Origin: an uncultured delta proteobacterium | GTDB lineage: Bacteria; Desulfobacterota; Binatia; Bin18 | NCBI GenBank assembly: GCA_963733195.1 | Contig: CAVTCR010000057.1 | Location: forward strand, 2,589-66,588 | DNA: 64,000 nucleotides | Direction of reading: 5' to 3' | Shown: piece after piece, positions 1 through 64,000 of the stretch | Layout: each line of letters begins with the position of its first letter | Numbering within the stretch: position 1 is the stretch's first letter | Translations under genes and position numbers: made by a program | The notes under the pieces: generated by a model | Databases searched by the model: none | What the model was told of the DNA's origin: nothing | Seen by the model: the letters and a program-made list of their open reading frames with translations, nothing else

Positions 1-829
1 TTTTTGTTCGAGGTTCTGCATCTTATGAAACCAACACCGAATCCGTAACGACTTGGGCCACATCGTGTCGATGGCTTTAGTCAGCCCCAACGCCCCATCC
101 GTGGTAATTGTCACCGGGGGCTGCATGCCACGCTTGACCAAGTCCCGCAGCACTTCCACACAACTCTCATAACTCTCACTATTGGTAAGGGAGAGGCTGA
201 GGAGCACTTTGCGCCCGTCCTCACAGATTGCCCACACACAGAGGACGCCAGTTTTCTGCCCCCACCGCCGTAACGGTTCGTACACGGTATCAATAAAGAG
301 GTAGGCTACCGGCTCGTGGCTGAGATCCCGCGTACGAAACGCTTCGTATTCCTCCGTTAAACTCTCGGCAATGTCACTGACCGTGCTTTTGGACAGGACA
401 AACTGCCCCACTGCTTGCTCTAAGCCGTACTCAATATCCCGTTGTGACATCCCGCCCACATACATCTCCACAATTAATTTCCTGAGCACGTCACTGGTAT
501 TGCCCACGTTGCCCCACAATTGCGAGCGATACGCGTCCTGCTGTCCGCGAATCTGTGGCACTTTGACATGCAGCACCCCTTCGCCCGTTTTCAGCGTCCC
601 GGTCTCATAGCCATTGCGATAGCCCACCTTCTCGCCACGGGCTTCGTACCGTCCGCGCCCTAAGGCCACCGCTTGTTCCTCCTCCAACGCTTCTTGCAAA
701 ATCCGTTCGGTCGACAGTCGCACCAACAAACTCAATAACTCTTCTCCACTTTGCCCGTTGGCCTGGCCTTGCAGTAAGGCACGGAGTGCCTGGGCCTTTT
801 GCTCACTTGGTGCTATCCTCTTCTCCATA
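1..829 (-). mobile_element. IS256-family (mutator-type) transposase gene, 5' part; runs off window edge
   Basis: Reverse-strand translation from ATG at 829 reads MEKRIAPSEQ...GYRNGYETGTLKTGEGVLHVKVPQIRGQ...RCWFHKMQNLEQK without a stop to position 1. GYRNGY and RCW.HK..N motifs are typical of IS256 transposases. Not in the ORF track because it has no stop inside the window. Confidence 0.8.
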
Positions 830-901
830 CGGGAGTCCTCCTTCTTCTTGGTGGTTAATCGTCTTCACAATCTGATTACCTACCGCAGAAGTGTCTCCCG
901 T

Positions 902-2268
902 CTACTCCCCTCCGGTTACAGGGATTCTAGGACATAACCCTCGTTCGCCAAATGCCACCAGCGCCTCCGCGCGCTCCTGGGCGATGCGTCCGTCCCCGCG
1001 CGCTAGATGAAACAAGGTCGCAAGCATTAAGGCATGCCCGAGACTAAAAGGCTGGCCGAGCTCCCGCGCCAAGTGTACCGCCTCGTACATCCGCCTCAGG
1101 GATTGATCGGGAAACCCCAGAACCCAGAGGGTCCGAGCTATATTGGCGAGACTCACAACCTGCGGGTTGAACCCTCCGTAGAGGGACGCCAGCGCTTGGT
1201 GCTGAGGCTGGTAGAGCGCTAAGCTCTGCTCCAGCGCCCCCCAGCACGGACAAACTCCCCGCGAAATAGGCAGGTTGTCCCTACGGCAACGTGTGCTTCG
1301 AGGAGCAACCCAGCGTCGTTCGTCTGCTCTGCGACCTGTAAGCACTCCTCTGCCAGCGCCTGCGTCATGCGCAGCTCGCCCCGGATCAGGTGAAACACCC
1401 AAAGGCCCCACAGCGCCGGAAAGCGCTGTAGGGAGTCACCCAGTTGGGCACACAACGCGCGGGCACGGCGGTAGTATTGTTCCACCGCTGGTGCGGTATA
1501 CCCTTGAGCGGCCATGAAGGCTGGTCCCAGTGCGAGTTGCAGCGTGAGTTCCTGCGCGGCCCGTTCTGGCGTCTCTGGGCGCGTCATGAGCAGCTCCAGT
1601 GCTGCATTGAGCTGGCTGATCGCTTCGAGGTTGGCTGAGCGTTGCACCGCTTGTTGTCCGGCCAAGTGGAGATACTCGATGGCCTTCTCTGTGTTGGCAC
1701 TCCGCCGGTAATGATGGGCCAAGTCACTGTAGTGCTCAGGGAGTGTCGCGGCGTACACGGTTTCGAGCCCCTGACCGGTGCGCTCGTGGAGCACTTTGCG
1801 TTGCTCCTGCAGTACCGTGCCGTACGCCACCTCCTGCGTCAGCGCATGCTTGAAAATATATTCGACTTCGGGAAAGGCGGGTTGCTCATAGAGAAACTCC
1901 TTGCGCTGCAACGAGGCCAGCAGGCGATACAGCTCTGCTTCGGGTTGAGCAATGACCTGGCGGATCACGCTCATCGGGAATTGCCGACCAATGACGGAGA
2001 GCCGCTGGAGCAGGGCTTTTTCATCCGGGGCTAAACGATCAATGCGCGCGGCGAGGACGCCTTGGACGGTGGGCGGAATATGAAGGTCGGTAGGGGCGCT
2101 GCTTGCTGCGCCCTCGGTGGGCAGGGCAAGCCCTGCCCCTAAAGCATCGCGGACCAATACTCCCTGCTCCACTAGCTCCTGCACGATCTCTTCTATGAAG
2201 AACGGCGTACCTTCGGTTTTGTCTAGGATGAGGTGTTTGAGGGCGGGTAGGGGCGCACCAAGGTGCAC
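902..2268 (-). pseudogene. 3' portion (AAA ATPase and TPR region) of a large cyclase-ATPase-TPR regulator, cut off from its 5' part by an IS4 insertion and frameshifted
   Basis: ORFs 1219..2268 and 902..1411 overlap in different frames. Motifs HLILDKTEGTPFFIEEIVQELVEQGVL and LAARIDRLAPDEKALLQRLSVIG are typical of LuxR/AfsR-like AAA+TPR regulators. The 5' border abuts the IS4 inverted repeat at 2268. Confidence 0.6.
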
Positions 2269-3722
2269 TGGTCACAACTTAACGAAGGAGGATGAGAGCG
2301 TGACAGCGGAAGGAGATGCCGAAGGGAAGGTGGTACGCTATCTTCTGCCTACCCCAAGCCAGGAGGTAGGAGATGGCCAAACGCCGCCCGCGGCAGCATC
2401 ACAATCCCGATTTTCGGCACCGCGTCCCCGGACCGCTGCCCGCCGTGGCGGAGATTGAGGCGGAGCTCTTCGCGTTGCTCACCCCGGCATTGCTGGCACC
2501 CCGCCAATTGGAACGGTCTGACCCGCGCAATCCCCAGCGGCGCATTCGGCTGCGGGCGCGGATTTTGACGTTGCCGGTGATGGTGGCGCTGGTCGTGAGT
2601 TTGGTCTGGCGGCGGTTGGGCTCGATTGCGGAGGTCCACCGCGTGTTAGTCCAAGACGGGTTGCTATGGGTGTCGCCCCTGCAGGTCAGTGAACAAGCAA
2701 TCGCCAAGCGACTCGATACGCTGCCCGCCAGTGCACTGGCGACCCTCTTCACAGAGGTAAGTGCACGGTTGCAAGCCCAGCCCCCACCGCAGTTACCCGG
2801 GCTGGAAGGCTGGACGGAGATGCGCAAGCAGTTTCCGCGCGTTGCGATGGTGGATGGCTCGACGCTGGAAGCAATTCGGAAAAAGACGCAGACGCTGCAA
2901 GCTCAGCCCGGTCTCGTGCTCGCGGGCCGGATGATGGTGATGGTCGAAGCCTTTACCCATCGCCCCCTGTGGCAACTCTATACCGAGGAGGCAGCGGCCA
3001 ATGATAAACGCTTTGCCCCGGAGATTCTGACGGCGCTTCCAGAAGGGGGATTGCTGATTTTTGACCTGGGCTTCTTCAGCTTCTTGTGGTTTGATGACTT
3101 CACGGAGCAACACAAGTATTTTGTGACCCGCCTACGGCAAAACACGGCGTACCGCACCACGCACGTGCTCAGTCACGGCCCGTACTACCGGGACGAACTC
3201 ATTGAGGTGGGCCTCTACCGCTCCAATCCCTGTCGGCATCCGTTACGCCTAGTCTCCGTGTTGTGGCACGGGCAGTGGTATCGCTACCTCACCAACGTCC
3301 TCGACCCCGCTCAGCTCTCCGCGCGGCAGGTCTGTGAGCTGTATCGCCGCCGCTGGCGCATTGAAGATGCCTTCTTGGTGACTAAACGCGTGCTTGATCT
3401 CGCCTACCTCTGGAAAGCCTCGGCCAATGGCATGCAGCTCCAACTCTATGCCACGCTTCTCTTCTACCTTGTCCTCCTCCATGTCTGCCAGCAGGTCGCG
3501 CAGAGTCTCAACGAACCCTTGGAGCAGATCTCGGTCGAGATGGTTTTTCGCGCCTTCTATCACTATAGTCGCGCCCTCACGCGAGGCGAGACCCTAGAGT
3601 TGGTGCCGTACCTGGTCCACCATGCGAAGCTCTTAGGTCTCGTCAAACGTCGCCGCCAGCGCCATCGCGAGATCCAGCAAACCGAGCAATAGTGTGGGGC
3701 TGTCCTTAAGTTGTGACCAGTG
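2268..3722 (+). mobile_element. IS4-family insertion sequence with 17-bp terminal inverted repeats
   Basis: CACTGGTCACAACTTAA at 2270-2286 and its reverse complement TTAAGTTGTGACCAGTG at 3706-3722 flank the transposase ORF. Confidence 0.75.
2373..3692 (+). CDS. IS4-family DDE transposase
   Basis: 439 aa. The C-terminal signature Y-x2-R-x3-E-x6-K (YRRRWRIEDAFLVTKR) is characteristic of the IS4 family. Confidence 0.85.
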   Translation: MAKRRPRQHHNPDFRHRVPGPLPAVAEIEAELFALLTPALLAPRQLERSDPRNPQRRIRLRARILTLPVMVALVVSLVWRRLGSIAEVHRVLVQDGLLWVSPLQVSEQAIAKRLDTLPASALATLFTEVSARLQAQPPPQLPGLEGWTEMRKQFPRVAMVDGSTLEAIRKKTQTLQAQPGLVLAGRMMVMVEAFTHRPLWQLYTEEAAANDKRFAPEILTALPEGGLLIFDLGFFSFLWFDDFTEQHKYFVTRLRQNTAYRTTHVLSHGPYYRDELIEVGLYRSNPCRHPLRLVSVLWHGQWYRYLTNVLDPAQLSARQVCELYRRRWRIEDAFLVTKRVLDLAYLWKASANGMQLQLYATLLFYLVLLHVCQQVAQSLNEPLEQISVEMVFRAFYHYSRALTRGETLELVPYLVHHAKLLGLVKRRRQRHREIQQTEQ

Positions 3723-4818
3723 TATTGCAATACGCCCCTACGAATTCATGGAACAACCGCGACTTGCCTAACCCTGGCTCCCCCATTACGCCGACGACTT
3801 GGCCGTGCCCGGCTTTGGCTTGTTCCAACGCTACCTTCAGCTGTTCCATCTCGCTCTGCCGTCCGACAAACCGTGTTAGCCCTCGTCGTGCTGCTACTTC
3901 AAACGCGTGCGTAAGGCTCCCACACCCAGCACTTCGTAGATGTGCAGCGGTTCCTCTACTCCCTTAATCTGCGTGGGGCCCAGCTCCTTGAACGCAAAGT
4001 AGCCATCGGTGAGACGATGCGTGTAGGTTGAGACGACGATCGTGCCGGGAGTGGCGAACTGTTCCATGCGCGCCGCTAGGTTGGTCGAGTGGCCCACCGG
4101 CACGTAGTCCGCATGCAAGTCGTCTTTACGAATCGAGCGTAGCACCACTTCGCCTGTGTTTACCCCTACCCGCATCAACAGCGGGCGGATAGCCCTTTCG
4201 CCGCGTAACGTATCCGCATAGCGCCGCATTTCTTCTTGCATGCGTAGCGCGGCATAGAGCGCGCGTTGGGGATGATCTTCATGGGCCAGCGGCGCGCCGA
4301 ACAGGGCAAAGATGCCATCCCCCAAGGCTTGCGCGACATAGCCCTCATACTGATGTATGGCGTCCATCATGAGCTGCAGCGCAGGATCAATAATCGCCCG
4401 CGCCTCTTCGGGATCGAGTCCTTCGATCAACGCCGTCGAGCCTTTGAGATCGGCAAAGAGGGCCGTAATCGTCTTGCGTTCACCCTCCGTCAGCGAGACC
4501 GCACGAATGCGCTCGGCCAGATGGGCAGGCGTGTAGTCGATGGGTCTAGGGTCTGGGTCTGGTGTCTCGCGTCTGGGGACGGGGAGGCTTTGACTCTGGA
4601 CTCTGGACCCTAGACTCTGGACTGCTTTGACCGACCCACACCAACACTTTACCATCCTCATCTACAGCGAGTCGCTTGGCCTCTATGATTTCGGCAGTGA
4701 GGTCCGCAAGATAATCATCCTCCAAATCAAAGCGCCGCTTCAACGCGCGATACGTCACCCGCCCGTCTCGTTGTAAGAGACCAATGATTTGTGCAAGCAG
4801 ATCATCGAACGTTGGCAT
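3723..4818 (-). pseudogene. 5' portion of the same regulator gene: N-terminal domain, low-complexity linker, class III nucleotidyl cyclase domain, start of AAA domain
   Basis: ORF 4546..4818 (MPTFDDLLAQIIGLLQRDGRVTYRALKRRF...) shifts frame inside a GGGTCT/GGACTCT tandem repeat (4541-4640) into ORF 3894..4661, which holds the cyclase domain (ITALFADLKGSTAL...GDGIFALFGAP). After a TAG at 3891 the reading continues in another frame as FVGRQSEMEQLKVALEQAKAGHGQVVGVMGEPGLGKSRLFHEF (AAA Walker A) up to the IS4 end. Confidence 0.6.
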
Positions 4819-5144
4819 TGCTCCCGCCTCCTAGAGAATCCCGACACGTTTGCTTAGCAACTACAGATTTCTTTTTCCCGATTGATCCGCGGAGTATAGG
4901 GCAAGCATGCGTAAATCACCAGGTTCTCGACAGTTCGTCTTATAAGGGAGTGTACGTCAAGCGTGGGAATGGTATAGGACGAACAGTATTCGCCATAAAA
5001 CTTTCATGAGACGAATGGATTGAGTGTATGCAGAGGAGACAAAAATGAGCCAAAAAAACACTCTATGAACGTCTTGGCGGCTACGATGCCATCACGGCTG
5101 TGGTGAATGATCTGTCTTCAGAGTGAAAATTATGGAGGACCTTC

Positions 5145-5964
5145 ATGGCAGAAACTAACATCAGTTTTTCTGGTTCCATTCCGCAAATGTACGATCGCTA
5201 TCTCGGCCCGGTGCTGTTTGAGCCCTATGCTGCCGATCTTGCCCGCCGCGTAGCTATGTCCATGCTACTGGTCCAGTGTTGGAAATGGCTTGTGGCACTG
5301 GCATTGTCACTCAACAGTTACGTGCTCACCTTGCCCCTGAGATTGAGATCGTTGCCACCGATCTTGAGTCAGCCGATGCTCGACTATGCGCGGACAAAAT
5401 TGCCAACGCTGAAGAATGTGACTTGGCGACAAGCAGATATTGCGGCCTTGCCATTTGCGGATGCCGAATTTTCTGCCGTGGTGTGTCAATTCGGCTTGAT
5501 GTTTGTACCCGACAAGCAAGCTGCCTTTCGTGAAGTCCGTCGGGTGTTACGCAAAGGTGGGGTGTTCGCTTTTAACGTGTGGGACAGTATGGCTGCCAAT
5601 CCCTACACCCAGCTCATTCAGGAGACACTTGCCAAAATATTCCCGGTAGACCCGCCGCAATTTTTCACGGTGCCCTTTAGCCTTCATGATCGTGAAGACG
5701 TTGCGACAGTTACTGACTACGCATGACTTCAGTGACGTACAGCTTGAGACCGTAACGCTAGAGGCGCGCAGCGAGAGTGCCAAAGCCCTTGCTACCGGAT
5801 TCATTCAAGGCTCGCCGCTGAGTACCGCGATTCAAGAGCGCGGGGCGTCCTTCGAGTCCGTCATTGAGGCGGTGACGGAAGCCTTAGCGCAGCATGGTGG
5901 CGCAGCACCGTTTCGCTCAACTATGCAAGCAGTGGTTGTGACTGCACGAGCAGGCGCAGTGTAA
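5145..5964 (+). pseudogene. Class I SAM-dependent methyltransferase with at least three frame changes
   Basis: Three overlapping ORFs (5145..5726, 5276..5533, 5686..5964) together give YDRYLGP...LEMACGTGIVTQQL (motif I)...ALPFADAEFSAVVCQFGLMFVPDK...LRKGGVFAF. No single frame spans the gene. Confidence 0.55.
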
Positions 5965-6201
5965 AGTGATGACAGCCTAGAGAAACGCTGCGGCATGATG
6001 TGGAGCTGCACTTATGGGTTCCTTCTCCCTAAGGGAGAAGGTCAGGATGAGGGAAGAGGAAGGGTCATCTTTGTTGAATTCCCTCACCCTTGCCCTCTCC
6101 CAGAGGGAGAGGGAATTACGTCCTCCAACGCCAGAAGTTGAGCCGAACAGTGTTGATCCTTGCAATCGCAATCAGAACAGTGCTCGTAGGAGAAAGCCAT
6201 T

Positions 6202-8238
6202 ATGGAGACCAGCCAACAACGCACGATTCGCACGATGTGCCCCATGAACTGCCATCCTACACTGTGTGGCATGCTGGTGGATGTCGAGAATGGGCGACTC
6301 GTGGGCGTGCGGGGTGATAAAGAGAATCCTGATAGTCAGGGTTTCCTGTGCGTGCGTGGGCAGGCTTCGCGGGAAATTATCGACAATCCAAAACGGCTCT
6401 TATATCCGTTGATTCGCGACCGCCGTACGGATGATGCCTGGCGACAAGCCAGTTGGGATGAAGCACTCGATCTGATCACAACGCGTATGCAAGCGGTAGG
6501 GCGAGAAGCGGTCGGCGTCTGGTCTGGGCATGGCGTCTCCAGCACCAATTATGGAACCCGAATCTATGGCCACTTGCTGCGCCGCTTTGCCAATTTCTAT
6601 GGCTGTCAGTGGTGGAGCCCGACAATGATCTGCTGGGGACTCGGCGCGTTTGGGCTCGGTGTGACTGGTGTCCTGGAGACCAACACCAAAGAAGATATGG
6701 GGCAGCATGCGCAGTGTATTCTTCTCTGGGGTGCTAACCTGGCGAGCCAGCCAAACACCGCCCGCCATCTGGTAGCAGCAAAACGACGCGGAGCGTACAT
6801 AGTCACGATCGATGTACGGCAGACCGAAGCCGCGGCGCAGTCAGATGAAGTGCTGTTGCTACGACCGGGGACGGATGCAGCGCTGGCCCTAGCCATGATG
6901 TATGTCATTATCGAGGAAAAGCGGTATCACAAAGAGTTTGTTACACAGCATACGGTAGGTTTTGACGAACTAGCTGCTCATGTTCGGCAATATACTCCAG
7001 CCTGGGCGGCAGAAGTCACAGGTATTGCCGCCGAACGGATTGTCGCTCTTGCTCGTCGCTATGCGACAACGCAGCCAGCGATGATTGTGATAGGTGGCAG
7101 CTCGATGCATAAGGGCACCAACAGTTGGCAGGCAGGCCGCGCGATTTCCTGTTTGCCGGCGCTGACTGGCAACCTCGGGATTGCAGGTGGTGGCTTTGGT
7201 CCACGGCATGGCAGTTCGGCGCATGGCCAAGCGCTAGCCAATATCACTGCTGAAGAGCAACGCCCGCCTGGTAACTATATTCCCAATCAGATGGAACAAA
7301 TCACGGCGGCGTTGTGTGATGGTCGGGTGCGAGTCATGCTCCTGTTCGGCACCAATATGATGTCCTCGTTTGCCGACACCGAGCAACTGGCTGTCGGGCT
7401 TGGCCGGACAGATTTAGTGGTGAGCTACGACCTGTTTATGAATGATACGGCACGCCGCTTTGCTGATGTCATCCTGCCGAGCACCTCATGGTTGGAAGAA
7501 CTCGGTTGTAAGGCGACCAACACGCATCTGTATCTCATGGAGCAAGCGCTGCCACCGGCAGGCGAAACACGGACATTAAGCCAGGTTCTGCAAGGTTTAG
7601 CGCAACGTCTAGGTTTGCAGGGCTTCTTTCCGTGGGATTCCCAAGAAGGGCTCATCAATGCGATTTTAGACCATCCTTGTACGGGCCATGCCACAGTTGC
7701 GACGTTGCGACAGCATGGAGGAATGGTTCCACTCCAAATCTCGCATGTTGCCTATCCTCACCGACAGTTCCACACTCCTTCGGGTAAAGTTGAGTTCTTC
7801 TCCGCTCGTGCGCAGTCTTTGGGATTGCCACCGCTTCCGGTCTACGAAGAATCCTCGCCATCAGCATACCCACTCGCACTGAGCCAGGGACGAACACTCA
7901 CTCATTTCCATGGTTTCTACGACCACGGCCAGGCGCTGCCCACCTTAGCTCAGCTTGATCCTGAACCCTACCTGTGGATCTCTCCCAGTGATGCTGCTAC
8001 GCGTGGTGTACACGATGGAGTACCCATTCGCATCTACAATCAACGCGGTTCTCTCACTGCGCGTGCGCGCGTCACCGATCAGATTCCTGCTGGAACTGTG
8101 TGGATGCGTGATGGATGGGTTGGCTTGAACAATGTGACTGAAGGACATGCTGTCTTGCCTGATACTGCCGTGGACATATTCAGCTTCTCTGCTGGACAAG
8201 CAACCTTTGAGGCGAAGGTCGAGGTTGCTTCGTTGTAA
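6202..8238 (+). CDS. Molybdopterin oxidoreductase (MopB/DMSO reductase superfamily), catalytic subunit
   Basis: 678 aa. N-terminal Cys cluster CPMNCHPTLCGM...FLCVRG (4Fe-4S ligands), molybdopterin-binding core and C-terminal MGD-binding barrel (GTVWMRDGW). No partner subunit gene is adjacent. Confidence 0.85.
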   Translation: METSQQRTIRTMCPMNCHPTLCGMLVDVENGRLVGVRGDKENPDSQGFLCVRGQASREIIDNPKRLLYPLIRDRRTDDAWRQASWDEALDLITTRMQAVGREAVGVWSGHGVSSTNYGTRIYGHLLRRFANFYGCQWWSPTMICWGLGAFGLGVTGVLETNTKEDMGQHAQCILLWGANLASQPNTARHLVAAKRRGAYIVTIDVRQTEAAAQSDEVLLLRPGTDAALALAMMYVIIEEKRYHKEFVTQHTVGFDELAAHVRQYTPAWAAEVTGIAAERIVALARRYATTQPAMIVIGGSSMHKGTNSWQAGRAISCLPALTGNLGIAGGGFGPRHGSSAHGQALANITAEEQRPPGNYIPNQMEQITAALCDGRVRVMLLFGTNMMSSFADTEQLAVGLGRTDLVVSYDLFMNDTARRFADVILPSTSWLEELGCKATNTHLYLMEQALPPAGETRTLSQVLQGLAQRLGLQGFFPWDSQEGLINAILDHPCTGHATVATLRQHGGMVPLQISHVAYPHRQFHTPSGKVEFFSARAQSLGLPPLPVYEESSPSAYPLALSQGRTLTHFHGFYDHGQALPTLAQLDPEPYLWISPSDAATRGVHDGVPIRIYNQRGSLTARARVTDQIPAGTVWMRDGWVGLNNVTEGHAVLPDTAVDIFSFSAGQATFEAKVEVASL

Positions 8239-8266
8239 CGTGAGAGGAGCAAGCATTCGTGCTTGA

Positions 8267-8458
8267 AGGTGATGGAACGTAAGCTCACCGCTATAGTGAG
8301 CTAGGCCGAGACGCAGGAGGCACGAGCTGAGGTGGCAGAACTCCTGCGGATTAGCCCTAACTTTCTCTCTGGAAGGAGTGAAACGGGTGAGTGTCTTCAA
8401 AAATCCAGATGACTTAGAGCGCTGGCTTGCTGCCCTGCGCAAGGCGGGACTTAAATAA
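8267..8458 (+). pseudogene. Collapsed remnant of a cyclase/TPR family gene: first ~8 codons fused to last ~50 codons
   Basis: ATGGAACGTAAGCTCACCGC (MERKLTA, the family N-terminus) is joined directly to GCTATAGTGAGCTAGGCCGAG...CTGCGCAAGGCGGGACTTAAATAA. This matches the 3' ends of the paralogs at 30100-30273, 22440-22637 and 11600-11769. Confidence 0.5.
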
Positions 8459-8461
8459 ATG

Positions 8462-8545
8462 AAGAATGAAGTTAAATTAAAAATGATGAAGAATGAATAC
8501 GGAATGATGAATGAAGAACGAGAGTTGAGTGCTGAGTAAAAGAAA
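8462..8545. repeat. Purine-rich GA repeat (AATGAAGAATGAA / GAATGATGAATG / ACTGAGT units) that follows cyclase/TPR family 3' ends
   Basis: Same composition and unit motifs as 11771-11990, 13895-13960, 22638-22765, 24108-24215, 30274-30325 and, in reverse orientation, 63846-63880. Confidence 0.5.
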
Positions 8546-8572
8546 GAACAGGAAAGAGTCCCAACGCCCTTC

Positions 8573-8923
8573 CTACGACTTATTCCCCTCCTTGCTTGGC
8601 ACCAACGGTTCTAGCAGCTTGATCAGGCGTGGCACATCGGAGTTTACGGTTTTCCACACTTCATTCAGATCGACATCGTCGTACTCGTGAATGAGTTTAT
8701 CGCGCATACCCACAATTTTCCTCCAGGGAATCTCCTTGTGCTGCGTGCGAAACTCTTGGGACAGCCGTTTCCCTGCCTCGCCAAGAACAAGCAATTGGTG
8801 GAGGACAGCCGACAGCGTCTTAGCATCATCGAGGAAGGCTCTTTTGTTCATGCCTTCCCTAAATTCAACCGCCAAGCGGGCCGCTTTGAGCATATCCAGG
8901 AGCGTAGCACTATCGCGCGACAT
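8573..8923 (-). CDS. hepT: HepT-like (DUF86) toxin of a HepT/MntA TA pair
   Basis: 116 aa. R-x4-H-x-Y motif (MRDKLIHEY). Overlaps the upstream MntA-like gene by 14 nt. Confidence 0.8.
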   Translation of the reverse strand: MSRDSATLLDMLKAARLAVEFREGMNKRAFLDDAKTLSAVLHQLLVLGEAGKRLSQEFRTQHKEIPWRKIVGMRDKLIHEYDDVDLNEVWKTVNSDVPRLIKLLEPLVPSKEGNKS

Positions 8924-9224
8924 AGATTGGCTCCGCCGTACTCAAGATAGCCTCCCGGCGAATCCAGTTATCACTACGCTCAATTGCCCGTCGGCTGACC
9001 ACGTCTACCTTTCGACCGAGAATCGCTGACAACTCTTCTTCCATATCCACGTGGTCAAATAAGCTCCAGTCCGCATCCGACGCAAAGGTCGCCAGAATAT
9101 CCACATCGCTATCGGAACGAAAGTCATCACGCAGGACGGAACCAAAAAGAGCGAACTCAGTGATCTTCCACCGCTGGCAGAATTCGGTGATCTTGTCATG
9201 ATCAATAGAGATATGGGTACTCAT
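8910..9224 (-). CDS. mntA: MntA-like nucleotidyltransferase antitoxin
   Basis: 104 aa. GS...DxD nucleotidyltransferase motif (FGSVLRDDFRSDSDVDIL). Confidence 0.8.
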   Translation of the reverse strand: MSTHISIDHDKITEFCQRWKITEFALFGSVLRDDFRSDSDVDILATFASDADWSLFDHVDMEEELSAILGRKVDVVSRRAIERSDNWIRREAILSTAEPIYVAR

Positions 9225-9290
9225 ATTTCGATCTCCTCAAGATGTACACTTCCTTTAGCTCTATCCTCAAATACAAGATTCTCACAACGA

Positions 9291-9320
9291 TTGACAGATA
9301 CAAAGCAACAGCAGAATATC
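9291..9320 (+). promoter_or_regulatory. sigma70-like promoter of cyclase paralog 1 (TTGACA-N18-AATATC, CAGCAG before the -10)
   Basis: TTGACA at 9291-9296, 18-nt spacer ending CAGCAG, AATATC at 9315-9320. The same architecture sits upstream of the other paralogs. Confidence 0.45.
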
Positions 9321-9341
9321 TCTTCCCAGGAAAGCGAAACG

Positions 9342-11769
9342 ATGCCCACACACACCACGTCGGGTGGCATGGAACGCAAACTGGCCGCCATCTTTAGCAC
9401 GGATGTCGCAGGCTACAGCCGCCTCATGGGCGACGATGAAGAAGCAACCATCCGCACCCTCACAGCCTATCGCGACTGTGATCTCCTCCCTCATCCAGCA
9501 CATCGTGGCCGAGTGGTCGATTCCCCGGTGATAATCTGCTGGCCGAGTTCGCCAGTGTGGTCGATGCCGTGCGCTGCGCGGTCGAAATCCAACACGCACT
9601 CAAAGTGAAGAATGCCGAGTTGCCTGAACATCGGCAAGATGCAGTTTCGCATCGGCATCAACCTGGGCGATGTGATCGTCGAAGGCGAGCGGCTCTACGG
9701 CGATGGGGTCAACATCGCCGCGCGACTGGAAAGCTTAGCGATCCCGGCGGTATCTGTATCTCTGGGACGGTCTACGACCATGTCGAGAACAAACTTGCGC
9801 TGAACTACGAGTATCAGGGCGAGCAGACGGTCAAGAACATCGCCAAGCCGGTGCGAACGTATCGGGTAGTGATGGATGAAGCCGCAGCGGCCCTGGCCGA
9901 GCAAGCCGTGCTTCGACAAGCTCAGCACCGTAGCCCAGATGAAGCGCAGCGGAATCTCGGAAACACACCGGGTCCTGGATTGCGCTCCGCTCCATCCAGG
10001 CTACTTCCTGTGCCCGCGATGGGACATGTGGCAGGGCTGCTGCTCATCGCGGCAGCAATCGTAACCGTATGGTATATTTCTCGTTCCCCACTCAGTCCTC
10101 AGTCCTCAGCACTCAGTCCTGACGCCGCGCCAGCGGCGCTGCCGCTCCCCGACAAACCCTCCATCGTCGTCCTGCCCTTCGACAACATGAGTAAAGATCC
10201 CGCGCAGGACTACTTCAGCAACGGTATCACCGAAGTGCTCACCTCTGACCTCTCCCGCATCTCCAGCCTCTTCGTCATCGCCCGCAACACGGCCTTCACG
10301 TACCAGGGGAAAGCGGTGAATATCCAAGCCGTGGGGAAAGAACTGGGCGTACGGTACGTCCTGGAAGGCAGCGTCCAGAAGGCGGGGGAGCAAATCCGGA
10401 TCGTGACCCAGTTAATTGATACCACGACCGGCGGGCACCTGTGGTCGCAGCGCTACGACCGTCCGCTGCAAGACCTCTTCGCGCTCCAAGATGAGATCGT
10501 GCAGAAGATCGTGACCACGCTGAAGCTGCAGCTCACGTTGCAAGAGCAAGGGTACGTCGTGCGCAAACACACCGACAACCTGGAGGCCTACGATGCCTTC
10601 TTGCGCGGGCTGGAGTATCATTTACCGCTTCACGAAAGAGGCCAATGCCCAGGCGACGGCAGCTGTTTGAGAAAGCCATTGCGCTGGACCCACAGTATGC
10701 GGAGGCGTACGCGTTGCTGGGTTAGACCTACTGGATAGAGTGGGTCTTTCGCTGGAGCGCGGACCCCCAGACCATGGAGCGTGCGTTGGCGCTCGCGCAA
10801 CAGGCTCTTGCCCTGAATGATTCCCTGCCGACAGCCCATTCGCTCTTGAGCATCGTCTATGCCCAGAAACAGCAGTATGACCAAGCTATAGCCGAGGGCG
10901 AACGGGCGGTCGCTCTCGATCCCAACTATGCGGACAGCTATGCCGTACAGGCGGAGGTGCTGAACTTCGCGGGCCGGCCAGAGGAGGCTCTGCAGTCAGT
11001 GGAGCAGGCGATGCGGCTCAACCCCCGCTGTCCACCCTGGTACTTATACTAGGTTGGGCTTGGCCTACCGCATGACCGGGCGGTATGCCGAGGCGATCGC
11101 CACGCTGAAGGAAGTCATCAGCCGGGACCCCAATTTTATCTATGCCCACCTTCAGCTGGCTGGCAGCTACCTATGGCAGTGGATCGCTCAACAGAGCCCA
11201 GCTGCCCAGACGTTGGAGCCGGCAGTGGCGGCGGGGCAACGGGCCCTGGCCCTCAATGACTCCCTCCACTGGAACCACATAGTCTTGGGCTCTATCTATC
11301 TCTACCAACAGCAGTATGACCAGGCCCTGGCGGAGATGGAGCGGGCCGTGGCCCTCGCTCCTACTGAGGCGGGGAGCTATGCGGCTCTGGCGGAGGTGCT
11401 GAGCTATATGGGCAGGACGGAGGACGCCCTGGAGGCCGCCGCACAGGCGCTGCGCCTGAAGCCCATTATTGTGGACGCCCACTTAGACAGCGTCGGCGCT
11501 GCCTATGCCGTGGCCGGGCGGCCACGAAGAGGCGACTTGCCCCCTTGCAGCGTTATATCAGCCGCTATCCCAACATACTGCGCTGCCCATCTCATGCTGG
11601 CAGCGGTCTACAGCGAGTTAGGCAAAGAGCCGAGGCGCGAGCCGAGGTCGCAGAAGTGCTGCGGCTCAATCCTAAGTTCTCACTGGAGGTTCACAAGAGA
11701 GAATGCCGATCAAAGATCCAGCGGTGTTGGAGCGGCATATTGCGGCGTTGCGCAAGGCAGGACTCAAAT
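9342..11769 (+). pseudogene. Cyclase family paralog 1: class III nucleotidyl cyclase - TM - TolB-N-like periplasmic region - TPR; multiple frameshifts
   Basis: ORFs 9198..9608, 9557..10738, 10774..11052 and 11054..11815 are in different frames. Motifs: MERKLAAIFSTDVAGYSRLMGDDEEATIRTL; LPLPDKPSIVVLPFDNMS...YFSNGITE...RYVLEGSVQKAGEQIRIVTQLIDTTTGGHLWSQRYDRPL; TPR repeats. Ends at the conserved ...RKAGLK stop. Confidence 0.7.
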
Positions 11770-11770
11770 A

Positions 11771-11990
11771 ATGGAGAGTGGAGAATTGAAAATTAAGAAT
11801 GGGGAAACAAGCTGAAGGCTGAAGGCTGGAGGGGGAAATGAAGAGAGATGAAGGGAAAACGAAGAATTAAAAGTGATAAAGAATGAATGCGGAATGATGA
11901 ATACATTAGTAGTCAGTAGGCTCAGAATGCTGAATTATGAATGCAGAATGATGAGTGAAAGAAAAACTCGTGATCTTCCATTCATCGTTC
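11771..11990. repeat. GA-rich repeat block with an internal inverted copy (hairpin-capable)
   Basis: GAATGAATGCGGAATGATGAATAC ... TTCCATTCATCGTTCATCATT are inverted partners. GGCTGAAGGCTGGAGG units are also present. Confidence 0.5.
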
Positions 11991-12093
11991 ATCATTTATC
12001 GTTCAGCGTTTTTTGCCATGCTGGCTACTGTGTTCTCATTACGTTTTACGGCTCCGTTAGCCCTTAGCGCTCAGTTATGAGAGGCAGGAGAGA

Positions 12094-13884
12094 ATGGAAG
12101 AGCGTGTACTGCGGATCAGCTACGGAGTTCTCGTCAGACCCGTGGCCGGTTTTTTCTTGTTGGGCGTTCTTGGGTGGAGTGAACCACTATGGGTTGGCGC
12201 AGAAACCCGGCACGAGCAGTTGCCTGCTTACACCATTGCTTTTTCCTCGCTAGCCCCCTGGGACCTAGACGTGTTCATAGCCAACGCAGACGGCTCCGAA
12301 CCCCAGCCGCTCGCGTCACATCCAGACCTCGACTATAACGCTGCCTTCTCACCGGACGGACAGTGGATCGTCTTTACCTCGCACCGTGACGGTAATGCGG
12401 ACCTGTATCGGGTTCACCCCGACGGTAGCGACCTCCAGCGGCTCACGGATCATCCGGCCTTTGATGATGCCGCTGCCTTCTCCTCTGATGGGAACAGGAT
12501 CGCGTTTGTCTCCAGCCGCTCGGGGCAGGCTGACCTCTGGGTGCTGGAGGTAGAGGGTGGGAAAATCTGGAACGTCACTAACGCGCGAGGCGGAGACTTT
12601 CGTCCCGCCTGGTCTCCAGATGGTCAATGGCTCGCCTTCTCTTCCAACCGTGGCTCATCCTGGGATCAGAGCGAGATTTATATCATTCGACCCGATGGAA
12701 CCGAGCTGCGCCGCTTAACTGTTGCGCCTGGCTGGGACGGGAGTCCCATCTGGTCACCAGATGGTGCACGGGTGGCGTATTATTCTGAGCAGGACGGGAA
12801 TGCACAGATCTTTACGGTGGGGATCGAGAACGAGGCTTCTCCCCGAAGAGTAACAAAGAGTTCTTTTCCTACGCTCTCGCCGTACTGGATAGCGAAGGGA
12901 CGGCTGTGCTTTTCCCGCGCAGGGAGCGAGGGCGCACTTGGCTGTGTCGATCCTGATCAGAAGGAAGAGAACGCCATACAGTTGACCACCCGAGGCGAAT
13001 TTCTCTCCCCCAAATGGTCTCGGGATGGAAAACACGTGGTGTTTCATCGTCCGATCAACCGTCCCGCGCCAACTGTCCGCGAGCGGCGCAGTCCGGTGCC
13101 CGAAGTTCGTCTCCTGCGCATCGAGGGCGTATTTCCCTCGTTTGCGCCGACTGGTGACACGTTGAGCTTCACCGCCAATTTCCGCTCCATCGAACGCATG
13201 CGGCGTGACGGATCGGACCGACATGAGGTCTACCGAGATCCCCAGAGCCCCGCGTTTTTCCCCGCCTGGTCCCCGGTGGGCGACGTGATTGCGTTCACCA
13301 GAGGGCGAGTGTTTGCGGGTGCCAGCACGGATAACGAACTGTATGTGGTGCGGTCCGATGGCGCCCACCCACGAAACATCACCCAACACCCGGCGAACGA
13401 CGCACTGCCCAGTTGGTCCCCTGATGGCCAACGGCTAGTCTTTCGTTCGACCCGCGACGGGGACAAGGAGTTGTATGTGATCGGCATCGACGGCTCAGGG
13501 CTGACCCGCCTAACCATCTCGCCGGGCACCGACACGTTTCCTCACTGGTCTCCTGTGGGCGACCGCATTGTCTTTGCCAGTGACCGCACTGGGGACTTTG
13601 AGATCTACACCATGCGGCCCGATGGTGGCGATGTCCGACAACTGACCCACTCACCAGGGTTCGATATGCATCCGGTGTGGTCACCTGATGGCAAGTGGAT
13701 CTGCTTCACCAGCATGCGTGGTGGCTTGAAAGACGAGCATCCTCTCACTGGCAATCCGCAACCGTATGGGGACCTCTATCTCATGCGACCGGACGGCTCA
13801 GAGGTACAGGCGCTCACTGACGACCAGTTTGAAGATGGCACACCCGGTTGGGCGTCGCTGCTGCACGTCCCTGCGGCAGACTGA
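12094..13884 (+). CDS. Secreted PD40/TolB-like beta-propeller repeat protein
   Basis: 596 aa. N-terminal hydrophobic signal/anchor, then many PD40-type repeats (SPDGQWIVFTSHRDGNADLY; SWSPDGQRLVFRSTRDG...). Confidence 0.8.
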   Translation: MEERVLRISYGVLVRPVAGFFLLGVLGWSEPLWVGAETRHEQLPAYTIAFSSLAPWDLDVFIANADGSEPQPLASHPDLDYNAAFSPDGQWIVFTSHRDGNADLYRVHPDGSDLQRLTDHPAFDDAAAFSSDGNRIAFVSSRSGQADLWVLEVEGGKIWNVTNARGGDFRPAWSPDGQWLAFSSNRGSSWDQSEIYIIRPDGTELRRLTVAPGWDGSPIWSPDGARVAYYSEQDGNAQIFTVGIENEASPRRVTKSSFPTLSPYWIAKGRLCFSRAGSEGALGCVDPDQKEENAIQLTTRGEFLSPKWSRDGKHVVFHRPINRPAPTVRERRSPVPEVRLLRIEGVFPSFAPTGDTLSFTANFRSIERMRRDGSDRHEVYRDPQSPAFFPAWSPVGDVIAFTRGRVFAGASTDNELYVVRSDGAHPRNITQHPANDALPSWSPDGQRLVFRSTRDGDKELYVIGIDGSGLTRLTISPGTDTFPHWSPVGDRIVFASDRTGDFEIYTMRPDGGDVRQLTHSPGFDMHPVWSPDGKWICFTSMRGGLKDEHPLTGNPQPYGDLYLMRPDGSEVQALTDDQFEDGTPGWASLLHVPAAD

Positions 13885-13894
13885 CGGAGGAATA

Positions 13895-13960
13895 GAAAGA
13901 TAGGCTAAAGGCTGAAGGGAAAGGAAATAAAGAAGGGAAAATGATGATAACTACTCAGCC
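13895..13960. repeat. GA-rich repeat copy
   Basis: GGCTAAAGGCTGAAGGGAAAGGAAATAAAGAAGGGAAAATGATGATAACTACTCAGCC. Same family as 8462-8545. Confidence 0.45.
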
Positions 13961-13993
13961 GCAGAGCGGCGAATGTAGGAAGACTGGCAGCAT

Positions 13994-14023
13994 TTGACAA
14001 ACACGAGGAGCCAGCAGGATAAT
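13994..14023 (+). promoter_or_regulatory. Orphan copy of the cyclase-family promoter (TTGACA-N18-GATAAT) with no gene behind it
   Basis: TTGACA 13994-13999, spacer ending CAGCAG, GATAAT 14018-14023, then ATCGCCGC as in the other copies. An inverted-repeat-flanked element follows immediately. Confidence 0.4.
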
Positions 14024-14042
14024 CGCCGCTGGGGAAGTAGGT

Positions 14043-14268
14043 GTCATTGCGAGTTGTCCATAGCGCTGACGCTAAGCCTTCAAGTAAAAACGGGACACAT
14101 GCTCGTCCCCAGGCTCTGCCTGGGGACGGAATGAGACGGAGTCTCCTGACTACTGCCGTTCCAGGCAGAGCCTGGGACGGAGGACTGAAGATTTGTTTCT
14201 GAGCAGCGCAGCGAAGCAATCTTTGCCGAAAAGAGATTGCTTCGTCGCCTGCGGCTCCTCGCAATGAC
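14043..14268. mobile_element. MITE-like composite element: 11-bp terminal inverted repeats enclosing a REP hairpin pair and a 12-bp-stem hairpin
   Basis: GTCATTGCGAG (14043-14053) and CTCGCAATGAC (14258-14268) are inverted repeats. Inside are REP hairpins at 14106-14126 and 14159-14178, plus GCGAAGCAATCT...AGATTGCTTCGC. Confidence 0.45.
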
Positions 14269-14373
14269 AGGCCCCTGCATCTTCGCATGAAGTCAGGTAG
14301 TTATTAGATTTCTGATCCTTATGGGGAGAATGAGGAAGCAACCCTTCGCAAGAGCTAAGCGACGAGGGCAGGG

Positions 14374-15420
14374 ATGTTACGGATTGCACAGATTACTAGT
14401 GTTTCGATCGCCGTGCCGCCTAGCACCCACGGCGGGACCGAACGCATGGTCTATCAACTCATCGAGGGCCTAGTACGGCGCGGCCATGCGGTCGAACTCT
14501 TTGCCTCTGGTGACTCACGGGTGTCCTGCCCGGTGCGCAGCGTGACACCGACAGCCCTTCTCGATCGCCCGGACTGGTCCACATACCTGGAGCGAGAATA
14601 TGAGGCCATGAACGCCTTTCAGCTTTTCCGCCAGGCCGAGCGCTTTGATCTGATCCACGGTCACTGGCCGTGCCTGGCCCCCTACTTTTCCCCCTTCACG
14701 CAGACCCCCATGATCCTTACCTACCACTACATTTCGCCCGAGTTGCTTGAGTTCTATGAAAGGAGCTTTCCGCGTTGTCGCGGCGTTTTTGTCAGTCACA
14801 CGCAGGCCGTCGGGCTCGACCGCCCGCATGGCCGGGTGATTCACAACGCCGTGCGTGGGGAAGATATCCCCTACGGGAGCGGCTCCGAGGACCGGCTGAT
14901 CGTTGTTGCCCGTATGGTGCCGCGCAAGGGCATCGCCGAGGCGATCCGTATTGCCCGTCATGCCGACAAACCGCTGCTAGTGATTGCGCCGGTTATGTAC
15001 AACCTGGCCGAGAGCCCAGTCTACTTTCGTGATGTGGTCGCACCATTAATCGACGGCAAAGAGGTCCGCTACATTCCAGCTCTGTCCAACGACCTCGCCT
15101 TGCGAGAGGTTGGACGTTCGCGAGCCTTTCTGTTTCCGTTGCAGTGGGAGGAGCCGTTTGGTCTCGCGGTGCTGGAGGCCATGGCGACTGGAACGCCGGT
15201 GATTACCTACCGACGCGGGGGTATGCTGGAGTTGGTGGAAGATGGGGTCACGGGGTTCCTGGTGAACAACGAAGACGAGATGATTGCAGCGATTCGTGAG
15301 GTCGGCAAAATTGATCGGCAACGCTGCCGCGAGCGCACCCTGGCCCGCTTCAGCGTCGAGCGCATGGTGAAGGCGTATGAGCAATTCTACTACGAAATTC
15401 TGGCTGACCACCGTACCTGA
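14374..15420 (+). CDS. GT4-family glycosyltransferase (group 1)
   Basis: 348 aa. C-terminal EPFGLAVLEAMATGTPVI...GGMLELVEDGVTGFLV is the GT-B/GT4 donor-binding signature. Confidence 0.85.
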   Translation: MLRIAQITSVSIAVPPSTHGGTERMVYQLIEGLVRRGHAVELFASGDSRVSCPVRSVTPTALLDRPDWSTYLEREYEAMNAFQLFRQAERFDLIHGHWPCLAPYFSPFTQTPMILTYHYISPELLEFYERSFPRCRGVFVSHTQAVGLDRPHGRVIHNAVRGEDIPYGSGSEDRLIVVARMVPRKGIAEAIRIARHADKPLLVIAPVMYNLAESPVYFRDVVAPLIDGKEVRYIPALSNDLALREVGRSRAFLFPLQWEEPFGLAVLEAMATGTPVITYRRGGMLELVEDGVTGFLVNNEDEMIAAIREVGKIDRQRCRERTLARFSVERMVKAYEQFYYEILADHRT

Positions 15421-16399
15421 AGTGCAGCCAGAATGGAATGAAGAGCGGTTTCGCCAGGCCTGTTCGTATTGGCAGAGCAGAATCCTGCTCACTGCTCTGC
15501 GCCTGGACCTCTTCACCGTGCTGGCGGATCAGGCCCTCGGCGCGGCAACCCTCGCCGCACGACTCGGCGCGGCAGAGCGGGGGCTCACCGCTCTGCTTGA
15601 CGCGTTGGTCGCCCTCGGGCTGCTGACAAAGCAGGACCACTGCTACGCGAATACCCCTTTTGCTCGCACTGCCCTGGATCGCACCAAGCCCTCTTTTTGC
15701 GGCTATACGCCGCTCTTCGACGCTCACTGCTGGGAGTTATGGAGTAAGCTGGAAGACACGGTTCGCGGGGGTTTCTGCCCGACTCACGACACCGTCTTTC
15801 ACGCGGACCCGGTCGGCACTGAGCTGCTGCTGCGCGGCTTACACACCGATGCGCTGCGCCTGGCTCCAGCCCTCGCCGCACGTCTTGACCTGGGACGGCA
15901 TCGACACATGCTCGACCTCGGCGGCGGCGCTGGTACGTATGCCATCACTTTTTGTCAGATTCAGCCGGAGCTGCACGCGGTGATTTTTGACCTGCCCGGG
16001 CCGTTGACCCTCGCCTCTCAGTTGGTTTCTGCTGCCGGGCTTACAGACCGCATTAGGCTGGTCGTGGGAGACTTCCGCACCGCTCCCCTGCCGCGCGGAT
16101 TTGACCTGGCGCTCCTCTCCAACATCCTGCACGGCCAGAGCGCGGAAACGAATCAACAGCTCCTGACTGCTGTCTTCGCGGCCCTGGAACCCGGGGGAGA
16201 GCTGGTCCTGCGCGACGTTCTCATGAACGAGGACTGCACCACTCCCGTGTTTGGCGCGCTCTTTGCGGTCAATCTGTTACTGCACAGCCCTGCGGGTCGC
16301 TGTTACACGTATAGCGAGGTCCATAGCTGGCTTACGGCGGCAGGTTTCCATAACCTGGAAGTGCTTGAGACCAACGCCGTTCTGCGAGCCTTCAAGTAG
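15377..16399 (+). CDS. Class I SAM-dependent O-methyltransferase (family 2, with N-terminal dimerisation domain)
   Basis: LDLGGGAGTYAI motif I, dimerisation-like N-terminus. The true start may be the in-frame GTG at 15422 immediately after the GT4 stop, which would avoid a 44-nt overlap. Confidence 0.8.
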   Translation: MSNSTTKFWLTTVPEVQPEWNEERFRQACSYWQSRILLTALRLDLFTVLADQALGAATLAARLGAAERGLTALLDALVALGLLTKQDHCYANTPFARTALDRTKPSFCGYTPLFDAHCWELWSKLEDTVRGGFCPTHDTVFHADPVGTELLLRGLHTDALRLAPALAARLDLGRHRHMLDLGGGAGTYAITFCQIQPELHAVIFDLPGPLTLASQLVSAAGLTDRIRLVVGDFRTAPLPRGFDLALLSNILHGQSAETNQQLLTAVFAALEPGGELVLRDVLMNEDCTTPVFGALFAVNLLLHSPAGRCYTYSEVHSWLTAAGFHNLEVLETNAVLRAFK

Positions 16400-16406
16400 G
16401 TGAGGT

Positions 16407-16730
16407 ATGGCACGTTTTGTGAAAGTCGCAAAAGTCGAGGAAATTCCTCCGGGGCAGGGCAAGCAGGTGATAGCGCACGAGAAGCCTATGGCCCTGTTTA
16501 ATGTTGACGGCGTCTTTTATGCCGTTAACCAGATCTGCCCGCATATGGGTGGTCCCCTGTCCGAGGGGACCCTCACCGGCACGGTTGTCCGCTGTCCCTG
16601 GCACGGCTGGACCTACTGTGTGGACACCGGCTTACCCGACCATCCTGGCGGACACTCGGTGGCGGCCTACGAGGTGCGGGTGGAGGGGGACGACATTTTG
16701 GTGGGCTGGCTGAAACGAGCTAGGCGATAG
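16407..16730 (+). CDS. Small Rieske [2Fe-2S] ferredoxin-like protein (NirD-like)
   Basis: 107 aa. CPHMGGPL ... CPWHGW Rieske ligands. Confidence 0.85.
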   Translation: MARFVKVAKVEEIPPGQGKQVIAHEKPMALFNVDGVFYAVNQICPHMGGPLSEGTLTGTVVRCPWHGWTYCVDTGLPDHPGGHSVAAYEVRVEGDDILVGWLKRARR

Positions 16731-16796
16731 GCTGTAGGCTACAGGCTATAGGGTTCTGAAGGCTGACAGCATATCACCTAACTTTGACCTTGTGGC

Positions 16797-16863
16797 TCAG
16801 GCTCTGCCTGGGCACGCACTGCCTGGTAGGTTCCGTTACTCTTGTGCCCAGGCAGAGCCTGGT
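16797..16863. repeat. REP hairpin pair (CTCAGGCTCTGCCTGGGCAC / GTGCCCAGGCAGAGCCTGG)
   Basis: Two imperfect palindromes in inverted orientation, about 30 nt apart. Same family as the RAYT-flanking REPs. Confidence 0.6.
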
Positions 16864-16931
16864 TATGCGGAAGACTCCATGCTAGAGCTATGAGCATGAG
16901 CGTAGCGACGAGCCATACGCCATCAAGCGAG

Positions 16932-17762
16932 CTATTTGCCAAAAGCGCCGACGCCGTAGGCAAAGCGCAGGAACAACGCGACAATCACACTCACAGCTGC
17001 GGCGCTCATCACTAACCAATCGCGCGCACGGAGCTGCAGAGGTACGAGATAGGTGCGTTCTGCACTGCCTGAGAAGGCTTTGCTCTGTAGCACGACTTCG
17101 AGCTGCTGCGACTTGATAAGTGCCCCTAAAATCAATGGCACCGCGATCCGTGCATACGCACGACCGCGGGTCCAAAAGCTTAATCTTTCTAGCGCCAAAC
17201 CCCGCAGGCGTTGGGCCTCAAGCAAAGCCGCAGCCTCGCTGAGCACCAGCGGTAGGAAGCGTAAGGCCGAGGAAAAGACGAAAGCCGCGGTGTACGGCAC
17301 TTTGAGCCGCACCAACCCGACTACCAGGGTATTGGGATCGGTGGTAAGAACAACCAGCGGTACGGTCAGGATGAGTGCGACAGTCCGGCAAATCACCACA
17401 AAGCCGTAAAGCAGTCCCTCGCTCGTCACGCGCAGCCGTCCGCCTACGAGCGGCACCCAGGCCGGGATCGGTCCGAGCAGGGTCGTACGTCCGACGACCT
17501 CGTTCAGCACCCCGTGCACAAGCAGAACGATCAGGAGAAACGGGGCCATGAGGAGCAGTAAACGTTTGAGATCTCGCCCGGCAAGCCGAGCTAATGGCCA
17601 CAGGAGCAGCACGACGCCGGCGAGCGCACCGCTGAGCACTGGACTCTCCCAGGAAAACGCCAAAACTACCGTGGCCGCGAGGATGGCGAGCTTGGCGCGG
17701 ACGTCGAGCGAGGAGAAAGGTGAGCGGAGCGTCATGCCGCCGAATTCGTTGACGGATAGCAT
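16932..17762 (-). CDS. ecfT: ECF transporter transmembrane T component (EcfT/CbiQ family)
   Basis: 276 aa polytopic membrane protein with an EcfT/CbiQ-like composition, directly downstream of two ABC ATPase genes. Confidence 0.75.
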   Translation of the reverse strand: MLSVNEFGGMTLRSPFSSLDVRAKLAILAATVVLAFSWESPVLSGALAGVVLLLWPLARLAGRDLKRLLLLMAPFLLIVLLVHGVLNEVVGRTTLLGPIPAWVPLVGGRLRVTSEGLLYGFVVICRTVALILTVPLVVLTTDPNTLVVGLVRLKVPYTAAFVFSSALRFLPLVLSEAAALLEAQRLRGLALERLSFWTRGRAYARIAVPLILGALIKSQQLEVVLQSKAFSGSAERTYLVPLQLRARDWLVMSAAAVSVIVALFLRFAYGVGAFGK

Positions 17763-17929
17763 ATGGCTTATAGCTTATAGCCCGCTCGCTACGCTCGCTC
17801 TATGGCGTATGGTTCATTCACTATGACTTACTCATAGAGTGAGCGAGTCGCTGCGCATCTGCTAGTAATAGCCGACATGCGATAAGTTGCATCTGACGCC
17901 ATGCTGACACGACTACTGACTACTGCATG

Positions 17930-18905
17930 CTATTTTCTTTTGATAGTGAAGCAGGCCGCCAGCTCTTCCACCGTGAGCGCGCGGCAGGGTTGCCCTTCCC
18001 AGGCGGTGATCGTTTGGGCCAGCTCGACGATCTGTGGCGCCTTGAGGTGCGTAGCGGCGAGAATCTCAGGTCGATAATAGGCTTCGGCAAGCGAAGCATC
18101 GAGCAGCACGCGGCCCTGGCCCAGCACCAGCACCCGTTCGGCAAAACCAGGCAGAAGATGGAGATGGTGCGTGATAGCGATCACTGTCTTCCCGGCTGTG
18201 TGGAGTTGACGCGTCAGTTCGAGAATGCGCATGGCGCCCTGGTAGTCTTGTCCAGTAGTCGGCTCATCGAAGATCAAGATTTCCGGCTCTCTAATCAAGG
18301 TCGCCGCAAGCACCACACGACCACGGTCACCTTTAGACAGGGCGAACGGGTGGAGGTCGCGTTGCCTGGTCAGATCCATCGCTGCCAGCGCATCGTCCAC
18401 CCGGCGGTGAACCTTGCTCGGCGGCAGTCCCGCCTGCTCCAAGGCAAAGCCGACTTCTGCGGCGACACTGAAGGTGAAAAGCTGTGTGTCCGGGTTCTGG
18501 GGCACAAAGCCAATCCGTTGCGATATGTCACCAACGGCGAGGTTTTCCAGACGACTTCCGTCGAGGGTCAGGATGACCGGCGCTCGGCCCCAGCAAACCG
18601 AGGAAGCTGCGCACGAGCGTGGTCTTGCCGGCGCCATTCTGCCCAACGATGGCGACATAGTCGCCCGCACGGATGTCGAGCGTGACACCAGCGAGCGCGC
18701 GGGTTCCGTCAGCATAGGTGTATGTGAGATCTTGGGTAGCAAGGCGCACGGCCCCACGACGGCTTGGTGTCGCGGTGACCGTCTGCGGATGGAAATCCAG
18801 GGAGTGGCGCACCGCTTCATACGTGGACAGCGCCCCTGGCAGAGTGACCGGGAGAGAGTCGAGCACAAGTCCGCGTTCCCGCAGGCAATGAAAAAATGCA
18901 GTCAC
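17930..18905 (-). pseudogene. ecfA: ECF transporter ATPase EcfA (second ATPase), frameshifted
   Basis: ORF 18528..18905 carries Walker A (GQNGAGKTTL). ORF 17930..18868 carries the ABC signature region, Walker B (ILIFDEPTTGQD) and H-loop. The two are in different frames. Confidence 0.65.
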
Positions 18906-18927
18906 TTGGGGCGGGCGTATGCGATGG

Positions 18928-19653
18928 TTAGTCAGGAATGTCGACGTCCTGAAAGAATTGGCGAGTTGGCGCCACGCGGATGAGCCGACCGTTGTCCAGC
19001 AACGCCACTCGGTCGGCGAACTCCGCGACCTCCTCGCTTTGATGGCTGGCCACGATAACGGTTATCCCCAACTCACGGTTGAGCGTGCGGATCAGGGCGA
19101 ATACCTCGGCCGCACCCACCGGATCGAGCTGCGAAGTTGGCTCGTCGAGGACCAGGAGCCGGGGTTTAAGGGCCAGGGCCGCGGCGATCGCGAGACGCTG
19201 CTTTTGCCCACCTGATAGTGCATGGGGGTGTTTCTTTTCCAGGCCCGCGAGCCCGACCGCCGGCAGAGCCTCGTCGATGCGCTTTCGTATCTCGGCGGTT
19301 TTGAGGCAGAGGTTTTCCAGGGCAAAGGCAACCTCGTGTTCGACCGACGTGGCCGTGAGCTGCATCTCCGGATCCTGAAAGACGATGCCCACCGTGCGAG
19401 CGAGGGTGCTGACCGGATGAGCAAGCGTATCCAGGCCGGCTACCCCCACGGTGCCGTACAGCTCTCCGCCAAAGAACTGCGGGACAATCCCCGTCAGAGC
19501 CAGACACAGCGTAGTTTTGCCTGCGCCGGTCGCTCCCATGAGCGCGAGACACTCCCCTTGTTCGACCGTGAAACTGACGTCACGCAGGGCCAGCGACGGC
19601 GCCCCAGGATAGCGGAAGGATAACCGATCAACATGGACAATCGGCTCAGCCAT
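18928..19653 (-). CDS. ecfA: ECF transporter ATPase EcfA (first ATPase)
   Basis: 241 aa. Walker A GATGAGKTTL, signature LSGGQKQRLAIA, Walker B LLVLDEPTSQLD. Confidence 0.85.
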   Translation of the reverse strand: MAEPIVHVDRLSFRYPGAPSLALRDVSFTVEQGECLALMGATGAGKTTLCLALTGIVPQFFGGELYGTVGVAGLDTLAHPVSTLARTVGIVFQDPEMQLTATSVEHEVAFALENLCLKTAEIRKRIDEALPAVGLAGLEKKHPHALSGGQKQRLAIAAALALKPRLLVLDEPTSQLDPVGAAEVFALIRTLNRELGITVIVASHQSEEVAEFADRVALLDNGRLIRVAPTRQFFQDVDIPD

Positions 19654-19659
19654 AACACA

Positions 19660-20460
19660 TTAGTATCCCGCCTCCTTAGCTTTGACCAGGTTTACCTGCC
19701 GGAGCCCCCGGATTACGCCGACGCCGATAAACGTGCCGACGGCGGTGAGCCCCAGGCGTTCGAGCGGGATCAGCGGGGCTAGGACAACCCACACCTCGGC
19801 TGGCCAACCAATGCGAACATACTCGACCGTTGCGTTCACCGTATTGACCGCGGTGGTTGCAACGTAAGTAATGAACGCCAACCCAGCAACCGGCCTGGGT
19901 CCGCGGAGCCAGCGGATGGCCAGGACGCGAAGCGGAGAGACCCATAACAAGAGCGCGAGCCAATTGGCCGCAGTGGTGACCAAGGCGAGGCGCAGAGAGA
20001 CATCGAGTGTAAGTGCTCGACCAACATACGCAGCATAACAGAAAGCGCAGAAAATCCAGGGCGCAATCCACCTTTTTCCTGGCCGGCACATCGTGCCAGC
20101 GGCGATGGGTCCGATCACCGCGCAGCAGGCCGAGAGCACCCCGCTGCCAGCAGTATGTGGAGCGAATCCCACGCCGATCAGACGGCCAACCAAAACTGTC
20201 ACTGCACCAGCGCTCGGCCCTAAGACCACCCCCACCAGCGCGAACAGCGCCTCACTGAGGGGAAAGGTCCCGCCACCAGTCCCTAACACGATCGAGAAGG
20301 GGATGAGGGAAAGCCCTGCGACTACTGCGGCGAGCATCGCGACATAGGCGACTGGCGCACCGGCAATAGTTGCCCGGCTGTGGATGCGCACCTCACGCCG
20401 TGGACCAGTCGGGGGCTCAAGATCGTTCTCTCGCTCTATAGTGTCTGACATACGGCTCAT
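19660..20460 (-). CDS. Probable ECF transporter substrate-specific S component
   Basis: 266 aa polytopic membrane protein at the head of the EcfA-EcfA-EcfT module. Substrate unknown. Confidence 0.5.
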   Translation of the reverse strand: MSRMSDTIERENDLEPPTGPRREVRIHSRATIAGAPVAYVAMLAAVVAGLSLIPFSIVLGTGGGTFPLSEALFALVGVVLGPSAGAVTVLVGRLIGVGFAPHTAGSGVLSACCAVIGPIAAGTMCRPGKRWIAPWIFCAFCYAAYVGRALTLDVSLRLALVTTAANWLALLLWVSPLRVLAIRWLRGPRPVAGLAFITYVATTAVNTVNATVEYVRIGWPAEVWVVLAPLIPLERLGLTAVGTFIGVGVIRGLRQVNLVKAKEAGY

Positions 20461-20640
20461 TTACTATGCTCGCTCTAGGGCGTTTGGCAAATGGCTTATA
20501 ACAGACAGCTCGCTCGTTTCACTCGCTCTATGGCAGATGGCTTATGGCAAGATCCTCTGACCATAAAGCGAACGCGGTGAGCGGGCTATAGAGCGAAGCG
20601 GGCTATCAACCTTAAGCCATATACCGACGGACTCGTAACA

Positions 20641-20670
20641 TTGACATCCACTCCACTCTGGCAGGATAAT
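20641..20670 (+). promoter_or_regulatory. sigma70-like promoter of cyclase paralog 2 (TTGACA-N18-GATAAT)
   Basis: TTGACA 20641-20646, spacer ending CAGCAG, GATAAT 20665-20670, AAGGATAAG ribosome-binding site (RBS), ATG at 20692. Confidence 0.5.
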
Positions 20671-20691
20671 CGCCCGCGGTAAAGGATAAGT

Positions 20692-22637
20692 ATGGAGCGC
20701 AAACTCACTGCCATTCTCAGTGCCGATGTCAAAGGCTACAGCCGCCTCATGGGCGAGGATGAGGAGGCCACCATCCGCACCCTCACGGCCTATCGGCGAA
20801 GTGATGACTACGCTGATCCAGCCAGCATCGCGGCCGGGTCGTCGACTCGCCCGGCGATAACATGCTGGCCGAGTTCGCCAGCGTGGTGGATGCCGTGCAA
20901 TGCGCAGTCGAAATCCAACAAGACGCTCAAAGTCAGAAAATGCGGAGTTGCCGACCGATCGCAAGATGGAGTTTCGCATCGGCATCAACTTGGGCGATGT
21001 GCTTAGTCGAGGGCGAGCGGCTCTATGGGGACGGGGTCAACATCGCCGCACGGTTAGAAGGCTTAGCCGAGCCGGGCGGCATTTGCATCTCGGGCACGGT
21101 GCACGAACAAGTCAAGAACAAGCTGGCCTTGCAGCTACGAAGATCTGGGCGAACAGCAGGTCAAGAACATCGCCGAGCCGGTGCGGGTGTGGCGGGTACG
21201 ATGGGAGACGGCAATCAAAGGCAGAGGACTCGGCAAATCAAAAGGCAAAAGGCACAAGGGCAAAAGACAGAAAAAGTTGTCAGTCGTCAGTTCTCAGTTG
21301 TCAGTCCCCAGCCCCCACGCCGAAGCCGAATCGCACTGATTATCATAGGACTTCTCATTGCTGTCGGGGTCTTGGCCTTCTCGTTTCTTTCCCCATTCAT
21401 CACTCATCATTCATCACTCATCACTCAGGAGGCGCAGCCTCCGTCGCTGCCCTTGCCCGACAAACCCTCCATCGTCGTGCTGCCCTTCGTCAACATGAGC
21501 GAAGATCCCAAGCAGGAGTATTTCAGCGACGGGCTCACCGAGGACCTCACCTCCGCTCTCTCGAAGATCTCCAGCCTGTTCGTCATCGCTCGCAACTCGG
21601 CCTTCACCTACAAAGGCAAAGCGGTGAAAGTGCAAGACGTGAGCAAGGAGTTGGGCGTGCGGTATGTGCTGGAAGGCAGTGTGCGCAAGGCTGACAACCA
21701 GGTGCGGATCACGGCGCAGTTGATCGATGCCACCACCGGCGGTCACTTGTGGTCCGAGCGTTACGACCGCCCCCTACAGGACATCTTTGCCCTGCAAGAT
21801 GAGGTCGTACAGAAGATCGTGACGACGCTGAAACTCCAGCTCACGTTGCAGGAGCAAGGGATTCTGGTGCGCAAGACCACGGACAACCTGGAGGCCTATG
21901 ACTACTACTTGCGCGGGAGGGAGCATTTTAATCGCTTCACGCAAGAGGCCAATGCGCAGGCCCGGCAGATGTTTGAGAAAGCCCTTGAGCTGGACCCACA
22001 GTATGCGGAGGCGTACGCCTTCCTGGGTTGGACCTACTTTAGGGAGTGGGGCTTGCAATGGAGTCAGGACCCCCAGACCCTGGAGCAGGCGTTTGCGCTG
22101 GCGCAAAAGGCCGTGGCCCTGGATGACTCCCTACCCCAGGCCCACGTGGTATTGGGCGCTGTCTATCTGTGGAAAAAGCAGCATGACCAGGCCATCGCCG
22201 AGGCAGAGCGGGCCATTGCCCTCGATCCCAACTATCGCTGAGGCTATGCGTGGCTGGGGGAGATCTGAACTGTGCGGGGCGGCCGGAGGAAGCCATCGGG
22301 TTGATAGAGAAGGCGATGCGCCTCAACCCCCATTATCCGCCTTTCTACTTATTCTTCTTAGGCGAGGCCTACCGCTTGACGGGGCGGTATGAGGAGGCGA
22401 TTGCAGCTTACAAGAGAGCCCTCACCCGCAACCCCGATTTTCTGCCTGCCCACCTTACCTGGCTGCCATCTACAGTGAGTTGGGCCGGGAGGAGGAGGCC
22501 CGGGCGGAGGTGGCAGAAGTCCTGCGGATCAAGTCCCAAGTTCTCTCTGGAGGTTTTGAGGCAGAGGCTCGCCCTATAAAGATCCAGCGGTATTAGAGCG
22601 CATTCTTGCCGCCCTGCGCAAGGCGGGGCTGAAGTAA
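20692..22637 (+). pseudogene. Cyclase family paralog 2: class III cyclase - TM - TolB-N-like - TPR; frameshifted in the cyclase domain and the C-terminal TPR
   Basis: ORFs 20692..21006, 20862..22241 and 22250..22579. MERKLTAILSADVKGYSRLMGEDEEATIRTL. TM plus LPLPDKPSIVVLPFVNMSEDPKQEYFSDGLTEDL...RYVLEGSVRKADNQVRITAQLIDATTGGHLWSERYDRPL. Conserved ...LAALRKAGLK stop. Confidence 0.7.
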
Positions 22638-22765
22638 ATGAAGAATGAAAAATGGAGAGTGAAGACTGGGAAGAGAGGCTTAAGGCTGAAGGCTAAAGGG
22701 AGGAGGAAATGAAGAATGAAGAGTAAGAAGAGAGGAATGAGTACTGAGTGACGAGAGACAGGATA
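22638..22765. repeat. GA-rich repeat copy
   Basis: ATGAAGAATGAAAAATGGAGAGTGAAGACTGGGAAGAGAGGCTTAAGGCTGAAGGCTAAAGGG...GGAATGAGTACTGAGTGA. Confidence 0.5.
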
Positions 22766-22862
22766 TACGTGCTGTGTTGGTTGACACTAGCGCCTAGGGT
22801 GCGCCTGAAGATAGAAGCAACAGCAGCCATGCTGCAGCCAACCGCTCAAGAAGGAGGGCGCT

Positions 22863-23255
22863 ATGGCCCAGAAAGAGATTGAAGTAATTCTTACCCGGCA
22901 ACTCGCAAGTTATCTTGCCATGCCGATCATCATCATTGACTCTGCGGGAACCCTCCTCTTCTATAATGAGCCGGCCGAGGGGATTCTGGGGAGGCGGTTC
23001 GAGGAAACAGGGGAACTCTCTGCAGACGAATGGGCGCAGACCCTCGTGGCTACAGATGAACAAGGTACGCCGCTTGCGCCGGATACGCGGCCGCTTCTGA
23101 TTGCTCTGACCGAGAAGCGGCCGACGCACTGCGATATGTGGCTCCAAGGGCTGGATCACGTGCGCCGGCACATCGAGGTTACCGCCTTTCCGTTGATCGG
23201 TCAGGCCGGAGGTCATCTGGGAGCAGTCGGAATTTTCTGGGAGGTAGAAAAATGA
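22863..23255 (+). CDS. PAS domain protein
   Basis: 130 aa with PAS-fold-like composition (IIDSAGTLLFYNEPAEGILG...). RBS AAGGAGGG. Confidence 0.55.
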   Translation: MAQKEIEVILTRQLASYLAMPIIIIDSAGTLLFYNEPAEGILGRRFEETGELSADEWAQTLVATDEQGTPLAPDTRPLLIALTEKRPTHCDMWLQGLDHVRRHIEVTAFPLIGQAGGHLGAVGIFWEVEK

Positions 23256-24106
23256 AAGTTACCCTGTGGGGCACTCGTGGCTCGGTGGCAGCACCGGGCG
23301 CAGAAACGGCACGATATGGCGGTAACACTGCCTGTGTGGAGGTGCGTGGGGCGGACGACACTGTGCTCATTCTTGATGCCGGCACCGGTATCCGCCGGCT
23401 GGGCACCACGCTCTCGCCCTCTGTACGGCGAGTGAACATTTTGTTGACCCACTTACATATGGATCACCTCCAAGGGTTAGGGTTCTTTGCTCCTTTGTAT
23501 AACCCCGCGGTCGAAGTCCACATCTGGGGACCAGCGAGTCCAACCCTCAGTCTCGAGAAACGCTTGATGCGCTACCTCTCCCCCCCGCTCTTTCCCGTGC
23601 GGCTGCGGGAGTTGCCCTGCCGTTTGTTCCTGCATGAAGTGCCCTGCAAGGACTTTGACGTTGGAGAGTTTCATATCTCTTCTTCCCTTATCTGCCACCC
23701 TGGCCCCACCGTCGGCTACCGGATTACGACGGCTCGTGCCAAGTTCGCCTACCTTACCGATCACGAGCCGACACTTGGGGTACCGAGGTTTCCCTTGGCT
23801 AGTGAGTGGACTTCCGGGTACGCCCTTGCAGCCAATGTGAACCTGCTTATCCATGATGCTCAGTACAGTAACAAGGAATACACCAATTGTGTTGGTTGGG
23901 GTCATAGTACCATGCAGGACGCTATTGCCTTCGCTGCCCTCGCTGCTGCGAAACACTTGGTACTGTTCCACCATGATCCTACTCACACAGATGAGGATCT
24001 CGATCGGCTGACCGCTGAGGCGATAGCTGTAGCGCAGCCTACCTTTCCTGTCACGTTGGGTGCAGAAGGCGCCGTGTTCGACTTGGGCTTTACAGACCGG
24101 GAATAA
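23252..24106 (+). CDS. MBL-fold metallo-hydrolase (HxHxDH = THLHMDH), possible phosphodiesterase
   Basis: Start is the ATG at 23252 after GGAGGTAGAAAA; the listed ORF 23138.. is an N-terminal over-extension. MKVTLWGTRGS...ILDAGTGI...LLTHLHMDHLQGL...GWGHS is the MBL signature. Confidence 0.8.
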   Translation: MKVTLWGTRGSVAAPGAETARYGGNTACVEVRGADDTVLILDAGTGIRRLGTTLSPSVRRVNILLTHLHMDHLQGLGFFAPLYNPAVEVHIWGPASPTLSLEKRLMRYLSPPLFPVRLRELPCRLFLHEVPCKDFDVGEFHISSSLICHPGPTVGYRITTARAKFAYLTDHEPTLGVPRFPLASEWTSGYALAANVNLLIHDAQYSNKEYTNCVGWGHSTMQDAIAFAALAAAKHLVLFHHDPTHTDEDLDRLTAEAIAVAQPTFPVTLGAEGAVFDLGFTDRE

Positions 24107-24107
24107 T

Positions 24108-24215
24108 GATGAATGAAAAATGAAGAGGGAAGAATAGGAAGGTAGGCTGAAGGCTGAAGGGGGAGGAAATGAAGAATGAAAAATGAAAGTGCAGAGGGAT
24201 GAGTAACCATTAGTT
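24108..24215. repeat. GA-rich repeat copy
   Basis: GATGAATGAAAAATGAAGAGGGAAGAATAGGAAGGTAGGCTGAAGGCTGAAGGGGGAGGAAATGAAGAATGAAAAATGAAAG. Confidence 0.5.
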
Positions 24216-24219
24216 ATCA

Positions 24220-24552
24220 GTGGTCAGATGGAAAGCGGCGTGCAAAAGAGTTGGTATCGAGCTTTCACGCATGTATCCTCGCATCTTGCAACAGATCCAA
24301 GCGTTCATAAGACAAGGAGCATACGTACTTTCTGTTCATGTGGAGAATGAGTTGGAAGACGACGGCTTTACGGATCAAGACCTTGAGACTGCGATTCTCA
24401 ATGGAGAGATTGTGCGGCGAGAGCGAGACAACATTGGCCGGCCCAAGTATGTCCTCGAAGGCACCGCCCTGGATGGACGCGGACTCACCGCCGTAGTGCA
24501 ACCATTCCAGATGCGTCAGCTCGTTGTTATTGTGACAGTCTATGAAACATAA
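24220..24552 (+). CDS. DUF4258-like putative toxin
   Basis: 110 aa, ends ...LVVIVTVYET, typical of DUF4258. Followed at -11 nt overlap by a zinc-ribbon protein. Confidence 0.55.
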   Translation: MVRWKAACKRVGIELSRMYPRILQQIQAFIRQGAYVLSVHVENELEDDGFTDQDLETAILNGEIVRRERDNIGRPKYVLEGTALDGRGLTAVVQPFQMRQLVVIVTVYET

Positions 24553-24817
24553 AAAGGTAGTAGATATGACAGGTGAGATATGCGTCCGATGCTGTGAAGG
24601 ACGCCTGGAAGCAACGCGGGGACGTGAATACTTTCGCTATGGCCAGTCCCTTGTCATTATCGAGGACGTTCCTGCTTGGGTGTGTAGAAAATGTGGCGAA
24701 CGGTATCACCACGCCCGCGTCTATAAGAAGATGCGGCAGATCGCTGCCCACAGTGATCAGCTCACCGAGCATGTGAGCATTCCTGTCGCGCGCTATCAGG
24801 AAGGTGAAGCTGCGTGA
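24542..24817 (+). CDS. YgiT/MqsA-type zinc-ribbon putative antitoxin
   Basis: CVRCCEG...VPAWVCRKCGE gives two CxxC pairs. Confidence 0.5.
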   Translation: MKHKKVVDMTGEICVRCCEGRLEATRGREYFRYGQSLVIIEDVPAWVCRKCGERYHHARVYKKMRQIAAHSDQLTEHVSIPVARYQEGEAA

Positions 24818-24856
24818 GCGGATAGGGGTATACCTATGTCACGTGTTCCGCTTTCG

Positions 24857-25774
24857 TCACTCAAGCCCCTCACGGAGCGGCACGTACGGCACACGCTCGG
24901 ACCACGGACGGTAGGAGTCGGCGTTCTCGCTCGTGATCAGGCGTCCGAGGGGAGCCAGGGCAAGTGCCCCTTCAAGCTGCTCGCCGTTGACCAGTACGCG
25001 TGAGACCAGTTCACCGACGGCAGCACCAATCTCGGTAATGTCGATATCCCATGTCCCGTGAGTGCGACCTGCCCGTACTGCTGCGACCGCTTGCGGACTG
25101 CCATTGCGTGACACCAACTTCATCTCTCCAGCGCGTCCCGCCTCGTCGATCGCCTCCAGTGTCCCCAACATGGTTTCATCGTTAAAGGGAATCAAGCCGT
25201 CCAGATGGGCGAAGTCCGCCAACACTCGACGCGCGGCCTCTCGTCCGCCTTCTTTGACATCCTCCCGGTTGCGGTGCCGATCGACAAAAGGATCGTTGAC
25301 GAGTTTGAGACCACTGCGTTGGACCCCATGGACAATACCAAGTACCAGTTCGATATCGTCGATCACCTCCGGACCGCCGATCACCGCCACGTCTGCCTGC
25401 GGGGGCAGGAGCGAGGCCAGGTACTCGGCCATGTACACGCCATGATTAAAATTCGGATACACCAACGACGCGTTGACCGGATATTGTGGTCGTTCCAAGG
25501 TGAACACAGGAATCCCGTGCTGTCGTGCGGCGGTAACTGCTTGCGCGGGTTGCGTTGGGTCCAGGACGTAGACGACAATTCCGTCTACCCCTGCATCAAT
25601 GCCGCGCTGGATTGCCGCGGTTTGCTTTTCGACCCAATCGGGCGAGCGTACGTCGGTCGTCAGCGTCCGTAGTTCAATCCCGGCTTGGCGTAGACGGTGA
25701 TCGAGGCCATGCGCCAGAGCATCAATTCCAGGGTGCGCACCGTACGGAAGGACATTGACATATAAGACTCGCAT
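24857..25774 (-). CDS. Type I periplasmic-binding-protein-fold (RbsB-like) sugar-binding domain protein without signal peptide
   Basis: 305 aa, RbsB-like pattern (...IPFNDETMLGTLEAIDEAGRAGEMKLVSRNGSPQAVAAVRAG...). N-terminus MRVLYVNVLPYG is not a signal peptide. Confidence 0.55.
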   Translation of the reverse strand: MRVLYVNVLPYGAHPGIDALAHGLDHRLRQAGIELRTLTTDVRSPDWVEKQTAAIQRGIDAGVDGIVVYVLDPTQPAQAVTAARQHGIPVFTLERPQYPVNASLVYPNFNHGVYMAEYLASLLPPQADVAVIGGPEVIDDIELVLGIVHGVQRSGLKLVNDPFVDRHRNREDVKEGGREAARRVLADFAHLDGLIPFNDETMLGTLEAIDEAGRAGEMKLVSRNGSPQAVAAVRAGRTHGTWDIDITEIGAAVGELVSRVLVNGEQLEGALALAPLGRLITSENADSYRPWSERVPYVPLREGLE

Positions 25775-25795
25775 ACTTTTCTTCCTTTGTTGACG

Positions 25796-26746
25796 TCAGA
25801 GCCCGATGGTGAGCGGCAACCACTGCACCCGTTCTGACCACGGACGCCAGGTGTGCAGATTGTCCAGCGTAATCATCCGTCCTACTGGGCTCATTACCAG
25901 AAACTCTTCGTATTGTTCTCTCTTTGTGAGGTGTCGCACGATTACCTCTCCCAGCGTGGTCCCGATGCCGGAGGCATCCAGATCCCAGGTGCCAGCGATC
26001 TTGCCTTGCCGAACGGCTTCAACCGCGGCTGGTGAACCATTGCGACAAACAATTTTCATCTCCTTGGCTCGCCCAGCCTCTTCGACGCATGCGAGTGCGC
26101 CATGCATGGTTTCATCATTGTATGGAATCAGTCCATCAATACGTGGGAACTCCGCGAGCAGCCGCGACATCGGTTCCCGTGCGCCAACCGCAATATCGGT
26201 GAGATTGCAGTACTGTGGCTGGGTCGGGTCATTGAGTAACTTACAGTGACTCTGCTGTAGAGCAAACACCAACCCGGCCACTTCTTCGGCATCGTCTACC
26301 GAGTGTGGTCCGCCAATGACGGCCACACCGCTGTTTGGAGCCAGGAGCGAGACGAGATGTTCAGCCATGAAAACACCCTGATTGAAGTTCGGATAGATCA
26401 CCGAGGCATTAACCGGGTAGTGCGGACGAACGAAGGTGAAGACTGGAATGCCAGCCGCACGAGCCTTGGCTACGGGTTCACGGAAAGCGGACGGGGTAAT
26501 GACGTAGATGACGATGGCATCAACTCGGGCAGTGATTCCTGCTGCAATCGCGTCTTCATATTGACGACGATAATCTGGAGCAGTGAAATCGGCAAAGAGC
26601 ACACGGAGTTCGATCTCTGCCGCATGAAGAGAATGTTGGAGCCCGTAGGCAATAGCATCAATGGCCGGATTTCCACCCAGCGCGAGCGGATTGATATAGA
26701 GTACACGCATGGCCATAAGCTCCTTCCTTTTCTTACGTCGCCACAA
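25796..26746 (-). CDS. Paralog of the preceding PBP-fold protein (tandem duplicate)
   Basis: 316 aa, roughly half identical to 24857..25774 (MRVLYINPLALGG...IPYNDETMHGALACVEEAGRAKEMKIVCRNGSPAAVEAVRQG). True start is probably the MAMRVL/MRVL Met near 26713. Confidence 0.55.
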   Translation of the reverse strand: MWRRKKRKELMAMRVLYINPLALGGNPAIDAIAYGLQHSLHAAEIELRVLFADFTAPDYRRQYEDAIAAGITARVDAIVIYVITPSAFREPVAKARAAGIPVFTFVRPHYPVNASVIYPNFNQGVFMAEHLVSLLAPNSGVAVIGGPHSVDDAEEVAGLVFALQQSHCKLLNDPTQPQYCNLTDIAVGAREPMSRLLAEFPRIDGLIPYNDETMHGALACVEEAGRAKEMKIVCRNGSPAAVEAVRQGKIAGTWDLDASGIGTTLGEVIVRHLTKREQYEEFLVMSPVGRMITLDNLHTWRPWSERVQWLPLTIGL

Positions 26747-26805
26747 ACTCCACCCGTAGCGGAGTACAGGTCGGGTGATTCAGTCGCTTACCGTCAATTT
26801 CTTGA

Positions 26806-27339
26806 TCAAACGGACACGCCGAGATGGCGACGAGACAATCCATCAAAGCTTTCAGGGCAATATACTCCCCCGCCTGGCCGCGGCGGGCTGGTAATTAATC
26901 GTGCCGTCCGCCTTCGGTCGCGTATTTTGAAACAGATTGACTGGGTCGGGATATCGAGATACCCCAGTCCATACGGAGTGACTGCCTGTGTGAGATTATC
27001 GCGGCAGTTGCGATGTGTCGGATCGCCCGCCGTGGCGGCATAGAGGGCGCTGCTGCACGGAGCAAACTGCAAATCATGCACGCCCTTGGCCAAATCTTCG
27101 ACAATCTCAAACATGGGGTTTTGCAGATTGGAGTAGAACTTACTCCCGACCGTCAAGTGGATGGAGCCGCTCCCTGCCAGGGAGTTGAAGTTCACGGTCT
27201 CACCCGTGGAGAGTTTCTCCCGCGGTTGATGCAGGTTGAAACAAACGAAGTCACCGATCTGGTGTCCCTCGACGTCAATGACCTTGATCGTCTCACCCCG
27301 TCGGACTACAAACGCAGCTCCTTCAGTAGCGGGAATCAC
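26806..27339 (-). CDS. DUF1989-like (urea-carboxylase-associated family) protein, C-terminus possibly disrupted
   Basis: FVVRRGETIKVIDVEGHQIGDFVCFN...EKLSTGET pattern. The C-terminal 40 aa are low-complexity and look out of frame. Confidence 0.5.
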   Translation of the reverse strand: MIPATEGAAFVVRRGETIKVIDVEGHQIGDFVCFNLHQPREKLSTGETVNFNSLAGSGSIHLTVGSKFYSNLQNPMFEIVEDLAKGVHDLQFAPCSSALYAATAGDPTHRNCRDNLTQAVTPYGLGYLDIPTQSICFKIRDRRRTARLITSPPRPGGGVYCPESFDGLSRRHLGVSV

Positions 27340-27410
27340 TAGATGTTGTTCTCTCGGGCATGGTACTGTCCTCCTCTGGCGTTTCTATGGGCGATGCTTC
27401 TGGATCCCTC

Positions 27411-27486
27411 GTGCTCAGGCTCTGCCTGGGCACGAGAAGACGTCATTCGACACTTTTTCCCTCGGTCCTAGGCTCTGCCTAGGACC
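27411..27486. repeat. REP hairpin pair downstream of the RAYT gene
   Basis: GTGCTCAGGCTCTGCCTGGGCACG (27411-27434) and GGTCCTAGGCTCTGCCTAGGACC (27464-27486). Each is an imperfect palindrome. Confidence 0.65.
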
Positions 27487-27522
27487 GCACTGTCTGACGG
27501 TCTCTTTTCACCTTTTGCCTCA

Positions 27523-28056
27523 TTACCAATCTGTCACTACGTCGATCAGTCCTTTTTCTCCCGCGTACGTCCGCGCGCTGGAGTAACGCCAATGTACGGG
27601 GTCATCCACGTAGCCACGTCGTACCGGGTTTGCGTGCATATACTCCAGCTTCTGTCTCATCATTTCCTCGTTCTGGATCTGTTGAGGATGACTTCCCTCT
27701 TGCCAGAGTTGAAATGTCTGGTCGGTCTTATGGCGCAGTTTGAAAAACCGGAGTTCTTCACGCAATGTAGAGAACCCTTCTTGTGCGAGTCTATCAATGA
27801 TCCGGCGCGCGGTGTAGGACTTGAATCGGCCTACGTACTCGGAGAGACCGTCCGCCGCGGCAATCCAATGCAGGTGGTTCTCGAGAATCACGTACCCGAA
27901 GATGCGCACCCCTCGTTCCCGCTGAAGGAACCGCCACGACTCTAAGACGATCTCGACACATTGCGGATGGGCGAAGACCGGAAGCCACGCGACTACGGTG
28001 CAGGTGAGAAAATACGGGGACTCTTCTGTGAAGATGCGGTAGCGGGTACGTGACAT
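27523..28056 (-). CDS. REP-associated tyrosine transposase (RAYT; IS200/IS605-like Y1 HUH transposase)
   Basis: 177 aa. HUH motif (ILENHLHWIAA) and catalytic Tyr region (HWRYSSARTY). Flanked on both sides by REP hairpin pairs. Confidence 0.8.
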   Translation of the reverse strand: MSRTRYRIFTEESPYFLTCTVVAWLPVFAHPQCVEIVLESWRFLQRERGVRIFGYVILENHLHWIAAADGLSEYVGRFKSYTARRIIDRLAQEGFSTLREELRFFKLRHKTDQTFQLWQEGSHPQQIQNEEMMRQKLEYMHANPVRRGYVDDPVHWRYSSARTYAGEKGLIDVVTDW

Positions 28057-28079
28057 CGGGTGTATTTCCTAGCGAGGCA

Positions 28080-28173
28080 GAGCTTAGCAAACATTGCGCT
28101 CCCAGGCGGAGCCTGGGAACGAGATGAACGAGAGGAATCACTGGTGGAGGCAAGTGACTACTACCTTTGTTCC
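28080..28173. repeat. REP hairpin pair upstream of the RAYT gene
   Basis: GCTCCCAGGCGGAGCCTGGGAACG (28080-28103) and GTTCCCAGGCTCAGCCTGAGAAC (28151-28173). Confidence 0.65.
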
Positions 28174-28209
28174 CAGGCTCAGCCTGAGAACAAGATGATA
28201 TAGTGACGG

Positions 28210-28239
28210 TTGACAGCTCGGCAACACCAGCAGAATAAT
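28210..28239 (+). promoter_or_regulatory. sigma70-like promoter of cyclase paralog 3 (TTGACA-N18-AATAAT)
   Basis: TTGACA 28210-28215, spacer ending CAGCAG, AATAAT 28234-28239. ATG at 28277. Confidence 0.45.
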
Positions 28240-28276
28240 CCAGATCTATGCAGGACAACCCCACCAGCAAGAGGGT

Positions 28277-30273
28277 ATGAAGGTGCCTACGCATACATCG
28301 GTTGGCATGGAACGCAAGCTCGCGGCGATCTTCAGCACCGATGTCGCGGGTTACAGTCGCCTCATGGGCGACGATGAAGAAGCCACCATCCGCACCCTTA
28401 CTGCCTATCGTACACTGATTTCCTCCCTGATCCAGCAGTACCGTGGCCGGGTGGTCGATGCGCCCGGCGATAACCTGCTGGCCGAGTTTGCCAGTGTGGT
28501 CGATGCCGTGCGCTGTGCGGTCGAGATCCAACACGCACTTAAAGAGAAGAACGCCGAGCTACCTGAGCATCGCCAGATGCAGTTTCGCATCGGCATCAAC
28601 TTGGGCGATGTGATTGTCGAGGGCGAACGACTTTATGGTGATGGCGTCAACATCGCCGCGCGGCTGGAAAGTCTAGCGACCCCGGGCGGCATTTGTATCT
28701 CAGGGACGGTGTATGACCAGGTCGAGAACAAACTGGTGCTGAACTACGAATATCAGGGCGAGCAGACGGTCAAGAACATCGCCAAGCCGGTGCGGGTGTT
28801 TCGCATCCTGCTAGAGTCCGATGCTGCTTCCTCAGACAATCAAGCCGTGCTTCGACACGCTCAGCACGAACGGACACCGACTCCGGTCACCCTGAGTCCT
28901 TCGACAAGCTTCGAGGACAGGCTTTATCGAAGGGTGCTCAACTGAAACGCAAGGGGGGACTGTTGCTGGCTGGGCTGCTGCTCATCGTGGCAACAATCGT
29001 AGCAGTCCGGTATTTTTCTCGTCCACCTCTCAGTCCTCAGCCCTCAGTACTCGTCACTGAGGAGGCGAAGCCTCCGTCGCTTCCCTTGCCCGACAAACCC
29101 TCCCTCGTCGTGCTGCCCTTCGTCAACATGAGCGGAGACCCCAAGCAGGACTATTTCAGCGATGGCATCACTGAAGACCTCACCACGGCCCTCTCGCAAA
29201 TTTCCAGTCTGTTCGTCATCGCCCGCAACTCCGCCTTCACCTACAAGGGCAAAGCCGTCAAGGTGCAGGACGTCGGGCAGAGAACTGGGCGTGCAGTACG
29301 TGTTGGAAGGCAGCGTGCGCAAAGCCAACGACCAGGTGCGGATCACCGCGCAGTTGATCGATGCGGCGACAGAGTCTCACCTCTGGGCGCAGCGGTATGA
29401 CCGTCCACTGAAGGACATCTTTGCCCTGCAAGACGAGATCGTGCAGAAGATCGTGACGACGTTGAAGCTGCAGCTCACCTTGCGGGAGCAAGGGTACCTG
29501 GTGCGCAAGACCACGGACAACCTGGAGGCCTATGATGCTACTTGCGTGGGCTGGAGGCATGGAACCGCTACACGAAAGAGACCAATGCCCAGGCCCGGCA
29601 GCTGTTTGAGAAAGCGATTGCGCTGGACCCGCAGTATGCCGAGGCGTACGCGAGGCTGAGTCGAACACTCTCCACGGAGTGGGTCTATGGCAATGGAGTC
29701 AGGATCCTCAGACGCTGGAGCGCGCGTTGGTCCTGGCGCAACAGGCCGTTGCCTTGGATGACTCCTTGCCTGGAGCCCATGAGGTATTGGCTTTTGCCTA
29801 TCCCTATAAAAAACAACATGAGCAAGCCATTGCGGCAGCCAAGCGGGCCATTGCTCTTGCTCCCAATGACGCGGAGGGCTATGCGAATTTGGGGCACATT
29901 TTGATCTTTGCCGGGCAGCCAGAGGAAGCCATTGAGCTTGATCGAGAAGGCGATGCGCCTCAACCCCCGCTATCCGTTCCACTACTTATCCTTGCTCGGC
30001 ATGGCCTATGTCTTGGCGAGGCGGTATGAGGAAGCGCTCGCAGTCCTGCAGAGCGCCACCTCTCCGCAACCCCAATTTTCTGCCTCCTCATCTTCATTTG
30101 CTTGTCAGCTATAGTGAGCTAGGCCGAGATGCGGAGGCCCGAGCTGAGCTGGCAGAACTCCGGCGGCTCAATCCCAATATTCTCTCTGGAGTGGTATAGG
30201 CGGGTGATGCTTCAAAGATCCAGCGGACTTGGAGCGGTATCTTGCCGCCCTGCGCAAGGCGGGGCTGAAATAA
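28277..30273 (+). pseudogene. Cyclase family paralog 3: intact class III cyclase domain ORF (222 aa) followed by frameshifted TM - TolB-N-like - TPR part
   Basis: ORF 28277..28945 has a complete cyclase domain (MERKLAAIFSTDVAGYSRLMGDDEEATIRTL...GDGVNIAARLESLATPGGICISGTVYDQV). ORFs 28963..29400, 29162..29659, 29679..30029 and 30008..30199 continue the TM/TolB-N-like/TPR part in shifting frames. Conserved ...LAALRKAGLK stop at 30271. Confidence 0.7.
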
Positions 30274-30325
30274 TGGAAAATGGAGAATTAAAAATTAAAA
30301 ATGAAGAATGAGCACTGAGGAAAAA
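30274..30325. repeat. GA-rich repeat copy
   Basis: TGGAAAATGGAGAATTAAAAATTAAAAATGAAGAATGAGCACTGAGG. Confidence 0.45.
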
Positions 30326-30408
30326 CAGAGGTCCTTTTACATTTTACGCTTTGCACCTTTGGTCAGTGGTCAACTGTCAGCTTTCAGTTTGCACGTGACC
30401 CGGAGGCG

Positions 30409-30780
30409 CTAGCTTGTTTGCGCAAGTAAAGTCTCTACCAAAGCCTGTTGTTCTTTTCTTGAAGAAGACCCTATGTGAGCAAGTAAATCATGGGAGAGCC
30501 GCAGGGCTTTTCGCTGCCAATCCACAATAGCGGCGAATTCTTTATCTAATCCTGCCTTGATCGCTTCTGTTGAAGAGATTTCCTGCTTCGTAAGTACAGT
30601 TCGCAGAAAGGTTGTATATCCGCGGACAAAAGCGCCGACGACTCGCCCGGAGTCTGGGTCTCGCCGGATGTATATTCCTGAATCTAGAGGAACTGCCTCC
30701 GCAGGTTGAGGTGCGTCCGCATCAATCAGGAGATCAAGTTCATCGGATTCCGGATCGTATCCAAGGGCCTGGATCTTCAT
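30409..30780 (-). CDS. DUF2283-like small protein (putative antitoxin) with C-terminal extension
   Basis: N-terminal 55 aa (MKIQALGYDPESDELDLLIDA...GIYIRRDPDSGRVVGAFV) fit the DUF2283 pattern. 10-nt gap to the upstream ORF. Confidence 0.4.
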   Translation of the reverse strand: MKIQALGYDPESDELDLLIDADAPQPAEAVPLDSGIYIRRDPDSGRVVGAFVRGYTTFLRTVLTKQEISSTEAIKAGLDKEFAAIVDWQRKALRLSHDLLAHIGSSSRKEQQALVETLLAQTS

Positions 30781-30789
30781 ACTTCGCCT

Positions 30790-31122
30790 TTATTTTCTTT
30801 CATACCAGCAACTTTGATAGAACTTTATCCACTTGTCACCGCTTTGTCGGACATATTTGACACTGACGATGAGGAAATGCCGAGACCATTGATTCAGGCC
30901 AGATACGCGGAGGATACGAAAGTATCTCTGCTCTTCATCAGCTGCCCGATGTTTATCAGACTCGACACTTTCTGCCGCCGTCATGGCTGCCTTCGTGAGT
31001 TCGAGTGCATCTTCGATCTCTGGCCGCTTGGCGACATGTTCTTGCCACTGGCGGCGGCTAATTTGGCATTCAACTCCGTCGCTGTCCTGACCGTTCCACA
31101 AAACATCTAGATTTTCTGCCAC
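30790..31122 (-). CDS. Hypothetical protein, possible toxin partner of the DUF2283-like gene
   Basis: 110 aa, no recognisable motif. Called on gene-pair geometry only. Confidence 0.3.
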   Translation of the reverse strand: MAENLDVLWNGQDSDGVECQISRRQWQEHVAKRPEIEDALELTKAAMTAAESVESDKHRAADEEQRYFRILRVSGLNQWSRHFLIVSVKYVRQSGDKWIKFYQSCWYERK

Positions 31123-31237
31123 GCCTACCCTACGCCTACTGTTAAAGGAATTTCATTATGACTGATCTCTAGCACGGATGGTAGAGTCAAAATTATCAAC
31201 CCTCTGTCTTGCACAGAAATGAGGTTCTCCCCGCCGC

Positions 31238-31369
31238 TTGACGGGCAGACGGGGCCGGCAGGATAATCGCCTGCGGTGAAGGGTACACATGGAACGCGAG
31301 CTCACCGTGATCCTGAGCGTTGATGTCGAACGCTACAATACGCGTAGTGTTCCAAGTAAAATACATTAA
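31238..31369 (+). pseudogene. Remnant of a cyclase family gene: promoter (TTGACG-N18-GATAAT) plus 26-codon N-terminal stub
   Basis: TTGACG 31238-31243, CAGCAG, GATAAT 31262-31267, ATCGCCTGCGGTGAAGG as in paralog 2, then ATGGAACGCGAGCTCACCGTGATCCTGAGCGTTGATGTC (MERELTVILSVDVERY...) ending at a stop after 26 codons. Confidence 0.45.
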
Positions 31370-31384
31370 AAAAAGGAGAAAGTT

Positions 31385-32437
31385 ATGGACTTCGGTGTAA
31401 TTTTTCTCGCCAATGGTGAGAGCCACAAGGATGCGGCGTTTGCCGAGAATAAAGGCTTTACCCATGTCTGGGTAGGTGATTCACAGATGGTGTGGTCTGA
31501 TGCCTTTCAGTGTTTGGCCTTGTGTACGACGACGACCAAGAAAATTAAGCTGGGTACCAATGTGACCAATCCCTGTTCACGTATTGCCCCCGTCACTGCT
31601 TGTAACTTTGCGACCCTGAATATGTTTGCTCCAGGGCGGGTGGTGATGGGCATTGGCACAGGCAACACCACGCGGCGGACAATGGGAATGCCTGCGGCAA
31701 AGCTCTCACAACTGCGTACCCACATAGACGTCTGTCGTGGATTGTGGCGTGGCGAGACTGTCCCGTATGAGGAGGGTGAACGTCACCGCATGATTAAGTT
31801 TCTCAATCCTGACAGTGGGTTCATTAACCTGAAAGAACCGATCCCGGTTTTGATTGCCGGCAGTGGACCAAAGACGCTGGAACTCGCCGGAGAAATCGGT
31901 GATGGTGTCATCCTCTTTGGCACAGTAGGTGATAGTCTCTTGAAATACACACTGAGCCATGTCCGCCGTGGTGCTGAGCGTGCGGGGAAGCGATTGGAAG
32001 ACCTATACATTCTGGTGCTCACAGCATTTCATCTCACCAAATCAGGAGAGAGTTTAGCTGATCTCCAGCAGGCGGTAGGTCCATTGGTCACTTCCGAGTG
32101 CAATATTTTTGCCCTCTCGGTCAAAGATCCTCATGAATTGCCGGGCGACATCCGTGATGACCTCATGGCTTTCAAGGATGCCTACCGCACGCCGAATGCA
32201 CCGATCGAAACTCGCCATTTAGATCTCTACACCGGATATTGCGAAGAGTTTAAGCCGGAACACGCTCGACTGGTGACGGAGAAGATGATCAAAGAAACGA
32301 CACTGACTGGTACGGCTGACGAGATTCGCGAGCGAGTTCGTGCAATGCAGTCGCTGGGAGTGAAACAGGTGGCAGTGGCTGGCGACCACACTGTGATGAC
32401 GGAATTTGCCACGCATGTGATTCAGGGGATGAAGTAG
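31385..32437 (+). CDS. LLM-class (luciferase-like) flavin/F420-dependent oxidoreductase
   Basis: 350 aa TIM-barrel LLM pattern (GVIFLANGESHKDAAFAENKGFTHVWVGDSQ...VVMGIGTGN). Confidence 0.8.
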   Translation: MDFGVIFLANGESHKDAAFAENKGFTHVWVGDSQMVWSDAFQCLALCTTTTKKIKLGTNVTNPCSRIAPVTACNFATLNMFAPGRVVMGIGTGNTTRRTMGMPAAKLSQLRTHIDVCRGLWRGETVPYEEGERHRMIKFLNPDSGFINLKEPIPVLIAGSGPKTLELAGEIGDGVILFGTVGDSLLKYTLSHVRRGAERAGKRLEDLYILVLTAFHLTKSGESLADLQQAVGPLVTSECNIFALSVKDPHELPGDIRDDLMAFKDAYRTPNAPIETRHLDLYTGYCEEFKPEHARLVTEKMIKETTLTGTADEIRERVRAMQSLGVKQVAVAGDHTVMTEFATHVIQGMK

Positions 32438-32554
32438 CGTTTGGCAAAGTCGAAGAAGGCAGGAAGTGATCGGTTCCAGACGAACGTAAACGAACACATC
32501 TAGGCTGGGGCAGCTGCTGTTGAGTGTCCGGGAAAAGCCAGTAAGGAGAATATC

Positions 32555-33745
32555 ATGGCGATAGCACCTGTTGATCAGAGTCAAGCAACACCGACACCGG
32601 CGCGTGAGTTAGTGGCGCGTGCGCGTGCGCTCACTCCGATGTTAGCAACGCATGCTGCGGAAGCCGAACGTCTACGCAAGCCGGTTGATGCGGTGATTAA
32701 GGCATTAGAAGAAGCCGAAATCTTTAAGCTCATGGTCCCGCGGTGCTACGGCGGTTTGGAACTTGATCTCGATACCTTCTTTGAAGTGGGAGTTGCGCTG
32801 GGTGAAGGTGACGCCTCGATGGCGTGGGTGACGAACTTCTATATCGAACACAACTGGATTCTCTGTCAGTTTCCAGCTTCATTTCAACAGGGGCTTTTCA
32901 CTGGACGCTCGTACGTGCTTGCTCCGGCTATGCTGGCTCCGAGCGGTGTCGCAACTCGTGAAGGGGAGGGGTATCGCCTGCGCGGACGCTGGCAGTGGGC
33001 GAGTGGCGTGATGCACGGTGATTGGGTGATTCCGGGCGCATTAGAGCAGACACCTGAAGGCAAACCTGATCCCCGTTGGTTTGCTCTGCCTGCATCGCAA
33101 GTGAAAGTCGAGGACACCTGGTATGTCGAAGGCATGAGCGGAACGGGTAGCAATGATGTCGTGATTGAAGATGTGTACATTCCCGCCGAGCGCAGCGTGT
33201 CGATGCTGGAGATGGGCAGTGGCCACGGACCGGGTTCGCGCCTACACGATGGACCCTTGTATCGCACTCCCATGCTACCAATTCTGACCTTGGCGGCAGC
33301 AATGCCAGCCTTGGGGCAAGCGCGCACTGCCGTGCGGAACTTTCATGAGCGATTGGCCAAACGGTCTCTCTTGACTGGAATCAAACAAGTGGACAAACCT
33401 GCAGCACAGATGCGCTTAGCTCGTGCTCAAGTAGAAGTTCGGGCAGCAGAACTCTTGATGCGAGATACCATTGCCGATGTGTGTACGCGACGGAACTCGG
33501 CCACTATAGAGGACCGGGCTCGGTGGGCAGCGCAACTGGCGGTGGCAGTAGATCAGTGTAAACGAGTGATTCAGATAGTGATCGAGGCGAGTGGGGCGCA
33601 CGCGCATTTTCTTGACCATCCGCTGCAGCGAGCACTGCGCGATGTGAATACCATCTCCTGCCATGTCGTGTTTGATCTCGACGGGAGACTGGAAGCCTTT
33701 GGGCGCTTGCTGCTTGGGAAGGATCCCGGCGGAGCGCTGTTATGA
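32555..33745 (+). CDS. Acyl-CoA dehydrogenase-fold flavin-dependent oxygenase component (HpaB/DszC-like)
   Basis: 396 aa with the ACAD N/M/C-domain pattern (GWVTNFYIEHNWILCQFP...YVEGMSGTGSNDVVIEDVYIP...). Confidence 0.75.
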   Translation: MAIAPVDQSQATPTPARELVARARALTPMLATHAAEAERLRKPVDAVIKALEEAEIFKLMVPRCYGGLELDLDTFFEVGVALGEGDASMAWVTNFYIEHNWILCQFPASFQQGLFTGRSYVLAPAMLAPSGVATREGEGYRLRGRWQWASGVMHGDWVIPGALEQTPEGKPDPRWFALPASQVKVEDTWYVEGMSGTGSNDVVIEDVYIPAERSVSMLEMGSGHGPGSRLHDGPLYRTPMLPILTLAAAMPALGQARTAVRNFHERLAKRSLLTGIKQVDKPAAQMRLARAQVEVRAAELLMRDTIADVCTRRNSATIEDRARWAAQLAVAVDQCKRVIQIVIEASGAHAHFLDHPLQRALRDVNTISCHVVFDLDGRLEAFGRLLLGKDPGGALL

Positions 33746-33810
33746 AAAGTGAGGGAATCAGCGAGGCGGAGAAAAAATATACCAAGAGACAGGGACATCA
33801 GAGTTCCCCT

Positions 33811-33964
33811 CAGTCCCAGGCTCTGCCTGGGACTGTACTGTGTGACTGGCTCCGCCTGCTATATTTTGTCCTTAGCCTCAGATTCTGCCGAGGTCGCACT
33901 GTCTGATAGTCCAATTGTCTTTCTCATCACTACTACCAAGCGTTCCCAGGCAGAGCCTGGGAAC
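33811..33964. repeat. REP hairpin pair (outer copies ~105 nt apart)
   Basis: CAGTCCCAGGCTCTGCCTGGGACTG (33811-33835) and GTTCCCAGGCAGAGCCTGGGAAC (33942-33964). Confidence 0.6.
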
Positions 33965-34037
33965 AGATAAACCTTCCCTTGTCGGTTTGCTACAGACTTC
34001 ATCAAGGTTACGAGCTGAAAACATGAAGTATGTTCCT

Positions 34038-34710
34038 TTAGCGCGCAGAAATCTGCACCAATGTCTCTCGCAGCTTTGCTGCAATGTCCTTGGCAAGAAC
34101 CAGATCGCTGATCATCGCGACTGCATCTGCACCGGCATTGAGGGTAGCGGGAGCGCGTTCAGTGGTGATCCCACCAATCGCCACGATTGGTAAGCGTACT
34201 ACAGCACGGATTGCACGCAACTGATCAAGGCCACGAGCTAGTGTAGCCGGTGGCCTTGGTGGTTGTGCCGTACATTGGACCGAACCCGATATAGTCCGCA
34301 CCGTCACGTTCGGCAGTTTGTGCTTGTTGTGGATCATGGGTAGACACGCCGATAATCCTATGTGGGCCGAGTACTTTGCGTGCGGCTGTAAGGGGGAGAT
34401 CTTCCTGGCCGACATGAACTCCGTCGGCATCGACGGCAAGTGCAATGTCTGCCCGATCATTCACGATGAACAAGCATCCAGAGCAACGGCATATCTTGCG
34501 TACTTCTTGTGCGATCACGAGAAAATCGCGGGACGGAACGTCTTTCGCCCGCAGTTGCAGTATCTTCGCCCCACCAGCACAGAGCTTTTCGGCGATCGCG
34601 ACGAACGATAACTCCGATCGGCCAAGTGTGTCGGCGATGGTGTAGAGAGGGCTTGGGAACGAAAAAAGGGGTCGGGGGTCGGGGGTCGGAGGTCGGTTTT
34701 GTTCATTCAT
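34038..34710 (-). pseudogene. thiE: Thiamine-phosphate synthase ThiE, frameshifted
   Basis: ORF 34225..34710 (...IVNDRADIALAVDADGVHVGQEDL...IGFGPMYGTTTKA) and ORF 34038..34460 (...LDQLRAIRAVVRLPIVAIGGIT...GADAVAMISDL) overlap by 235 nt in different frames. The N-terminal 15 codons are encoded by the G-rich repeat. Confidence 0.75.
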
Positions 34711-34765
34711 AGGTATCCGTTTTCTTTTCTTACTGATCCCTGACCCCTAACCCCCGACCCCTGTC
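34668..34765. repeat. G-rich GGGGTCGGGG repeat forming a long inverted-repeat hairpin
   Basis: GGGGTCGGGGGTCGGGGGTCGGAGGTCGG (34668-34700) and its near reverse complement CCTGACCCCTAACCCCCGACCCC (34740-34765). Related copies at 4541-4640, 50866-50900 and 58030-58062. Confidence 0.55.
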
Positions 34766-36189
34766 TTCTTCACTTCAATCTTCAGATCGGTGATTTTCTT
34801 GCGTAACGTATTGCGATTGATACCGAGTACATCAGCGGCCTTCAATTGGTTGCCGCTGGTGTATTCCAATGTTAACTCAATGAGCGGCTTCTCAACTTGC
34901 TCAATGATCGACGTGTACAAATCCGCCGGTGCGACACCAGAAGATTGTTGGAAATAGGGTTTAAGTTTCCGACGGATGACTTCTTCGAGCGACAGTTCAG
35001 CCAGGTCTTCCGGAAGAGACGCCTCTTCCTGTGGAAGGGACAGGTCTGAGAGCGTAAGCATACGTCCTGGGGCAAGGACGGCTGCTCGCAGTAAGACATT
35101 CTCTAACTCGCGAATGTTTCCTGGCCATGGGTACTGGAGGAGCAAGGCCTGCGCGTCAGGAGAAACGCCAGTGACCGATGTTCCCATTGATCGATTGATT
35201 TTATCGAGAAAGTAGGTCGTCAATTCGGGAATATCTTCGTATCGCTGCCGCAACGAAGGCAGCGTGATGGGAACAACCCGGAGCCGGAAATAGAGGTCTT
35301 CGCGGAAGAGTTGTTCGCGGACGGCGGTCGCAAGATCTTTATTCGTAGCCGCAATGATACGAACATCGCATTTGATCGTGTCGCGTCCACCAAGACGGGT
35401 GAACTCGCGCTCTTGAATGACACGCAACAGTTTTGCTTGCAACACCAGTGGCATGTCACCGATCTCGTCTAGGAACAGCGTTCCGCCCGCCGCTTGCTCA
35501 AATTTTCCAATCCGTCGCTCGATTGCACCAGTGAAGGCTCCACGTTCATGTCCGAAAAACTCGCTTTCAAGCAGGTCCATCGGGATCGCAGAGCAATTGA
35601 TCCCAACAAACGGTGCACGCCACCGAGTAGAATAGCGGTGAATCACTTTGGCAATGAGCTCTTTGCCAGTGCCACTTTCGCCCTGAATGAGGACGGTAGC
35701 ATCGTTCTTCACCACGCGACCGATGACCTTATAAATTTCTTGCATCGCCGCGCTGTGGCCGATGATCTGTTCGGTTTTCCCTGGTGTGGTCAGCACAGGT
35801 AGAACGACTTCTTCCGTGAGATGCTGTGCCTCACAGGCGCGGGCAGCAAGTGCCTTCACTTCTTCCAAGTCGAAGGGTTTGGGAAGATAGTCAAAGGCTC
35901 CCCGCTTCATTGCTTCGACGGCATTCGTGAGCGTGGTTTGCCCGGTCATAATAATGATGGATGTTGGCAGGTGCATTTCCTGGACGCGGAGGAGAAGATC
36001 AAGTCCGCTCAACTCCGGCATACGAATATCGACAAAGGCAAGAGCAAATGGTTGCGCTTGTAAGCGTTCCCAGGCGAATTTCCCTGAAGGGACAGTTTCG
36101 ACCGTATAGCCTTCCTCACTCAGAGTGTCAGCGAGGACGCGGCGGATGAGGTCTTCATCGTCGGCAATGAGAATAGCAGGGCGTGTCAT
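34747..36189 (-). CDS. sigma54-dependent response regulator (NtrC/AtoC family): REC - AAA+ sigma54 activation - Fis-type HTH
   Basis: 480 aa. D-box REC (ILIADDE...DIRMP), GESGTGKE Walker A, GAFTGA motif (ERGAFTGA), C-terminal HTH ([13 protein letters not shown]). Confidence 0.9.
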
Positions 36190-36198
36190 AGATATATT

Positions 36199-37473
36199 TT
36201 ACGCGACTACAGGAAGATAAACGTGAAAGGTCGTGCCTTGGCCGGCCTCGCTGTCAACACGAATTAATCCGCCGTGTTGTACGACAATACGCTGACTGAT
36301 TGCCAGGCCGAGACCGGTTCCTCCACTCTTAGTCGTAAAAAATGGAGTAAAGAGCTGGCCAAGATGTTCAGGGGCAATACCTGAACCATTGTCACTAATA
36401 TCGACCGAAAGAAAGCGCGCCATACGGATGGACTGCGGTGTATCAAAGCGATCAGACGGGGCGGGCGTTCTTCGCGGGCGCGGCGGGCGTTCTGTTGGTG
36501 CTGGGCGCGGTGGTTCGAGGACGGGAAACAGAGCAGTTGCTGAGCGCAAGATGTGGAAATCTGTGGCGATACGGGTCGTCACAGTCAATATACCGCCGCG
36601 AATACCCTGCAATGCTTGCAGGCCGTTCTTAATGATGTTCCTGAAGACTTGAGCGAGTTGTATTTCATCGCCCTCGACATCCGGTAAGCTCGGATCAAAC
36701 TGGGTAATGATTTTCACTCCTTTGGGCGTAGTTCCGCGTTCGAGTAAGAGGACATCAGTCAACACCTTATGTACGTTCATCGGTTGTGGTGTGAAGCGAG
36801 CATGGGGGGAGAGTTGGAGCAGCTGTTCTAGAAGGCTGCTCAGCCGATCAATCTCACGGAGCATGACGGTTGTATACTCGAAAGCTGAGGTGTCGTCTTT
36901 GATGCGCCCTTGCAGGAGTTGGGTCGCACCACGAATGCCTGCCAGAGGATTGCGAATTTCATGAGCAAAGCCGGCGGCAATCACACTAAGCTGAGCCAAG
37001 CGTGTAGTCTGCTGTTCCTCTTGGGCCAATTCTTTCTGATGAGAGAGATTGTGTAGAACGGCGACGAGCCCGAGAAACAGACCCTTATTGGTAAGGATCG
37101 GGGAGCAGGTGAGACGGACAGGGGTCGCCCGGAGCAAGCGGTTGTGCAAGTCCCCTTCTCCGGCGGTCGAACTTTGGCCGGAGGCGAGCATGCGTTTGAT
37201 GATCGTTACAATCCAGGGGTTATTGGCGAAGACTTCAGTGTAGGGGCGATGGCGGACATGAGTAGCCGAGAGACCGGTGAGCTGTTCGGCTGCCGGATTC
37301 ACGAACGCGAGACGGTGTTCCTGGTCAAGGACAAACACCCCCTCTTCTAAACTACTAAGAATATGTTCCCAATAGTCAGAAGGAAACTGGGCAGAGGAGG
37401 GAGCGAGGTCTGGGGTATGTTTTGTGCGCACAGCTACAGCACGTCCCATCGCAGACCATTTTCCCCCTGTCAA
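36199..37473 (-). CDS. PAS-containing sensor histidine kinase (NtrB-like partner)
   Basis: 424 aa. PAS region, H-box (GFAHEIRNPLAGIRG), N, G1 and G2 boxes (GTGLGLAISQRIV). A roughly 40-aa Pro/Arg-rich insertion (EPPRPAPTERPPRPRRTPAPSDRF) lies between the N and G1 boxes. Confidence 0.85.
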   Translation of the reverse strand: MTGGKWSAMGRAVAVRTKHTPDLAPSSAQFPSDYWEHILSSLEEGVFVLDQEHRLAFVNPAAEQLTGLSATHVRHRPYTEVFANNPWIVTIIKRMLASGQSSTAGEGDLHNRLLRATPVRLTCSPILTNKGLFLGLVAVLHNLSHQKELAQEEQQTTRLAQLSVIAAGFAHEIRNPLAGIRGATQLLQGRIKDDTSAFEYTTVMLREIDRLSSLLEQLLQLSPHARFTPQPMNVHKVLTDVLLLERGTTPKGVKIITQFDPSLPDVEGDEIQLAQVFRNIIKNGLQALQGIRGGILTVTTRIATDFHILRSATALFPVLEPPRPAPTERPPRPRRTPAPSDRFDTPQSIRMARFLSVDISDNGSGIAPEHLGQLFTPFFTTKSGGTGLGLAISQRIVVQHGGLIRVDSEAGQGTTFHVYLPVVA

Positions 37474-37518
37474 GACGGGGTTGCCAAAACAAACCCAGGC
37501 CAGATATGGTAGCGCTGC

Positions 37519-37800
37519 ATGAAGTACTCAGACGCTTCTTGCCGGCATGTGGCGGAATTACTGGTCGCGAGCCTGTGCGAGAAAAATCTGGTACGCCTGC
37601 CACAAGAGAAGCGGGCTACCGTCGTAACTAAAATGGCGGCTGTTCTGCTCGACAATTTCCGTCAGGAAGAAGCGATTGAAAAAGAGGCTGAGCGGCTTGC
37701 TGAGGAGCATCTGCGAAACGCTCCTCCTGGGATGGATCGCCATCGTGTGGTGCAGATGATTAAGCAACGCCTCGCAGAAGAACGGCGTTTTTCTCTATGA
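37519..37800 (+). CDS. DUF507 family protein
   Basis: 93 aa, DUF507-like helical composition. Overlaps the next gene by 4 nt. Confidence 0.45.
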   Translation: MKYSDASCRHVAELLVASLCEKNLVRLPQEKRATVVTKMAAVLLDNFRQEEAIEKEAERLAEEHLRNAPPGMDRHRVVQMIKQRLAEERRFSL

Positions 37801-38066
37801 GCCGCTTGTCTGATAACCGTATTGCCGCCCTTTCTCGGTTAGTGTTACGTACGCTGACTCCTGAGGGTGAGGTGTTGAGCGAACGGGCAGCCTTGGTCGA
37901 CGCTAAGCGCCTATTATCAGAATATTTTCAACGCGACAATAAAATCAATGATATTGTTCGTCGTAAGATCGCCTCTCTTTCCCGCCGCGTCGTGCCTGGG
38001 AGCACCGAGTGGGAGGTGCTCTACCGTCGGTACTTTGAAGAAGAGGCCAAAAAATACAAAATCTAG
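37797..38066 (+). CDS. DUF507 family protein (second member of the pair)
   Basis: 89 aa, paralogous architecture to the preceding gene. Confidence 0.45.
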   Translation: MSRLSDNRIAALSRLVLRTLTPEGEVLSERAALVDAKRLLSEYFQRDNKINDIVRRKIASLSRRVVPGSTEWEVLYRRYFEEEAKKYKI

Positions 38067-38205
38067 ACCGAGTTCCCTTGACAACCTAGCGGAAGTGATT
38101 AACTAGTTTGCGACCGTCCACGCGCGGGGAGTCCTCAACGGACATCCCCTGGAGCGGTCAAAAATCTACAACCTGGAAATATAGCGAGGAGAAAGGAGAC
38201 GAGGT

Positions 38206-38493
38206 ATGAAGATTCGACCCCTACAGGATCGAATTATTGTTAAACGGATCGCAGAGGAAGAGAAGACCAAAGGCGGGATCATCATCCCCGACACTGCTAA
38301 GGAAAAACCGCAGGAAGGCAAAGTCATTGCGGTTGGTAAAGGGAAAGTCAATGAGGACGGGAAAGTGACTCCTCTCGACGTGAAGGCTGGCGATAAGGTG
38401 TTGTTTGGCAAGTACTCTGGAACCGAAGTGAAGATTGACGGCGAAGAGCACCTGATCATGCGCGAGGATGACATCCTCGGGGTGATCGAATAA
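38206..38493 (+). CDS. groES: Co-chaperonin GroES
   Basis: 95 aa, [44 protein letters not shown]. Confidence 0.95.
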
Positions 38494-38510
38494 GCGTAGC
38501 GGACACGTGA

Positions 38511-40169
<1,659 letters not shown>

Positions 40170-40246
40170 AGCGTGAAGCGTAAAACGTAAGCTGCGCGAT
40201 TTGTATTCACGAGTCACGCAACACGTTTTCCTGTTCTGTCTCTACA

Positions 40247-40288
40247 CGGCCCTGCTGGGGAAACCTGGCAGGGCCGTTGTTCTTTTCG
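40247..40288 (+). terminator. Rho-independent terminator of groESL
   Basis: CGGCCCTGCTGGGGAAACCTGGCAGGGCCG hairpin (9-bp GC-rich stem) followed by TTGTTCTTTTC. Confidence 0.75.
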
Positions 40289-40354
40289 GAGTCCTCTTAG
40301 CAGACTTGCAAAGCGCACTGCACATGACGAAAGATACAAGAAGGAGGTGCTGAC

Positions 40355-41158
40355 ATGGCGCAACAGATGCACGAAATCGACTACAAGATCTTTGGCGACG
40401 ATATGCAGTTTGTTGAGATTGAACTCGATCCAGAAGAAGCGGTCATCGCTGAAGCTGGCGGCATGATGTACATGGACGACGGCGTTGCCATGGAAACAAT
40501 CTTTGGTGACGGGAGACAAAGTTCTTCGGGGTTTCTCGGTTCACTGCTTGGCGCTGGCAAACGGTTGCTCACCGGAGAATCGTTATTCATGACTGTCTTC
40601 ATCAACAAAGGCCAAGGGAAAAAACGTGTGGCCTTCGGTGCTCCGTATGCGGGGAAGATTATCACTGTTCATCTAGGAGACATTGGTGGTGAACTGATCG
40701 CGCAGAAGGATTCGTTCCTGGCGGCGGCAAAAGGTGTCTCTCTCGGTATCGCCTTCCAGAAAAAAATTGGCGTTGGTTTTTTTGGCGGTGAAGGATTCAT
40801 CATGCAACGGTTGCAGGGTGATGGTCTCGCGTTTATTCACGCTGGCGGGACGCTGATGGAGCGGACGCTGGCACCAGGCGAGATGATCCGCGTCGATACT
40901 GGCTGTCTTGCTGCACTTCAGCCCTCGGTCCACTATGACATTGAGTTCGTCGGTAAGATCAAATCCGCTCTCTTTGGTGGTGAAGGCTTATTCTTTGCTA
41001 CTTTGCGTGGTCCGGGCAAGATTTGGTTACAATCTTTACCGTTGAGTCGGCTTGCAAGTCGTATCTATGCTGCTGCCCCACAGGCTGGTGGTACTGGTCG
41101 TGAGAGTGGCTCACTGCTTGGTGGCCTTGCCGGCGGTCTTTTCGGTAGCGACGAGTAA
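40355..41158 (+). CDS. AIM24/TIGR00266 family protein
   Basis: 267 aa with the family pattern (GEALIAEAGAMMYMD...GESLFMT...FGGEGF..Q.L.G.G..F...GG......L..GE.I.VDTG...A.......D..F). Confidence 0.8.
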
Positions 41159-41167
41159 GTCGTAGCT

Positions 41168-42301
41168 ATGGCCTATCCTGCAGTTCTCCATGACCCTATA
41201 TCTGGTGCGACGCGACGGGTGACTGTGGCGTGGAACCCTGCGTTGAATGGGAGCCTGCGCGTCGAGGACACTGGTGATACTTATCGTGATATTGCAGCAA
41301 CAGATTTGTCTCTGACACGTGGAGGATGGCGGGGAGATGCGATCAATTTTTCGTGGCAGCAAGAAAGTCGGACCTGGGCAGTGACGGTCGACGAACCGCA
41401 GGCCGTTGCGCAATTAGTGAAAGAATTGCCCCCACACTTCTCAGGACAGATTGCCGCCTGGCAGAAACACAGCAAACGCAGCGAGCGGTGGTCGACCGTA
41501 GCGCTCACTGTTGTCGGCTTGCTTACCTTACTGCCACTGTTTGTACTGATCGCACTGTTTATGATGCGTGACCGCATTCTTGACGCAGTCATTGCCAAGA
41601 TGCCGACCAGCATTGACGCGCGAATCGGTGAGTTGATGCACCAGCAACTGCTCCAATCAGGTGAACTTGTACAGGATGGGCCCGCGGCCGAGGCAGTACG
41701 GACGGTGAGCCAGCGGTTTATTGCTCATCTCCCGAAGCAGGACTTCACCTTTCGTTTTGAGGTGGTGAACGAGAAGTCCGTCAATGCCTTTGCTGCACCA
41801 GGCGGTCTAGTCGTCGTGCATACCGGCCTCCTGGCAAAAGCAACTTCGGTTGATCAACTTGTGGGAGTCTTAGGTCATGAGATCACCCATGTGACGCGCC
41901 GACACTCGCTTCGCCAGCTTATCTATGATTTAGGGCTGAGCACTACACTTCGCTGGTTGCTTGGGGTACCTGATGGGATAGCTGACACTATTGCTGGAGC
42001 AGCAGTGAATCTCAGTGGGCTAAGGTTCAGCCGTGAACAAGAAACCGAGGCAGACCGTGGAGGTGTTGAGCTACTCCAGAAGGCTCACCTTCCCGCGACC
42101 GGGCTCCAGTCGTTCTTTGAAGAACTTGCTCGTGATAAGGGACAAGTCCCCACATTTCTCTCCACCCACCCAGCAGATGCTGAACGGTCTGCAACACTTC
42201 AACGATTGATAGCCGAGCGTGGGTCGTGGGAAATCGAACCGCTTGCGATCGACTGGGAAACCGTACGGCGAGATGCTGAAGAGCAGATTCAGAAGAAATA
42301 G
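41168..42301 (+). CDS. M48-family zinc metallopeptidase with N-terminal extra domain and TM segment
   Basis: HEITH (HExxH) at VLGHEITHV, a downstream Glu-containing helix, and a hydrophobic TM (VALTVVGLLTLLPLFVLIALFMM). Confidence 0.75.
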   Translation: MAYPAVLHDPISGATRRVTVAWNPALNGSLRVEDTGDTYRDIAATDLSLTRGGWRGDAINFSWQQESRTWAVTVDEPQAVAQLVKELPPHFSGQIAAWQKHSKRSERWSTVALTVVGLLTLLPLFVLIALFMMRDRILDAVIAKMPTSIDARIGELMHQQLLQSGELVQDGPAAEAVRTVSQRFIAHLPKQDFTFRFEVVNEKSVNAFAAPGGLVVVHTGLLAKATSVDQLVGVLGHEITHVTRRHSLRQLIYDLGLSTTLRWLLGVPDGIADTIAGAAVNLSGLRFSREQETEADRGGVELLQKAHLPATGLQSFFEELARDKGQVPTFLSTHPADAERSATLQRLIAERGSWEIEPLAIDWETVRRDAEEQIQKK

Positions 42302-42376
42302 AGATATGAGACAGAGATAGAGATCAGAGAGGGACGGAACGGGCTCTGTTTCTCTTCTCTGCCTTGTCTGGTATCA

Positions 42377-43036
42377 CTACTTGCTCGGCAATCCAGTGAT
42401 CCGAATCCCCGCGGAGTGTACTTTGTTGAGAATGTTGAGGCGAATCAGGAGTGCAGTGATTGGTTCGATCAGTCGTGCGGCTTCGATCGGTCCCACCTCG
42501 ACGGCTTTGATGCCGCTGCCGAGTTTCTCGACGAGTTGCATCACCGTCGGGCGTGCGTCCTTATCTCCACAGACCAGCACATCACAGTCGACTGGCGCAT
42601 TGAGCTCCCGCAACACGTGCGCTGAGACGTTTTGCAGCGCACAAACGACTTTCACATCAGGACCAAGCACTGCCTTCGCTTCTTCACTCGCTGATCCTGC
42701 TGCTGGCATAACGACGCGTCGTGCATTCTCAGGGTCGAGAGGGACTGAGACATCGACAAAGATCTTTCCCTTGAGTTGCTCTTTCACACTTTCCAAGGTC
42801 CCAACATGGGCCGAGTAGGGTACCGTAAGAACGGCAATGTCTGCCTCTGCGGCTGCGGTGACATTGTCCGTTCCCCGCAATATATTCTTGCCTAATTCCT
42901 GGTTCAGTTCGGCAGCGACTTTCTCGCCTTTTTCTTTTTGACGTGAACCAATAATGACCGTCTCGCCTGCTTTCGCCCAGCGCAGTGCGAGTCCTGGTCC
43001 TTGTTCCCCTGTTCCTCCGAGAATCGCAATTTTCAT
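42377..43036 (-). CDS. NADPH-dependent F420 reductase (Fno/NpdG family)
   Basis: 219 aa. MKIAILGGTGEQGPGLALRWAKAG Rossmann N-terminus and overall Fno pattern. Confidence 0.8.
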   Translation of the reverse strand: MKIAILGGTGEQGPGLALRWAKAGETVIIGSRQKEKGEKVAAELNQELGKNILRGTDNVTAAAEADIAVLTVPYSAHVGTLESVKEQLKGKIFVDVSVPLDPENARRVVMPAAGSASEEAKAVLGPDVKVVCALQNVSAHVLRELNAPVDCDVLVCGDKDARPTVMQLVEKLGSGIKAVEVGPIEAARLIEPITALLIRLNILNKVHSAGIRITGLPSK

Positions 43037-43189
43037 GTATTTGTTTCCTCCTCTCAGACCGAATCCATCTGCGGAAAATCTAATCGGGAGAGTATAAAGC
43101 GTAAAACGGAAAACGTAAAAGGGAGAGGTCAGGCCTTTAGGTGTTGATACTGCTCAGTTGTTACGTTTTACGTGTCACGTATTGCATAT

Positions 43190-44845
43190 TTAGCGTTTTT
43201 TCCCGACCGAGGCCTGAATGTATTTCCGTGTGACCGGTGAGAGATCATCGGGATCGACCATGGTTTCGATAATTACAAACGATGGAATCTTGCCTGCTTC
43301 CTTCAGCGCGTCGTGCAATTCCCCTACGGTCTCGACACGAAGACCGACCCCTCCCCAGGCTTCAGCCATTTTTGCATACGGCCAGGAGGGAAGGTTGAGT
43401 AAATCTTGCCGTTCGGTGACTGGGCGAAAGATGCCCCAGCCCGCGTTGTTCATAACAATGACTATGGGATTGAGGCCGTAGCGCGGGGCATGGCAAATTT
43501 CTGGACCAGTCATTTGGAATGCACCATCGCCACAGAGGACGATTGGCCGATTGCCAGTACCAATCTGCGCTCCGAGCGCACCGGGAATGCCAAATCCCAT
43601 CGAGGCGTAATAGCCTTGCGCAAGATACGCGCCGCTGTGGTCCACTTTAATGTCGAGCCCCGCAAACAACATATCACCTGCTTCGGCGACGACCATGTAG
43701 CCTTTGCGGCCACGGAGGAATTTATTCACTTCCCACAACATGTCTGCGACCTGAATCGTACGTTTCTCCCCGCGCGGTTGCGGCGCGAGATTGTCGCAAT
43801 AGGTCACCTTTTCATGGTGTTTCTTGAGCGGCGCTTTGAGTAAGCCTTTGACGTAGTCACGAACGGTGACGTCGGTGTACGAATGATAACTAATATCGAC
43901 TTTGTTTTGTACCGCCCAAATCGATTTCTCTTTCGATAGCTGTGGCAAGCGAGAACCCAAATTCATGTCGGTTAACAAGGTTCCCAAGTTAATGACTAAG
44001 TCGGCTTCATCAATACGTTTGCGGATCGGTGGCGGAGAGATGGGACCGATGTTCACACCCATGTACTGGGGATGGTCCATCGGAAAAGCGCCCTTGGCAA
44101 GAACCGTACTCATGCACGGCGCCCCCATTTTTTCGACTAACTCGATAATTTCTCGTTGCAGCTTGAAACGAAACGTTTCAATGCCGACGATCACCGCAGG
44201 CTTGCGTGCGCGATTAAACCGTTCGGTGGTTTCTCGTACTGCTTCCTCGACTTTTCGTGCATCTGAATGGGCAAAATCCAATTTGCCGTCCCACTCCAAA
44301 ATGTTGCGAGGTACCTCGATCTTACGATCAACCATGTCCTGATGAATCTCAATGTATCCAGGTTGATGGTGGAGCCAGGTTTGACGGACGACTTCATCAA
44401 TGTCCGTGGCCGCAGTACGAGGGTCAGCAATAATTTTCGCTGCGCAAGTGATTTCTTGGAAAATATGATACTGCGACTCGATTTCTTTGGCTTGATGATG
44501 AATAAGAACGCCGAGCTTCCGTTTCTCTTCGCCTGGTCCACCACTGATGACCAGGACTGGAACACGTTCAGAAAATGATCCTGCTACGGGATTGACGACA
44601 TTGTGGCCGCCTGCACCGTATGTGACACACAAGACGCCGAGTTTGCCGGTAGCGCGGGCGTAGCCATCAACGGCAAACCCTGCTCCGGGCTCGTGCGAAA
44701 AGGTGAGGACTTCCATTCCCCGTGGCTTACCGAATTTCATGAATAGTTGAATGACCAAGTCTCCGGGGATCCCGAAGAGATGTGTGACCCCGATCTTGCG
44801 TAGGTAGGCGACAAGGTAGTCGCCAATCTGCATATGCGATTTCAT
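43190..44845 (-). CDS. Thiamine-diphosphate-dependent 2-ketoacid decarboxylase (indolepyruvate/phenylpyruvate decarboxylase-like)
   Basis: 551 aa. N-terminal PYR domain (GIPGD...), central domain, and C-terminal TPP-binding GDG...NN motif (LCGDGAFQMT...VMNNAGWG). Confidence 0.8.
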   Translation of the reverse strand: MKSHMQIGDYLVAYLRKIGVTHLFGIPGDLVIQLFMKFGKPRGMEVLTFSHEPGAGFAVDGYARATGKLGVLCVTYGAGGHNVVNPVAGSFSERVPVLVISGGPGEEKRKLGVLIHHQAKEIESQYHIFQEITCAAKIIADPRTAATDIDEVVRQTWLHHQPGYIEIHQDMVDRKIEVPRNILEWDGKLDFAHSDARKVEEAVRETTERFNRARKPAVIVGIETFRFKLQREIIELVEKMGAPCMSTVLAKGAFPMDHPQYMGVNIGPISPPPIRKRIDEADLVINLGTLLTDMNLGSRLPQLSKEKSIWAVQNKVDISYHSYTDVTVRDYVKGLLKAPLKKHHEKVTYCDNLAPQPRGEKRTIQVADMLWEVNKFLRGRKGYMVVAEAGDMLFAGLDIKVDHSGAYLAQGYYASMGFGIPGALGAQIGTGNRPIVLCGDGAFQMTGPEICHAPRYGLNPIVIVMNNAGWGIFRPVTERQDLLNLPSWPYAKMAEAWGGVGLRVETVGELHDALKEAGKIPSFVIIETMVDPDDLSPVTRKYIQASVGKKR

Positions 44846-44924
44846 CGATTCTTACCCCCCTGAGGACATTCTAGCAAATTTCCCCCAGGGGAGGCGTGTA
44901 GAACAAGGTGAGAGGAAAGGGATA

Positions 44925-45827
44925 CTATCCAAAAAATTGTTCAACACTACCTGAGATAACCGCGATGTCACGAACAGAGTTATTACGAAAGACACGAAAG
45001 AGGATGGTCTCACCTGCGCGTTTCCCCCACAAGTAATCGTAAAATTTCCGTCGGTCTGAAACTTCTTCGCTATCGACAGCTAGGACCACATCTCCGGCTT
45101 TAAGCCCGGCTTTATCACCAGGCCCATCGGGAAGCACGCCAGCAATGACGAGATGATCACGGAGAGTGTAGGAGTACATCCCGATCCACGCCCGTGATGG
45201 TTGCGAGACCCGCCGTCCGTATTTTAATAACTCGTCTTTATGGTGGATAAAATTTTCTACCGGAATCGCAAGAGAAAACCTGCCGACCTCATTGAGGTTG
45301 AGGTAGGTGATACCGACCATACGCCCGTTCATGTCAAACATCGGGCCGCCGCCAGGGCCAGGGTTCATCGCCGTGCAGACTAATGCGCGATCTGTGGCGT
45401 ATTCCCAATAGGCATCAAACGGAGCGACCGAGGTAATTGCTCCTCCATTGACTCGTCGCCCGCTATCTTCACCTGAGCTCGCAACCAGAAACACATCATC
45501 TCCTGGCTTAAGATCACTAGAAGGGCGCAAGGGAACAGAAGGCATTCCGTTGGCGGCGATCTTTAGGACAGCTGTGCCAGAGGCGAAATCCTGCGCAGCA
45601 ATTTCAGCATCATATTGCGTGTTATCAAGTAAAGTGACTTGCAGCGATGTGGCACCGATAACAATATAATTTACCGTGAGAATGAAACCATCGGAGGACA
45701 CCACTGCCCCAGACCCCATCCTTTCAGTGCCGAGTAACATGGCGGACGGATGTTGCTGGGGGACGGTCGTGTGAATGCTGACTGTGGCCGGCAGAACTTG
45801 TTCGATAAGCTTGACCGATGCGTTCAC
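44925..45827 (-). CDS. S1C (HtrA/DegP-like) trypsin-fold serine protease with C-terminal PDZ-like region, no obvious signal peptide
   Basis: GSGAVVSSDGFILT...NPGPGGGPMFDMNGRMVGI (GxSGGP-like) plus PDZ-like GVLPDGPGDKAGLKAGDVVLAVD. Confidence 0.75.
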   Translation of the reverse strand: MNASVKLIEQVLPATVSIHTTVPQQHPSAMLLGTERMGSGAVVSSDGFILTVNYIVIGATSLQVTLLDNTQYDAEIAAQDFASGTAVLKIAANGMPSVPLRPSSDLKPGDDVFLVASSGEDSGRRVNGGAITSVAPFDAYWEYATDRALVCTAMNPGPGGGPMFDMNGRMVGITYLNLNEVGRFSLAIPVENFIHHKDELLKYGRRVSQPSRAWIGMYSYTLRDHLVIAGVLPDGPGDKAGLKAGDVVLAVDSEEVSDRRKFYDYLWGKRAGETILFRVFRNNSVRDIAVISGSVEQFFG

Positions 45828-46188
45828 TATTCCCCCTTTTCGGGTGAAGATGCTGCAAAGCTAATGACTTGTCCGAACGAAAGCAACCCCAGGACTTTTT
45901 ATCTTGGATACAACCAAAAAAAGAAAATATCGCTTGTGTCTTCCTTGCTCAATGTTTATCCCCCTATCATAAAAAGCGTTTTGTCGTCTGTAGCTGTCAA
46001 TATTTTGCCGTAGTACGTCACAAATTTGTCACTTTTGTCATGGGGATTTCCCTCTTGTCAAAGGGTATTTCCTCAAAAAGACAGGAAAGTCTTTGTTTTA
46101 AGCTGAGATATAAGCATTTTTTTCATGCCCGTTGAATATAAAAAAAGTAGATTAAAAAAAACCTTTTGGCCTTGATTTTGCGTACTAT

Positions 46189-46605
46189 ATGGTAGGTGAG
46201 CGTTCGGGGGTAAGAGAGTCAATTATGTTAGAAAATGATCATGTGAGCGTTCGGTGGACTGAGTTCTTGTCTCCAGATCAATTCTTTTCTGATCGTTTGC
46301 TGGTCGGCAATGCGTCTGAGGAGCTCTCCTTGCAATGGGCGGTATTTATGGATGGGCTGCAGCAGTATTGGACGTTAGCCGAGAACGAAATTGGCCGTAA
46401 TTCTGAAGAATTTATCCAGGAGGAAACCTGGATGCTTGTGGATGATGAAGAATGGCCGTTCTCTTTTGCTCATCTGTGCGAAACGTTTGGTTTGCAGCCG
46501 ACCTCAGTCCGTGCCTCATTGACGGCATGGAAAGATGCACAACTCTCGGCATCCTCGTCGAGTGACGCAAAGAAGAAAACCTTTCGCGGTCTTCCCCAGC
46601 TTTAA
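46189..46605 (+). CDS. Hypothetical acidic protein (start probably at the Met near 46225)
   Basis: ORF only. It follows an AT-rich promoter-like region and is followed by a 12-bp perfect-stem hairpin at 46627-46665. Confidence 0.35.
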   Translation: MVGERSGVRESIMLENDHVSVRWTEFLSPDQFFSDRLLVGNASEELSLQWAVFMDGLQQYWTLAENEIGRNSEEFIQEETWMLVDDEEWPFSFAHLCETFGLQPTSVRASLTAWKDAQLSASSSSDAKKKTFRGLPQL

Positions 46606-46723
46606 TCGACTATTGATTGTCCCGCAGGGCAGGTAACGGTTTCTCCTCCTTTTTCCGTTACCTGCCACTTCTTTCCCTTGGCAGTTCCAGACGAATCTTA
46701 TAGGCTCCCTGTGGGAGGGAGCT

Positions 46724-47515
46724 ATGTACGCGACAGTTGATGATTTGAGAATTCATTATACCCTTGAGGGGCAAGGGACTGACCTTATCTTAATTCACGG
46801 ACTCGGCGGTAGCTTGCACGATTGGGATGCTATTGCTCCCGTCCTTGCCCGCTATCATCGTGTCCTACGGTGGGACGTCCGCGGATTCGGTGAATCCGAT
46901 AAGCCAGCGGGTCCGTACTCTCCACAGCTCTTTGCTCGCGACCTGGCCGGATTGTGCCGTGCTGTGGGTGTCTCTTGTGCGCACGTCGCCGGCATTTCAA
47001 TGGGTGGGGTGATCGCACAGCGTTTGACGATTGACTACCCCGAGTTAGTGCGTTCCCTCGTGCTGATGAGCACTTCTAGTGAGGTGAGTGAGCAGGCACA
47101 AAAAGCCTGGTTGAAGATGGCCGATAGTATCGAGCAGCGTGGGTTTTCTGCCAATCCTGATGTTGCAGCGCGCGTTTTTACCCCAGGCTTTGCCAAGGCC
47201 AATCCCGACCAGATTACAGCGATGACTGAACGGACCGCGAAAAATGCTCCACATGCGTATGCGGCAGCGGCACGAGCAATCGGGACATTTAATTGGACTG
47301 CTGAACTCGATCGTATCCGCGTGCCAACCTTAATTCTTCAAGGCCTTGAGGACGTGCTGACTCCGCCCGGTGGCTCGGTCAAGCTGAGTCGCGGCATTGT
47401 CCACTCACGGCTGTTGATGTTGCCAGAATGTGGCCATGGTATGACGATGGAAAAGACGGAAGTGGTGACTCATGCACTGCTCGCGTTCGTGGCTGGCGTA
47501 GAATTCAGCCAGTAA
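46724..47515 (+). CDS. Alpha/beta-fold hydrolase (enol-lactonase-like)
   Basis: 263 aa. HGLGGS oxyanion region, nucleophile elbow GISMGG, C-terminal His (CGHGM). Confidence 0.85.
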   Translation: MYATVDDLRIHYTLEGQGTDLILIHGLGGSLHDWDAIAPVLARYHRVLRWDVRGFGESDKPAGPYSPQLFARDLAGLCRAVGVSCAHVAGISMGGVIAQRLTIDYPELVRSLVLMSTSSEVSEQAQKAWLKMADSIEQRGFSANPDVAARVFTPGFAKANPDQITAMTERTAKNAPHAYAAAARAIGTFNWTAELDRIRVPTLILQGLEDVLTPPGGSVKLSRGIVHSRLLMLPECGHGMTMEKTEVVTHALLAFVAGVEFSQ

Positions 47516-47545
47516 TACTCCCATTACAAGTGGCGCAGACACCTA

Positions 47546-49614
47546 TGGACGTTTTTCCGCAGCGCAGCACCGGGCAGTGGAGGGGACGAATCGTACTCTT
47601 TGTGATGGTTATGACAGCGGCGGTGCTCGCTTTTGCGTTGTACAAGAGCGAATTATACTCGCCTGCTTCAGATCCTCAGATGACCCAGACCCGGAAAGGA
47701 GAGCCTATGGCCCGCGAGCTCATTCATGCTCCTGAATTAGAAGGAGGAATTGCCTGGCTCAATACGGATCATCCCATTACGCTTGCAAGTTTGAAAGGCA
47801 AGATCGTCCTGCTGGACTTTTGGACTTACTGTTGTATCAATTGTATGCACGTTATTCCTGATCTCAAGAAACTCGAGGCCAAGTATCCCAACCAACTAGT
47901 TGTGATTGGCGTACACTCAGCAAAATTTCCTAATGAGGGTGAATCTGACAATATCCGCCAGGCGATTCTGCGGTACGAAATTGAACATCCAGTGGTGAAT
48001 GATCGGGACTTCCAAATTTGGCAACGCTATGGTCCGCGTTCGTGGCCAACACTGGTGCTGATCGACCCCCAAGGCTACGTGGTCGGTGGCATTTCCGGCG
48101 AGGGGCATTATGACAAGCTCGATCACGTCATTAGCCAGCTCATCATCGACCATCGTGCGCGTGGAACGCTGAACGAGGAGCCACTTAAGCTGACGTTAGA
48201 AAAATCGCGAGTTGCAACCCCTGTGCTCTCATTCCCCGGAAAAGTGTTGGTTGATCCATATCATGATCGCTTGTTTATTGCCGACTCGAATCACAACCGA
48301 ATTGTGATTACAACTAAAGCGGGAAAAATTCTTGATGTTGCAGGGGCTGGTGAGATCGGTGCCGCAGACGGGAGTTTTTCCGAAGCAACATTCAAACATC
48401 CTCAAGGGATGGCGCTCGATGGCGAGCTGCTCTACGTGGCAGATACTGAGAATCATTTGTTGCGACGGCTGGACTTGAAGGCACGAACAGTAGCAACGAT
48501 TGCTGGAACCGGAGTCCAAGCCCTGGGGCGCTACGAACGTGGTCCAGCGCGACACGTTGCTCTCAGCTCACCATGGGATCTCACGCTTGCAAAAGGGATT
48601 CTCTATATCGCGATGGCTGGGCCGCACCAGATTTGGGCAATGAATCTCCAGCATAATGAGATTGGTCCATACGCGGGATCGAGTCGAGAAGATCGGATCG
48701 ATGGTCCATTGATGGAAGCCGCACTCGCGCAACCGAGTGGTATTACCTCTGATGGCACCAACCTGTATGTCGCGGATTCTGAAATCAGCTCGATTCGTTC
48801 TGTGAGTCTCAATCCGAAAGGCTCCGTCTCGACTGTCGTCGGACTTGCACTCTTCGAGTTCGGTGACGTCGATGGCCAAGGCGAGACGGTACGGTTGCAG
48901 CATCCGTTGGGAGTTGAACATCATAATGGCGTCTTGTACGTCGCTGACACTTACAATCACAAGATCAAAGCGATTGGACCGCAGTTAAAGACCTCGGTGA
49001 CATTCCTCGGCACCGGGAAACCTGGTCTCCGCGATGGTGAGATGCCGCAATTCTATGAGCCTGCTGGGCTGAGTATCGCCGATGGCAAAATGTATATTGC
49101 TGATACCAACAATCACGTTATTCGCGTAGCTGATCTTCACACCAAACAGGTGACGACACTACAACTGACTGGACTCACCGAGAGTGCGGGCATCATGGTA
49201 GCTGACATATGGCCCAATCTTGAAGAGATCCATGTGCAAGAACAAGTCTTGCGGGTTGGCCAGAGCCGTCTGACCCTTGAGGTCGAGATCCCCGCACCCT
49301 ATAAACTCAATCCGGGTTCGCCCCTAGAATATCGTGTCGATGTGCGGACATCTGTACCTCAGATGAACAAGCGAGTAACGGTGAAAGACGGGAAGTTTCC
49401 GCTGCAAATTCCCCTTGCGCTGACATCAGGCCAGACGGAAATTCGTGCCTCAGTGAGTTTTGTCTACTGCCGTGATGGTAATGAGGGGGTGTGCATTATC
49501 AAATCTGTGCGTTGGACGATTCCGGTCAAGGCGACTAATGACGGCAAAGATGAGTTGCGAATTGAACATTCATTAGTACCGTTCCAATTGGAGAACCAAG
49601 ATCGACCACTATGA
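47546..49614 (+). CDS. Membrane-anchored thioredoxin-like (TlpA/redoxin, CxxC) domain fused to an NHL-repeat beta-propeller
   Basis: Start taken at the ATG at 47546, after the hydrolase stop; the ORF-track start 47428 overlaps the upstream gene. TM helix, redoxin domain with WTYCCINCMHV (CINC = CxxC), then repeated NHL blades (LFIADSNHNRIV; LYVADTENHLLRR; LYVADSEISSIRS; LYVADTYNHKIK; MYIADTNNHVIRV). Confidence 0.8.
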
Positions 49615-49764
49615 CCTTGCTACGTGGGCCTCTGAGCATGAGGTTCTTGCAAACGAAGAAAACAGCGAGATGAAAGAATGGATCACATAAGAGGTAACAC
49701 GTGATCCGTGCTACGTGGAATATGATAATCGGATGGAAAGCGAAGTGAGAATGAGGAGAAGACA

Positions 49765-50865
49765 ATGCGCCTACCATATCGAGTCATTGATGCAGACGGT
49801 CATGTCGATGAAAAAGCGGTGAACTGGGTAGAGTTAGTGCCGGAACAGTACCGCCGAGACGCGCCAACTTGGGTGACGTACCCTGATGGCCGCAAACATC
49901 TTATGGTCGAAGGAAAACCGTGGCCAAGCCGGCGTGATTTTTATGGGCAGCTTGGGATGTGGCCGGAACCACGCAAACCGAAACATATGTGGGGCTGGGA
50001 TCGTGAAGGGATGCAAAATTCCCATAAGCGTATTCCTGATATGGACCTCGAAGGCATCGACGTTGCCGTACTCTTTGGGACCTTCGTTGGTCTTGGTGCT
50101 GCTGCGTCTATCGAAGATCCTGGCCTGGCGATGGCAGTTTCGGTAGCGTATAACAATTGGTTATCAGATTACTGTAAGCCATATGCTAATCGTCTAAAGG
50201 GTATTGCGATGATTCCTATGCAATCGCCGGAGGCTGCACGGGCGGAAATTCGTCGCACGGTAGAAAAGCTTGACTTCGTTGGTGTGCAGGCACTGGCCAA
50301 TTTCGGCGGTAAGCTGCTGCATGAAGAGCAGTTTGATCCGATATGGCGTGAATGCGAGGGGCTCGGCGTGCCAGTCTGCGTACACATTATCTCGACCAAC
50401 TGTGCCGGGATCGATCGGTTCGATCGCTATGTTTTCAAACATGCTTTTTACCCGATGGATACAATGTTGGCGGTTGCGTCTTTCACTGCCGGTGGCATTC
50501 TTGAAAAGTATCCCAAGTTGAAGGTTGGGTTTATGGAAGCGGGGGTAGGGTGGATTCCGTGGATGATGGATCGTCTGCACGAACATTACGAGTTACTACC
50601 GCAGCAGATGCCTTGGCAGACCCGTGACCCACTCGACTGGCTGAAGAGTGAAAACTGCTTCTATGCTGTGGAGCCAGAAGAAACGACTATTGCGTATGTT
50701 GCCCAAATGGTTGGGGAAAATCGTCTTGTGTATGCCTCTGACTACTCACATTGGGATTGTTTGTGTCCCGACTCGGTTAAAGTGCTCAATGAACGGACTG
50801 ACCTGTCTGATGATCTAAAGCGCAAACTGTTTGGTGAGAATGCCGCGCGGTTGTTTAACCTATAG
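49765..50865 (+). CDS. Amidohydrolase-2 family metal-dependent hydrolase/decarboxylase (ACMSD-like)
   Basis: 366 aa. N-terminal IDADGHV metal-binding motif and TIM-barrel amidohydrolase pattern. Confidence 0.8.
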   Translation: MRLPYRVIDADGHVDEKAVNWVELVPEQYRRDAPTWVTYPDGRKHLMVEGKPWPSRRDFYGQLGMWPEPRKPKHMWGWDREGMQNSHKRIPDMDLEGIDVAVLFGTFVGLGAAASIEDPGLAMAVSVAYNNWLSDYCKPYANRLKGIAMIPMQSPEAARAEIRRTVEKLDFVGVQALANFGGKLLHEEQFDPIWRECEGLGVPVCVHIISTNCAGIDRFDRYVFKHAFYPMDTMLAVASFTAGGILEKYPKLKVGFMEAGVGWIPWMMDRLHEHYELLPQQMPWQTRDPLDWLKSENCFYAVEPEETTIAYVAQMVGENRLVYASDYSHWDCLCPDSVKVLNERTDLSDDLKRKLFGENAARLFNL

Positions 50866-50958
50866 AGACTAGGGGTCAGGGTTCAGGGGCCAGAGGTCGG
50901 TTTTGTTTATACCAGTACCTGATTTCCAAGCCCTAGCCTCAGTGAGCGGAAACGAGCA

Positions 50959-51993
50959 ATGAATAATTGGATTACTCCCGACGGTTACAAATCCGGCATC
51001 GAAGAAGTAGCCCCGAAAGTCTATGCCTACGTCCAGGCGTTTGGTGAACTCGGAGTGAGTAACGCTGGGCTGCTACTCGACAAAGATGGCGTGATGGCTG
51101 TTGATGCGCTGATGGTGCCGTCGATGACGCGCCGTTTCCTTGATGCCATCAAAAAAGTGACGAAAAAACCGGTAACGCGTCTGGTCAATACCCATCATCA
51201 TATTGATCACACAGGTGGTAACTCATTCTTTCGCGAAGCAGAAATTGTCAGCCATACGTTTTGTCGAGAGGAGATCGTTCGTACTGGGTTACCAGTTGAA
51301 TTCTTGCAAAAACGAATTCCGCGCTTCGCGGCTGAGTTTCCCAAGGTCAAACTCGCAGTGCCAGAAGTGACGTTTGAAGACCGCATGGTCTTCCATCAAG
51401 CGGGGCGAGACGTTGAGTTGCGTCACCTGGGACCGGCACATACATTTGGTGATGCTTTCGTTCTTCTGCCAAAAGACAAAGTGCTCTTTGCCGGGGATCT
51501 GGCATTCTACTACGTGACACCGTTGGCGTTTCAGGGTCACGTCGGTAACTGGATCAAAGTGGCCGATCGCATTCTCAAGATGGATGTAGAGACGATCGTT
51601 CCAGGGCACGGTCCGATCGGTGGCAAGAAGGAACTCCGTGAAATGCGTGCGTACCTCGCGCTGATCCGGCGCGAAGCTAAGAAACGTTTCGATGCAAAGA
51701 TGACCGCCGAGCAAGCTGCACGCGATGTAAAGTTAGGGATCTACGCTCGTTGGCGCGAACCAGAGCGCATTCTCCCCAACATCATGCGGTTGTATCAGGA
51801 GTTCCGCAACGAACTCGATGAGCCACTTGACGGGATGGCCATATTTGAAGGCATGCGTATACTCCGCTGCCGAATGGCACGGTCACGACACCGGCGAGCC
51901 GGATATGTGTTGTGCGTAGGACCGTTACCTCGAGTGCAACTTGGGAAGAAGCTGTGGATTCCGATGCACTCCAGACGCTCCACAGTAGCTTAG
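50959..51993 (+). CDS. MBL-fold metallo-hydrolase
   Basis: NTHHHIDHTGGN (HxHxDH). The C-terminal ~45 aa are Arg-rich and may not be part of the real protein. Confidence 0.75.
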   Translation: MNNWITPDGYKSGIEEVAPKVYAYVQAFGELGVSNAGLLLDKDGVMAVDALMVPSMTRRFLDAIKKVTKKPVTRLVNTHHHIDHTGGNSFFREAEIVSHTFCREEIVRTGLPVEFLQKRIPRFAAEFPKVKLAVPEVTFEDRMVFHQAGRDVELRHLGPAHTFGDAFVLLPKDKVLFAGDLAFYYVTPLAFQGHVGNWIKVADRILKMDVETIVPGHGPIGGKKELREMRAYLALIRREAKKRFDAKMTAEQAARDVKLGIYARWREPERILPNIMRLYQEFRNELDEPLDGMAIFEGMRILRCRMARSRHRRAGYVLCVGPLPRVQLGKKLWIPMHSRRSTVA

Positions 51994-52021
51994 GTCCGCA
52001 ACGAGTGCCTTTCAACAACGC

Positions 52022-54049
52022 CTACCCCCCGGACACGGACATTGATCGTCTCAGTTTCGCTTGCTGCCTGCCTTCTCCTGGGGGAAAATCAACACGAATC
52101 TCAGTCCCTCGGCCACGTGTGCTACTCACATACATTGCGCCACCGCAGGCTTCCACGCGCTGGCGCATGTAGAGGAGCCCGTATTGTTCATCTAATGGTT
52201 CCTCAACATCAAATCCTTGCCCGTCATCGGTGATCATGAGTGAAACCCCGGACTGTTCTTGGGTGAAGGCAATATGGACATTCTGTGCGTGTGCGTGCTG
52301 CCGGACATTGCGTAACGCTTCCTGGATGATGCGAAACAAGGTCAGACTCGTGTCGTCGGAGAGTTGAGGGGATTGAGGCGACGCCTGGAGCGTGACAGAG
52401 AACGTCCCTTGTTCTTGCACGCCAGCGATGTACTCGCGCAGTGTTTCGACGAGGCCAGCGTTATCGAGGAGAGAAGGATGGAGCTCGTTACTCAAATTCC
52501 GACCGGTGGCTGCTACCGTATCGAGTTCAGCCGCGAGATGTGTAACACGTTCCTTCAGTTCTGGCAGACGTTGTCCGACCAATTCCTGACAGGCACGGAA
52601 ATCTTTAATGACCTGAAACAGTTTCTCGCCCAAACGTTCGTGCCACTCTTCAACCTCACGTTTGCGTTCCTGTTCCTGCGCTCTAATGATCATGCGCAGA
52701 GAATCACGCTGCGAGTGTTCAGTGGTACGAGCATCCTCGAGTTCCCACGCTCGTTCAATGAGCATTGCAGTATCCTCGGCCGCGAGTGTGAGGAGTTGGA
52801 GATCAGCGGCATCAAAGGGTCCTCCGCCTTTTTTGTCGGCCAAGACTATACATCCCAAAGGGTACTGTGCATGCAACCGCACGATGATGAGATTATGCTG
52901 TGCCCACTCCTGCATTTGCGAAGTAGTCTGGAGCTGCGTCCGAATCTGATCTGAGGATTCCAAAACCACGATTCCCTGTTCCAATGCTTGATGCAGGATT
53001 CCGTTCGTGAGCGAGGCGTTGAGTTCGTTCTTCGTCGGAATGGGCAACTGACCTGAAGTAGCAATCCGATCGGTCTGTTTCCGCTGAGGGTCGACAAGGA
53101 GAACTCCCGTGCCACGGCACGGAACTAATCGGATGATCTCATCGGCCAATTGCTGCAGAAGGTCGTCAAGATCAAGCGGTGAGAGGGCACGATGGAAGGA
53201 AAGTAATCGTTCGGCTCTGCTCCGTTCTGGTGATGGTGGTTGTCTGTGTCGATGATGTTCATAGCCGAGCATGCCACAGATGCCTGCGATGACAAAGGAA
53301 TACAGGGCGGGTGGAAAGATAGCGCTGAACCAGTGCTCTCCATTTGGAGAAAGAGTTGCGAGTCCGATACTGAGGACAGTACTGACAAGCGCGGCCCTGA
53401 AGCCATCCGCAAGGCCAAACCGAGTCGCTGCTGCTATGATGATGCCATAAAAATATACATAAGCAGGGCTGTACAACCCGCCGCTGCCCGCGCACAAGGC
53501 ACCCACTAGTAGCAAATCCATCACGATTGAGAGCATGCGGGGAAGGATTCTGCCGCGATAGGCAAGCGCGTGCAGCACACCGCAATAGGCAAGACCGATA
53601 AGACTCAGCCACACGACGCTTGGCTGTGCAACCGGAGTCGCCGTATAAACACGGACACACCACGTAGCGATGGCTAGCCAACGCAGGTAAACCCAAAGCT
53701 TTTCACTACCACGTAAACGGCTAGTAGCTTGTTCGCGTAGCACAGGTGACCATGAAGTCGAATATAATGCTGACACCCCCTCCAACCTTTCCGCATGCTG
53801 CTTTACTTCTGCTAGTACATTGGCGTTTCTTGTTCTTCGTCTACGGAGGAGGTAGCATAGCTGAGCGAAACGAGCAACGGATTCCGCCACATTGGTCAAA
53901 GGACAAGTTGCCTGGATAGGCGTATGGAGAGAAAGCCGGAGAGCTACAGTAATGCACCCTGCCATTGTCCTCCCAAAAACCATCGACGAGGGAAAACCCC
54001 GTGAGGTGCAAACGCTCCTCGCCGACCAATGGCGTAAACTTGTTCTCAT
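52022..54049 (-). CDS. Membrane sensor histidine kinase: TM region - GAF - HisKA_3 - HATPase (NarL-partner type)
   Basis: 675 aa. Multiple TM helices, GAF-like middle, dimerisation/His region (EQERKREVEEWHERLGEKLFQ), ATPase (EALRNVRQHAHAQNVHI...GRGTEI). No response regulator gene is adjacent. Confidence 0.8.
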   Translation of the reverse strand: MRTSLRHWSARSVCTSRGFPSSMVFGRTMAGCITVALRLSLHTPIQATCPLTNVAESVARFAQLCYLLRRRRTRNANVLAEVKQHAERLEGVSALYSTSWSPVLREQATSRLRGSEKLWVYLRWLAIATWCVRVYTATPVAQPSVVWLSLIGLAYCGVLHALAYRGRILPRMLSIVMDLLLVGALCAGSGGLYSPAYVYFYGIIIAAATRFGLADGFRAALVSTVLSIGLATLSPNGEHWFSAIFPPALYSFVIAGICGMLGYEHHRHRQPPSPERSRAERLLSFHRALSPLDLDDLLQQLADEIIRLVPCRGTGVLLVDPQRKQTDRIATSGQLPIPTKNELNASLTNGILHQALEQGIVVLESSDQIRTQLQTTSQMQEWAQHNLIIVRLHAQYPLGCIVLADKKGGGPFDAADLQLLTLAAEDTAMLIERAWELEDARTTEHSQRDSLRMIIRAQEQERKREVEEWHERLGEKLFQVIKDFRACQELVGQRLPELKERVTHLAAELDTVAATGRNLSNELHPSLLDNAGLVETLREYIAGVQEQGTFSVTLQASPQSPQLSDDTSLTLFRIIQEALRNVRQHAHAQNVHIAFTQEQSGVSLMITDDGQGFDVEEPLDEQYGLLYMRQRVEACGGAMYVSSTRGRGTEIRVDFPPGEGRQQAKLRRSMSVSGG

Positions 54050-54299
54050 CTCCTTGCGTCAGGGAGCGCTTTTGGCCGACCATTCTGCACGTGTACCGAT
54101 TACTGTTCATGCAATTGTGGGCACGGGAGTACTGCGAGTAGGAAACGACGAGTATGCCCTCGCGCCAGGAGTAATTGTTCCGATCGACGCGCATGTCGTT
54201 CACAATGTCCAGGCTGGGCCTGACCTCGCCATCTTAGTGACGTTCTTTCGTCAAGCCGAGCACACGGGGGAGCCGGACACAACTGCACGATTCGAATAG
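53952..54299 (+). CDS. Cupin domain protein
   Basis: Start taken at the Met at 53952 (MHPAIVLPK...). The single-domain beta-barrel pattern supports a cupin. Confidence 0.45.
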   Translation: MHPAIVLPKTIDEGKPREVQTLLADQWRKLVLISLRQGALLADHSARVPITVHAIVGTGVLRVGNDEYALAPGVIVPIDAHVVHNVQAGPDLAILVTFFRQAEHTGEPDTTARFE

Positions 54300-54393
54300 G
54301 TGCGTCCTGCTGACTTTCCTTTCTCGCACTGCTGCGCTATAGGGGCGGGCGATACGTATGCTCCTCAGAGAGCAAAAGAAGAAAGGAGATGGC

Positions 54394-54713
54394 TTATGCT
54401 ATTTATGCTGAAAGCCCGGATTAATAAACCTGCGGGGATCTCGAACAAGGAGTTCTATGGTGTATGGCTGAAGGAAGCGGAGGCGGCAGTTGCAGCCCAC
54501 AAGGCCGGTGTCATTAAGGGAATCTGGAAAGTTGCGGGAAACCCAGAGGTAGTAGCGATTCTCGATGTTGAGTCTGCTGATGTTTTAGAGTCGGCAGTAT
54601 TGAGTTTGCCGATCTGGAAGCTAGGATACTCACACATGGTGAATGTGGAATGGAGTGTGCTGCGCCCATACGAGAATTGGTATGAGGATCTCAAGAAGTT
54701 AGCAGCGGAATGA
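54394..54713 (+). CDS. Muconolactone delta-isomerase-like small protein
   Basis: ~106 aa from MLFMLKARINKP. Resembles CatC-type muconolactone isomerases (MLFHV.M.V start, ...WKV.G...LPIWKL). Confidence 0.45.
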
Positions 54714-54904
54714 GAGCCTATCCAAATACCCACTGCCGCTCGGCGCTGTCATTCTGAGCGAAGCGAAGAATCTCTCAATCTCTCTGAGAGCCCCTTCGTT
54801 TCACTCAGGGTGACAACTTTCGTGTCCCAATCTTTTGTGACCAGACCTAAATCAGACCACAGAACATTTGTACACTGTAACACTTGCTGTGAAATCCTCC
54901 CTGT

Positions 54905-54982
54905 CCCTCCTTTAGGAAAAGGAGGGAACCCAATTGCCCCCTTTCGCAAAGGGGGCCGCGCGCAGCGCGGGGGGATTTTGTC
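54905..54982. terminator. Bidirectional terminator region between convergent genes (three consecutive hairpins plus a T-run)
   Basis: TCCCTCCTTTAGGAAAAGGAGGGA, GCCCCCTTTCGCAAAGGGGGC, CCGCGCGCAGCGCGGGGGG, then ATTTTGTC. Confidence 0.5.
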
Positions 54983-55017
54983 AGGGACTGCGCCAATCTC
55001 ATATGGTTCGATTTAGA

Positions 55018-56406
55018 CTACCGTTTCCCCTCGCTGAGCTTGTTGATGTCATAGCGTTCTGCGATCTCGGCAGCGGTCGGTTGGGGATAGACAATTTCAT
55101 AGGCAGAAAAAATTGTCGCCTGTTCCTTCTGGAAATCGATAATGGTGAAGCCGATGTTGCGCGGCAAACGCTGTCCGCGATCGACATCAGGCTGGCTTGA
55201 GTCTTCTGACCAGCCATGCAGCATGTCGATAATTTTCCACAGTTTTCCCTGCTTATCAAAAATCAACACCATGGCAGTTTCATACGTCTGTGCATCCCAG
55301 AAGTAGATCTTGCTACCGTAGGTACGATCGACAATCGGCGTCTGCTCCAGCACGGCACATGGACGGAGTTCCCAACGATCATTCGGAAGCCAGCCGTTGG
55401 GGCCGTAGAACCGCGCATAGGGATGTTGCGAGTTCATCACATGCAGAATGGGTTTCCAGCCGAGGAACTTCCATTGATGATCCAACACCCGACCAGAGAA
55501 GCCGGTGAAGTCATCTAACGTCATCTCTGTACCACCAACGTGATCGTCACGTTCAGTGAGAGAGAGCCGGCGCGTTTTCCGGAGCTGTGGTAAGAATCCC
55601 CACGCGTCGTCTTGTTTGCGCGGATCATCATAACGATATACGAGAAACCGCTGTCCACGCACATCATACGGTTCGAGAAATTCGACATAGTCTTTGTATT
55701 CAAACTCTCCCGCGCCTTCGATGGGGAGCATGTGACTGGCATTGCCTGCCTGCGAGAGGTGATTGTGGTACACGCGTTGATACAGTGCGACGAGGTGTCG
55801 AATCGCTTTCCCGCCACCTTGGATCAGATCGGGTGGAAACCCGGAGAGTTGCGAACCAGAACCGCCTTTGGCCATCAGCGCCCCAAGGTACCGTCTGACA
55901 TGCATGCCGTAGTTCTGCCAACGATAGTTGAAATTCCAGGCTGCTTTGAGTCCCGCCTGTGGATCACCTGGAGTGATTAACGCACGGGAAAACGGTTGGC
56001 CGGCGACATATCCTTCGAGCGCGCCATCGCCAGCGAGTTTAGTTTGACCAGAGTATTGTTCTGTTGCAGCAAGGTAGTCTGGATGTGGCGTATAGTTTCC
56101 AGAGGGAGAGACACGAAACTCAGCCTCGGAGAAATTAAACTCGTCAATGTAACGTGGAGGAAGAAAAGGTCGGAGCTTATCGAGGTCAGCCTGTTTTAGT
56201 ACCTCCCCTTCTTTGAATTTCGGCGGGGTTTCGAGGTTAGTTTCGATCCATTTCTGAATATCCTCACGGGTTGGCAATGTTGGTCCGTCAGCATGAGCAC
56301 TACATGTGAGAACTGCTCCGAGGAAGTAGAAAAGAACGAACAACCTAGGACTACCAACGGTCACATAGGAACGCAAGGCACCCTCCAACACAATTGATAA
56401 TGGCAC
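55018..56406 (-). CDS. Secreted protein with signal peptide, possibly DUF1329-like
   Basis: 462 aa. N-terminal hydrophobic signal (LFVLFYFLGAVLTCSAHA). Family assignment is from memory of sequence patterns only. Confidence 0.4.
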   Translation of the reverse strand: MPLSIVLEGALRSYVTVGSPRLFVLFYFLGAVLTCSAHADGPTLPTREDIQKWIETNLETPPKFKEGEVLKQADLDKLRPFLPPRYIDEFNFSEAEFRVSPSGNYTPHPDYLAATEQYSGQTKLAGDGALEGYVAGQPFSRALITPGDPQAGLKAAWNFNYRWQNYGMHVRRYLGALMAKGGSGSQLSGFPPDLIQGGGKAIRHLVALYQRVYHNHLSQAGNASHMLPIEGAGEFEYKDYVEFLEPYDVRGQRFLVYRYDDPRKQDDAWGFLPQLRKTRRLSLTERDDHVGGTEMTLDDFTGFSGRVLDHQWKFLGWKPILHVMNSQHPYARFYGPNGWLPNDRWELRPCAVLEQTPIVDRTYGSKIYFWDAQTYETAMVLIFDKQGKLWKIIDMLHGWSEDSSQPDVDRGQRLPRNIGFTIIDFQKEQATIFSAYEIVYPQPTAAEIAERYDINKLSEGKR

Positions 56407-56475
56407 TCAGGGTAACTGAGCTGTCAGGGGCATGCAATGTCACAAGAAGGAGAGGGGGGCTTCTTCCCTGCGAGT

Positions 56476-57630
56476 TCAGAGCGCCAGCTGAGAGCTGTTG
56501 ATCTGTTCCTCGATAATCCATTCGCCTGTACGGCTCAGAGTGATACTTTCTGGGCTTAGATCCGTAGGAAGCTGTGGTGCCGTTTGCGCTGCTCTTTCAA
56601 AGGCACTGTGGCTTTCTAGTCCGATCGCCTTCAAGACTGGAGTGTGGATCTCTTGCTGATGAATCTCGGCATTATAAAAGCTGGTCCGCAATACTGCACG
56701 GAGAAACGCGCGGGCATTCGGGATAAGCCGTATGGCTGGCATCTCAAAGCCACCAATAACCTTGGCAAGTACCTCAAACGTGCATGAAGGAAAATACTTA
56801 ATCGCGCTTTGCACGATGCGCAAGAAGAGACCATGGTGGGCAATCTCGTCAAGTGCGACAAGACGACAAGCTTCCGAAGCCCCTACTTCAAACCCGCGCT
56901 CTTGTTCTGCAGGTGTTAACGTAGTGGATAAGCCATACTCCTGACGGATACGGAGTCGGAGCTTCTGATAGTGGAAGTAGGTTGAGCGTTCTTGGAACAT
57001 GGCATAGGCCGCTGCTCCGATAGGAGTATCGAGGCCTGCATGCTGCAGCACATTCCAACGCGTGTTCTGAGCTTTCGTCATATAGACTTGCAGTTGTTCC
57101 TCCGTACGAGCACCGGAGTGTTTGAGCACGACCTCCCAGGTGACGCCGTGACGGGCTTCTTCCGCTCCCCACTGTAACTGCAAGTTGCGTCGCGTGCGAT
57201 TCTGCTGAAAGATCGCTAACCCTTCCTGGACATAGTCGCCGACGTATTCTTCGATACCGAAGAAACCTTCGATCAAGTCCACAGTTTCGGGACTGAGCTG
57301 GTGTCCCAACTGGCGTATTTCTTCCAGTGGAAGGTTGTGCCACGGCGACCAATTGCGAAGTGACATGGCGCGGCCATAGTACTCAATATAGTGTTCTGTC
57401 ACCTCACGGTCGAAGGCACGCTGGCGTGCTTCTGCTGTCCAGGGGCCAGTGATGATTTCCGGGAGGTCGCGCTGTGGCGAAGGGGTCTGAGTAAACATCA
57501 GGGGAGTGTCGCTCCGTTCAGCGTGTCCCAGTGCGCTTATTGTCACAAGGATGCGCTGGCGATGATGGAAGGTAATCGCAGCCAGGTCCCACTCGGTTGA
57601 CGAGAAAGGGAGGCTTCGTGGACGCATCAC
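56476..57630 (-). CDS. Soluble di-iron acyl-ACP desaturase family protein
   Basis: Two EExxH-type di-iron motifs (WGAEEARHG and LDEIAHHG). The real start may be the internal Met near 57498. Confidence 0.7.
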   Translation of the reverse strand: MMRPRSLPFSSTEWDLAAITFHHRQRILVTISALGHAERSDTPLMFTQTPSPQRDLPEIITGPWTAEARQRAFDREVTEHYIEYYGRAMSLRNWSPWHNLPLEEIRQLGHQLSPETVDLIEGFFGIEEYVGDYVQEGLAIFQQNRTRRNLQLQWGAEEARHGVTWEVVLKHSGARTEEQLQVYMTKAQNTRWNVLQHAGLDTPIGAAAYAMFQERSTYFHYQKLRLRIRQEYGLSTTLTPAEQERGFEVGASEACRLVALDEIAHHGLFLRIVQSAIKYFPSCTFEVLAKVIGGFEMPAIRLIPNARAFLRAVLRTSFYNAEIHQQEIHTPVLKAIGLESHSAFERAAQTAPQLPTDLSPESITLSRTGEWIIEEQINSSQLAL

Positions 57631-58065
57631 CTTGAGTGACTTTTACAAAAGTGAAATGCATAAGGAAAGTTTGATCTGACGCCGCAGAATATCAGGTCGG
57701 CCTGTCCGGGGCAATCCGGCAAATTCTTATAACTGAGAGACCGCTGCAATAGCACCATTCTGTGATGACTATTCCACCTACTTTTAGTTCTCTTTCTTGT
57801 AATAGCCAGGCATAGGAGAAGATGCTTGATCTTTTTTCTTGGTCTTCTGTTTACCATGCTGCATTCTGGATTTAAATGGTACGAATCAGCTTTGCACTGT
57901 ACCTAAGCTGCAGATTATCAGGTCATTTAAGGAAAACAGTCCTTCGATGGCTCAATCAGTCAATCGCTTAATGACTCAATTCTTCTAACGGGCGATCTCA
58001 ACCGCTTTCAGGAAGCACGCTTCGGCTTCTGCTTGGGGGGCGAAGGCCAGGGGGTCGGGGATCGG

Positions 58066-58272
58066 TCACTGATAACTGGTCGTGAGCACCGTGTCACTCA
58101 CGATTGTTCCTGCCCACACGGCATCCAAGAGTTCATCTTTGGTCACCAAGCAATCCGGATGTTCGACCAGATAGCGTAACACTGCAAAGGTCTTAGGCCG
58201 CAAAGCTATCAGCTCGTCCGCGTGCCAGAGCTGCTCAGTCTCTAGGTCCAGATGAAAGGGAGGAAAAACAAG
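58066..58272 (-). pseudogene. Truncated N-terminal winged-helix (OmpR/CadC-type trans_reg_C) domain of a regulator; remainder of the gene absent
   Basis: ...FPPFHLDLETEQLWHADELIALRPKTFAVLRYLVEHPDCLVTKDELLDAVWAGTIVSDTVLTTSYQ*. The stop abuts a G-rich repeat at 58030-58062. Confidence 0.5.
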
Positions 58273-58413
58273 GCCATCCGTTTCTCCATGTCCTCTGCTT
58301 ACCAACTCTGACACCGAAATACCACCGAAATAGCACCGTTTTGTTATGACTGCACACGCGGAGCAGTGCATAGTCTCCCTGACAGGCAGGATCTCACACC
58401 TAGGGGATGACCT

Positions 58414-58614
58414 ATGACACACATTACTATACCGGCACCACCGCTGCTTCCAGAGTGGGCCTTTGTCGTGCAGTTCCACGAAGGGACGGGCATGGAACAT
58501 GATCGTATGGAGGGCCGCGTCGAGCATATCGTGTCGGGCCAGGCAATACGGTTTCACTCACTGGAGGAGTTGTTGACGTTCATGACGCGAGTCCTGACTG
58601 CTCTGCACACATAG
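58414..58614 (+). CDS. Hypothetical small protein
   Basis: 66-aa ORF divergent from the winged-helix fragment. No motif. Confidence 0.25.
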   Translation: MTHITIPAPPLLPEWAFVVQFHEGTGMEHDRMEGRVEHIVSGQAIRFHSLEELLTFMTRVLTALHT

Positions 58615-58622
58615 CCTCAGCA

Positions 58623-59252
58623 ATGCGTAAGAGTGAGGTGCACCTGAGAACAAACACTCCCAGATCAGCATTGCGGAAGTTTCAGAACGTTGTGGATCAA
58701 TCAGCAGAAAGTAGAACACTCGATGACCGCACTACACAAAAAATACGAACTGGTCTGGCAGCGGTGGTTTTGCTCCTCGCCAGCCAAGATGCCAATGCAG
58801 CTTCGGCTGCGGATACCTGTCCAATGGAAAACAAACTACCCATTGCCCTTGACCGCGCTCAACAACATGAGCGCGAACCCCACGAATTCGCTGAGGTGGC
58901 GATGGTTGCCGGTTCATTCGAGCGCACGCAGATCATAGAGGATGTAGTGGAGTACGCTTTTCTGCTCAAAGTCGGTCCGGGCGAGCATGACCTGATCCGC
59001 TTGCAAAGGCTTCTGGCCACTGGCTTGTCAACCTCCTCGCTTCAGGATTTGATCCAGCACTACAGACAACGTGGGAACTGGAGCGACTTCTATGCCGCTT
59101 TGGGTGTGCTTATGACCCGATTGGGGCAGCGCTGGCCGATGCACAGCGTTATCATAACGAAAGATCAGGATATTGGACGCATCTTGATAATGGTAGGCAT
59201 ACATGAGCTTTGGCTCAGCCTGGCTTATGTCTACGAACTCGCGGAAGGATAA
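58623..59252 (+). CDS. Hypothetical secreted protein
   Basis: 209 aa. Signal-like segment LAAVVLLLASQDANAASAA. Confidence 0.35.
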   Translation: MRKSEVHLRTNTPRSALRKFQNVVDQSAESRTLDDRTTQKIRTGLAAVVLLLASQDANAASAADTCPMENKLPIALDRAQQHEREPHEFAEVAMVAGSFERTQIIEDVVEYAFLLKVGPGEHDLIRLQRLLATGLSTSSLQDLIQHYRQRGNWSDFYAALGVLMTRLGQRWPMHSVIITKDQDIGRILIMVGIHELWLSLAYVYELAEG

Positions 59253-59414
59253 CGTAGACCCGTCAGGAAATTGTAATGAGCCTGAGACGAAGCCCCGCAC
59301 CGCTGACCGTTGATCGACTTGCAGTGAGAGGAGGATGCCCTCACCGGAAGCGATGGTGGCGTGCAACGCTTTCTCCAGGTCTTGAACGTACTCAGGGAAG
59401 GTGGCAGCGGGCAT
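59028..59414 (-). CDS. Putative TA toxin, TumE/DUF6516-like
   Basis: 128 aa. ...LMYAYHYQDASNILIFRYDNAVHRP...SGHKHT motif recalled for TumE-like proteins. Overlaps the upstream small gene by 23 nt. Confidence 0.35.
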   Translation of the reverse strand: MPAATFPEYVQDLEKALHATIASGEGILLSLQVDQRSAVRGFVSGSLQFPDGSTLSFREFVDISQAEPKLMYAYHYQDASNILIFRYDNAVHRPALPQSGHKHTQSGIEVAPVPTLSVVLDQILKRGG

Positions 59415-59688
59415 CCTCTAGCTCTCGTAGTTCCACTTCTAAGCCTGCTAATAATTTAGCTTCTCCGGCCCACTCTACATACTCCAAGTCTCCCCCAGTG
59501 AGGTCCTCGGCTGTCATATCATGTAGAAAATGTGCCGTGTCTTTCCCATAACGTGTTTCGAACTCCGTCAGTCGCCGCTTGGTCCGCTCGATGCTTGCAC
59601 GTAGGCGTTCTTTGTAAGCATCAAGCGCTTGCAGGACTGTCTGTGCACCTTCCCGATCGCGTAGTTCAATCACCAATTGCACACTCAT
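59392..59688 (-). CDS. Small acidic protein, putative antitoxin partner
   Basis: 98 aa (MSVQLVIELRDREGAQTVLQALDAYKERLRASIERTKRRLTEFETRYG...). Called as partner from the overlap. Confidence 0.3.
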   Translation of the reverse strand: MSVQLVIELRDREGAQTVLQALDAYKERLRASIERTKRRLTEFETRYGKDTAHFLHDMTAEDLTGGDLEYVEWAGEAKLLAGLEVELRELEDARCHLP

Positions 59689-59762
59689 AGCACTCTCCTT
59701 GTTTCTATAGTTCTCCTCTTACGTCCTTTGGGCAACACCCAGCGCCCAGCCTCGCTCCGCCT

Positions 59763-59942
59763 CTCGATTCACGACAATTCTTCCAGCAGCGCCTTCGCCT
59801 CTTGCAAATCCTTCGTTATCAACTTCCCTGGATGCTCAACGAGATAACGCAGCACAGCGAAGGTCTTAGGCCGTAAAGCGATTGCCTGGTCATCGCGCCA
59901 GAGCTGTTCGCTGCTCAGGTCCAACCGAAAGGGTGGGAAGTA
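59763..59942 (-). pseudogene. Second truncated copy of the winged-helix N-terminal fragment (59 codons)
   Basis: MYFPPFRLDLSSEQLWRDDQAIALRPKTFAVLRYLVEHPGKLITKDLQEAKALLEELS*. Same upstream motif as the 58066-58272 copy. Confidence 0.5.
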
Positions 59943-60074
59943 CATCTCCTACCTGTCTCCATGCCCGCTTCTTATCATACCTTGACATCGAAATACCACC
60001 GAATGAGCATCGTTTTGGCATGACTGTGCGCCTCGCTTTCGCTATGCTTCGAGGAGCAGAAAGGAGTCGCCACT

Positions 60075-60518
60075 ATGAGCAATATCCGTATCATCCTCGA
60101 TCCCCACGCTCCGGACAGTAGCAAACAATTTGTTCAGATCGCCCTCGACTTGTATAACGTGGCGGTCACTGGACTGGCAGAGTACTACCCCGTCGCGATC
60201 TTTCTCAAGCGCGACAACGAGGAGATTGTTGGCGGCGTGCTCGGCGACATTTGGGGCATGTGGTTACATGTGACGTATCTGTGGGTTGCGGTGCCACTCC
60301 GTCACCAAGGCTATGGCAGCCAATTGCTCCTTGCGGCAGAGCAATACGCGATTGAACGGGGCTGCCAGAACGTCCATCTGGAAACCTTCAGCTTCCAGGC
60401 ACGCCCCTTGTACGAGAAGCACGGTTATGAAGTCTTTGCGCAACTTGATGATTTTCCCCCAGGGCACACGAAGTATTTTCTACGCAAGCAGTTAGGTGGT
60501 AGAACAGCGTCTGTGTGA
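60075..60518 (+). CDS. GNAT-family N-acetyltransferase
   Basis: 147 aa. AcCoA-binding motif (VAVPLRHQGYGSQLL) and a C-terminal Tyr region. Confidence 0.8.
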   Translation: MSNIRIILDPHAPDSSKQFVQIALDLYNVAVTGLAEYYPVAIFLKRDNEEIVGGVLGDIWGMWLHVTYLWVAVPLRHQGYGSQLLLAAEQYAIERGCQNVHLETFSFQARPLYEKHGYEVFAQLDDFPPGHTKYFLRKQLGGRTASV

Positions 60519-60547
60519 CGTACGTTGAATCAAGGAGGGGTAGCTCT

Positions 60548-60790
60548 ATGGACCACACTGTATTTGCCCTGGAACCCTATCTCAAACAGTTGTACTTTTC
60601 CGGCAGCCTCCAACCGACCGAGGATGGGCTTGAGGCACTCCACCGCGCAAGCCTACACGATTCCCTTCGAGAATTTCGATATTTTGCTGGGGCGTGGCAT
60701 TACGCTCGAACCGGCAATGATTTACGACAAGCTCGGGGGCACACTCAGGGCGAACGGAAAATGTATCACGAAAAGTGAAGGAAAGTGCGA
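60548..60790 (+). pseudogene. Arylamine N-acetyltransferase (NAT) 5' fragment, frameshifted and truncated
   Basis: LEPYLKQLYFSGSLQPTEDGLEALHRA in one frame, ...IPFENFDILLGRGITLEPAMIYDKL in another. Only about 80 codons are present before the convergent MFS gene. Confidence 0.45.
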
Positions 60791-60807
60791 CTCCTCTGTG
60801 GTTTGGT

Positions 60808-62128
60808 TTAGTGCTGCGTTTTTGCCTGCTCCATCATGGAGGCAACGACAACTGCTGCCGTTCCCACAAGAGCGATCCCCCCAGCACAGAGATACATGGT
60901 TGAAAAATCGGTTCGCTGCAGTACCTGCCCAAGGCCGATAGCGCTCAGTCCGACCCCGATGTCAAACGCCATCATCAAGGTTGCGAGCGCAGGACCACGA
61001 TCGTGGATGGTGGAACGGTCGACAATCCACGCCATAATTGCCGGATGCACAGCGCCAAAGCCGATCCCCTGCAAAACCGCAGTCCATAACAACCCGGCCA
61101 TTGATGTCGTATATGCTAAGACAACCATCGATACCGCGAGAAAAAACATGCCAGGAATAATTACCGCAGAGCGGCCAAAGCGATCAGACAGCCGACCAGA
61201 TAACGGGCGGAGAACAACAACGACGATCGAATAGACAGTAAAAAAGAGGCCAGCATTGCCGAGATTATGGTGTTGGACAAACAACGGGAGAAACGAAACG
61301 ATCGCACCAAAGGTCATCGTCATACACATGGCAATAAAGCCAGGAAACAAGGCCACACGGCTAAAGAGTGCTGGTCGGGCAGCTGCGGGTTGACCGGCCA
61401 TGCGCGCGAGACTGATGTGGATCATGGACTAGTTGCACTAACAGTAAGCACGCCAGCGCAAGACCGGCAGAAGTCCAGAAGAGACCAGCGAAACCCAACC
61501 AGCCAGCAAGAGTGATACCTAACGCGGGACCAATCGCCATGGACAAATTCATTGCCATGCCGTAATAACCCATCGCTTCGCCACGCCGGGCTGGAGGCGC
61601 GAGGTCAGCAATAAACACACTGCCGGCAGTCGTATAAATGGCAATTCCGATGCCATGAAAGAATCTCAGCGCAAGCATGACAGGTACTGATGTGGCCTGA
61701 GTGTAGAGGGCGGAGAAGATAACGTAGATCAACGCGCCGAGTGCCAAGCAGGATTTGCGGCTCCACGTATCTACGAGCCGGCCCGAAAGCGGGCGACTGA
61801 GTACCGCAGAAACCGCAAATGCCCCCATAATCATGCCAACTTGTGATTCTGCGCCGTGCAACTCTTGGACAACAAACAACGGCAAGACTGCGAACAGCAA
61901 GAACATACTGCCCGAAAAAAGAAAGGTACTGAGACACACCAGCAAGAAATCGCGCGTGAACAGCGCTTCCGGCTCTGCGGAAGGTGTAGCGATTTGCGGT
62001 TGCGGAGTGTGTGGTGAAAGAGATTGGGCAGGTTGAGACACTGCGGGTGAGTGTATCTGTGGCTCTGTGGTGAAACAAGGGACCTTTTTAAATACAGAAT
62101 GTAGAGCAGAATGATGAATAGAATGCAC
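60808..62128 (-). pseudogene. MFS transporter, frameshifted into two half-ORFs
   Basis: ORF 61361..62128 has the N-terminal six helices and a Pro/Gln-rich leader. ORF 60808..61425 has the C-terminal six helices. They overlap by 65 nt in different frames. Confidence 0.7.
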
Positions 62129-62151
62129 TGAAAGAGGAGAGCACCTCAGTT

Positions 62152-62973
62152 ATGGCTAGAGGTGAAAAGACAGTTTATCATTGTCTTCATATGAGAGCCT
62201 CACGTTCCTTTTTGTCCTTAGTACGGTGTGGCGGACTATCATTTCTTTTGTTGTTAGTAAGCGTGGTAAAAGCAGAAGATCACATGGCTAAAGGTCGTGA
62301 GTTGGAAGACCGCACGTTGTATGGGCCAGCGACGGCTGAGTATCAACGAGCAATCAAGAACCAACCTGAGCAAGCGGCTGAGGCGCATTACCGCATCGGC
62401 CTGTTGTCGAACAAATTAGGCAACACTGAAGGCGCAGTACAAGAATTCCGCACCGCCCTGCAAATTAATCCGAATCACGCTGAGGCGCGTAAAGGGATTG
62501 CCGCTTTTCATCTCAACCGTGGGGCAAATTTTCGCCAGCAGCGCCAACTCCCGCAAGCTATCCAGGAACTGCAAGAAGCGGCGAAAGTTGATCCTGGGTC
62601 GAGTGCTGTTTACTTGGAGTTAGGGATTGCGTACGAAGAAAGCCAACGTCTTGCTGATGCAGTGTCCGCATATCAAGCCGCTGTAACTGCAGATCCTAAG
62701 AATGGCAACGCGCAGTTACGGCTCGGACAAGGATACAATGCCCAGAAACAATACGAGCCAGCAATCGGTGCCTTCAATGCTGTGCTGGAAGGCAATCCTA
62801 ATAATGCTGACGCCTATGCTGGTCTCGGCGTAGCTTACTTTCATCAAGACAAACGCGACGAAGCCAAAAAGGCTTTTGACTTATCGATGCGTAAGCATTT
62901 AGTCGCTGGACGGCGCGACCTTGCCATCAAGGTCAAGCAGGAATCCGATGTGCTGTTTGGCGCGCAACGATGA
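62152..62973 (+). CDS. Secreted TPR-repeat protein
   Basis: Signal-like N-terminus (start probably the Met at 62191), then repeated TPR units (AHYRIGLL...; AEARKGIAAF...; VYLELGIAYE...; AQLRLGQGY...; AYAGLGVAYF...). Confidence 0.75.
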   Translation: MARGEKTVYHCLHMRASRSFLSLVRCGGLSFLLLLVSVVKAEDHMAKGRELEDRTLYGPATAEYQRAIKNQPEQAAEAHYRIGLLSNKLGNTEGAVQEFRTALQINPNHAEARKGIAAFHLNRGANFRQQRQLPQAIQELQEAAKVDPGSSAVYLELGIAYEESQRLADAVSAYQAAVTADPKNGNAQLRLGQGYNAQKQYEPAIGAFNAVLEGNPNNADAYAGLGVAYFHQDKRDEAKKAFDLSMRKHLVAGRRDLAIKVKQESDVLFGAQR

Positions 62974-63074
62974 TCTCGGCCCGACAAGGGAAATGGCGTA
63001 CAGTTTGGGAATAATTGACACCATTTACCTGGCAGCGAGGCGAAAATGAGGAAGAAGAGTTGGCAAATCTACTA

Positions 63075-63845
63075 TTAGAGCATGACATCGCCACCATTTG
63101 GGCTGATGCACTGACCGACCATATGGCGTGCTTCGTCAGAAGCGAGAAAGACATACGCTGGTGCGATATCCTCGACCGTCGCGAGGCGACCCTTAGGAAT
63201 ACTAGCGCGAATGGCCTCGATCGTGTCGGTGCTGATCCCGCTGAGGATCGGCGTTTCCGTCGCACCAGGGGCGACACAATTCGCATTGACATTACGGGTA
63301 CCGATTTCGAGCGAAAGCGCACGGGTAAAAGCGATAATGGCGGCTTTTGCGGCGCAATAATGGCTCAGCCCCGGAGCCCCTTTGTAGGCAAGCTGAGAAG
63401 CGGTGTTGATGATCTTGCCGTAGTCCTGTTGATACATAATTGGCAGAACGTAGCGTGTACAGAGAAACACACTGCGAAGATTCGTGGCCAACATTTCATC
63501 CCACATCGCGGAGGTCATACGCTCTATCGTGGAGACGGTAGCGATTCCAGCGTTGTTCACAAGAACATTGATCCTACCGTAGATCCGCATGGTTTTGTCT
63601 ACGAGCCTGACAACCTCGTCTTCTTGTGAAACATCCGCTTGCACAGTAATTGCCCGTTGACCGACGGCAGTGATGGCATTCATCACTGTCGTCGCATTGT
63701 AGGCTTGGGCCTCATTCGGATAATTAATCACTAGATGTGCTCCTTCGTTGGCGAAGGCGAGGGCCACAGCTTTTCCGATGCCACTACTTGAACCAGTGAC
63801 CAGGGCGATTTTGTTGTCGAGCTTGCCCATGATGATCTCCTGCAA
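63075..63845 (-). CDS. SDR-family oxidoreductase (FabG-like)
   Basis: 256 aa. TGSSSGIG cofactor motif, NNAG, catalytic S...YxxxK (YCAAKAA). Confidence 0.9.
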   Translation of the reverse strand: MQEIIMGKLDNKIALVTGSSSGIGKAVALAFANEGAHLVINYPNEAQAYNATTVMNAITAVGQRAITVQADVSQEDEVVRLVDKTMRIYGRINVLVNNAGIATVSTIERMTSAMWDEMLATNLRSVFLCTRYVLPIMYQQDYGKIINTASQLAYKGAPGLSHYCAAKAAIIAFTRALSLEIGTRNVNANCVAPGATETPILSGISTDTIEAIRASIPKGRLATVEDIAPAYVFLASDEARHMVGQCISPNGGDVML

Positions 63846-63880
63846 TCAGCCTTCAGTTCTCAGCTTTCAGTCAAGTCTAA
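63846..63880. repeat. GA-rich repeat family member in reverse orientation
   Basis: TCAGCCTTCAGTTCTCAGCTTTCAGTC is the reverse complement of the CTGAAGGCTGA / ACTGAGA units. Confidence 0.35.
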
Positions 63881-64000
63881 CATGCGGCTATTAACCCCTC
63901 GCTTTCTTCTGCTGAGCGCTGAAAGCTGACGCCTGACAGCTTTTTCACAACGGTTTACTTTTTACCTGAAAACTCGGTAAGACTGTATTGGTCTTATCCC

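Follow-up and report, generated by a model that had tools for sequence, protein, structure and literature searches.

Indel errors of long reads (Nanopore or PacBio CLR) fragment gene calls and have motivated the IDEEL test as well as tools like proovframe; long homopolymers are the classical context of Nanopore errors. Natural bacterial pseudogenes, in work credited to Mira et al. (2001) and Kuo & Ochman (2009), reportedly have indels of widely varying size among which deletions predominate. For Nanopore assemblies and metagenomes, indel errors have been documented along with the frameshifted gene calls they bring, as have Nanopore-only soil metagenomes produced with Flye and Medaka, including MFD MAGs like the relative L004 used below (PMC9262707, PMC12313526).

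The DNA studied here, a stretch of 64,000 nucleotides that we call the window, lies on a contig that originates from an uncultured Candidatus Binatia population and appears to come from a long-read assembly of a metagenome from soil or sediment. An earlier note had listed ten of its loci as frame-disrupted, and the ORF lists bear this out, since each needs more than one frame and a Pfam search of the ORF translations finds single domains split between frames; the housekeeping genes named in the note (groEL, the NtrC activator, the Mo-oxidoreductase, the Trx-NHL protein and the histidine kinase) are indeed intact. We count about 47 small frameshifts and two in-frame stops in the disrupted loci, about 13.7 kb in all, and no small frameshift in the about 35 other genes (about 37 kb). 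Such clustering, with 13, 11 and 8 shifts in three genes against none in about 35 others, is far from chance. The features concerned are the following, from left to right.

1..828, minus strand: putative IS256-family (mutator-type) transposase gene, N-terminal 276 codons (from the translation)
830..4818, minus strand: cycATP, an adenylate cyclase - AAA ATPase - TPR regulator (Pfam Guanylate_cyc in 3894-4661)
2247..3741, plus strand: IS4-like insertion sequence inside cycATP (Pfam, inverted repeats)
5145..5964, plus strand: SAM-dependent methyltransferase in three frames (Pfam Methyltransf_25 split 2-45 / 29-97)
8272..8460, plus strand: fourth cyclase paralog, reduced to its first ~8 and last ~20 codons (repeat comparison)
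9342..11771, plus strand: cyclase A, a cyclase-TolB-like-TPR paralog (76% identical to the intact 800-aa homolog P0037)
17930..19653, minus strand: ECF-type transporter, one fused double-ATPase gene (Pfam ABC_tran split 2-41 / 43-137)
20692..22637, plus strand: cyclase B (frameshift-aware alignment to intact homologs)
26770..27408, minus strand: DUF1989 gene (26770-27361) and its upstream spacer (Pfam DUF1989 3-132 of 168)
28277..30273, plus strand: cyclase C (80% identical to the intact homolog P0028)
31257..31369, plus strand: fifth cyclase paralog, reduced to a promoter-like region and the first ~27 codons (repeat families D19, D20)
34038..34710, minus strand: thiE, thiamine-phosphate synthase (Pfam TMP-TENI split 1-132 / 134-179)
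60515..60790, plus strand: arylamine N-acetyltransferase (NAT) remnant, ~70 of ~260 codons (Pfam NAT 10-40 of 240)
60808..62128, minus strand: MFS transporter (Pfam MFS_1 in both ORFs)

Frameshifts in cyclases A, B and C were called by frameshift-aware alignment to intact homologs, over 9342-11768, 20692-22634 and 28307-30270 respectively. Cyclase A carries 13 single-base frameshifts (8 insertions and 5 deletions) and a TAG at 10723, cyclase B no fewer than 11, each of 1-2 nt, and a TGA at 22239 that arises as a side effect of a +1 and a -1 lying six bases from each other, and cyclase C eight shifts with no in-frame stop. Shift density reaches 18 per kb, in a block with a fully conserved protein sequence, and the finding of five shifts in 270 nt with at most 11 non-synonymous differences has a probability of about 1e-6 if a natural indel:substitution ratio of 0.1 is assumed. 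All of the about 47 shifts in the window measure 1-2 nt; longer indels (3 to 36 nt, and in one case 87 nt) are confined to linkers and spacers. That all 32 cyclase events should fall in this size class has P<=8e-4 even if 80% of natural indels were of 1-2 nt. Insertions outnumber deletions by 27 to 15, and there are only two in-frame stops per 47 shifts. Some shifts are run contractions (C5 to C4 at 9522, G4 to G3 at 26947, TT to T at 26874 and 22263), the majority being found outside runs of four or more; homopolymers would account for a minority only.

The methyltransferase has three shifts (-1 at 5256, +1 at 5363, +1 at 5695) and the ECF ATPase two of +1 (at ~18939-18945 and 18578, by alignment to the fused homologs P0244, P0251 and P0241); the interval 17930-18905 picked out before is truly disrupted but represents only half of this fused gene. 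DUF1989 has -1 at 26874, -1 at 26947 and +1 at 27346, with three further single-base gaps in the spacer at 27377-27408, a continuation into non-coding sequence that speaks for errors. thiE has a single +1 insertion at ~34240 (GCT[A]GTG), with two further mismatches within 8 nt, one of them at a site variable among related contigs, and the MFS transporter has one frameshift within the ORF overlap zone 61361-61425. The locus 60548-60790 is frame-disrupted as described, by a -2 shift at 60647, but the gene has to be redefined as a truncated NAT remnant.

Using exact protein look-up, we collected same-species contigs with Flye-style names from five other public assemblies. These siblings are 88-98% identical to the window and cover seven of the ten loci, an eighth being reached through a 95%-identical Logan contig (L153); about 42 shifts are testable in this way, those of the ECF ATPase and the MFS transporter lying outside sibling coverage. 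About 40 of the 42 are private to the window and the two others, at 29537 and 22236, are each common to the window and a sibling, whereas elsewhere the siblings have intact copies or, in the same genes, single-base indels that differ from those of the window. The copy of cyclase A in sibling L150 thus shows none of the 13 window shifts and lacks the TAG, with about 12 other shifts of its own, and L150 also lacks all three methyltransferase shifts and has four different ones; the shift at 5695 is missing in L062 as well, an Illumina-type relative that has its own -1 in this gene. The three DUF1989 shifts are all private: gene calling gives intact orthologs of 209 aa in L155, L156, L151, L140 and L142 (L140 and L142 running off the locus compared), and the gene also reads intact in L001, L002 and L004. 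In the same manner the extra base of thiE is missing from L148, L144, L145, L141 and L140, intact copies of 217-223 aa are found in same-species contigs, and cyclase C is an intact 666-aa ORF in L156, six of the seven non-linker shifts of the window copy being private. The seventh, -1 at 29537, is common to L141/L155 and absent from L145 and L156; in cyclase B it is a +C at 22236 that is common to one copy in L156. Both shared shifts may be real mutations or systematic errors.

The siblings' own private indels, counted over a 14.3 kb core region (genes and spacers), comprise 26 insertions and 12 deletions and strike the essential groEL as well as NtrC and HtrA. Four of five Flye-style siblings have a broken groEL, but no such break occurs in five relatives of short-read style. 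In its core genes the window is much cleaner than the siblings, and the pattern is therefore not accounted for by an assembly of poor overall quality. Frameshifts become denser as the assemblies diverge (Spearman rho 0.71, P=0.009), and divergence between strains or alleles is a better correlate than the near-identical paralogs proposed before; paralogs in the window are in fact 75-88% identical, which makes a classical repeat collapse within the contig unlikely.

Once the frames are corrected, differences between window and siblings fall mainly at third codon positions. At first, second and third positions they number 9, 7 and 54 in the N-terminal 175 codons of cyclase A compared with L150 (45 synonymous, 11 non-synonymous), 10, 7 and 30 in the methyltransferase and 9, 4 and 52 in the cyclase part of cycATP, the intact Mo gene giving 9, 4 and 83 for comparison. 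For cyclase C, codon-position ratios between the window and L141 are like those between paralogs and unlike neutral evolution. The disrupted genes were therefore under purifying selection. Codon positions, substitutions in the window lineage and nonsense codons gave no sign of relaxed selection after inactivation for the small shifts; in DUF1989 the window lineage has no excess of substitutions (14 in 570 columns, versus 23 for L001).

Taking together the privacy of the shifts, their spectrum of size and direction and the selection signal, we consider it probable from sequence comparison that most of the small frameshifts are consensus errors, made where divergent alleles or paralogs were collapsed. 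As to the sequencing technology and the mechanism of collapse, we infer that long reads of co-occurring strains or tandem paralogs, 5-15% different, may have been merged into one consensus that retained residual indels. The sensor adenylate-cyclase family (A, B and C), cycATP, the methyltransferase and the DUF1989 block would be sites of such collapse, and the single thiE shift would represent the background error rate of the assembly, as probably would the ECF ATPase and MFS shifts. The organism's real genes at the disrupted loci are probably intact, barring structural lesions. The IS and RAYT genes of the window are intact although likely repeated in the genome, which counts against an artefact. 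Viewed gene by gene, the shifts leave neighbouring genes untouched, and selection on real mutations would give the same picture.

The exceptions are genuine structural lesions, found in cycATP, in the two cyclase remnants and in the NAT remnant, and possibly in cyclase B. The earlier note had left the choice between pseudogenes and artefacts undecided: an artefact is favoured for the small shifts and pseudogenisation for the structural lesions and perhaps also for the two shared frameshifts. The locus 830-4818 is rightly regarded as disrupted, yet not by frameshifts alone, and cycATP is certainly a genuine wreck, dead in the window, having suffered two IS insertions, an adjacent deletion and the loss of most of its AAA domain. 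Its C-terminus is truncated by an element that we take to be of the IS256 family by recognition of its transposase sequence (MEKRIAPSEQ...WFHKMQNLEQK, without stops and continuing beyond the window start). The IS4-like element has 39-nt imperfect terminal inverted repeats (2247-2285 and 3703-3741) and an intact 439-aa DDE transposase (2373-3692; Pfam DDE_Tnp_1 3-198 of 200). No target duplication was found around it, in keeping with the absence from the window of ~600 nt that stand in L150 in place of the 1.47-kb insert. A complete IS with inverted repeats and transposase, inserted in a recognisable gene and absent from L150, is thus present here. Small shifts accompany these lesions (-1 at 3899, private relative to L150; the 4592-4628 repeat linker; ~1230-1290; and ~940, in a three-frame reading).

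Structural lesions, by contrast with the small shifts (two of about 42), are inherited by relatives. The remnant at 8272..8460 is a genuine internal deletion that is collinear in L150, and a relative (L061) has the start of a cyclase gene at this very position, downstream of the Mo-oxidoreductase gene; the NAT truncation is common to L153, the -2 shift within it being private to the window. The fifth paralog remnant, with its ATG match at 31289, precedes a luciferase-like monooxygenase gene, a stop-to-stop ORF starting at 31370. Two tandem paralogs are combined in the mosaic cyclase B, X at its 5' end and Y (98% identity) at ~21500-21900; in L156 they are separate, with an HNH module between them that is missing from the window. 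Nearly all shifts of B are found in neither X nor Y, but X does have the +C at 22236. Cyclase B may be a real recombinant of the two or a collapse of the assembly.

That all the frameshifts are real, and accumulated by recent pseudogenisation in an IS-rich, decaying accessory region, is unlikely. Real decay is present, as the IS4-like and IS256-like insertions, the cycATP deletion and the shared cyclase and NAT remnants attest, the shifts largely keep to gene boundaries beside intact neighbours, two are common to a sibling, a JGI metagenome contig (L151) likewise has cyclase fragments and L062 has its own methyltransferase frameshift. However, nearly all testable shifts are private, with different private shifts in the same genes of sibling assemblies, selection is not relaxed, a fully conserved protein block has as many as 18 shifts per kb, thiE, DUF1989 and cyclase C are intact in same-species contigs, and the spectrum, unlike that of natural pseudogenes given above, is restricted to 1-2 nt, insertion-biased and almost devoid of nonsense codons.

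A mixture, in which C, B and cycATP are true pseudogenes in this species (by a shared lesion or by recombination) with errors on top and the other loci contain errors only, is decidedly improbable. The certain death of cycATP, the X/Y recombinant without HNH module and the shared sites at 29537 and 22236 agree with it, but the intact ORF for C in L156 and the paralog-like, non-neutral codon ratios of C do not, and systematic basecalling errors could produce shared sites. It is very remote that the frameshifts are real and due either to an indel-specific mutational process on hypervariable sensor adenylate cyclases or to transcripts corrected by editing or recoding, which, if true, would keep the proteins under constraint even with a dozen shifts per gene. 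Correction in expression taken alone (programmed frameshifting, transcriptional slippage or insertion/deletion RNA editing) is barely credible: elsewhere RNA editing first came to notice through just such a conserved protein sequence spread over several frames, but the shift sites differ between same-species orthologs, no recurrent motif was seen by eye in the cyclase shift contexts, the same type of shift occurs at random places of groEL in sibling assemblies and the genes are intact in short-read-style assemblies.

Like long-read consensus errors, the window indels are of 1-2 nt, assembly-specific and break conserved ORFs, and essential genes are affected in the sister assemblies; unlike typical errors of this kind, they lie mostly outside long homopolymers and are concentrated in strain-variable, paralogous genes on a contig with clean core genes, which would suggest that heterogeneity was collapsed and not simply that coverage was low. 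As in paralog or strain collapse, cyclase B joins the 5' part of one tandem paralog to the middle of another, although the tandem copies could give the same picture by a real recombination deletion, and shift density tracks inter-strain divergence. With the pseudogene-rich Mycobacterium leprae, Sodalis and Shigella the window shares IS insertions, adjacent deletions, remnants and multiply disrupted genes beside intact housekeeping genes, but its small lesions, unlike theirs, are private, free of relaxed selection, rarely nonsense, insertion-biased and at most 2 nt long, and only its structural lesions behave like real decay.

Every locus that the earlier note had listed as frame-disrupted (ten in all) splits a single domain between frames, as ORF lists and Pfam scans confirm, while about 35 other genes of the window (~37 kb) are intact with full Pfam coverage. 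The locus at 17930-18905 proved to be one half of a fused ECF ATPase gene that spans 17930-19653 and carries two +1 shifts, that at 830-4818 is additionally broken by an IS4-like element and truncated by an IS256-like element, and the NAT locus is, besides its disruption, a truncated remnant. The in-window paralogs, which had been taken to be near-identical, share 75-88% identity. Pseudogenes and assembly artefacts had both been left open; our analysis supports the artefact branch for the small frameshifts.

Same-species contigs in five other ENA assemblies (L141/L155, L143, L144, L145, L148, L150 and L156, hereafter siblings), all with Flye-style names, were recovered by exact look-up of GroES, the MNT antitoxin and RAYT. 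The same kind of look-up with GroEL, the Mo-oxidoreductase, NtrC, the Rieske protein and the GNAT protein gave no match. They are 96-98% identical to the window across the core region (32.5-48.5 kb) and 88-96% across the accessory part, save L143, from the fifth assembly, which is just ~83% identical and was used in the groEL tally alone. For the 18-28 kb segment, searches with PBP1 and with the ATPase gave no sibling above 95% and 86% identity, respectively, and siblings were obtained through the exact RAYT look-up instead. Jointly the siblings span A, C, B, cycATP, the methyltransferase, DUF1989 and thiE, and the NAT remnant is represented in L153, a Logan contig with 95% identity; the ECF ATPase and MFS shifts lie outside sibling coverage. 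Shifts seen in one assembly only are termed private. A PBP1 scan of GTDB species-representative genomes led to Candidatus Binatia (best match 95% amino-acid identity; an MFD soil MAG among the matches), and synteny with the GTDB relatives is not conserved beyond PBP1-PBP2-DUF1989. Short-read-style relatives (MEGAHIT k141_ names, JGI contigs) are ~80-84% identical to the window, and a Mo-oxidoreductase metagenome scan returned mostly distant relatives, L060-L064 alone being useful. The cyclases of L151, considered as C orthologs, were ruled out as belonging to a different N-terminal subfamily. Cyclase shifts were counted with a purpose-written frameshift-aware protein-to-DNA aligner, using the intact cyclase homologs P0028 (634 aa) and P0037 (800 aa) as references.

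Disrupted genes of the window: frame evidence (Pfam; for A, B and C the aligner) and comparison with other assemblies
cycATP, 830-4818, adenylate cyclase-AAA ATPase-TPR regulator gene: -1 at 3899 absent from siblings; L150 has four others in the cyclase domain
Methyltransferase: domain distributed across three frames; 3/3 shifts absent from siblings; L150 has four others
A, 9342-11771, cyclase-TolB-like-TPR paralog: 13 frameshifts, in-frame TAG at 10723, 76% identity to homolog; 13/13 shifts and the TAG absent from siblings; L150 has ~12 other single-base shifts
ECF ATPase: ABC_tran 2-41 in one frame, 43-137 in another
B, 20692-22637, paralog of A: 11 frameshifts, in-frame TGA at 22239, 72% identity to homolog; nearly all shifts absent from both L156 tandem copies, X and Y
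DUF1989: match stops at profile position 132 of 168; 3/3 shifts absent, with intact 209-aa ORFs called in L155, L156, L151, L140 and L142
C, 28277-30273, paralog of A: 8 frameshifts, no in-frame stops, 80% identity to homolog; 6/7 non-linker shifts absent from siblings; L156 has an intact 666-aa ORF
thiE: TMP-TENI 1-132 and 134-179 in separate frames; single +1 at ~34240 absent from five other assemblies
NAT remnant: positions 10-40 of 240 only; -2 at 60647 absent from L153, which reads in one frame
MFS transporter: MFS_1 in two ORFs

DUF1989 also reads intact in L001, L002 and L004, and its upstream spacer (27377-27408) has three more single-base gaps, so that the noisy block extends beyond the gene. 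Two more mismatches accompany the thiE insertion within a 9-nt patch, one of them at a sibling-variable site, and the TGA of B arises from a +1 and a -1 that lie six bases apart. A supposed further frameshift joining the PAS and MBL ORFs (22863-24106) was rejected: in the window these are two intact genes side by side, and the 419-aa PAS-MBL fusion is an error in sibling L156. The coincidence of shift sites between A and B (2/5) is within chance, about 0.8 being expected by our own rough estimate.

Four independent lines, namely selection, spectrum, fingerprint and location, point to error. In the corrected frames, the differences between window and siblings are biased to third codon positions, like those of intact genes:

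Window-sibling differences at codon positions 1, 2 and 3
A N-terminus: 9, 7, 54 (45 synonymous, 11 non-synonymous)
Methyltransferase: 10, 7, 30
cycATP cyclase part: 9, 4, 52
Intact Mo-oxidoreductase: 9, 4, 83

Window-specific substitutions are fewer in DUF1989 than in its intact neighbours, and A packs five shifts into 270 nt alongside no more than 11 non-synonymous differences, a combination very unlikely under natural decay (P ~1e-6 at an indel:substitution ratio of 0.1; 0.05 at 0.2). In natural pseudogenes of bacteria the spectrum leans to deletions and covers a broad range of sizes; the shifts of the window are all of 1-2 nt, with multi-base indels confined to linkers and spacers, insertions outnumber deletions 27:15, and there are 2 in-frame stops against ~47 shifts. 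The private indels of the siblings, counted in genes and spacers over 14.3 kb of the core region, are likewise mostly single-base (26:12 insertions:deletions), a spectrum indistinguishable from that of the window (Fisher P=0.81), and strike groEL, NtrC and HtrA; groEL is broken in 4/5 Flye-style contigs versus 0/5 short-read-style relatives. Shift density increases with divergence between assemblies (Spearman 0.71, P=0.009), and B combines two tandem paralogs into one mosaic.

The gene-scale pattern also resembles that of real mutations under selection, most shifts lie outside homopolymers, and two shifts are common to the window and a sibling: the -1 at 29537 in C occurs in L141/L155 and is absent in L145 and L156, and the +C at 22236 in B occurs in copy X. 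Both are possibly genuine decay. The methyltransferase ortholog of L062, from a JGI metagenome of Illumina type, has a -1 of its own in a T5 run (L062 ~275, window ~5666), the only frameshift found among the short-read-style relatives. Unpolished repeats as a source of the shifts are unsupported, the IS4-like and RAYT genes being intact, and uniform sequencing error is ruled out by the ~37 kb of coding sequence without any shift.

We consider it most probable that the small frameshifts are not a real feature. Co-occurring strains would supply reads with near-identical flanks and alleles 5-15% apart, and tandem paralogs could produce the same pile-up; such divergent reads were probably merged into one consensus, which the polisher would have turned into a mosaic marked by single-base indels. 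A background error rate fits the isolated shifts of thiE, the ATPase and the MFS gene.

The remainder is ordinary accessory-region turnover. cycATP is genuinely decayed through two IS elements and a deletion: the IS4-like element (2247-3741; 39-nt inverted repeats, intact transposase) lies within it, ~600 nt present in L150 at this site are missing from the window, and the IS256-like element (1-828) truncates it. The cyclase remnants at 8272-8460 (common to L150; relative L061 retains a gene start there) and 31257-31369 are genuinely decayed, and the NAT truncation, common to L153, is genuine. B, whose two source paralogs are kept separate in L156, is possibly a real X/Y recombinant.

Opposite B, L156 (7815-12760) has these two tandem cyclase paralogs with a 140-aa ORF and an HNH endonuclease gene between them, and in the JGI relative L151 cyclase fragments surround an HNH gene at this same position. 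The variable linker of A (9925-10010), also the site of multi-base indels versus L150, contains a palindromic REP-like stretch (…GGATTGCGCTCCGCTCCATCCAGGCTAC…) absent in B and C. A promoter-like block, TTGACA ... GGCAGGATAATCGCC, is conserved at 13994-14037, 20641-20684 and 31238-31281, upstream of B, of the cyclase remnant at 31289 and of a glycosyltransferase gene. The RAYT gene (27523-28056, minus strand; REP-associated tyrosine transposase), in a segment absent from relative L001, is flanked by pairs of a REP-like motif, the 16-nt palindrome CCAGGCAGAGCCTGGG, with ten copies in the window versus 0.08 expected (27414-28187; also 14108-14176, 16796-16863 and 33815-33961). L150 carries at 3554-4924 (window ~14094-14192) an IS110-family element (DEDD_Tnp_IS110) exactly at the window REP pair 14108-14176, which suggests REP-targeted insertion. 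Two toxin-antitoxin pairs, HepT/MNT and a TumE-family pair, lie at 8573-9224 and 59028-59688; HepT/MNT is 100% identical in L150 despite a 5-12% difference in flanking genes. A 44-nt repeat (57728-57771, 58309-58352, 59983-60026) lies near two truncated winged-helix (Trans_reg_C) regulator remnants that the earlier note did not list (ORFs 58066-58557 and 59769-59945, minus), both with the motif FPPF.LDL...LRPKTFAVLRYLVEHP. G+C drops at ~30000, from ~0.55-0.62 (1-30 kb) to ~0.50-0.54 (30-64 kb), where the variable accessory part gives way to the conserved groES-groEL core. In L060 (JGI, 87% identical), the Mo-oxidoreductase gene (window 6202-8238) lies between homologs of 30431-31098 and 42705-45890; accessory segments are therefore rearranged between close relatives.

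Taken at face value, the window would describe a Binatia lineage with massive pseudogenisation that had lost thiamine synthesis, an ECF transporter and an entire family of signalling cyclases; by the sibling comparison this would be a misreading. The genuine biology is ordinary: a plastic accessory region in which IS and REP/RAYT elements and toxin-antitoxin pairs occur and tandem cyclase paralogs recombine. Such MAG contigs would inflate statistics on gene content, auxotrophy and pseudogenes. In long-read metagenome contigs, frameshift clusters follow genes that are paralogous or vary between strains, and such clusters can be told without reads by three marks: privacy to one assembly, an insertion-biased spectrum of 1-2 nt, and purifying selection in the corrected frames. 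Consensus indels in Nanopore assemblies are known to yield frameshifted gene calls (PMC9262707), and we infer a platform of this kind here; the Microflora Danica soil metagenomes, the project to which the ERZ assemblies and the window may belong, rest on Nanopore reads only, with assembly by Flye and a single round of Medaka polishing (PMC12313526).

What the first reader, a model, noticed from the sequence alone, without database searches (positions are those of the whole stretch)
830..4818. Single large cyclase-AAA ATPase-TPR regulator gene broken three ways: IS4 insertion, repeat-slippage frameshift, IS256 at its 3' side
Read on the minus strand from 4818, the gene has an N-terminal MPTFDDLLAQIIGLL... 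domain, then a low-complexity linker encoded by a GGGTCT/GGACTCT tandem repeat (4541-4640) where the frame slips. Next come the class III cyclase domain (3894-4661) and a TAG at 3891. The AAA start (GEPGLGKSRLFHEF) follows and is interrupted at 3722 by an IS4 element (2268-3722, 17-bp IRs). The gene resumes at 2268 (HLGAPLPALKHLILDKTEGTPFFIEE...), shifts frame again near 1219-1411, and ends near the IS256 transposase fragment (1-829). It records stepwise inactivation of one gene by two IS families plus slippage.
Basis: partly seen in the sequence, partly recalled or inferred. Interest (0 to 1): 0.5.

Follow-up and report, generated by a model that had tools for sequence, protein, structure and literature searches.

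The report
Decayed cyclase gene with palindrome-seeking IS
This is the dead remnant of one large signalling gene, and the insertion sequence inside it did not simply interrupt it: it sits between two short in-frame DNA palindromes and about 190 codons between them are gone, which is an ordinary kind of gene decay with an unusually clear footprint.

Summary
They are an N-terminal domain, a class III cyclase domain, a Walker A start, an IS4-family element (2266-3722, perfect 17-bp inverted repeats), a helical/TPR part and an IS256-family transposase fragment (1-828).

The [quoted passage not shown] reading holds only in part:
- All 120 intact homologs (about 1170 aa) have 178-245 residues between the two IS flanks.
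- The IS has no target-site duplication, although relatives make 9-10 bp.
- Removing the IS leaves the flanks out of frame.
- The flanks are complementary halves of two 28-bp palindromes (GTAGGGGCG-N10-CGCCCCTAC). Intact homologs carry these in frame at exactly these two positions, 555 bp apart in locus L005.
- Relatives of this IS preferentially sit in the centre of such palindromes (20 of 139 flanks against 0.8% background).

The best explanation is palindrome-targeted insertion followed by IS-IS recombination or adjacent deletion. The three frameshifts are 1-nt-type lesions at about 4581-4590, 3900 and 1237-1242. The first lies between the tandem arrays, not inside them. About 185 C-terminal codons are missing at the IS256 border.

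This is an ordinary pseudogene and interest is low to moderate. I could not exclude assembly or sequencing error.

The parts
1..828 (-). IS256-family transposase, first 276 codons (ATG at 828-826). It runs off the window start.
   Evidence: PF00872 Transposase_mut E=2.4e-44. NCBIfam NF033543 transpos_IS256 scores 180.8 bits against a cut-off of 150, model positions 5-222 of 338.
829..937 (-). Presumed non-coding left end of the IS256-family element. The border with the cyclase-family gene is at about 934-937.
   Evidence: Homology to intact homologs stops at '...ALVAFGERGL' (L codon 937-935). The following 'CPRIPVTGGE*' matches nothing. The end itself is inferred, because the inverted repeat partner lies outside the window.
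938..1240 (-). TPR-region remnant of the gene (third reading frame). It is truncated, with about 185 C-terminal codons absent.
   Evidence: tblastn aligns P0001 residues 893-990 of 1174 to window 1240-947. See also the alignment. No match to residues 990-1174 anywhere in the 64-kb window.
1237..1242 (.). Frameshift 3: a 1-nt loss in a C6 run (G run on the coding strand).
   Evidence: The 'GEFVRAG' frame and the 'GALEQSLALYQ' frame overlap at nt 1240. Homologs read 'GEFVRARGALEQS'.
1240..2265 (-). Part of the gene after the AAA domain ('HLGAPLPALKHLILDKTEGTPFF...' through helical and TPR repeats).
   Evidence: tblastn aligns P0001 residues 565-893 to window 2250-1237 at 78% identity. Identity to the best homologs is 69-75%.
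2090..2117 (.). Degenerate third in-frame palindrome (P3): GTAGGGGCG-CTGCTTGCTG-CGCCCTCGG.
   Evidence: GTAGGGGCG occurs 4 times in the window against 0.29 expected, and 3 of the 4 are in this gene. The position corresponds to palindrome 3 of intact homolog L005 at aa 605.
2247..2265 (.). Half of palindrome P2: arm GTAGGGGCG (2247-2255) plus 10-nt centre (2256-2265). It encodes '(VGA)HLGAPL' on the minus strand.
   Evidence: Homologs carry 'VGAxxxxPL' immediately before 'LKxLILEKTEG'. The DNA palindrome is at the same site in L005, nt 3181-3208.
2266..3722 (+). IS4-family insertion sequence, 1457 bp. Perfect 17-bp inverted repeats at 2266-2282 and 3706-3722. No target-site duplication.
   Evidence: Inverted repeat. 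Ends conserved as CACYGGTC..AACTTAA and TTAAGTT..GACCRGTG in relatives. Flanks ACCAAGGTG and TATTGCAAT differ.
2373..3692 (+). IS4-family transposase, 439 aa, apparently intact.
   Evidence: PF01609 E=4.4e-18. NF033592 transpos_IS4_1 scores 186.7 bits against a cut-off of 115. 98% identical over 438 aa to metagenome protein P0122, with the motif YRRRWRIEDAFLVTK present.
3723..3741 (.). Half of palindrome P1: 10-nt centre (3723-3732) plus arm CGCCCCTAC (3733-3741). It encodes 'VGAYCNT(PL)' on the minus strand.
   Evidence: The identical peptide 'VGAYCNTPL' follows 'SRLFxEF' in intact homologs P0030, P0040, P0070 and P0102. The DNA palindrome is at the same site in L005, nt 2626-2653.
3723..3900 (-). 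Start of the AAA_16/STAND ATPase domain with Walker A (GEPGLGKS). The rest of the domain is deleted.
   Evidence: AAA_16 profile positions 10-45 of 167 are matched by the raw ORF. In intact P0014 the domain spans residues 332-518.
3899..3901 (.). Frameshift 2: 1-nt loss (coding strand TTG-GAA now TTGAA). It creates the TAG at 3894-3896.
   Evidence: 'ALRTRL' (one frame) and 'EVAARRGLTRFVGRQ' (next frame) overlap at nt 3900. Homologs read 'LRTRLQVAARRGLTRFVGRQ'.
3900..4583 (-). Class III nucleotidyl cyclase domain plus the distal part of the linker.
   Evidence: PF00211 E=8e-22, profile positions 6-179 of 183. 79-87% identical to homologs.
4581..4590 (.). Frameshift 1, in the spacer between the two tandem arrays (4541-4578 and 4592-4623).
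   Evidence: Window '...GQSSPESRVQSPESK' (one frame) then 'PVPRRETPDPDPRPIDYTPAHL' (next frame), against intact P0022 'GQSSPESRVQSLESKTFTPPDPRRETLDPRPIDYTPAHL'. Arrays.
4588..4818 (-). N-terminal about 65-aa domain plus the proximal linker. Start codon ATG at 4818-4816.
   Evidence: tblastn gives 48-59% identity to residues 2-94 of homologs and up to 79% with P0028. P0050 starts with 'MPTFDEVLAQV'.

Best explanation
Window 830-4818 (minus strand) is the non-functional remnant of one gene. The gene encoded an N-terminal domain, a class III nucleotidyl cyclase, an AAA_16 (STAND-type) ATPase and TPR repeats, about 1170 aa when intact. It carries five lesions:
1. An indel frameshift in the linker (about 4581-4590).
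2. A 1-nt loss at about 3900.
3. An internal loss of about 185-200 codons, which removes nearly all of the ATPase domain after Walker A. An intact IS4-family element (2266-3722) sits in its place.
4. A 1-nt loss in a homopolymer (1237-1242).
5. Loss of the last about 185 codons at the border with an IS256-family element (about 935).

The central lesion works as follows.
- Shown: intact family members carry in-frame 28-bp palindromes (GTAGGGGCG-N10-CGCCCCTAC, read as VGAxxxxPL) directly after Walker A (P1) and directly before 'LKxLILEKTEG' (P2).
- Shown: this clade of IS4-family elements makes 9-10 bp duplications and prefers the centre of such palindromes.
- Shown: in the window the IS is flanked by [P1 arm + P1 centre] on one side and [P2 centre + P2 arm] on the other.
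- Inferred: either copies of the IS inserted into both P1 and P2, each duplicating the palindrome centre, and then recombined with each other. Or a copy in one palindrome made an adjacent deletion by intramolecular transposition into the other.
- Either route removes the roughly 555-600 bp between the palindromes and leaves one IS without a duplication.

The order of the five lesions is unknown.
For: Family and architecture:
- 120 full-length homologs carry PF00211, PF13191 and TPR families.
- The pieces map colinearly onto them.

Missing segment:
- The gap is 178-245 aa in every one of the 120 homologs.
- The AAA_16 domain spans residues 332-518 in intact P0014.

IS ends and duplication:
- Ends are conserved in relatives.
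- 9-10 bp duplications are seen in L003, L017, L028, L030, L035, L057, L062, L065 and L073. There is none in the window.

Palindromes:
- L005 (P0014) has perfect or near-perfect 28-bp palindromes at aa 376, 561 and 605, with P1 and P2 555 bp apart.
- 'VGAxxxxPL' recurs at the same three sites in many homologs, including the identical 'VGAYCNTPL'.
- Removing the IS plus one 10-nt centre rebuilds a 28-bp palindrome (0 or 2 mismatches) and an open frame. Removing the IS alone does not.

Target preference:
- L028 is a simple insertion: GTAGGGGCAC|GGCGCGCCG|IS|GGCGCGCCG|TGCCCCTAC.
- AGGGGC lies at -19 to -15 from the IS end in 20 of 139 unique flanks, against 0.8% of background 25-mers (p=2e-19). 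Positions -16 to -13 are G-rich overall.

Same lineage on both sides of the IS: p=1.4e-6.

Frameshifts look like real decay rather than uniform error:
- 20 other ORFs of the window were scanned against Pfam. 17 show whole or essentially complete domain hits, 1 had no hit, and 2 are the halves of the split MFS gene.
- The adjacent methyltransferase gene also has 3 frameshifts.

Literature:
- Absence of a duplication is a usual consequence of IS-IS recombination or adjacent deletion (PMC11708052).
- Palindrome (REP) targeting is known for IS elements, including the IS4-family member ISRm22 (PMC1525189).
Against: - No second copy of the IS, no reciprocal product and no intact ortholog from the same or a sister genome could be found. 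The source genome is not in the collections searched, so the two-step history is inferred from the footprint only.
- Most metagenomic relatives of the IS also lack a duplication. This may reflect chimeric assembly across a repeated element, and the same artefact could apply to the window.
- All three frameshifts are next to short G/C runs, a pattern that some sequencing platforms produce as errors.
- The upstream (cyclase) part is so conserved across the family, about 85% for almost any pair, that a join between two closely related paralogs cannot be excluded.
- The closest homolog is only about 73-75% identical in the downstream part.
Confidence: 0.72

Rival explanations
1. One reading: one contiguous gene simply interrupted by an IS4 insertion, so that excision would restore it, plus a heptamer-slippage frameshift and an IS256 at the 3' side.
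For: The IS has perfect 17-bp inverted repeats and an intact transposase. Gene-family sequence abuts both IS ends. Heptamer arrays exist near the first frame change.
Against: - 178-245 residues are missing between the flanks in all 120 homologs.
- There is no target-site duplication, whereas relatives make 9-10 bp.
- The excised join is out of frame.
- The heptamer array encodes a peptide that intact homologs conserve, and the frame change lies outside it.
Confidence: 0.02
2. Chimera. The sequences upstream and downstream of the IS come from two different paralogs, for example tandem copies. Each was hit by the IS in a palindrome, and recombination between the two IS copies joined them.
For: The family is multi-copy. 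Locus L005 carries two paralogs in tandem. Relatives of the IS lie in or next to several family members. The short N-terminal domain is closest to P0028 and P0025, which are not the closest for the downstream part.
Against: - Seven of the eight best matches of the cyclase/Walker A part are in the 16-member clade that is best for the downstream part (p=1.4e-6).
- The fragments are colinear, in one orientation and in the right order.
- There is no second family member in the 64-kb window.
Confidence: 0.12
3. Artefact. The gene is intact, or only IS-interrupted, in the organism. The assembly collapsed two IS copies or mis-joined across a repeated IS, and the frameshifts are homopolymer sequencing errors.
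For: All three frameshifts are single-base-type changes next to G/C runs. Most metagenome contigs with this IS lack a duplication, as expected if assemblers mis-join at repeats. Two other genes in the window also look frameshifted.
Against: - Frameshifts are clustered in three genes. Among the other ORFs scanned, the large genes (678, 728 and 596 aa) and most of the rest have whole or essentially complete domain hits.
- The methyltransferase shifts are not in homopolymers (sequence read).
- The 3' truncation at the IS256 border is independent of any indel error.
- This cannot be tested without reads.
Confidence: 0.12

Closest known systems
Multidomain class III adenylyl cyclases fused to a STAND/AAA ATPase and TPR repeats (for example the Mycobacterium tuberculosis Rv0386 type, recalled from memory, and NCBIfam TIGR03903 'TOMM system kinase/cyclase fusion protein')
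   Same: The order cyclase, then P-loop ATPase (AAA_16), then helical/TPR region. Intact homolog P0001 aligns to TIGR03903 over model positions 281-1266. The cyclase domain is similar to solved bacterial adenylate cyclases, for example 2w01 at E=3.5e-29.
   Different: The TIGR03903 score of 442 bits is below its 706-bit cut-off and there is no kinase domain. There is no LuxR-type C-terminal domain in the Pfam hits. There is a different about 65-aa N-terminal domain. The window copy is a pseudogene.
REP/palindrome-targeting insertion sequences: ISRm22 (IS4 family), IS1397 and ISKpn1 (IS3), ISPa11 and ISPpu9/10 (IS110); Tobes & Pareja 2006, PMC1525189
   Same: A transposase clade whose copies sit preferentially inside short GC-rich palindromic repeats. 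ISRm22 shows this already exists within the IS4 family (PMC1525189).
   Different: Here the palindromes are perfect 28-mers with no loop, and they lie in frame inside coding sequence rather than between genes. Relatedness of this IS to ISRm22 was not tested. Only about 14-21% of flanks carry the exact motif, so this is a preference and not strict specificity.
IS-mediated deletions that leave an IS without target-site duplication (IS-IS recombination or adjacent deletion; Ngan et al. 2024, PMC11708052)
   Same: A single IS, no duplication, and loss of the DNA between two former positions.
   Different: Both deletion end points are defined by recognisable target palindromes. The footprint therefore shows both original insertion sites (the two different 10-nt centres), which is rarely visible.
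Rickettsia palindromic elements and other repeats inserted in frame into protein-coding genes (recalled from memory, not checked here)
   Same: Short palindromic DNA elements are present inside ORFs and translated as extra peptide segments, in some members of a protein family and not in others.
   Different: They are much shorter (28 bp against about 100-150 bp) and are perfect palindromes with conserved arms and variable symmetric centres. Mobility was not demonstrated here.

Membership tests
IS4 family insertion sequence | DDE transposase of the DDE_Tnp_1 / IS4 type | tested here: met
   PF01609 E=4.4e-18. NCBIfam NF033592 transpos_IS4_1 scores 186.7 bits against a cut-off of 115.
IS4 family insertion sequence | Y-(2)-R-(3)-E-(6)-K signature around the catalytic glutamate (family signature recalled from the literature) | tested here: met
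   'YRRRWRIEDAFLVTK' at residues 324-338 of the window transposase, read from the alignment.
IS4 family insertion sequence | Terminal inverted repeats | tested here: met
   Perfect 17-bp inverted repeat at 2266-2282 and 3706-3722, with 0.01 expected by chance. The ends are conserved in more than 60 relatives.
IS4 family insertion sequence | Direct target-site duplication flanking the element | tested here: not met
   The window flanks ACCAAGGTG and TATTGCAAT differ. Relatives show 9-10 bp duplications. The absence therefore describes this copy's history and does not argue against family membership.
IS256 family insertion sequence | Mutator-type (Transposase_mut) DDE transposase | tested here: met
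   PF00872 E=2.4e-44. NF033543 scores 180.8 bits against a cut-off of 150. Only the first 276 codons are in the window.
IS256 family insertion sequence | Terminal inverted repeats and 8-9 bp duplication | not testable with these tools
   The element runs off the window start. Only the presumed left end (about 829-937) is visible, and no second copy is in the window.
Class III nucleotidyl cyclase | Guanylate_cyc catalytic domain above the Pfam threshold | tested here: met
   PF00211 scores 78.1 bits against a gathering score of 21.9, profile positions 6-179 of 183.
Class III nucleotidyl cyclase | Metal-binding aspartate pair and transition-state Asn/Arg (roles recalled from the literature) | tested here: inconclusive
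   The motifs 'FADLKGST', 'GDGIFALFG' and 'HSTNLAARME' are present in the translation. Residue roles were assigned by eye, not by a structural alignment.
STAND / AAA_16 P-loop ATPase | Complete NTPase domain (Walker A and Walker B) | tested here: not met
   Only AAA_16 profile positions 10-45 are matched by the raw ORF. The segment that homologs place between Walker A and 'TEGTPFF' is absent. Intact homologs meet the criterion.
Functional protein-coding gene | One uninterrupted reading frame covering the family's architecture | tested here: not met
   Three frame changes, an internal deletion and a 3' truncation.
REP-like palindromic repeat | Short palindrome present in many copies across a genome, mostly between genes | tested here: not met
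   There is no complete copy in the 64-kb window. Three of the four GTAGGGGCG arms are inside this gene. In L005 all three copies are inside the gene. The elements work like REPs as IS targets but are not shown to be genome-wide extragenic repeats.

The most novel reading that the evidence does not exclude
Two linked readings remain open.
- The 28-bp perfect palindromes may be an undescribed class of small elements that spread in frame at three hot spots through a very large family of cyclase-STAND-TPR proteins of soil bacteria. They have conserved GTAGGGGCG arms and a variable but always symmetric 10-nt centre.
- A widespread clade of IS4-family elements may have evolved to use the centres of these palindromes as its landing site.

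If both hold, palindrome-bearing genes become hot spots for precise, IS-mediated domain deletions.
Probability: 0.3. Interest if true: 0.5.

Novelty: new member of a known kind. Interest (0 to 1): 0.3.

Why it matters
For annotation, region 830-4818 should be called one pseudogene with an internal IS-associated deletion, not an interrupted but restorable gene, and the methyltransferase gene next to it is also dead. The locus also gives a clean natural example of how target-specific insertion sequences produce deletions: both former insertion sites remain readable, because each left its own palindrome centre next to the surviving IS. The side observation is testable in public metagenomes and may be new. 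It is that in-frame palindromes recur at fixed positions in a large signalling-protein family and attract one clade of IS4 elements. It bears on how repeats and IS elements remodel multidomain proteins.

Tried and rejected
- Exact-sequence look-ups of three window proteins (transposase, Mo-oxidoreductase, sigma-54 activator) found no record. The source genome and further IS copies from it could not be retrieved.
- The genome-contig scan with the transposase returned only four distant relatives (67-81%) and not the source genome.
- The second protein search showed only short metagenome contigs and no named close host. The best named hit was an Anaerolineales MAG at 83%.
- I considered that the IS ends lie further out, as the 39-nt, 77% inverted repeat at 2247-2285 and 3703-3741 suggested. 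I rejected this because relatives conserve the ends exactly at CAC...GTG, duplications in L003 and L028 abut those ends, and the outer 19 nt on each side are gene sequence shared with homologs.
- I considered that recombination between P1 and P2 made the deletion first and a simple IS insertion followed. I rejected this because the two 10-nt sequences next to the IS differ (2 of 10 identical), so they are not a duplication.
- I considered heptamer slippage as the cause of frameshift 1 and rejected it.
- The test for a chimera of two paralogs is weak, because the cyclase part is about 85% identical between almost any two family members.
- DNA for P0030, which carries the identical 'VGAYCNTPL', was not available.
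- A full-text search for the palindrome arm returned only unrelated eukaryotic papers.
- PADLOC hits were only generic cyclase-domain matches (PycC, about 50 bits) and do not place the family in a defence system.

Full report
**1. What is in the sequence**

I translated the minus strand of 830-4900 in three frames. This gives, in order:
- An about 65-aa N-terminal domain starting at ATG 4818 ('MPTFDDLLAQ...').
- A low-complexity linker.
- A class III cyclase domain (PF00211, E=8e-22) ending at a TAG at 3894-3896.
- In another frame, 'EVAARRGLTRFVGRQSEMEQL...GEPGLGKSRLFHEFVGAYCNT', which is the start of an AAA_16 domain with Walker A.
- An insertion sequence.
- 'HLGAPLPALKHLILDKTEGTPFF...' for about 340 codons.
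- After another frame change, about 100 codons of TPR-like sequence that end about 107 nt before the start codon (828) of a Mutator/IS256-type transposase. That transposase runs off the window.

The tandem arrays (period 7 and 13) are real and lie at 4541-4578 and 4592-4623.

**2. The family**

A search with the concatenated pieces returned thousands of relatives. The best 120 are 887-1251 aa (most about 1100-1200). They carry Guanylate_cyc, AAA_16 and mostly TPR families, and come mainly from soil metagenomes and from MAGs labelled Binatia or Deltaproteobacteria.
- tblastn of several of them against the window shows colinear pieces in the expected order.
- The closest are about 86-89% identical in the cyclase/Walker A part and 70-75% in the downstream part.
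- No near-identical ortholog exists in the collections.

**3. The IS4 element is not a simple insertion**

The transposase is a bona fide IS4-family protein:
- NF033592 scores 186.7 bits against a cut-off of 115.
- PF01609 matches.
- The YREK-type motif is present, and it is 98% identical to metagenome protein P0122.

Its 17-bp inverted repeats are perfect and unique in the window. Eighty-four related copies from genome and metagenome contigs conserve the termini exactly at CAC...GTG. This fixes the element at 2266-3722, 1457 bp. Where relatives are simple insertions they carry 9-10 bp duplications (L003, L017, L028, L030, L035, L057, L062, L065, L073).

The window copy differs in three ways:
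- It has no duplication.
- In every one of the 120 homologs, 178-245 residues separate the last residue aligned before the IS from the first aligned after it. In P0014 that stretch is most of the AAA_16 domain, which spans residues 332-518.
- Deleting 2266-3722 in silico gives an out-of-frame join.

**4. Why the IS is there and how the segment was lost**

The 19 nt outside each IS end are halves of two different 28-bp palindromes. On the coding strand the sequence reads:

GTAGGGGCG-TATTGCAATA-[IS]-CACCTTGGTG-CGCCCCTAC

Adding the missing arm to either half gives a 28-mer with 0 (P1) or 2 (P2) palindrome mismatches. These encode VGAYCNTPL and VGAHLGAPL.

Intact homologs carry the same kind of 9-residue peptide, 'VGAxxxxPL', at three fixed places:
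- Directly after 'SRLFxEF'. This includes the identical VGAYCNTPL in P0030, P0040, P0070 and P0102.
- Directly before 'LKxLILEKTEG'.
- About 40 residues further on.

The DNA of one intact homolog (L005 = P0014) shows that these peptides are encoded by perfect or near-perfect 28-bp palindromes GTAGGGGCG-N10-CGCCCCTAC at aa 376, 561 and 605. The first two are 555 bp apart. The window also keeps a degenerate third copy at 2090-2117.

The IS clade prefers such sites:
- L028 is a textbook case: GTAGGGGCAC|GGCGCGCCG|IS|GGCGCGCCG|TGCCCCTAC.
- AGGGGC sits at -19 to -15 from the IS end in 20 of 139 unique flanks, against 0.8% of background 25-mers (binomial p=2e-19).
- Positions -16 to -13 are G in 70-91 of 139 flanks.

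The footprint [P1 arm + P1 centre]-IS-[P2 centre + P2 arm] is what two routes would leave. In the first, copies in P1 and P2, each having duplicated the palindrome centre, recombine with each other. In the second, a copy in one palindrome makes an adjacent deletion into the other. Both are the usual causes of a missing duplication (PMC11708052). Palindrome targeting by IS elements, including an IS4-family member, is documented (PMC1525189). A deletion by P1 x P2 recombination followed by a simple insertion is excluded, because the two 10-nt sequences next to the IS are different.

**5. One gene or two?**

The cyclase part is nearly saturated in identity across the family, about 85% for any pair, so it discriminates poorly. 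Even so, seven of its eight best matches belong to the 16-sequence clade that is best for the downstream part (p=1.4e-6). The pieces are colinear, and the window holds no second family member. I take both sides to come from one gene. A join between closely related paralogs remains possible, since tandem paralogs occur in L005.

**6. The frameshifts**

- Frameshift 1. Comparison with intact P0022 ('GQSSPESRVQSLESKTFTPPDPRRETLDPRPIDYTPAHL') places the change between 'SPESK' and 'PVPRRET'. That is about 4581-4590, in the spacer between the arrays. The heptamer array itself encodes a conserved peptide with the same length as in intact homologs. The second array differs only by an in-frame 6-nt repeat. 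Slippage of the repeats is therefore not the cause.
- Frameshift 2. A single G is lost at about 3900 (TTG-GAA becomes TTGAA), and this creates the TAG.
- Frameshift 3. One base is lost in a C6 run at 1237-1242.

All three are next to G/C runs, so sequencing error is conceivable. I scanned 20 other ORFs of the window against Pfam:
- 17 show whole or essentially complete domain hits.
- 1 had no hit.
- 2 are the halves of an MFS gene (60808-62128) that appears split.

The methyltransferase next door (5145-5964) has three frameshifts of its own, not in homopolymers. After repair it recovers a full-length Methyltransf_11 hit. The clustering favours real pseudogenes, but only reads can settle this.

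**7. The 3' end**

Similarity to homologs stops at '...ALVAFGERGL' (about 935-937). The next ten codons match nothing, and about 185 C-terminal codons are absent from the whole window. The distance of about 107 nt to the IS256-type start codon fits a terminal non-coding end of that element. However, its inverted repeat and duplication cannot be seen because the element leaves the window. This step is inferred.

**8. Comparison, novelty and verdict**

The gene belongs to the known multidomain cyclase-STAND-TPR proteins:
- Homolog P0001 aligns with TIGR03903 below its cut-off.
- The cyclase domain resembles solved bacterial cyclases.
- The PADLOC hits are only generic cyclase matches.

The IS elements are ordinary members of the IS4 and IS256 families. 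A pseudogene riddled with IS elements and indels is commonplace. What is slightly unusual is the legible footprint of a palindrome-targeted, IS-mediated deletion. The side observation also stands out: perfect 28-bp palindromes recur in frame at fixed positions in a large protein family and attract one IS4 clade. Relatives of the IS are also found in or next to other family members (L022, L062, L084, L039, L019). I found no description of these palindromes, but the search was shallow.

Overall:
- Novelty is 'new member of a known kind'.
- Interest is 0.3.

Noticed in passing
window 5145-5964 (+): The SAM-dependent methyltransferase gene, transcribed divergently from the cyclase pseudogene, is itself broken by three frameshifts (about 5252, 5370 and 5700). 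A hand-repaired translation recovers full-length Methyltransf_11 (1-95 of 95, 86.9 bits), against 26-95 for the raw ORF.
   Followed up: partly
window 60808-62128 (-): An MFS transporter appears split into two overlapping ORFs (255 + 205 aa, both hitting MFS_1). This is probably another frameshifted gene, with the overlap at 61361-61425.
   Followed up: no
window 6019-6117: There is a cluster of GC-rich hairpin repeats of a different type (CCTTCTCCCT/AGGGAGAAGG, and 37-nt arms 81% complementary). It lies in the spacer between the methyltransferase pseudogene and the molybdopterin oxidoreductase gene (6202-8238). It looks REP-like.
   Followed up: no
L005 2626-2653, 3181-3208, 3313-3340; homolog proteins P0002-P0113: Perfect 28-bp palindromes (GTAGGGGCG-N10-CGCCCCTAC, with the centre variable but itself symmetric) are translated in frame as 'VGAxxxxPL'. 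They sit at three fixed hot spots in many, but not all, members of the cyclase-AAA_16-TPR family. Other repeat-like peptides (for example 'SPLPRGERDRERV', 'VGAGLVPA...') occupy the same linker in other members.
   Followed up: partly
L022 about 340-391; L062 184 and 1604; L084 2026-2970; L039; L019: Relatives of the IS lie inside or next to other members of the same or related STAND gene families. L022 sits in a 'VGAHGR(APL)' palindrome at the equivalent linker. L062 is a simple insertion (duplication CACGGAGAC) in the ATPase domain.
   Followed up: partly
L006-L085 (metagenome copies of the IS): Only about a dozen of about 65 copies with both ends visible have a target-site duplication. Either this IS clade is often involved in rearrangements, or metagenome assemblers frequently mis-join flanks across it.
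   Followed up: no
window 3690-3692: The window transposase stops 6 codons earlier than the 445-aa relatives, with TAG just inside the right inverted repeat region. L001 has the same stop, so both variants circulate.
   Followed up: partly
window 28310-28810 and 21027-21198: There are weak matches (25-39% identity) to the cyclase domain of P0001 elsewhere in the window. This suggests other, unrelated class III cyclase domain genes.
   Followed up: no
window 1-20000 versus 42000-64000: G+C is higher in the first 20 kb (0.53-0.62) than in the last 20 kb (0.50-0.54). The palindrome arm GTAGGGGCG is almost confined to the pseudogene, so the gene and the IS may be imports from a lineage rich in such palindromes.
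   Followed up: no

Follow-up and report, generated by a model that had tools for sequence, protein, structure and literature searches.

The stretch of DNA analysed here (the window) comprises 64,000 nucleotides from an uncultured delta proteobacterium of the Binatia lineage, and its features lie on the forward strand unless stated otherwise. It contains three full-length members of one gene family, par1 (9342-11771), par2 (20692-22637) and par3 (28277-30273), which show 76-81% pairwise DNA identity and share the same domain order: a class III cyclase domain at the cytoplasmic N-terminus, joined by a single membrane helix to a periplasmic portion consisting of a TolB_N-like domain followed by a TPR array. 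par1 is of a type of about 800 aa with a long TPR array, par2 of a type of about 635 aa, and par3 of a type of about 655 aa. The N-terminal, periplasmic and C-terminal sequence blocks by which the three genes had originally been grouped are indeed common to all of them, once the frame changes are followed. It had also been claimed that none of the three has an intact frame, and frameshift-aware alignment agrees, with about 15 frameshifting indels and one TAG codon (position 10723) in par1, 10-12 frameshifting indels in par2, and 8 in par3. The sole complete piece is, as proposed, the cyclase domain of par3, encoded by its first 222 codons (28277-28945). With 8-15 frameshifts per copy, the sequence as it stands thus presents the disrupted frames of an evolutionary pseudogene.

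The intact par3 ORF matches the Guanylate_cyc family (Pfam PF00211) with 49 bits against a cut-off of 21.9, and the cyclase domain aligns over 187 residues (E = 1.8e-40) with PDB entry 3MR7, the cyclase domain of an adenylate/guanylate cyclase family protein. Both have the predicted metal-binding Asp residues (the D of FSTDVAGYS and the D of PGDN) and the putative Asn/Arg transition-state pair (N and R of VNIAARLE). In contrast, the K-T-T-G-D motif of 3MR7, whose Lys we take to be the adenine-specifying residue of the canonical K-x-x-G-D, is replaced by D-[SA]-P-G-D, with an Asp at this position (VVD[SA]PGD) both in par1-3 and in every close homologue read, so that the nucleotide specificity and activity of the predicted cyclase are uncertain. 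Other structural counterparts of the domain are Ma1120 (4WP9) and Rv1900c/LipJ (1YBT). Concerning the periplasmic portion, residues 201-292 of ORF 9557-10738 in par1, located after the membrane helix, match TolB_N (PF04052) with 28.1 bits against a cut-off of 22.4, and both of the domains for which a profile search had been proposed therefore score above their curated thresholds. FlgO, FlgT_M and CadC_C1 match more weakly over the same stretch. TPR matches are present in ORFs 11054-11815 and 20862-22241, as well as in the homologues P0054 and P0039.

This family is very large. Two of three protein searches returned at least 8000 candidates and the third, with a 292-aa query, 1412, and there are at least 12-20 copies per genome in metagenome-assembled genomes (MAGs) of Candidatus Binatia and 'Deltaproteobacteria'. 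Intact members of the cyclase-helix-TolB_N-TPR architecture, which the original prediction suggested seeking in relatives, were found by the thousand, at 50-84% amino acid identity to the window copies. Among the matches listed from the protein collection none is more than 84% identical to par1, a value reached by the intact protein P0054, encoded at locus L001 on a JGI contig. A search for a syntenic par1 orthologue through the PD40 neighbour of par1 gave none: the closest contig (L081) breaks 60 nt inside the cyclase, and L084, of which the last 148 codons are intact, is too distant. Such receptor-type class III cyclases with periplasmic TolB-like and TPR regions, annotated at JGI as 'TolB-like protein/class 3 adenylate cyclase/Flp pilus assembly protein TadD', are identical to par1-3 in domain order and length; the window copies differ from them only in the frameshifting indels, which are probably artefactual, and their proteins are otherwise no different. 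We know of no experimentally characterised member with this exact architecture. A palindromic insert with 32-nt arms in the cytoplasmic linker of par1 (9930-10004; translated SPDEAQRNLG...SAPSRLL) is missing in the related copies L161, L162, L001 and L049, and is present in frame in the intact proteins P0122 and P0126.

The three genes were also proposed to share one promoter architecture, and this proved correct. The pattern TTGAC-N15-GCAGRATAWT has five matches in the window (9291, 13994, 20641, 28210 and 31238), where none is expected by chance. Those of par2 (20641-20670) and par3 (28210-28239) are exact, and that of par1 (9291-9320; TTGACA, an 18-nt spacer, and GAATAT) has one mismatch; its alignment included the other copies and L002. 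In other MAGs, at least 20 loci have the same motif upstream of a family gene, at a distance of 54-86 nt. The predicted promoter is family-specific and of a near-consensus sigma-70 type.

A GA-rich repeat after the stop codon had been regarded as a second shared module. Purine-rich heptamer tails do follow the stop codons of all three paralogues, as well as a remnant at 8267 described below. The par1 tail (11772-12025) consists of purine-rich heptamer arrays followed by an inverted heptamer array, which together form a long hairpin with a U-run, resembling a terminator (fold energy -54.2 kcal/mol, z = -8.8); L081, a close relative, has a par1 tail about 210 nt shorter. The par2 tail lies at 22636-22744 (with AATGAAG and AGGCTAA units) and the par3 tail at 30266-30320. 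However, these tails are not specific to the cyclases: the same purine-rich tails follow a PD40 beta-propeller gene (12094-13884; tail 13886-13953) and a gene with a metallo-beta-lactamase fold (23138-24106; tail 24099-24203), and period-7 repeats occur window-wide, about 30 of the 51 tandem repeats reported by TRF having a period of 7 or 14. Heterocystous cyanobacteria have short tandemly repeated heptanucleotide sequences (STRR), and the window resembles them in its abundant tandem 7-nt units, which are mostly intergenic. It differs from them in organism and in the units themselves, many of which carry a sense-strand TGA directly after stop codons, and in the presence of inverted copies of the heptamers within coding linkers.

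Nor does the unit formed by promoter, gene and tail behave as a self-contained cassette, as had been suggested. The copies cease to resemble one another about 70 nt before the start codon and 35-100 nt past the stop, we saw no terminal inverted repeats bounding the unit, and no recombinase accompanies it. Because neither ends nor a recombinase could be found, we reject the idea of a mobile cassette. The insertion sequences and the MITE-like insert found nearby are elements separate from the cyclase unit.

The family has also left deletion remnants in the window. Three had been listed by the original prediction and all are real, the first and the last in the form described. At 8267-8518, the first approximately 8 codons of a family gene (MERKLTAI) are joined to the last approximately 55 (8267-8458), followed by a heptamer tail; a pattern search of the window did not find the family promoter at this remnant. 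The second footprint had been taken for a promoter only (13994-14023), but a degenerate 5' stub follows it (13994-14330), interrupted by about 270 nt, with the remainder of the stub (LMGENEEATLRKS, then a stop; around 14283-14326) lying upstream of a glycosyltransferase gene. Within the interruption lies a 228-nt MITE-like insert (14042-14269, no strand assigned), bounded by perfect 12-bp terminal inverted repeats and containing two REP-like hairpins (CCAGGC-N3-GCCTGG). It is missing in L081, a relative with 94-96% DNA identity, where the same promoter and stub are found downstream of the PD40 gene, uninterrupted and 31 codons long. The third footprint (31238-31369) is a promoter plus a 26-codon stub (ORF 31289-31369). 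As this stub ends 15 nt before a luciferase-like monooxygenase gene (31385-32437), the remnant probably now serves as its promoter and leader, which would represent a case of promoter capture. Both promoter-plus-stub remnants are now directly upstream of other genes. Similar remnants recur elsewhere, with the promoter and stub of L081, a 46-aa family tail as all that is left in L085, and an in-frame head-to-tail collapsed mini-gene of 116 aa in L001, in agreement with the proposal of a duplicated family that leaves deletion footprints. An apparent synteny of the par3 locus with L001 (a cyclase, two small minus-strand genes, and a promoter with stub) was dismissed, as the small genes are unrelated.

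Another cyclase gene in the window (870-4818, reverse strand) belongs to a different family. It encodes a cyclase domain, a Walker A motif (GEPGLGKS) and a helical TPR-like region, in this order, which is the cyclase-AAA ATPase-TPR order of the Mycobacterium tuberculosis Rv0386-type proteins that we take to be its counterparts. Unlike par1-3, it is predicted to be cytoplasmic, with neither a membrane helix nor a TolB-like domain. The gene was already thought to be hit by an IS4 element, and it is indeed split by one (2247-3741; inverted repeats 2247-2285 and 3703-3741, with an intact transposase at 2373-3692); in addition, an IS256-like element cuts it off near 870, its middle is lost, and it contains about three frame changes. 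In contrast to its Rv0386-type counterparts, the damage to this gene is genuine, with two insertion sequences and an internal deletion disrupting it. Neither of the window's two IS transposases contains a frameshift.

The lesions of par1-3 are of another kind. Nucleotide-level alignment of the copies located about 33 indels of one or two bases, 24 of them insertions and 9 deletions, in addition to the single nonsense codon. Most lie outside homopolymers (in par1, about 3 of 13 are in runs of two or three identical bases), and they avoid the most conserved stretches (P = 0.015). Relaxed selection and decay of all copies, as originally proposed, are not supported once the frames are repaired, since the resulting proteins are as conserved as intact homologues, or more so, and dN/dS is unchanged. 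Repaired par1 breaks only one of the 318 columns with conservation of 90% or more, compared to 2-37 (median 10.5) in 88 intact homologues, and repaired par1, par2 and par3 break 1, 1 and 0 of 131 conserved columns. Values of dN/dS against the nearest intact genes are 0.19-0.29, those of intact pairs 0.15-0.28. Private substitutions of par1 fall 25/21/59 on the three codon positions (56% on the third), and those of the intact L001 gene 33/23/67 (54%). We therefore found no sign of lost constraint in dN/dS or in conserved residues of par1-3, nor in the codon-position bias of par1. Apart from one split MFS gene, most other genes of the window are intact, among them unique neighbours some 2 kb long.

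Related copies of par1 offer a direct comparison. In a five-way DNA alignment of par1-type copies, we found 15 private frameshifting indels in par1, 4 in L161, 4 in L162, 5 in L049, and none in L001, which has the longest private branch of the five; no indel is shared between copies. All frameshifts are thus private to one assembly, and among these copies we found no lesion that is inherited or independently confirmed within a lineage. The only shared lesion is the TAG at 10723, which recurs in L161 and is absent from L162, the closer relative of L161, a distribution against the phylogeny that indicates recurrence and not inheritance. Strikingly often, the private insertions carry both alleles of an adjacent polymorphic site: this is the case for 11 of the 19 single-base insertions in par1 and its three closest copies, where 7.9% is expected (binomial P = 3e-8), as a mixed-template artefact would produce. 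Only distant homologues were used for par2 and par3 (5 of 6 and 1 of 4), where the background of about 35% leaves the test little power.

The frameshifted copies (par1, L049, L161 and L162) are those in long-read-style assemblies, and frameshifts are absent from L001, on a contig taken as short-read-derived, and private 1-nt insertions from six further sequences on other MAG and JGI contigs, in what is a small sample. Sequencing technology was inferred from record and contig names, such as the Flye-style ones of L161 and L162, except for L049, whose MAG is a Nanopore-only Flye assembly with one round of Medaka polishing (PMC12313526). A 393-aa ORF of the window is recorded with NCBI and ENA as sources, the same pair as for the L049 ORF, and the window itself may likewise come from a long-read assembly. 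The flanks of L049 showed no clear domains when considered as a control for the general error rate. More widely, 67 of 78 MAG loci are intact and 11 broken. The clearest broken ones (L004 and L040) have a single stop only, and frameshifts together with stops occur in L010, L051, L057 and L073 from other MAGs, in part as end-of-alignment effects. Real pseudogenes probably do occur in this family.

These broken loci, the nonsense substitution in par1, the ORFs broken as written, and the true degradation in the region (the IS4 and IS256-like hits, the deletion remnants, and the stub shared with L081) could all be taken to indicate that the frameshifts are real and that all family copies were recently inactivated, for instance once the signalling pathway downstream of them had been lost, with indels accumulating since. 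We consider this unlikely. In bacterial mutation the ratio of indels to substitutions is reported as roughly 1:10, far below what would be needed to give 8-15 indels per gene while leaving constrained sites almost free of substitutions. Bacterial pseudogenes also show a deletion bias, to which 24 insertions against 9 deletions are opposite. Moreover, it is hard to see how mutation would create insertions that carry the two alleles of a polymorphic site next to them, and the pattern is found only in copies from long-read-style assemblies. There is a very slim chance that the indels are real and arise in the cell itself by frequent template switching or recombination between paralogues, which would insert bases where copies differ and switch the sensors off. 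The sensor module would then have recombination-prone boundaries in its heptamer arrays, one set in the linker and one beyond the stop codon. Expression in spite of the frameshifts, by programmed frameshifting or RNA-level correction that keeps the protein under selection, is extremely improbable: only the perfect conservation of the protein across the frame changes speaks for it, but the shifts number 8-15 per gene, go in both directions at unrelated, non-slippery sequences, and differ in position among related copies, homologues on JGI and other MAG contigs need none, and no mechanism is known to act in this way.

We instead favour the view, at a probability of roughly 0.8, that the window holds three full-length members of a very large family whose frameshifts are consensus errors of a long-read, Flye-type metagenome assembly from mixed templates, and that the genes are really intact. 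Reads of closely related templates, either other paralogues or co-existing strains, would have been mixed during consensus or polishing; where templates differ, a +1 insertion would result if both alleles were written and a -1 deletion if neither was. In reality, par1-3 would then have undamaged frames and remain under purifying selection, in a family whose turnover by duplication and internal deletion leaves the promoter-plus-stub and collapsed head-to-tail footprints. The polishing mechanism sketched here is the one that the sequence pattern suggests. The original prediction had itself conceded that assembly errors would remove its pseudogene interpretation, and this is probably the case, judging not from reads but from features that are directly observed: the kinds of lesion, the constraint still evident in the protein, the insertions with both alleles, and the restriction to long-read-style assemblies. 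The nine deletions are less directly explained by mixed templates than the insertions. The region also contains undoubtedly real degradation of related genes, in the IS hits and deletion remnants, which speaks against a pure artefact.

Since most other genes of the window are intact, errors would have to be concentrated more than 100-fold in the cyclase family, which mixed templates could explain. Ordinary residual long-read errors, random or homopolymeric, remaining in repeats beyond the reach of short-read polishing, would be another source, as indel-dominated errors are described as typical of long-read assemblies (PMC8445201, PMC12007338), the family is multi-copy, and many short-read contigs end within its genes. 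This account is very unlikely. The sequence contexts of the indels speak against homopolymer or random error, with only about 3 of 13 in par1 in runs of 2-3 bases and with errors clustering at polymorphic sites; unique neighbours of about 2 kb are undamaged; and because both IS transposases, expected to be among the most repeated sequences, are error-free, unpolished repeats can be rejected. The clean transposases fit errors that arise only where mixed templates differ. A precedent for such mixed-template errors exists in collapsed long-read assemblies, where nearby allelic variants reportedly lead to wrong read alignments and indel errors (PMC8445201). There too, nearly all artefacts are indels near inter-template variants, and intact genes look pseudogenised (Cosentino et al. 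2021, PMC8445201). That study used PacBio reads of a diploid eukaryote, with its two alleles as templates, whereas here the templates would be metagenome paralogues or strains, and the mechanism is suggested by the sequence pattern alone.

In long-read metagenome assemblies, a multi-copy family may therefore look uniformly pseudogenised amid clean unique neighbours, which calls for caution in genome scans. Conserved-residue violations after frame repair, the codon-position bias of private substitutions, and the both-alleles insertion test allow artefact to be separated from decay without reads. If the frameshifts were real, an entire signalling family would have been lost at the same time and through indels only, which would be unusual. 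The real biology is more modest: a family of sensor cyclases with a promoter conserved across many Binatia-like genomes and abundant heptamer repeats, whose recurrent internal-deletion remnants may donate promoters to neighbouring genes.

The three cyclase paralogs par1 (9342-11771), par2 (20692-22637) and par3 (28277-30273), all on the forward strand, are 76-81% identical to each other in a DNA self-comparison of the window, which also shows an extra, internally duplicated TPR block in par1. Together with three-frame translation, in which the quoted N-terminus, periplasmic block and C-terminal tail recur in all three across changing frames, this bears out the original prediction of three paralogs. 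The expected domains were both found above their Pfam cut-offs, Guanylate_cyc in the 222-aa ORF of par3 (49 bits against 21.9) and TolB_N in the 393-aa ORF of par1 (28.1 bits against 22.4), with TPR repeats downstream of TolB_N. The cyclase domain matches PDB 3MR7 (E = 1.8e-40), with which it shares the aspartates and the VNIAARLE motif. The Lys of K-T-T-G-D in 3MR7 corresponds to an Asp in the window cyclase. This Asp, at the usual position of the adenine-specifying Lys (K-x-x-G-D), is present at 28430-28445 (VVDAPGD), in par1, in par2 and in all homologues read, so that the family may use a substrate other than ATP. Judging from domain order and from what is established for class III cyclases, dimerisation of the catalytic N-termini would take place in the cytoplasm, a single helix would span the membrane, and the periplasmic TolB_N-like domain and TPR array would take in a signal that alters cyclase output, nucleotide specificity being left open because of the Asp.

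This architecture is a huge and already well-known family. Two protein searches each gave at least 8000 scored candidates, with intact proteins of about 650, 800 and 1030 aa that bear the JGI name 'TolB-like protein/class 3 adenylate cyclase/TadD'; among the matches listed, the best identity to intact proteins is 76-77% for par3 and 83-84% for par1. The nearest genomes, MAGs of Candidatus Binatia and 'Deltaproteobacteria', have at least a dozen copies apiece, and 67 of the 78 copies at their loci have a single open frame across the whole match. Five instances of the motif TTGAC-N15-GCAGRATAWT are present in the window (none expected), always before a paralog or a stub, and allowing up to two mismatches the motif lies 54-86 nt upstream of family genes at 20 or more loci of other MAGs, as well as before a second cyclase subfamily. 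The shared promoter architecture stands, but not as a sign of a self-contained cassette, since its recurrence before family genes elsewhere makes it a conserved family promoter rather than evidence for a mobile unit.

A frameshift-tolerant protein-to-DNA alignment against the nearest intact homologues finds 15 frameshifts for par1, 10 for par2 and 8 for par3, in all 24 insertions and 9 deletions, each one or two bases long; two additional par2 events at 22239 were read by the alignment as a stop codon. In DNA alignments the indels are lone extra or missing bases amid otherwise well-conserved sequence, about 3 of 13 par1 indels falling in short same-base runs, and only one substitution clearly creates a nonsense codon, TGG to TAG at 10723 (GGTTGGACC to GGTTAGACC).

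All full-length copies had been taken as decayed under relaxed selection. Four tests of constraint instead gave values like those of intact genes. The dN/dS of the repaired paralogs, with reading frames restored computationally, against their nearest intact homologues is 0.19-0.29, compared with 0.15-0.28 for intact pairs of similar divergence. Among 42 intact proteins, 131 columns are conserved in 93% or more; the repaired copies depart from 1, 1 and 0 of these (intact median 1). A larger panel of 88 intact homologues of about 800 aa has 318 columns conserved in 90% or more, of which par1 breaks one, compared with 2-37 (median 10.5) in each intact homologue. Finally, private substitutions at codon positions 1/2/3 number 25/21/59 in par1 and 33/23/67 in L001, an intact family locus of another assembly. 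These tests, together with the allele pattern described below, lead us to the reading that the three apparently decayed copies are products of consensus errors in a long-read metagenome assembly (probability of roughly 0.8), the true genes being probably intact and under purifying selection. Genuine inactivation in the very recent past, through an odd process confined to indels, appears unlikely: drift through 15 indels should have cost many constrained residues, few of which were lost, and insertions exceed deletions. Bacterial mutation yields about ten substitutions per indel and bacterial pseudogenes show a deletion bias; in the paralog lesions the indel-to-substitution ratio is reversed and insertions dominate.

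The distribution of such lesions among par1-type copies also bears on consensus error. The 393-aa ORF of the window is on record with NCBI and ENA as sources, the same pair as for the ORF of L049, a locus of a Microflora Danica MAG built from Nanopore reads only by Flye assembly and one Medaka round (PMC12313526). L161 and L162 are par1-like copies on ENA contigs with Flye-style names, and all three loci contain 4-5 frameshifts each, nearly all of them +1 insertions. In a five-way DNA alignment, private frameshifting indels and private substitutions number 15 and 105 in par1, 4 and 7 in L161, 4 and 9 in L162, 5 and 56 in L049, and 0 and 123 in L001, which lies on a JGI contig taken as short-read; no indel is shared between copies. 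No private single-base insertions were found in six further JGI or other-MAG sequences taken as short-read-derived. The clearest broken copies in such MAGs are L004 (stop at about 4673) and L040 (about 4304) of the binchicken_co185_232 assembly, whose SPAdes-style NODE contigs we take as short-read; each has one in-frame stop codon as its lone lesion and may be a real young pseudogene or a read-through site. Several other broken MAG copies combine stop and frameshift calls, partly end-of-alignment effects, L045 being without a stop.

Of the 19 single-base insertions private to par1, L161, L162 or L049, 11 are such that the added base and the base beside it equal the two alleles shown by homologues at an adjoining polymorphic site, whereas 7.9% of ordinary columns show the same pattern (binomial P = 3e-8); an example is GGCGACTTGC, where other copies read GGCGA-TTGC or GGCGC-TTGC. 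Indels avoid the most conserved stretches (P = 0.015), to which alignment placement may contribute. This mechanism has been reported for a diploid assembly with collapsed alleles, in which allelic variants lying close by displace the aligned reads and so produce indel errors, 98% of the errors there being indels or complex variants (PMC8445201). Both IS transposases of the window are free of frameshifts, which fits a process that errs only where mixed templates differ and speaks against a simple unpolished-repeat explanation; ordinary random long-read noise is very improbable, and recoding can practically be dismissed. L161 shares the TAG of 10723 (at 10695; GGTTAGACC), but L162, its closer relative, lacks it. 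The change has therefore recurred, and this points to a systematic error in this sequence context, perhaps one of base calling, possibly at a modified motif.

Neighbour genes of 1-2 kb and several small toxin-antitoxin genes are unbroken. The unique genes flanking the paralogs are HepT/MNT and PD40 for par1, an ECF transporter gene and MBL for par2, and a RAYT-like ORF and small ORFs for par3. Between the cyclase copies lie two intact toxin-antitoxin-like pairs, HepT with an MNT nucleotidyltransferase (8573-9224, reverse strand) and DUF4258 with a weak MqsA-like match (24220-24817, forward strand). Beyond the cyclase families, just one gene was seen to be broken, an MFS transporter (60808-62128, reverse strand) that a single frame change divides into overlapping ORFs of 255 and 205 aa. 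The predicted interruption of the related cyclase-AAA-TPR gene (870-4818) by IS4 is supported by clear inverted repeats; its middle part is gone, and its end is cut by a transposase gene (1-870, reverse strand, extending past the window start) with an intact frame of more than 275 aa, labelled IS256-like by reading the sequence.

The paralogs end in a post-stop tail of purine-rich 7-nt units, and homologues in other assemblies have similar tails (74 TGA runs at 7-nt spacing in family loci, against 5-13 at other spacings). Units directly after stop codons often hold TGA, thus providing stops in all three frames. The GA-rich repeat after the stop codons stands, but its restriction to cyclase genes is ruled out: the PD40 gene and the MBL gene nearby have such a tail too, and a period of 7 or 14 is found in about 30 of the window's 51 tandem-repeat (TRF) rows. 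Period-7 repeats, found mostly at gene ends, include 4542-4623, 10091-10120, 11811-12010, 16721-16752, 21239-21427, 22637-22722, 24144-24188, 34668-34763, 43096-43180 and 50871-50898. Downstream of par1, heptamer arrays in inverted orientation fold into a hairpin (-54 kcal/mol) with a U-run after it; a close relative has a par1 tail that is shorter by about 210 nt. Inverted units (TCA...) are found in coding sequence too, in the linkers that follow the membrane helix in par1-3 and in that of the cyclase-AAA gene.

The three partial footprints, all on the forward strand, are likewise real, and they are older than the split of the window's strain from L081, a metagenome contig with 94-96% DNA identity. 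At 8267-8458 the first ~8 codons are fused to the last ~55, and at 31238-31369 the promoter and a 26-codon ORF end 15 nt before a luciferase-like monooxygenase gene. The footprint from 13994 onward is not a promoter-only copy: it retains a degenerate stub interrupted by about 270 nt, ahead of a glycosyltransferase gene, and L081 has the promoter and a 31-codon stub at the equivalent site. Part of the interrupting sequence is a 228-nt MITE-like element (14042-14269), missing from L081, which has perfect terminal inverted repeats of 12 bp and contains two REP-like hairpins. Elsewhere, L085 has just a 46-aa cyclase tail before its PD40 gene, and L001 (13159-13560) has a 116-aa mini-gene under the family promoter, in which the first ~52 codons are joined in frame to the last ~55 and a heptamer tail follows, a collapse like that at 8267-8458 but with an open frame.

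A palindromic element with 32-nt arms in the cytoplasmic linker of par1 (9930-10004; translated SPDEAQRNLG...SAPSRLL) seems to be tolerated inside coding sequence, its peptide being in frame in the intact homologues P0122 and P0126. REP-like CCAGGC-N3-GCCTGG palindromes occur six times (0.09 expected; 14109, 14161, 16848, 28102, 33816 and 33946), some as doublets. One of them adjoins an ORF of 177 aa (27523-28056, reverse strand), whose similarity to IS200-like Y1 transposases is weak (E = 0.003) and which may encode a REP-associated transposase. At 58081-58266 (reverse strand), an N-terminal winged-helix (Trans_reg_C) stub, matching residues 5-66 of relatives with that extra domain, looks like a further remnant; nearby lies a 196-nt repeat of 75% identity (58157-58352 and 59830-60026).

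What is real is the gene family with its promoter and heptamer tail, along with the remnants and the gene hit by IS elements; the decay of the three paralogs probably is not real; par1-3 are new members of an already known and very abundant kind. Minor findings that may merit note, none very surprising, are the conserved promoter, the recurrent collapsed copies and the stubs ahead of other genes, and the period-7 repeats.

Follow-up and report, generated by a model that had tools for sequence, protein, structure and literature searches.

Five sites in the 64,000-nucleotide stretch of DNA analyzed here (the window) read as bacterial promoters, and every one of them marks the 5′ end of a member, or of the remnant of a member, of a single gene family whose architecture combines a class III adenylate cyclase, a TolB_N-like domain and TPR repeats. 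We consider it likely that these sites represent the inherited core promoter, of the housekeeping sigma70 type, of this one expanded paralog family. Each gene duplicate would have carried its promoter along, and purifying selection on the positions contacted by RNA polymerase would have held the promoter while the remaining upstream DNA was randomised.

All five sites are present on the + strand, at 9291-9320, 13994-14023, 20641-20670, 28210-28239 and 31238-31267, with 18 nt separating TTGAC(A/G) from the −10 hexamer in each, as a sequence-only reading of the window had reported. Five matches to TTGACA-N12-CAGCAGRATAAT with ≤3 mismatches were observed, compared to 0.06 expected from shuffled sequence, which excludes a chance origin. 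The −35 element is TTGACA in four copies and TTGACG in the copy at 31238, while the −10 element is GATAAT in three copies, AATAAT at 28210 and AATATC at 9291. The A at −11 and the T at −7 occur together in four of the five; the −10 at 9291 is damaged and lacks the T at −7, one of three details on which the earlier reading went wrong. The other two were too broad: its degenerate pattern for five copies matches only three sites, and the supposedly invariant CAGCAG before the −10 occurs at 9291, 13994 and 28210 but is replaced by TGGCAG at 20641 and CGGCAG at 31238, leaving only GCAG common to all five. Similarly, the downstream extension ATCGCC.GCGGT(A/G)AAGG, previously credited to three copies, is found in two (at 20669 and 31266); the 13994 copy keeps ATCGCC and differs afterwards.

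Beyond these five sites, the 64 kb contained no match to TTGAC[AG]-N16-19-[GAT]ATAAT or TTGACA-N16-19-TANAAT, and a search for decayed extra copies with GCAGGATAATCGCC (≤3 mismatches) gave chance-level matches only. A candidate sixth copy at 4706 was rejected because it has no −35 element. No match to a structured RNA or riboswitch leader reached the gathering score of an Rfam family anywhere in the window, and no tRNA was found there.

Three of the promoters precede full-length but frameshifted genes, and two precede stumps of 16-30 codons. The first promoter (9291..9320, + strand; TTGACA, 18 nt, AATATC with C at −7) stands 21 nt before the ATG at 9342 of a full-length paralog (9342..11771, + strand) that contains at least five frame changes and stops at 11769-11771; this gene was identified by tblastn with intact 790-aa homologs and by Pfam matches to TolB_N and TPR. 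It is the most damaged gene copy, and its −10 element is damaged too. The third promoter (20641..20670, + strand; TTGACA, 18 nt, GATAAT) has its ATG at 20692, again 21 nt past the hexamer, and opens a second cyclase-TolB_N-TPR paralog (20692..22637, + strand) in which the frame changes three times, first around codon 36-44. Both of these genes align across their frameshifts (tblastn) to intact homologs that carry PF00211 (Guanylate_cyc). The fourth promoter (28210..28239, + strand; TTGACA, 18 nt, AATAAT) recurs unchanged in the syntenic contig L002 and is also conserved in L015. The cyclase-TolB_N-TPR paralog behind it (28277..30273, + strand) retains an intact cyclase-domain ORF (28277-28945, 222 aa; Pfam Guanylate_cyc, E=7e-13), the rest being frameshifted. 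The 3′ remnant of a further family member lies at 8290..8458 (+ strand); its translation ends in FKNPDDLERWLAALRKAGLK followed by a stop, and it was recognized by this translation and by self-BLAST against 30108-30308 and 22470-22649.

The three full-length copies in the window are probably pseudogenes. At ~2 per kb, their frameshifts are much denser than the other ORFs of the window would allow, many of which are intact over 1.5-2.2 kb. Comparison of the window with L002 revealed single-base indels in ordinary genes as well, and assembly errors could lie behind some of the window frameshifts; truncated family copies are also found in Illumina assemblies. That the promoter has remained precise while the gene decays is unremarkable, because the respective mutational targets are ~16-20 nt and ~2-2.4 kb.

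The association between promoter and gene family extends well beyond the window. In 417 kb of related metagenome-assembled genome (MAG) loci, all 23 occurrences of TTGA[CT][AG]-N18-[GA]ATAAT lie just upstream of cyclase-family starts, and of 21 promoters found 5′ of cyclase-anchored loci, 19 have an 18-nt spacer. One MAG, CAYTVL01, by itself supplies at least 14 family loci. A motif-only scan of metagenome contigs, a set chosen by a 20-nt exact match and therefore enriched for close relatives, returned 75 matches, ~69 of which are at cyclase 5′ ends (n=64, called by blastx or by an N-terminal signature) or at visible deletion remnants (five more). The motif is common to subfamilies whose cyclase domains are only ~45% identical, and recurrent minigenes retain the promoter together with the first and last codons. 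Five close homologs (L001, L004, L005, L010 and L012) have another conserved upstream region and do not carry the motif. The promoter element is old and family-wide. We rejected the idea that it is the general promoter of this organism, since no other near-consensus promoter exists in the window and nearly all motif-only matches are at cyclase genes. The sequence-only reading had also allowed that the motif might belong to a larger repeated element unrelated to transcription: it is indeed part of a larger repeat, but the repeat in question is the gene, and is therefore related to transcription.

Housekeeping sigma70 (RpoD) promoters have a −35 element of TTGACA, a 17±1-bp spacer and a −10 element of TATAAT. 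The window sites resemble them in position and orientation before genes and at 11 of 12 hexamer positions: the −35 matches at 6/6 positions in four copies and 5/6 in one, and four copies match the −10 at 5/6 positions, including A at −11 and T at −7. They differ in having G or A rather than T at −12, a spacer fixed at 18 bp rather than 17, and GCAG at −16 to −13 where the TG of an extended −10 would stand, as well as in a conserved CGCC discriminator and a purine-rich spacer, features recognized here from sequence. The layout that we propose comprises TTGACA at −35, an 18-bp spacer, GCAG at −16 to −13, (G/A)ATAAT at −10 and a discriminator, CGCC, that is rich in C.

Information in the aligned promoters sits in both hexamers, in GCAG, in C.CC and in a few bases 5′ of the −35, and it is absent farther upstream than about −8, counted from TTGACA. 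Among 24 non-redundant cyclase-anchored promoters, positions outside the hexamers reach 70-83% conservation. The spacer consists of 61-69% purines and 5-13% T; it is weakly conserved, at 0.2-0.9 bit per position, and far less so in the cyclase-anchored set. This is the pattern expected if selection across a large gene family has kept the hexamers, GCAG and the C-rich discriminator, and it bears out the earlier interpretation of the window sites, which are very probably sigma70-type promoters. The partly conserved, purine-rich and T-poor spacer, together with GCAG and CGCC, exceeds what a plain sigma70 promoter needs.

Distances from the −10 to the ATG are sharply bimodal across the family, with 25 of 66 members at 6-8 nt and 31 of 66 at 18-22 nt. 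Members of the longer class have a Shine-Dalgarno sequence before the ATG; the shorter class has the layout of a leaderless design. Bimodality of this kind is the signature expected of a fixed start site that serves leaderless and short-leader genes alike, and the distances lend support, indirect for the start, to both a real sigma70-type promoter and the placement of its start. Transcription would begin 7-9 nt past the −10, which in many members coincides with the A of the start codon and would yield a leaderless mRNA. In the window, the hexamer-to-ATG distance is 21 nt in three copies and 37 nt in the copy at 28210; in the 13994 copy it was originally ~19 nt, judged from the ortholog L119. 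The predicted window leaders are thus ~12-15 nt long (~28-30 nt at 28210), each with a Shine-Dalgarno sequence. Promoters of leaderless genes are well described in mycobacteria, Streptomyces and Deinococcus. The 25 family members with an ATG 6-8 nt past the −10 share with them the lack of room for a Shine-Dalgarno sequence; in contrast to those promoters, all five window copies are leadered, and the cyclase family has both designs behind one promoter.

The remaining two promoters are orphans. The one at 13994..14023 (+ strand; TTGACA, 18 nt, GATAAT) is the closest match to the family consensus among the copies, its GAGGAG spacer included. It is followed by a leader and a degenerate first part of a stump (14024..14085, + strand), in which alignments show the ATG changed to ATT and 7 nt deleted. 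The stump is interrupted at 14086..14316 (no strand assigned) by an insertion with a REPIN-like pair of hairpins, which the orthologous contigs L119 and L092 lack. The second part of the stump (14317..14358, + strand) ends in a sequence resembling LMGENEEATLRKS and a stop, 15 nt before the glycosyltransferase ATG at 14374. Two Illumina soil contigs carry this orphan at the corresponding position; there the stump is intact (30 codons) and likewise ends 15 nt before the glycosyltransferase ATG. The orphan at 31238..31267 (+ strand; TTGACG, 18 nt, GATAAT) precedes a 26-codon stump ORF (31289..31369, + strand; beginning MERELTVILSVDVERY) that ends 15 nt before the ATG at 31385 of a luciferase-like monooxygenase gene. 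The first stump stands before a glycosyltransferase/O-methyltransferase operon and the second before a monooxygenase/acyl-CoA-dehydrogenase operon. Since both orphans keep 16-30 cyclase codons, they point to deletion of the gene body rather than insertion of a promoter. They would be the residue left after loss of the gene body, and may now drive the two unrelated operons. Three promoters at broken genes and two leftovers are an informative but ordinary outcome of genome evolution.

The alternative that survives best, though we regard it as unlikely, is that a ~45-bp block serves as both core promoter and family-wide site for a dedicated transcription factor or specialised sigma factor. The block would begin ~5 nt 5′ of TTGACA, continue through a purine-rich spacer whose core is GAGG, and end with GCAG-GATAAT-CGCC; by recognizing GCAG, CGCC and the spacer (consensus gcCGcgaGGagCC), the factor would place dozens of cyclase paralogs under common control. 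Such a factor could account for the conserved non-hexamer positions of the 24 cyclase-anchored promoters, and for a purine-rich, T-poor spacer with a similar consensus in three subfamilies whose proteins are ~45% identical. However, spacer conservation is weak, and the metagenome set is biased to close relatives by its exact-match selection; in the window, the spacers of four of the five copies are unrelated, and contacts by sigma regions 3.0 and 1.2 could account for GCAG and CGCC. The sequence-only reading had proposed selection on the regulatory element itself, for example as a regulator binding site. The first part of this proposal agrees with the kept promoter positions, but no dyad or direct-repeat symmetry was seen in the consensus, nor any resemblance to a known operator or motif.

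If the motif were mobile, either as a promoter or as the end of a mobile element, and spread apart from the gene, this would explain why two copies stand before unrelated operons, why the stump block at 31238 is missing in syntenic L002, the recurrent minigenes and the REP/RAYT-like elements nearby. Putative mobile promoters are 50-100 nt long, share ≥80% nucleotide identity between copies and precede non-homologous genes (Matus-Garcia et al. 2012, PMC3488235). The orphans at 13994 and 31238 resemble them in lying directly before non-homologous operons, an apparent reuse of the promoter. The window copies, in contrast, are 42-60% identical over 60 nt and share functional positions only; all five are followed by homologous cyclase sequence, if only as a stump, unrelated genes begin only past the two stumps, and reuse would have come about via gene-body deletion. 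Moreover, ~69 of 75 motif matches are attached to cyclase sequence, the REP/RAYT-like elements adjoin the repeat unit rather than lying inside it, no transposase is associated, and neither terminal repeats nor target-site duplications were noted in passing. Together with the cyclase codons that both orphans retain, these observations make a mobile origin very improbable.

Still less credible is recent duplication of a promoter-bearing segment, the other explanation offered by the earlier reading. The hexamers and their spacing are indeed identical, and a stretch of 81 nt is 76.5% identical between the copies at 20641 and 31238. However, the low identity over 60 nt in the five-copy comparison falls to 21-50% in the spacers and 15-40% in the upstream flanks, the coding regions are 76-80% identical, and the promoter also occurs in many MAGs and soil metagenomes before divergent subfamilies. 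All but the functional positions have diverged, which refutes a recent event.

A sigma54 −24/−12 promoter (TGGCAC-N5-TTGC, with near-invariant GG at −24 and GC at −12) can be dismissed with near certainty: (T/C)GGCAGGATAATCGCC reads as TGGCAG-GATAA-TCGC at 20641 and CGGCAG-GATAA-TCGC at 31238, but AG replaces GG in three of five window copies and 30 of 57 metagenome copies, and both the strict TTGACA 18 nt upstream and the ATG fixed 6-8 nt past GATAAT would be left unexplained. A FliA-like −10 (GCCGATAA compared to GCAGGATAA) was dropped because of the canonical TTGACA −35 and the different register.

Expanded families of class III adenylate cyclases occur in Sinorhizobium meliloti (~26 members) and Mycobacterium tuberculosis (~16). 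The family described here shares with them many paralogs per genome and the fusion of a Guanylate_cyc domain to TPR or other sensor modules; it differs in its many truncated or frameshifted copies and in the conservation of a single promoter family-wide, a combination that, to our knowledge, has no described counterpart in the rhizobial or mycobacterial families. Literature searches on Binatota and adenylate cyclase returned nothing, and those on cyclase/TPR paralogs in Sinorhizobium returned nothing relevant.

The proposed core promoter of the cyclase family has modest practical value and opens no new mechanism. Its 34-nt motif is a specific handle for retrieving members of the cyclase family, and remnants of them, from soil metagenomes, and it allows start sites to be predicted from sequence in a lineage that has no cultured member or transcriptomics; leaderless and leadered translation are predicted to coexist behind one promoter. 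The two orphans provide natural cases in which a family promoter, apparently left by gene deletion, stands 15 nt from an unrelated operon, making promoter capture testable. If a dedicated factor did recognize the block, dozens of cAMP-producing sensor proteins would be switched together in this uncultured soil lineage, and leftover copies could wire unrelated operons into the cyclase regulon.

All five promoter sites described in the sequence-only reading are present on the plus strand (9291-9320, 13994-14023, 20641-20670, 28210-28239 and 31238-31267, named below by their start), and in each of them 18 nt separate TTGAC(A/G) from the -10 hexamer. The degenerate pattern given in that reading matched only three of the five; when up to three mismatches were allowed, all were recovered, against 0.06 expected from dinucleotide-preserving shuffles. 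CAGCAG, reported to be an invariant spacer end, occurs at 9291, 13994 and 28210 but is TGGCAG at 20641 and CGGCAG at 31238, leaving only GCAG common to all five; ATCGCC.GCGGTRAAGG, claimed for three copies, was found in two. The 9291 copy has a -10 of AATATC, with the T at -7 missing. The 64-kb window contained no further near-consensus promoters of this kind, no Rfam families and no tRNAs, and a search there for decayed promoter copies returned chance-level matches only.

Self-comparison of the window identified three plus-strand paralogs (9342-11771, 20692-22637 and 28277-30273) with 76-80% DNA identity to one another, each starting 21-37 nt downstream of its promoter; their products combine a class III adenylate cyclase domain with a TolB_N-like domain and TPR repeats. 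Among database relatives of the cyclase domain, the closest 120 all fall within 170-384 aa in length, even on contigs of 100-460 kb. The 3' remnant of a further family copy lies at 8290-8458. Because each site heads a family gene or a stump (a few cyclase codons left behind the promoter), the repeated unit is the gene plus its promoter.

A protein-anchored search of species-representative genomes yielded 79 loci (417 kb), the closest from MAGs labelled Candidatus Binatia, Deltaproteobacteria, Methylomirabilota or, by mislabelling, Enterobacteriaceae; one MAG, CAYTVL01, supplied at least 14 of the 79. Throughout these 417 kb, all 23 matches to TTGA[CT][AG]-N18-[GA]ATAAT lay immediately 5' of a cyclase-family start, and of 21 promoters of related loci, 19 had an 18-nt spacer. 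Scanning metagenome contigs for the motif alone (TTGACA-N14-GCAGGATAATCGCC) returned 75 matches on 73 contigs, predominantly from soil. Cyclase starts, recognized by blastx or an N-terminal signature, accounted for 64 of these matches, and five more were visible deletion remnants with a ..LRKAGLK* end. Since the motif is shared with subfamilies in which the cyclase domain matches the window type at only ~45% identity, and nearly all of its matches are cyclase, the element is old and family-specific. One of the few matches lacking cyclase sequence (metagenome contig L136, 192-330, minus strand) lay ~100 nt upstream of a stretch that looked tRNA-like by eye (ggaatagctcagttggtagagcg). Separately, some close paralogs (L001, L004, L005, L010 and L012) have a second kind of conserved sequence ~90 nt 5' of the cyclase start, ..ctttcctttttgc.cc.tgtgtgattctctgtc.g.tcaa..ggccaggag.., in place of TTGACA-N18-GATAAT.

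In 66 non-identical family members, the spacing between the -10 hexamer and the first in-frame ATG is sharply bimodal: 6-8 nt in 25 and 18-22 nt in 31. In the shorter class a ribosome-binding site cannot fit and the start codon falls at the expected RNA polymerase initiation point, the design established for leaderless genes in mycobacteria and Streptomyces. In the longer class an AGGAGG-like sequence separates the promoter from the ATG, and the window copies fall into this leadered class. The bimodal distance argues for a functional promoter that starts transcription at a fixed point.

Conservation was also counted in 24 non-redundant promoters at positions not fixed by the search pattern. 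AAC(g/a) is conserved directly 5' of the -35; positions -16 to -13 favor G (20), C (18), A (16) and G (19); the bases 3' of the -10 are C (18), any, C (19) and C (17); and DNA farther upstream has zero information content. Three protein subfamilies share GCAG, CGCC and a weakly conserved spacer rich in purines and poor in T (consensus gcCGcgaGGagCC), features that go beyond the needs of a minimal sigma70 promoter. They may reflect contacts by sigma regions 3.0 and 1.2 combined with adjustment of promoter strength. They may instead mark a dedicated regulator or sigma factor, as the recurrence of even a weak spacer consensus across three subfamilies would allow, but we saw neither symmetry nor a known motif, and four of the five window spacers depart from that consensus. 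A sigma54 promoter was ruled out, its GG being AG in most copies.

The sequence-only reading had proposed recent duplication, or selection on the element, to explain precise promoters in front of decaying genes. In pairwise comparison the five 60-nt regions are 42-60% identical, their spacers 21-50% and their upstream flanks 15-40%; the copies share little outside functional positions, which excludes recent duplication. Putative mobile promoters, defined by 50-100 nt at ≥80% identity (PMC3488235), are likewise rejected for the window copies by the value over 60 nt. Nor is a special force needed: the promoter is a mutational target of ~16-20 nt and the gene one of ~2-2.4 kb, so neutral divergence of a few percent disrupts the frame repeatedly while sparing most promoters. 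The most damaged gene copy (9291) also has the damaged -10. In orthologous trios substitutions fell in the spacer and none in the hexamers, numbers too few to show selection on orphans (promoters without a gene body).

Intact homologs in short-read MAGs measure 580-793 aa. The window paralogs span the full length, each with three to five or more frame changes, and the sole intact ORF among them covers the cyclase domain (28277-28945). In L002, a contig syntenic with the window, the flanks match the window at 96-97% identity and the promoter and cyclase domain align gap-free at 95-98%; over the TPR part, identity drops to 68-74% and indels occur. Between the window and L002 (gene 3001-3687) the cyclase-only ORF is as conserved as flanking genes while the TPR part has strongly diverged, and the cyclase domain may retain function on its own. 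Ordinary coding genes also differ between window and L002 by single-base indels (window 25063, 26716, 26874, 26947 and 32390), so one assembly or both must contain indel errors, which makes individual frameshift calls less secure. Frameshift density in the cyclase copies is nevertheless far above a level compatible with the many intact 1.5-2.2 kb ORFs elsewhere in the window, and Illumina assemblies too hold truncated or internally deleted copies; on these grounds the three window copies are probable, though not proven, pseudogenes.

A block at 27392-28169, entirely missing from L002, contains a 177-aa minus-strand ORF (27523-28056) with a weak match to IS200-like Y1 transposases (E=0.003), flanked by REP-like hairpins at 27415, 28100-28120 and 28169-28189 (core CCAGGC.GAGCCTGG); the arrangement resembles a RAYT accompanied by its REP elements. 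Intergenic regions at 14108-14176, 16797-16862, 33816-33960 and 28100-28189 contain REPIN-like inverted pairs of CCAGGCAGAGCCTGG (21 matches, where 0.9 would be expected). A minus-strand HepT (PF01934) and MNT nucleotidyltransferase (PF01909) toxin-antitoxin pair (8573-9224) lies between the cyclase 3' remnant and promoter 9291; a small Pfam-negative minus-strand ORF pair (30409-31122) is similarly placed before promoter 31238. Stretches rich in purines and A, resembling aatgaagaatgaaaaatgaagaatg (window 8459-8498, 13884-13944, 22637-22743, 24105-24205 and 30274-30310; L002 5480-5520; related locus L019 6400-6480), directly follow the stop codons of cyclase copies and also stand behind unrelated genes (the PD40 propeller and the metallo-beta-lactamase-fold gene). 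They may be a lineage-specific 3' element.

Promoter 31238 is followed by a 26-codon stump (MERELTVILSVDVERY..., from 31289) that stops 15 nt before the ATG (31385) of a luciferase-like monooxygenase gene; this stump and two adjacent small ORFs are missing from L002, making the block polymorphic between window and L002. Window 12021-16780 has orthologs in two soil contigs from Illumina assemblies, L119 and L092 (94-97% identity); both carry the 13994 promoter and, behind it, an intact 30-codon stump (MERKLTGIFSADVQIYSRLMGEDEEATLRKK*) that stops 15 nt before a glycosyltransferase ATG (window 14374). The window stump is degenerate: it has lost its ATG and is cut in two (second part from 14317) by a 231-nt insertion relative to both contigs (14086-14316), which holds a REPIN-like element. 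Given the cyclase stumps retained in the window, L119 and L092, both orphans arose by gene-body loss, not promoter insertion. Recurrent minigenes, which join the promoter and first 5-13 cyclase codons to the last codons (..ALRKAGLK*), were observed in L019 (5880-6410), L090, L096, L097, L104/L154 and L152; on inspection, the L097 junction lies in GCCGCC, Ala-Ala codons found near both protein ends, which suggests deletion between short repeats. In the window, each of the two stumps stops exactly 15 nt short of an unrelated gene's ATG, which suggests promoter capture by deletion, and both orphans are positioned such that they could drive the next operon.

Together, the five sites are very probably copies of one sigma70-type promoter that is specific to an expanded adenylate cyclase family and was inherited along with its paralogs; three of them precede probable pseudogenes, and two are orphan stumps beside unrelated operons.
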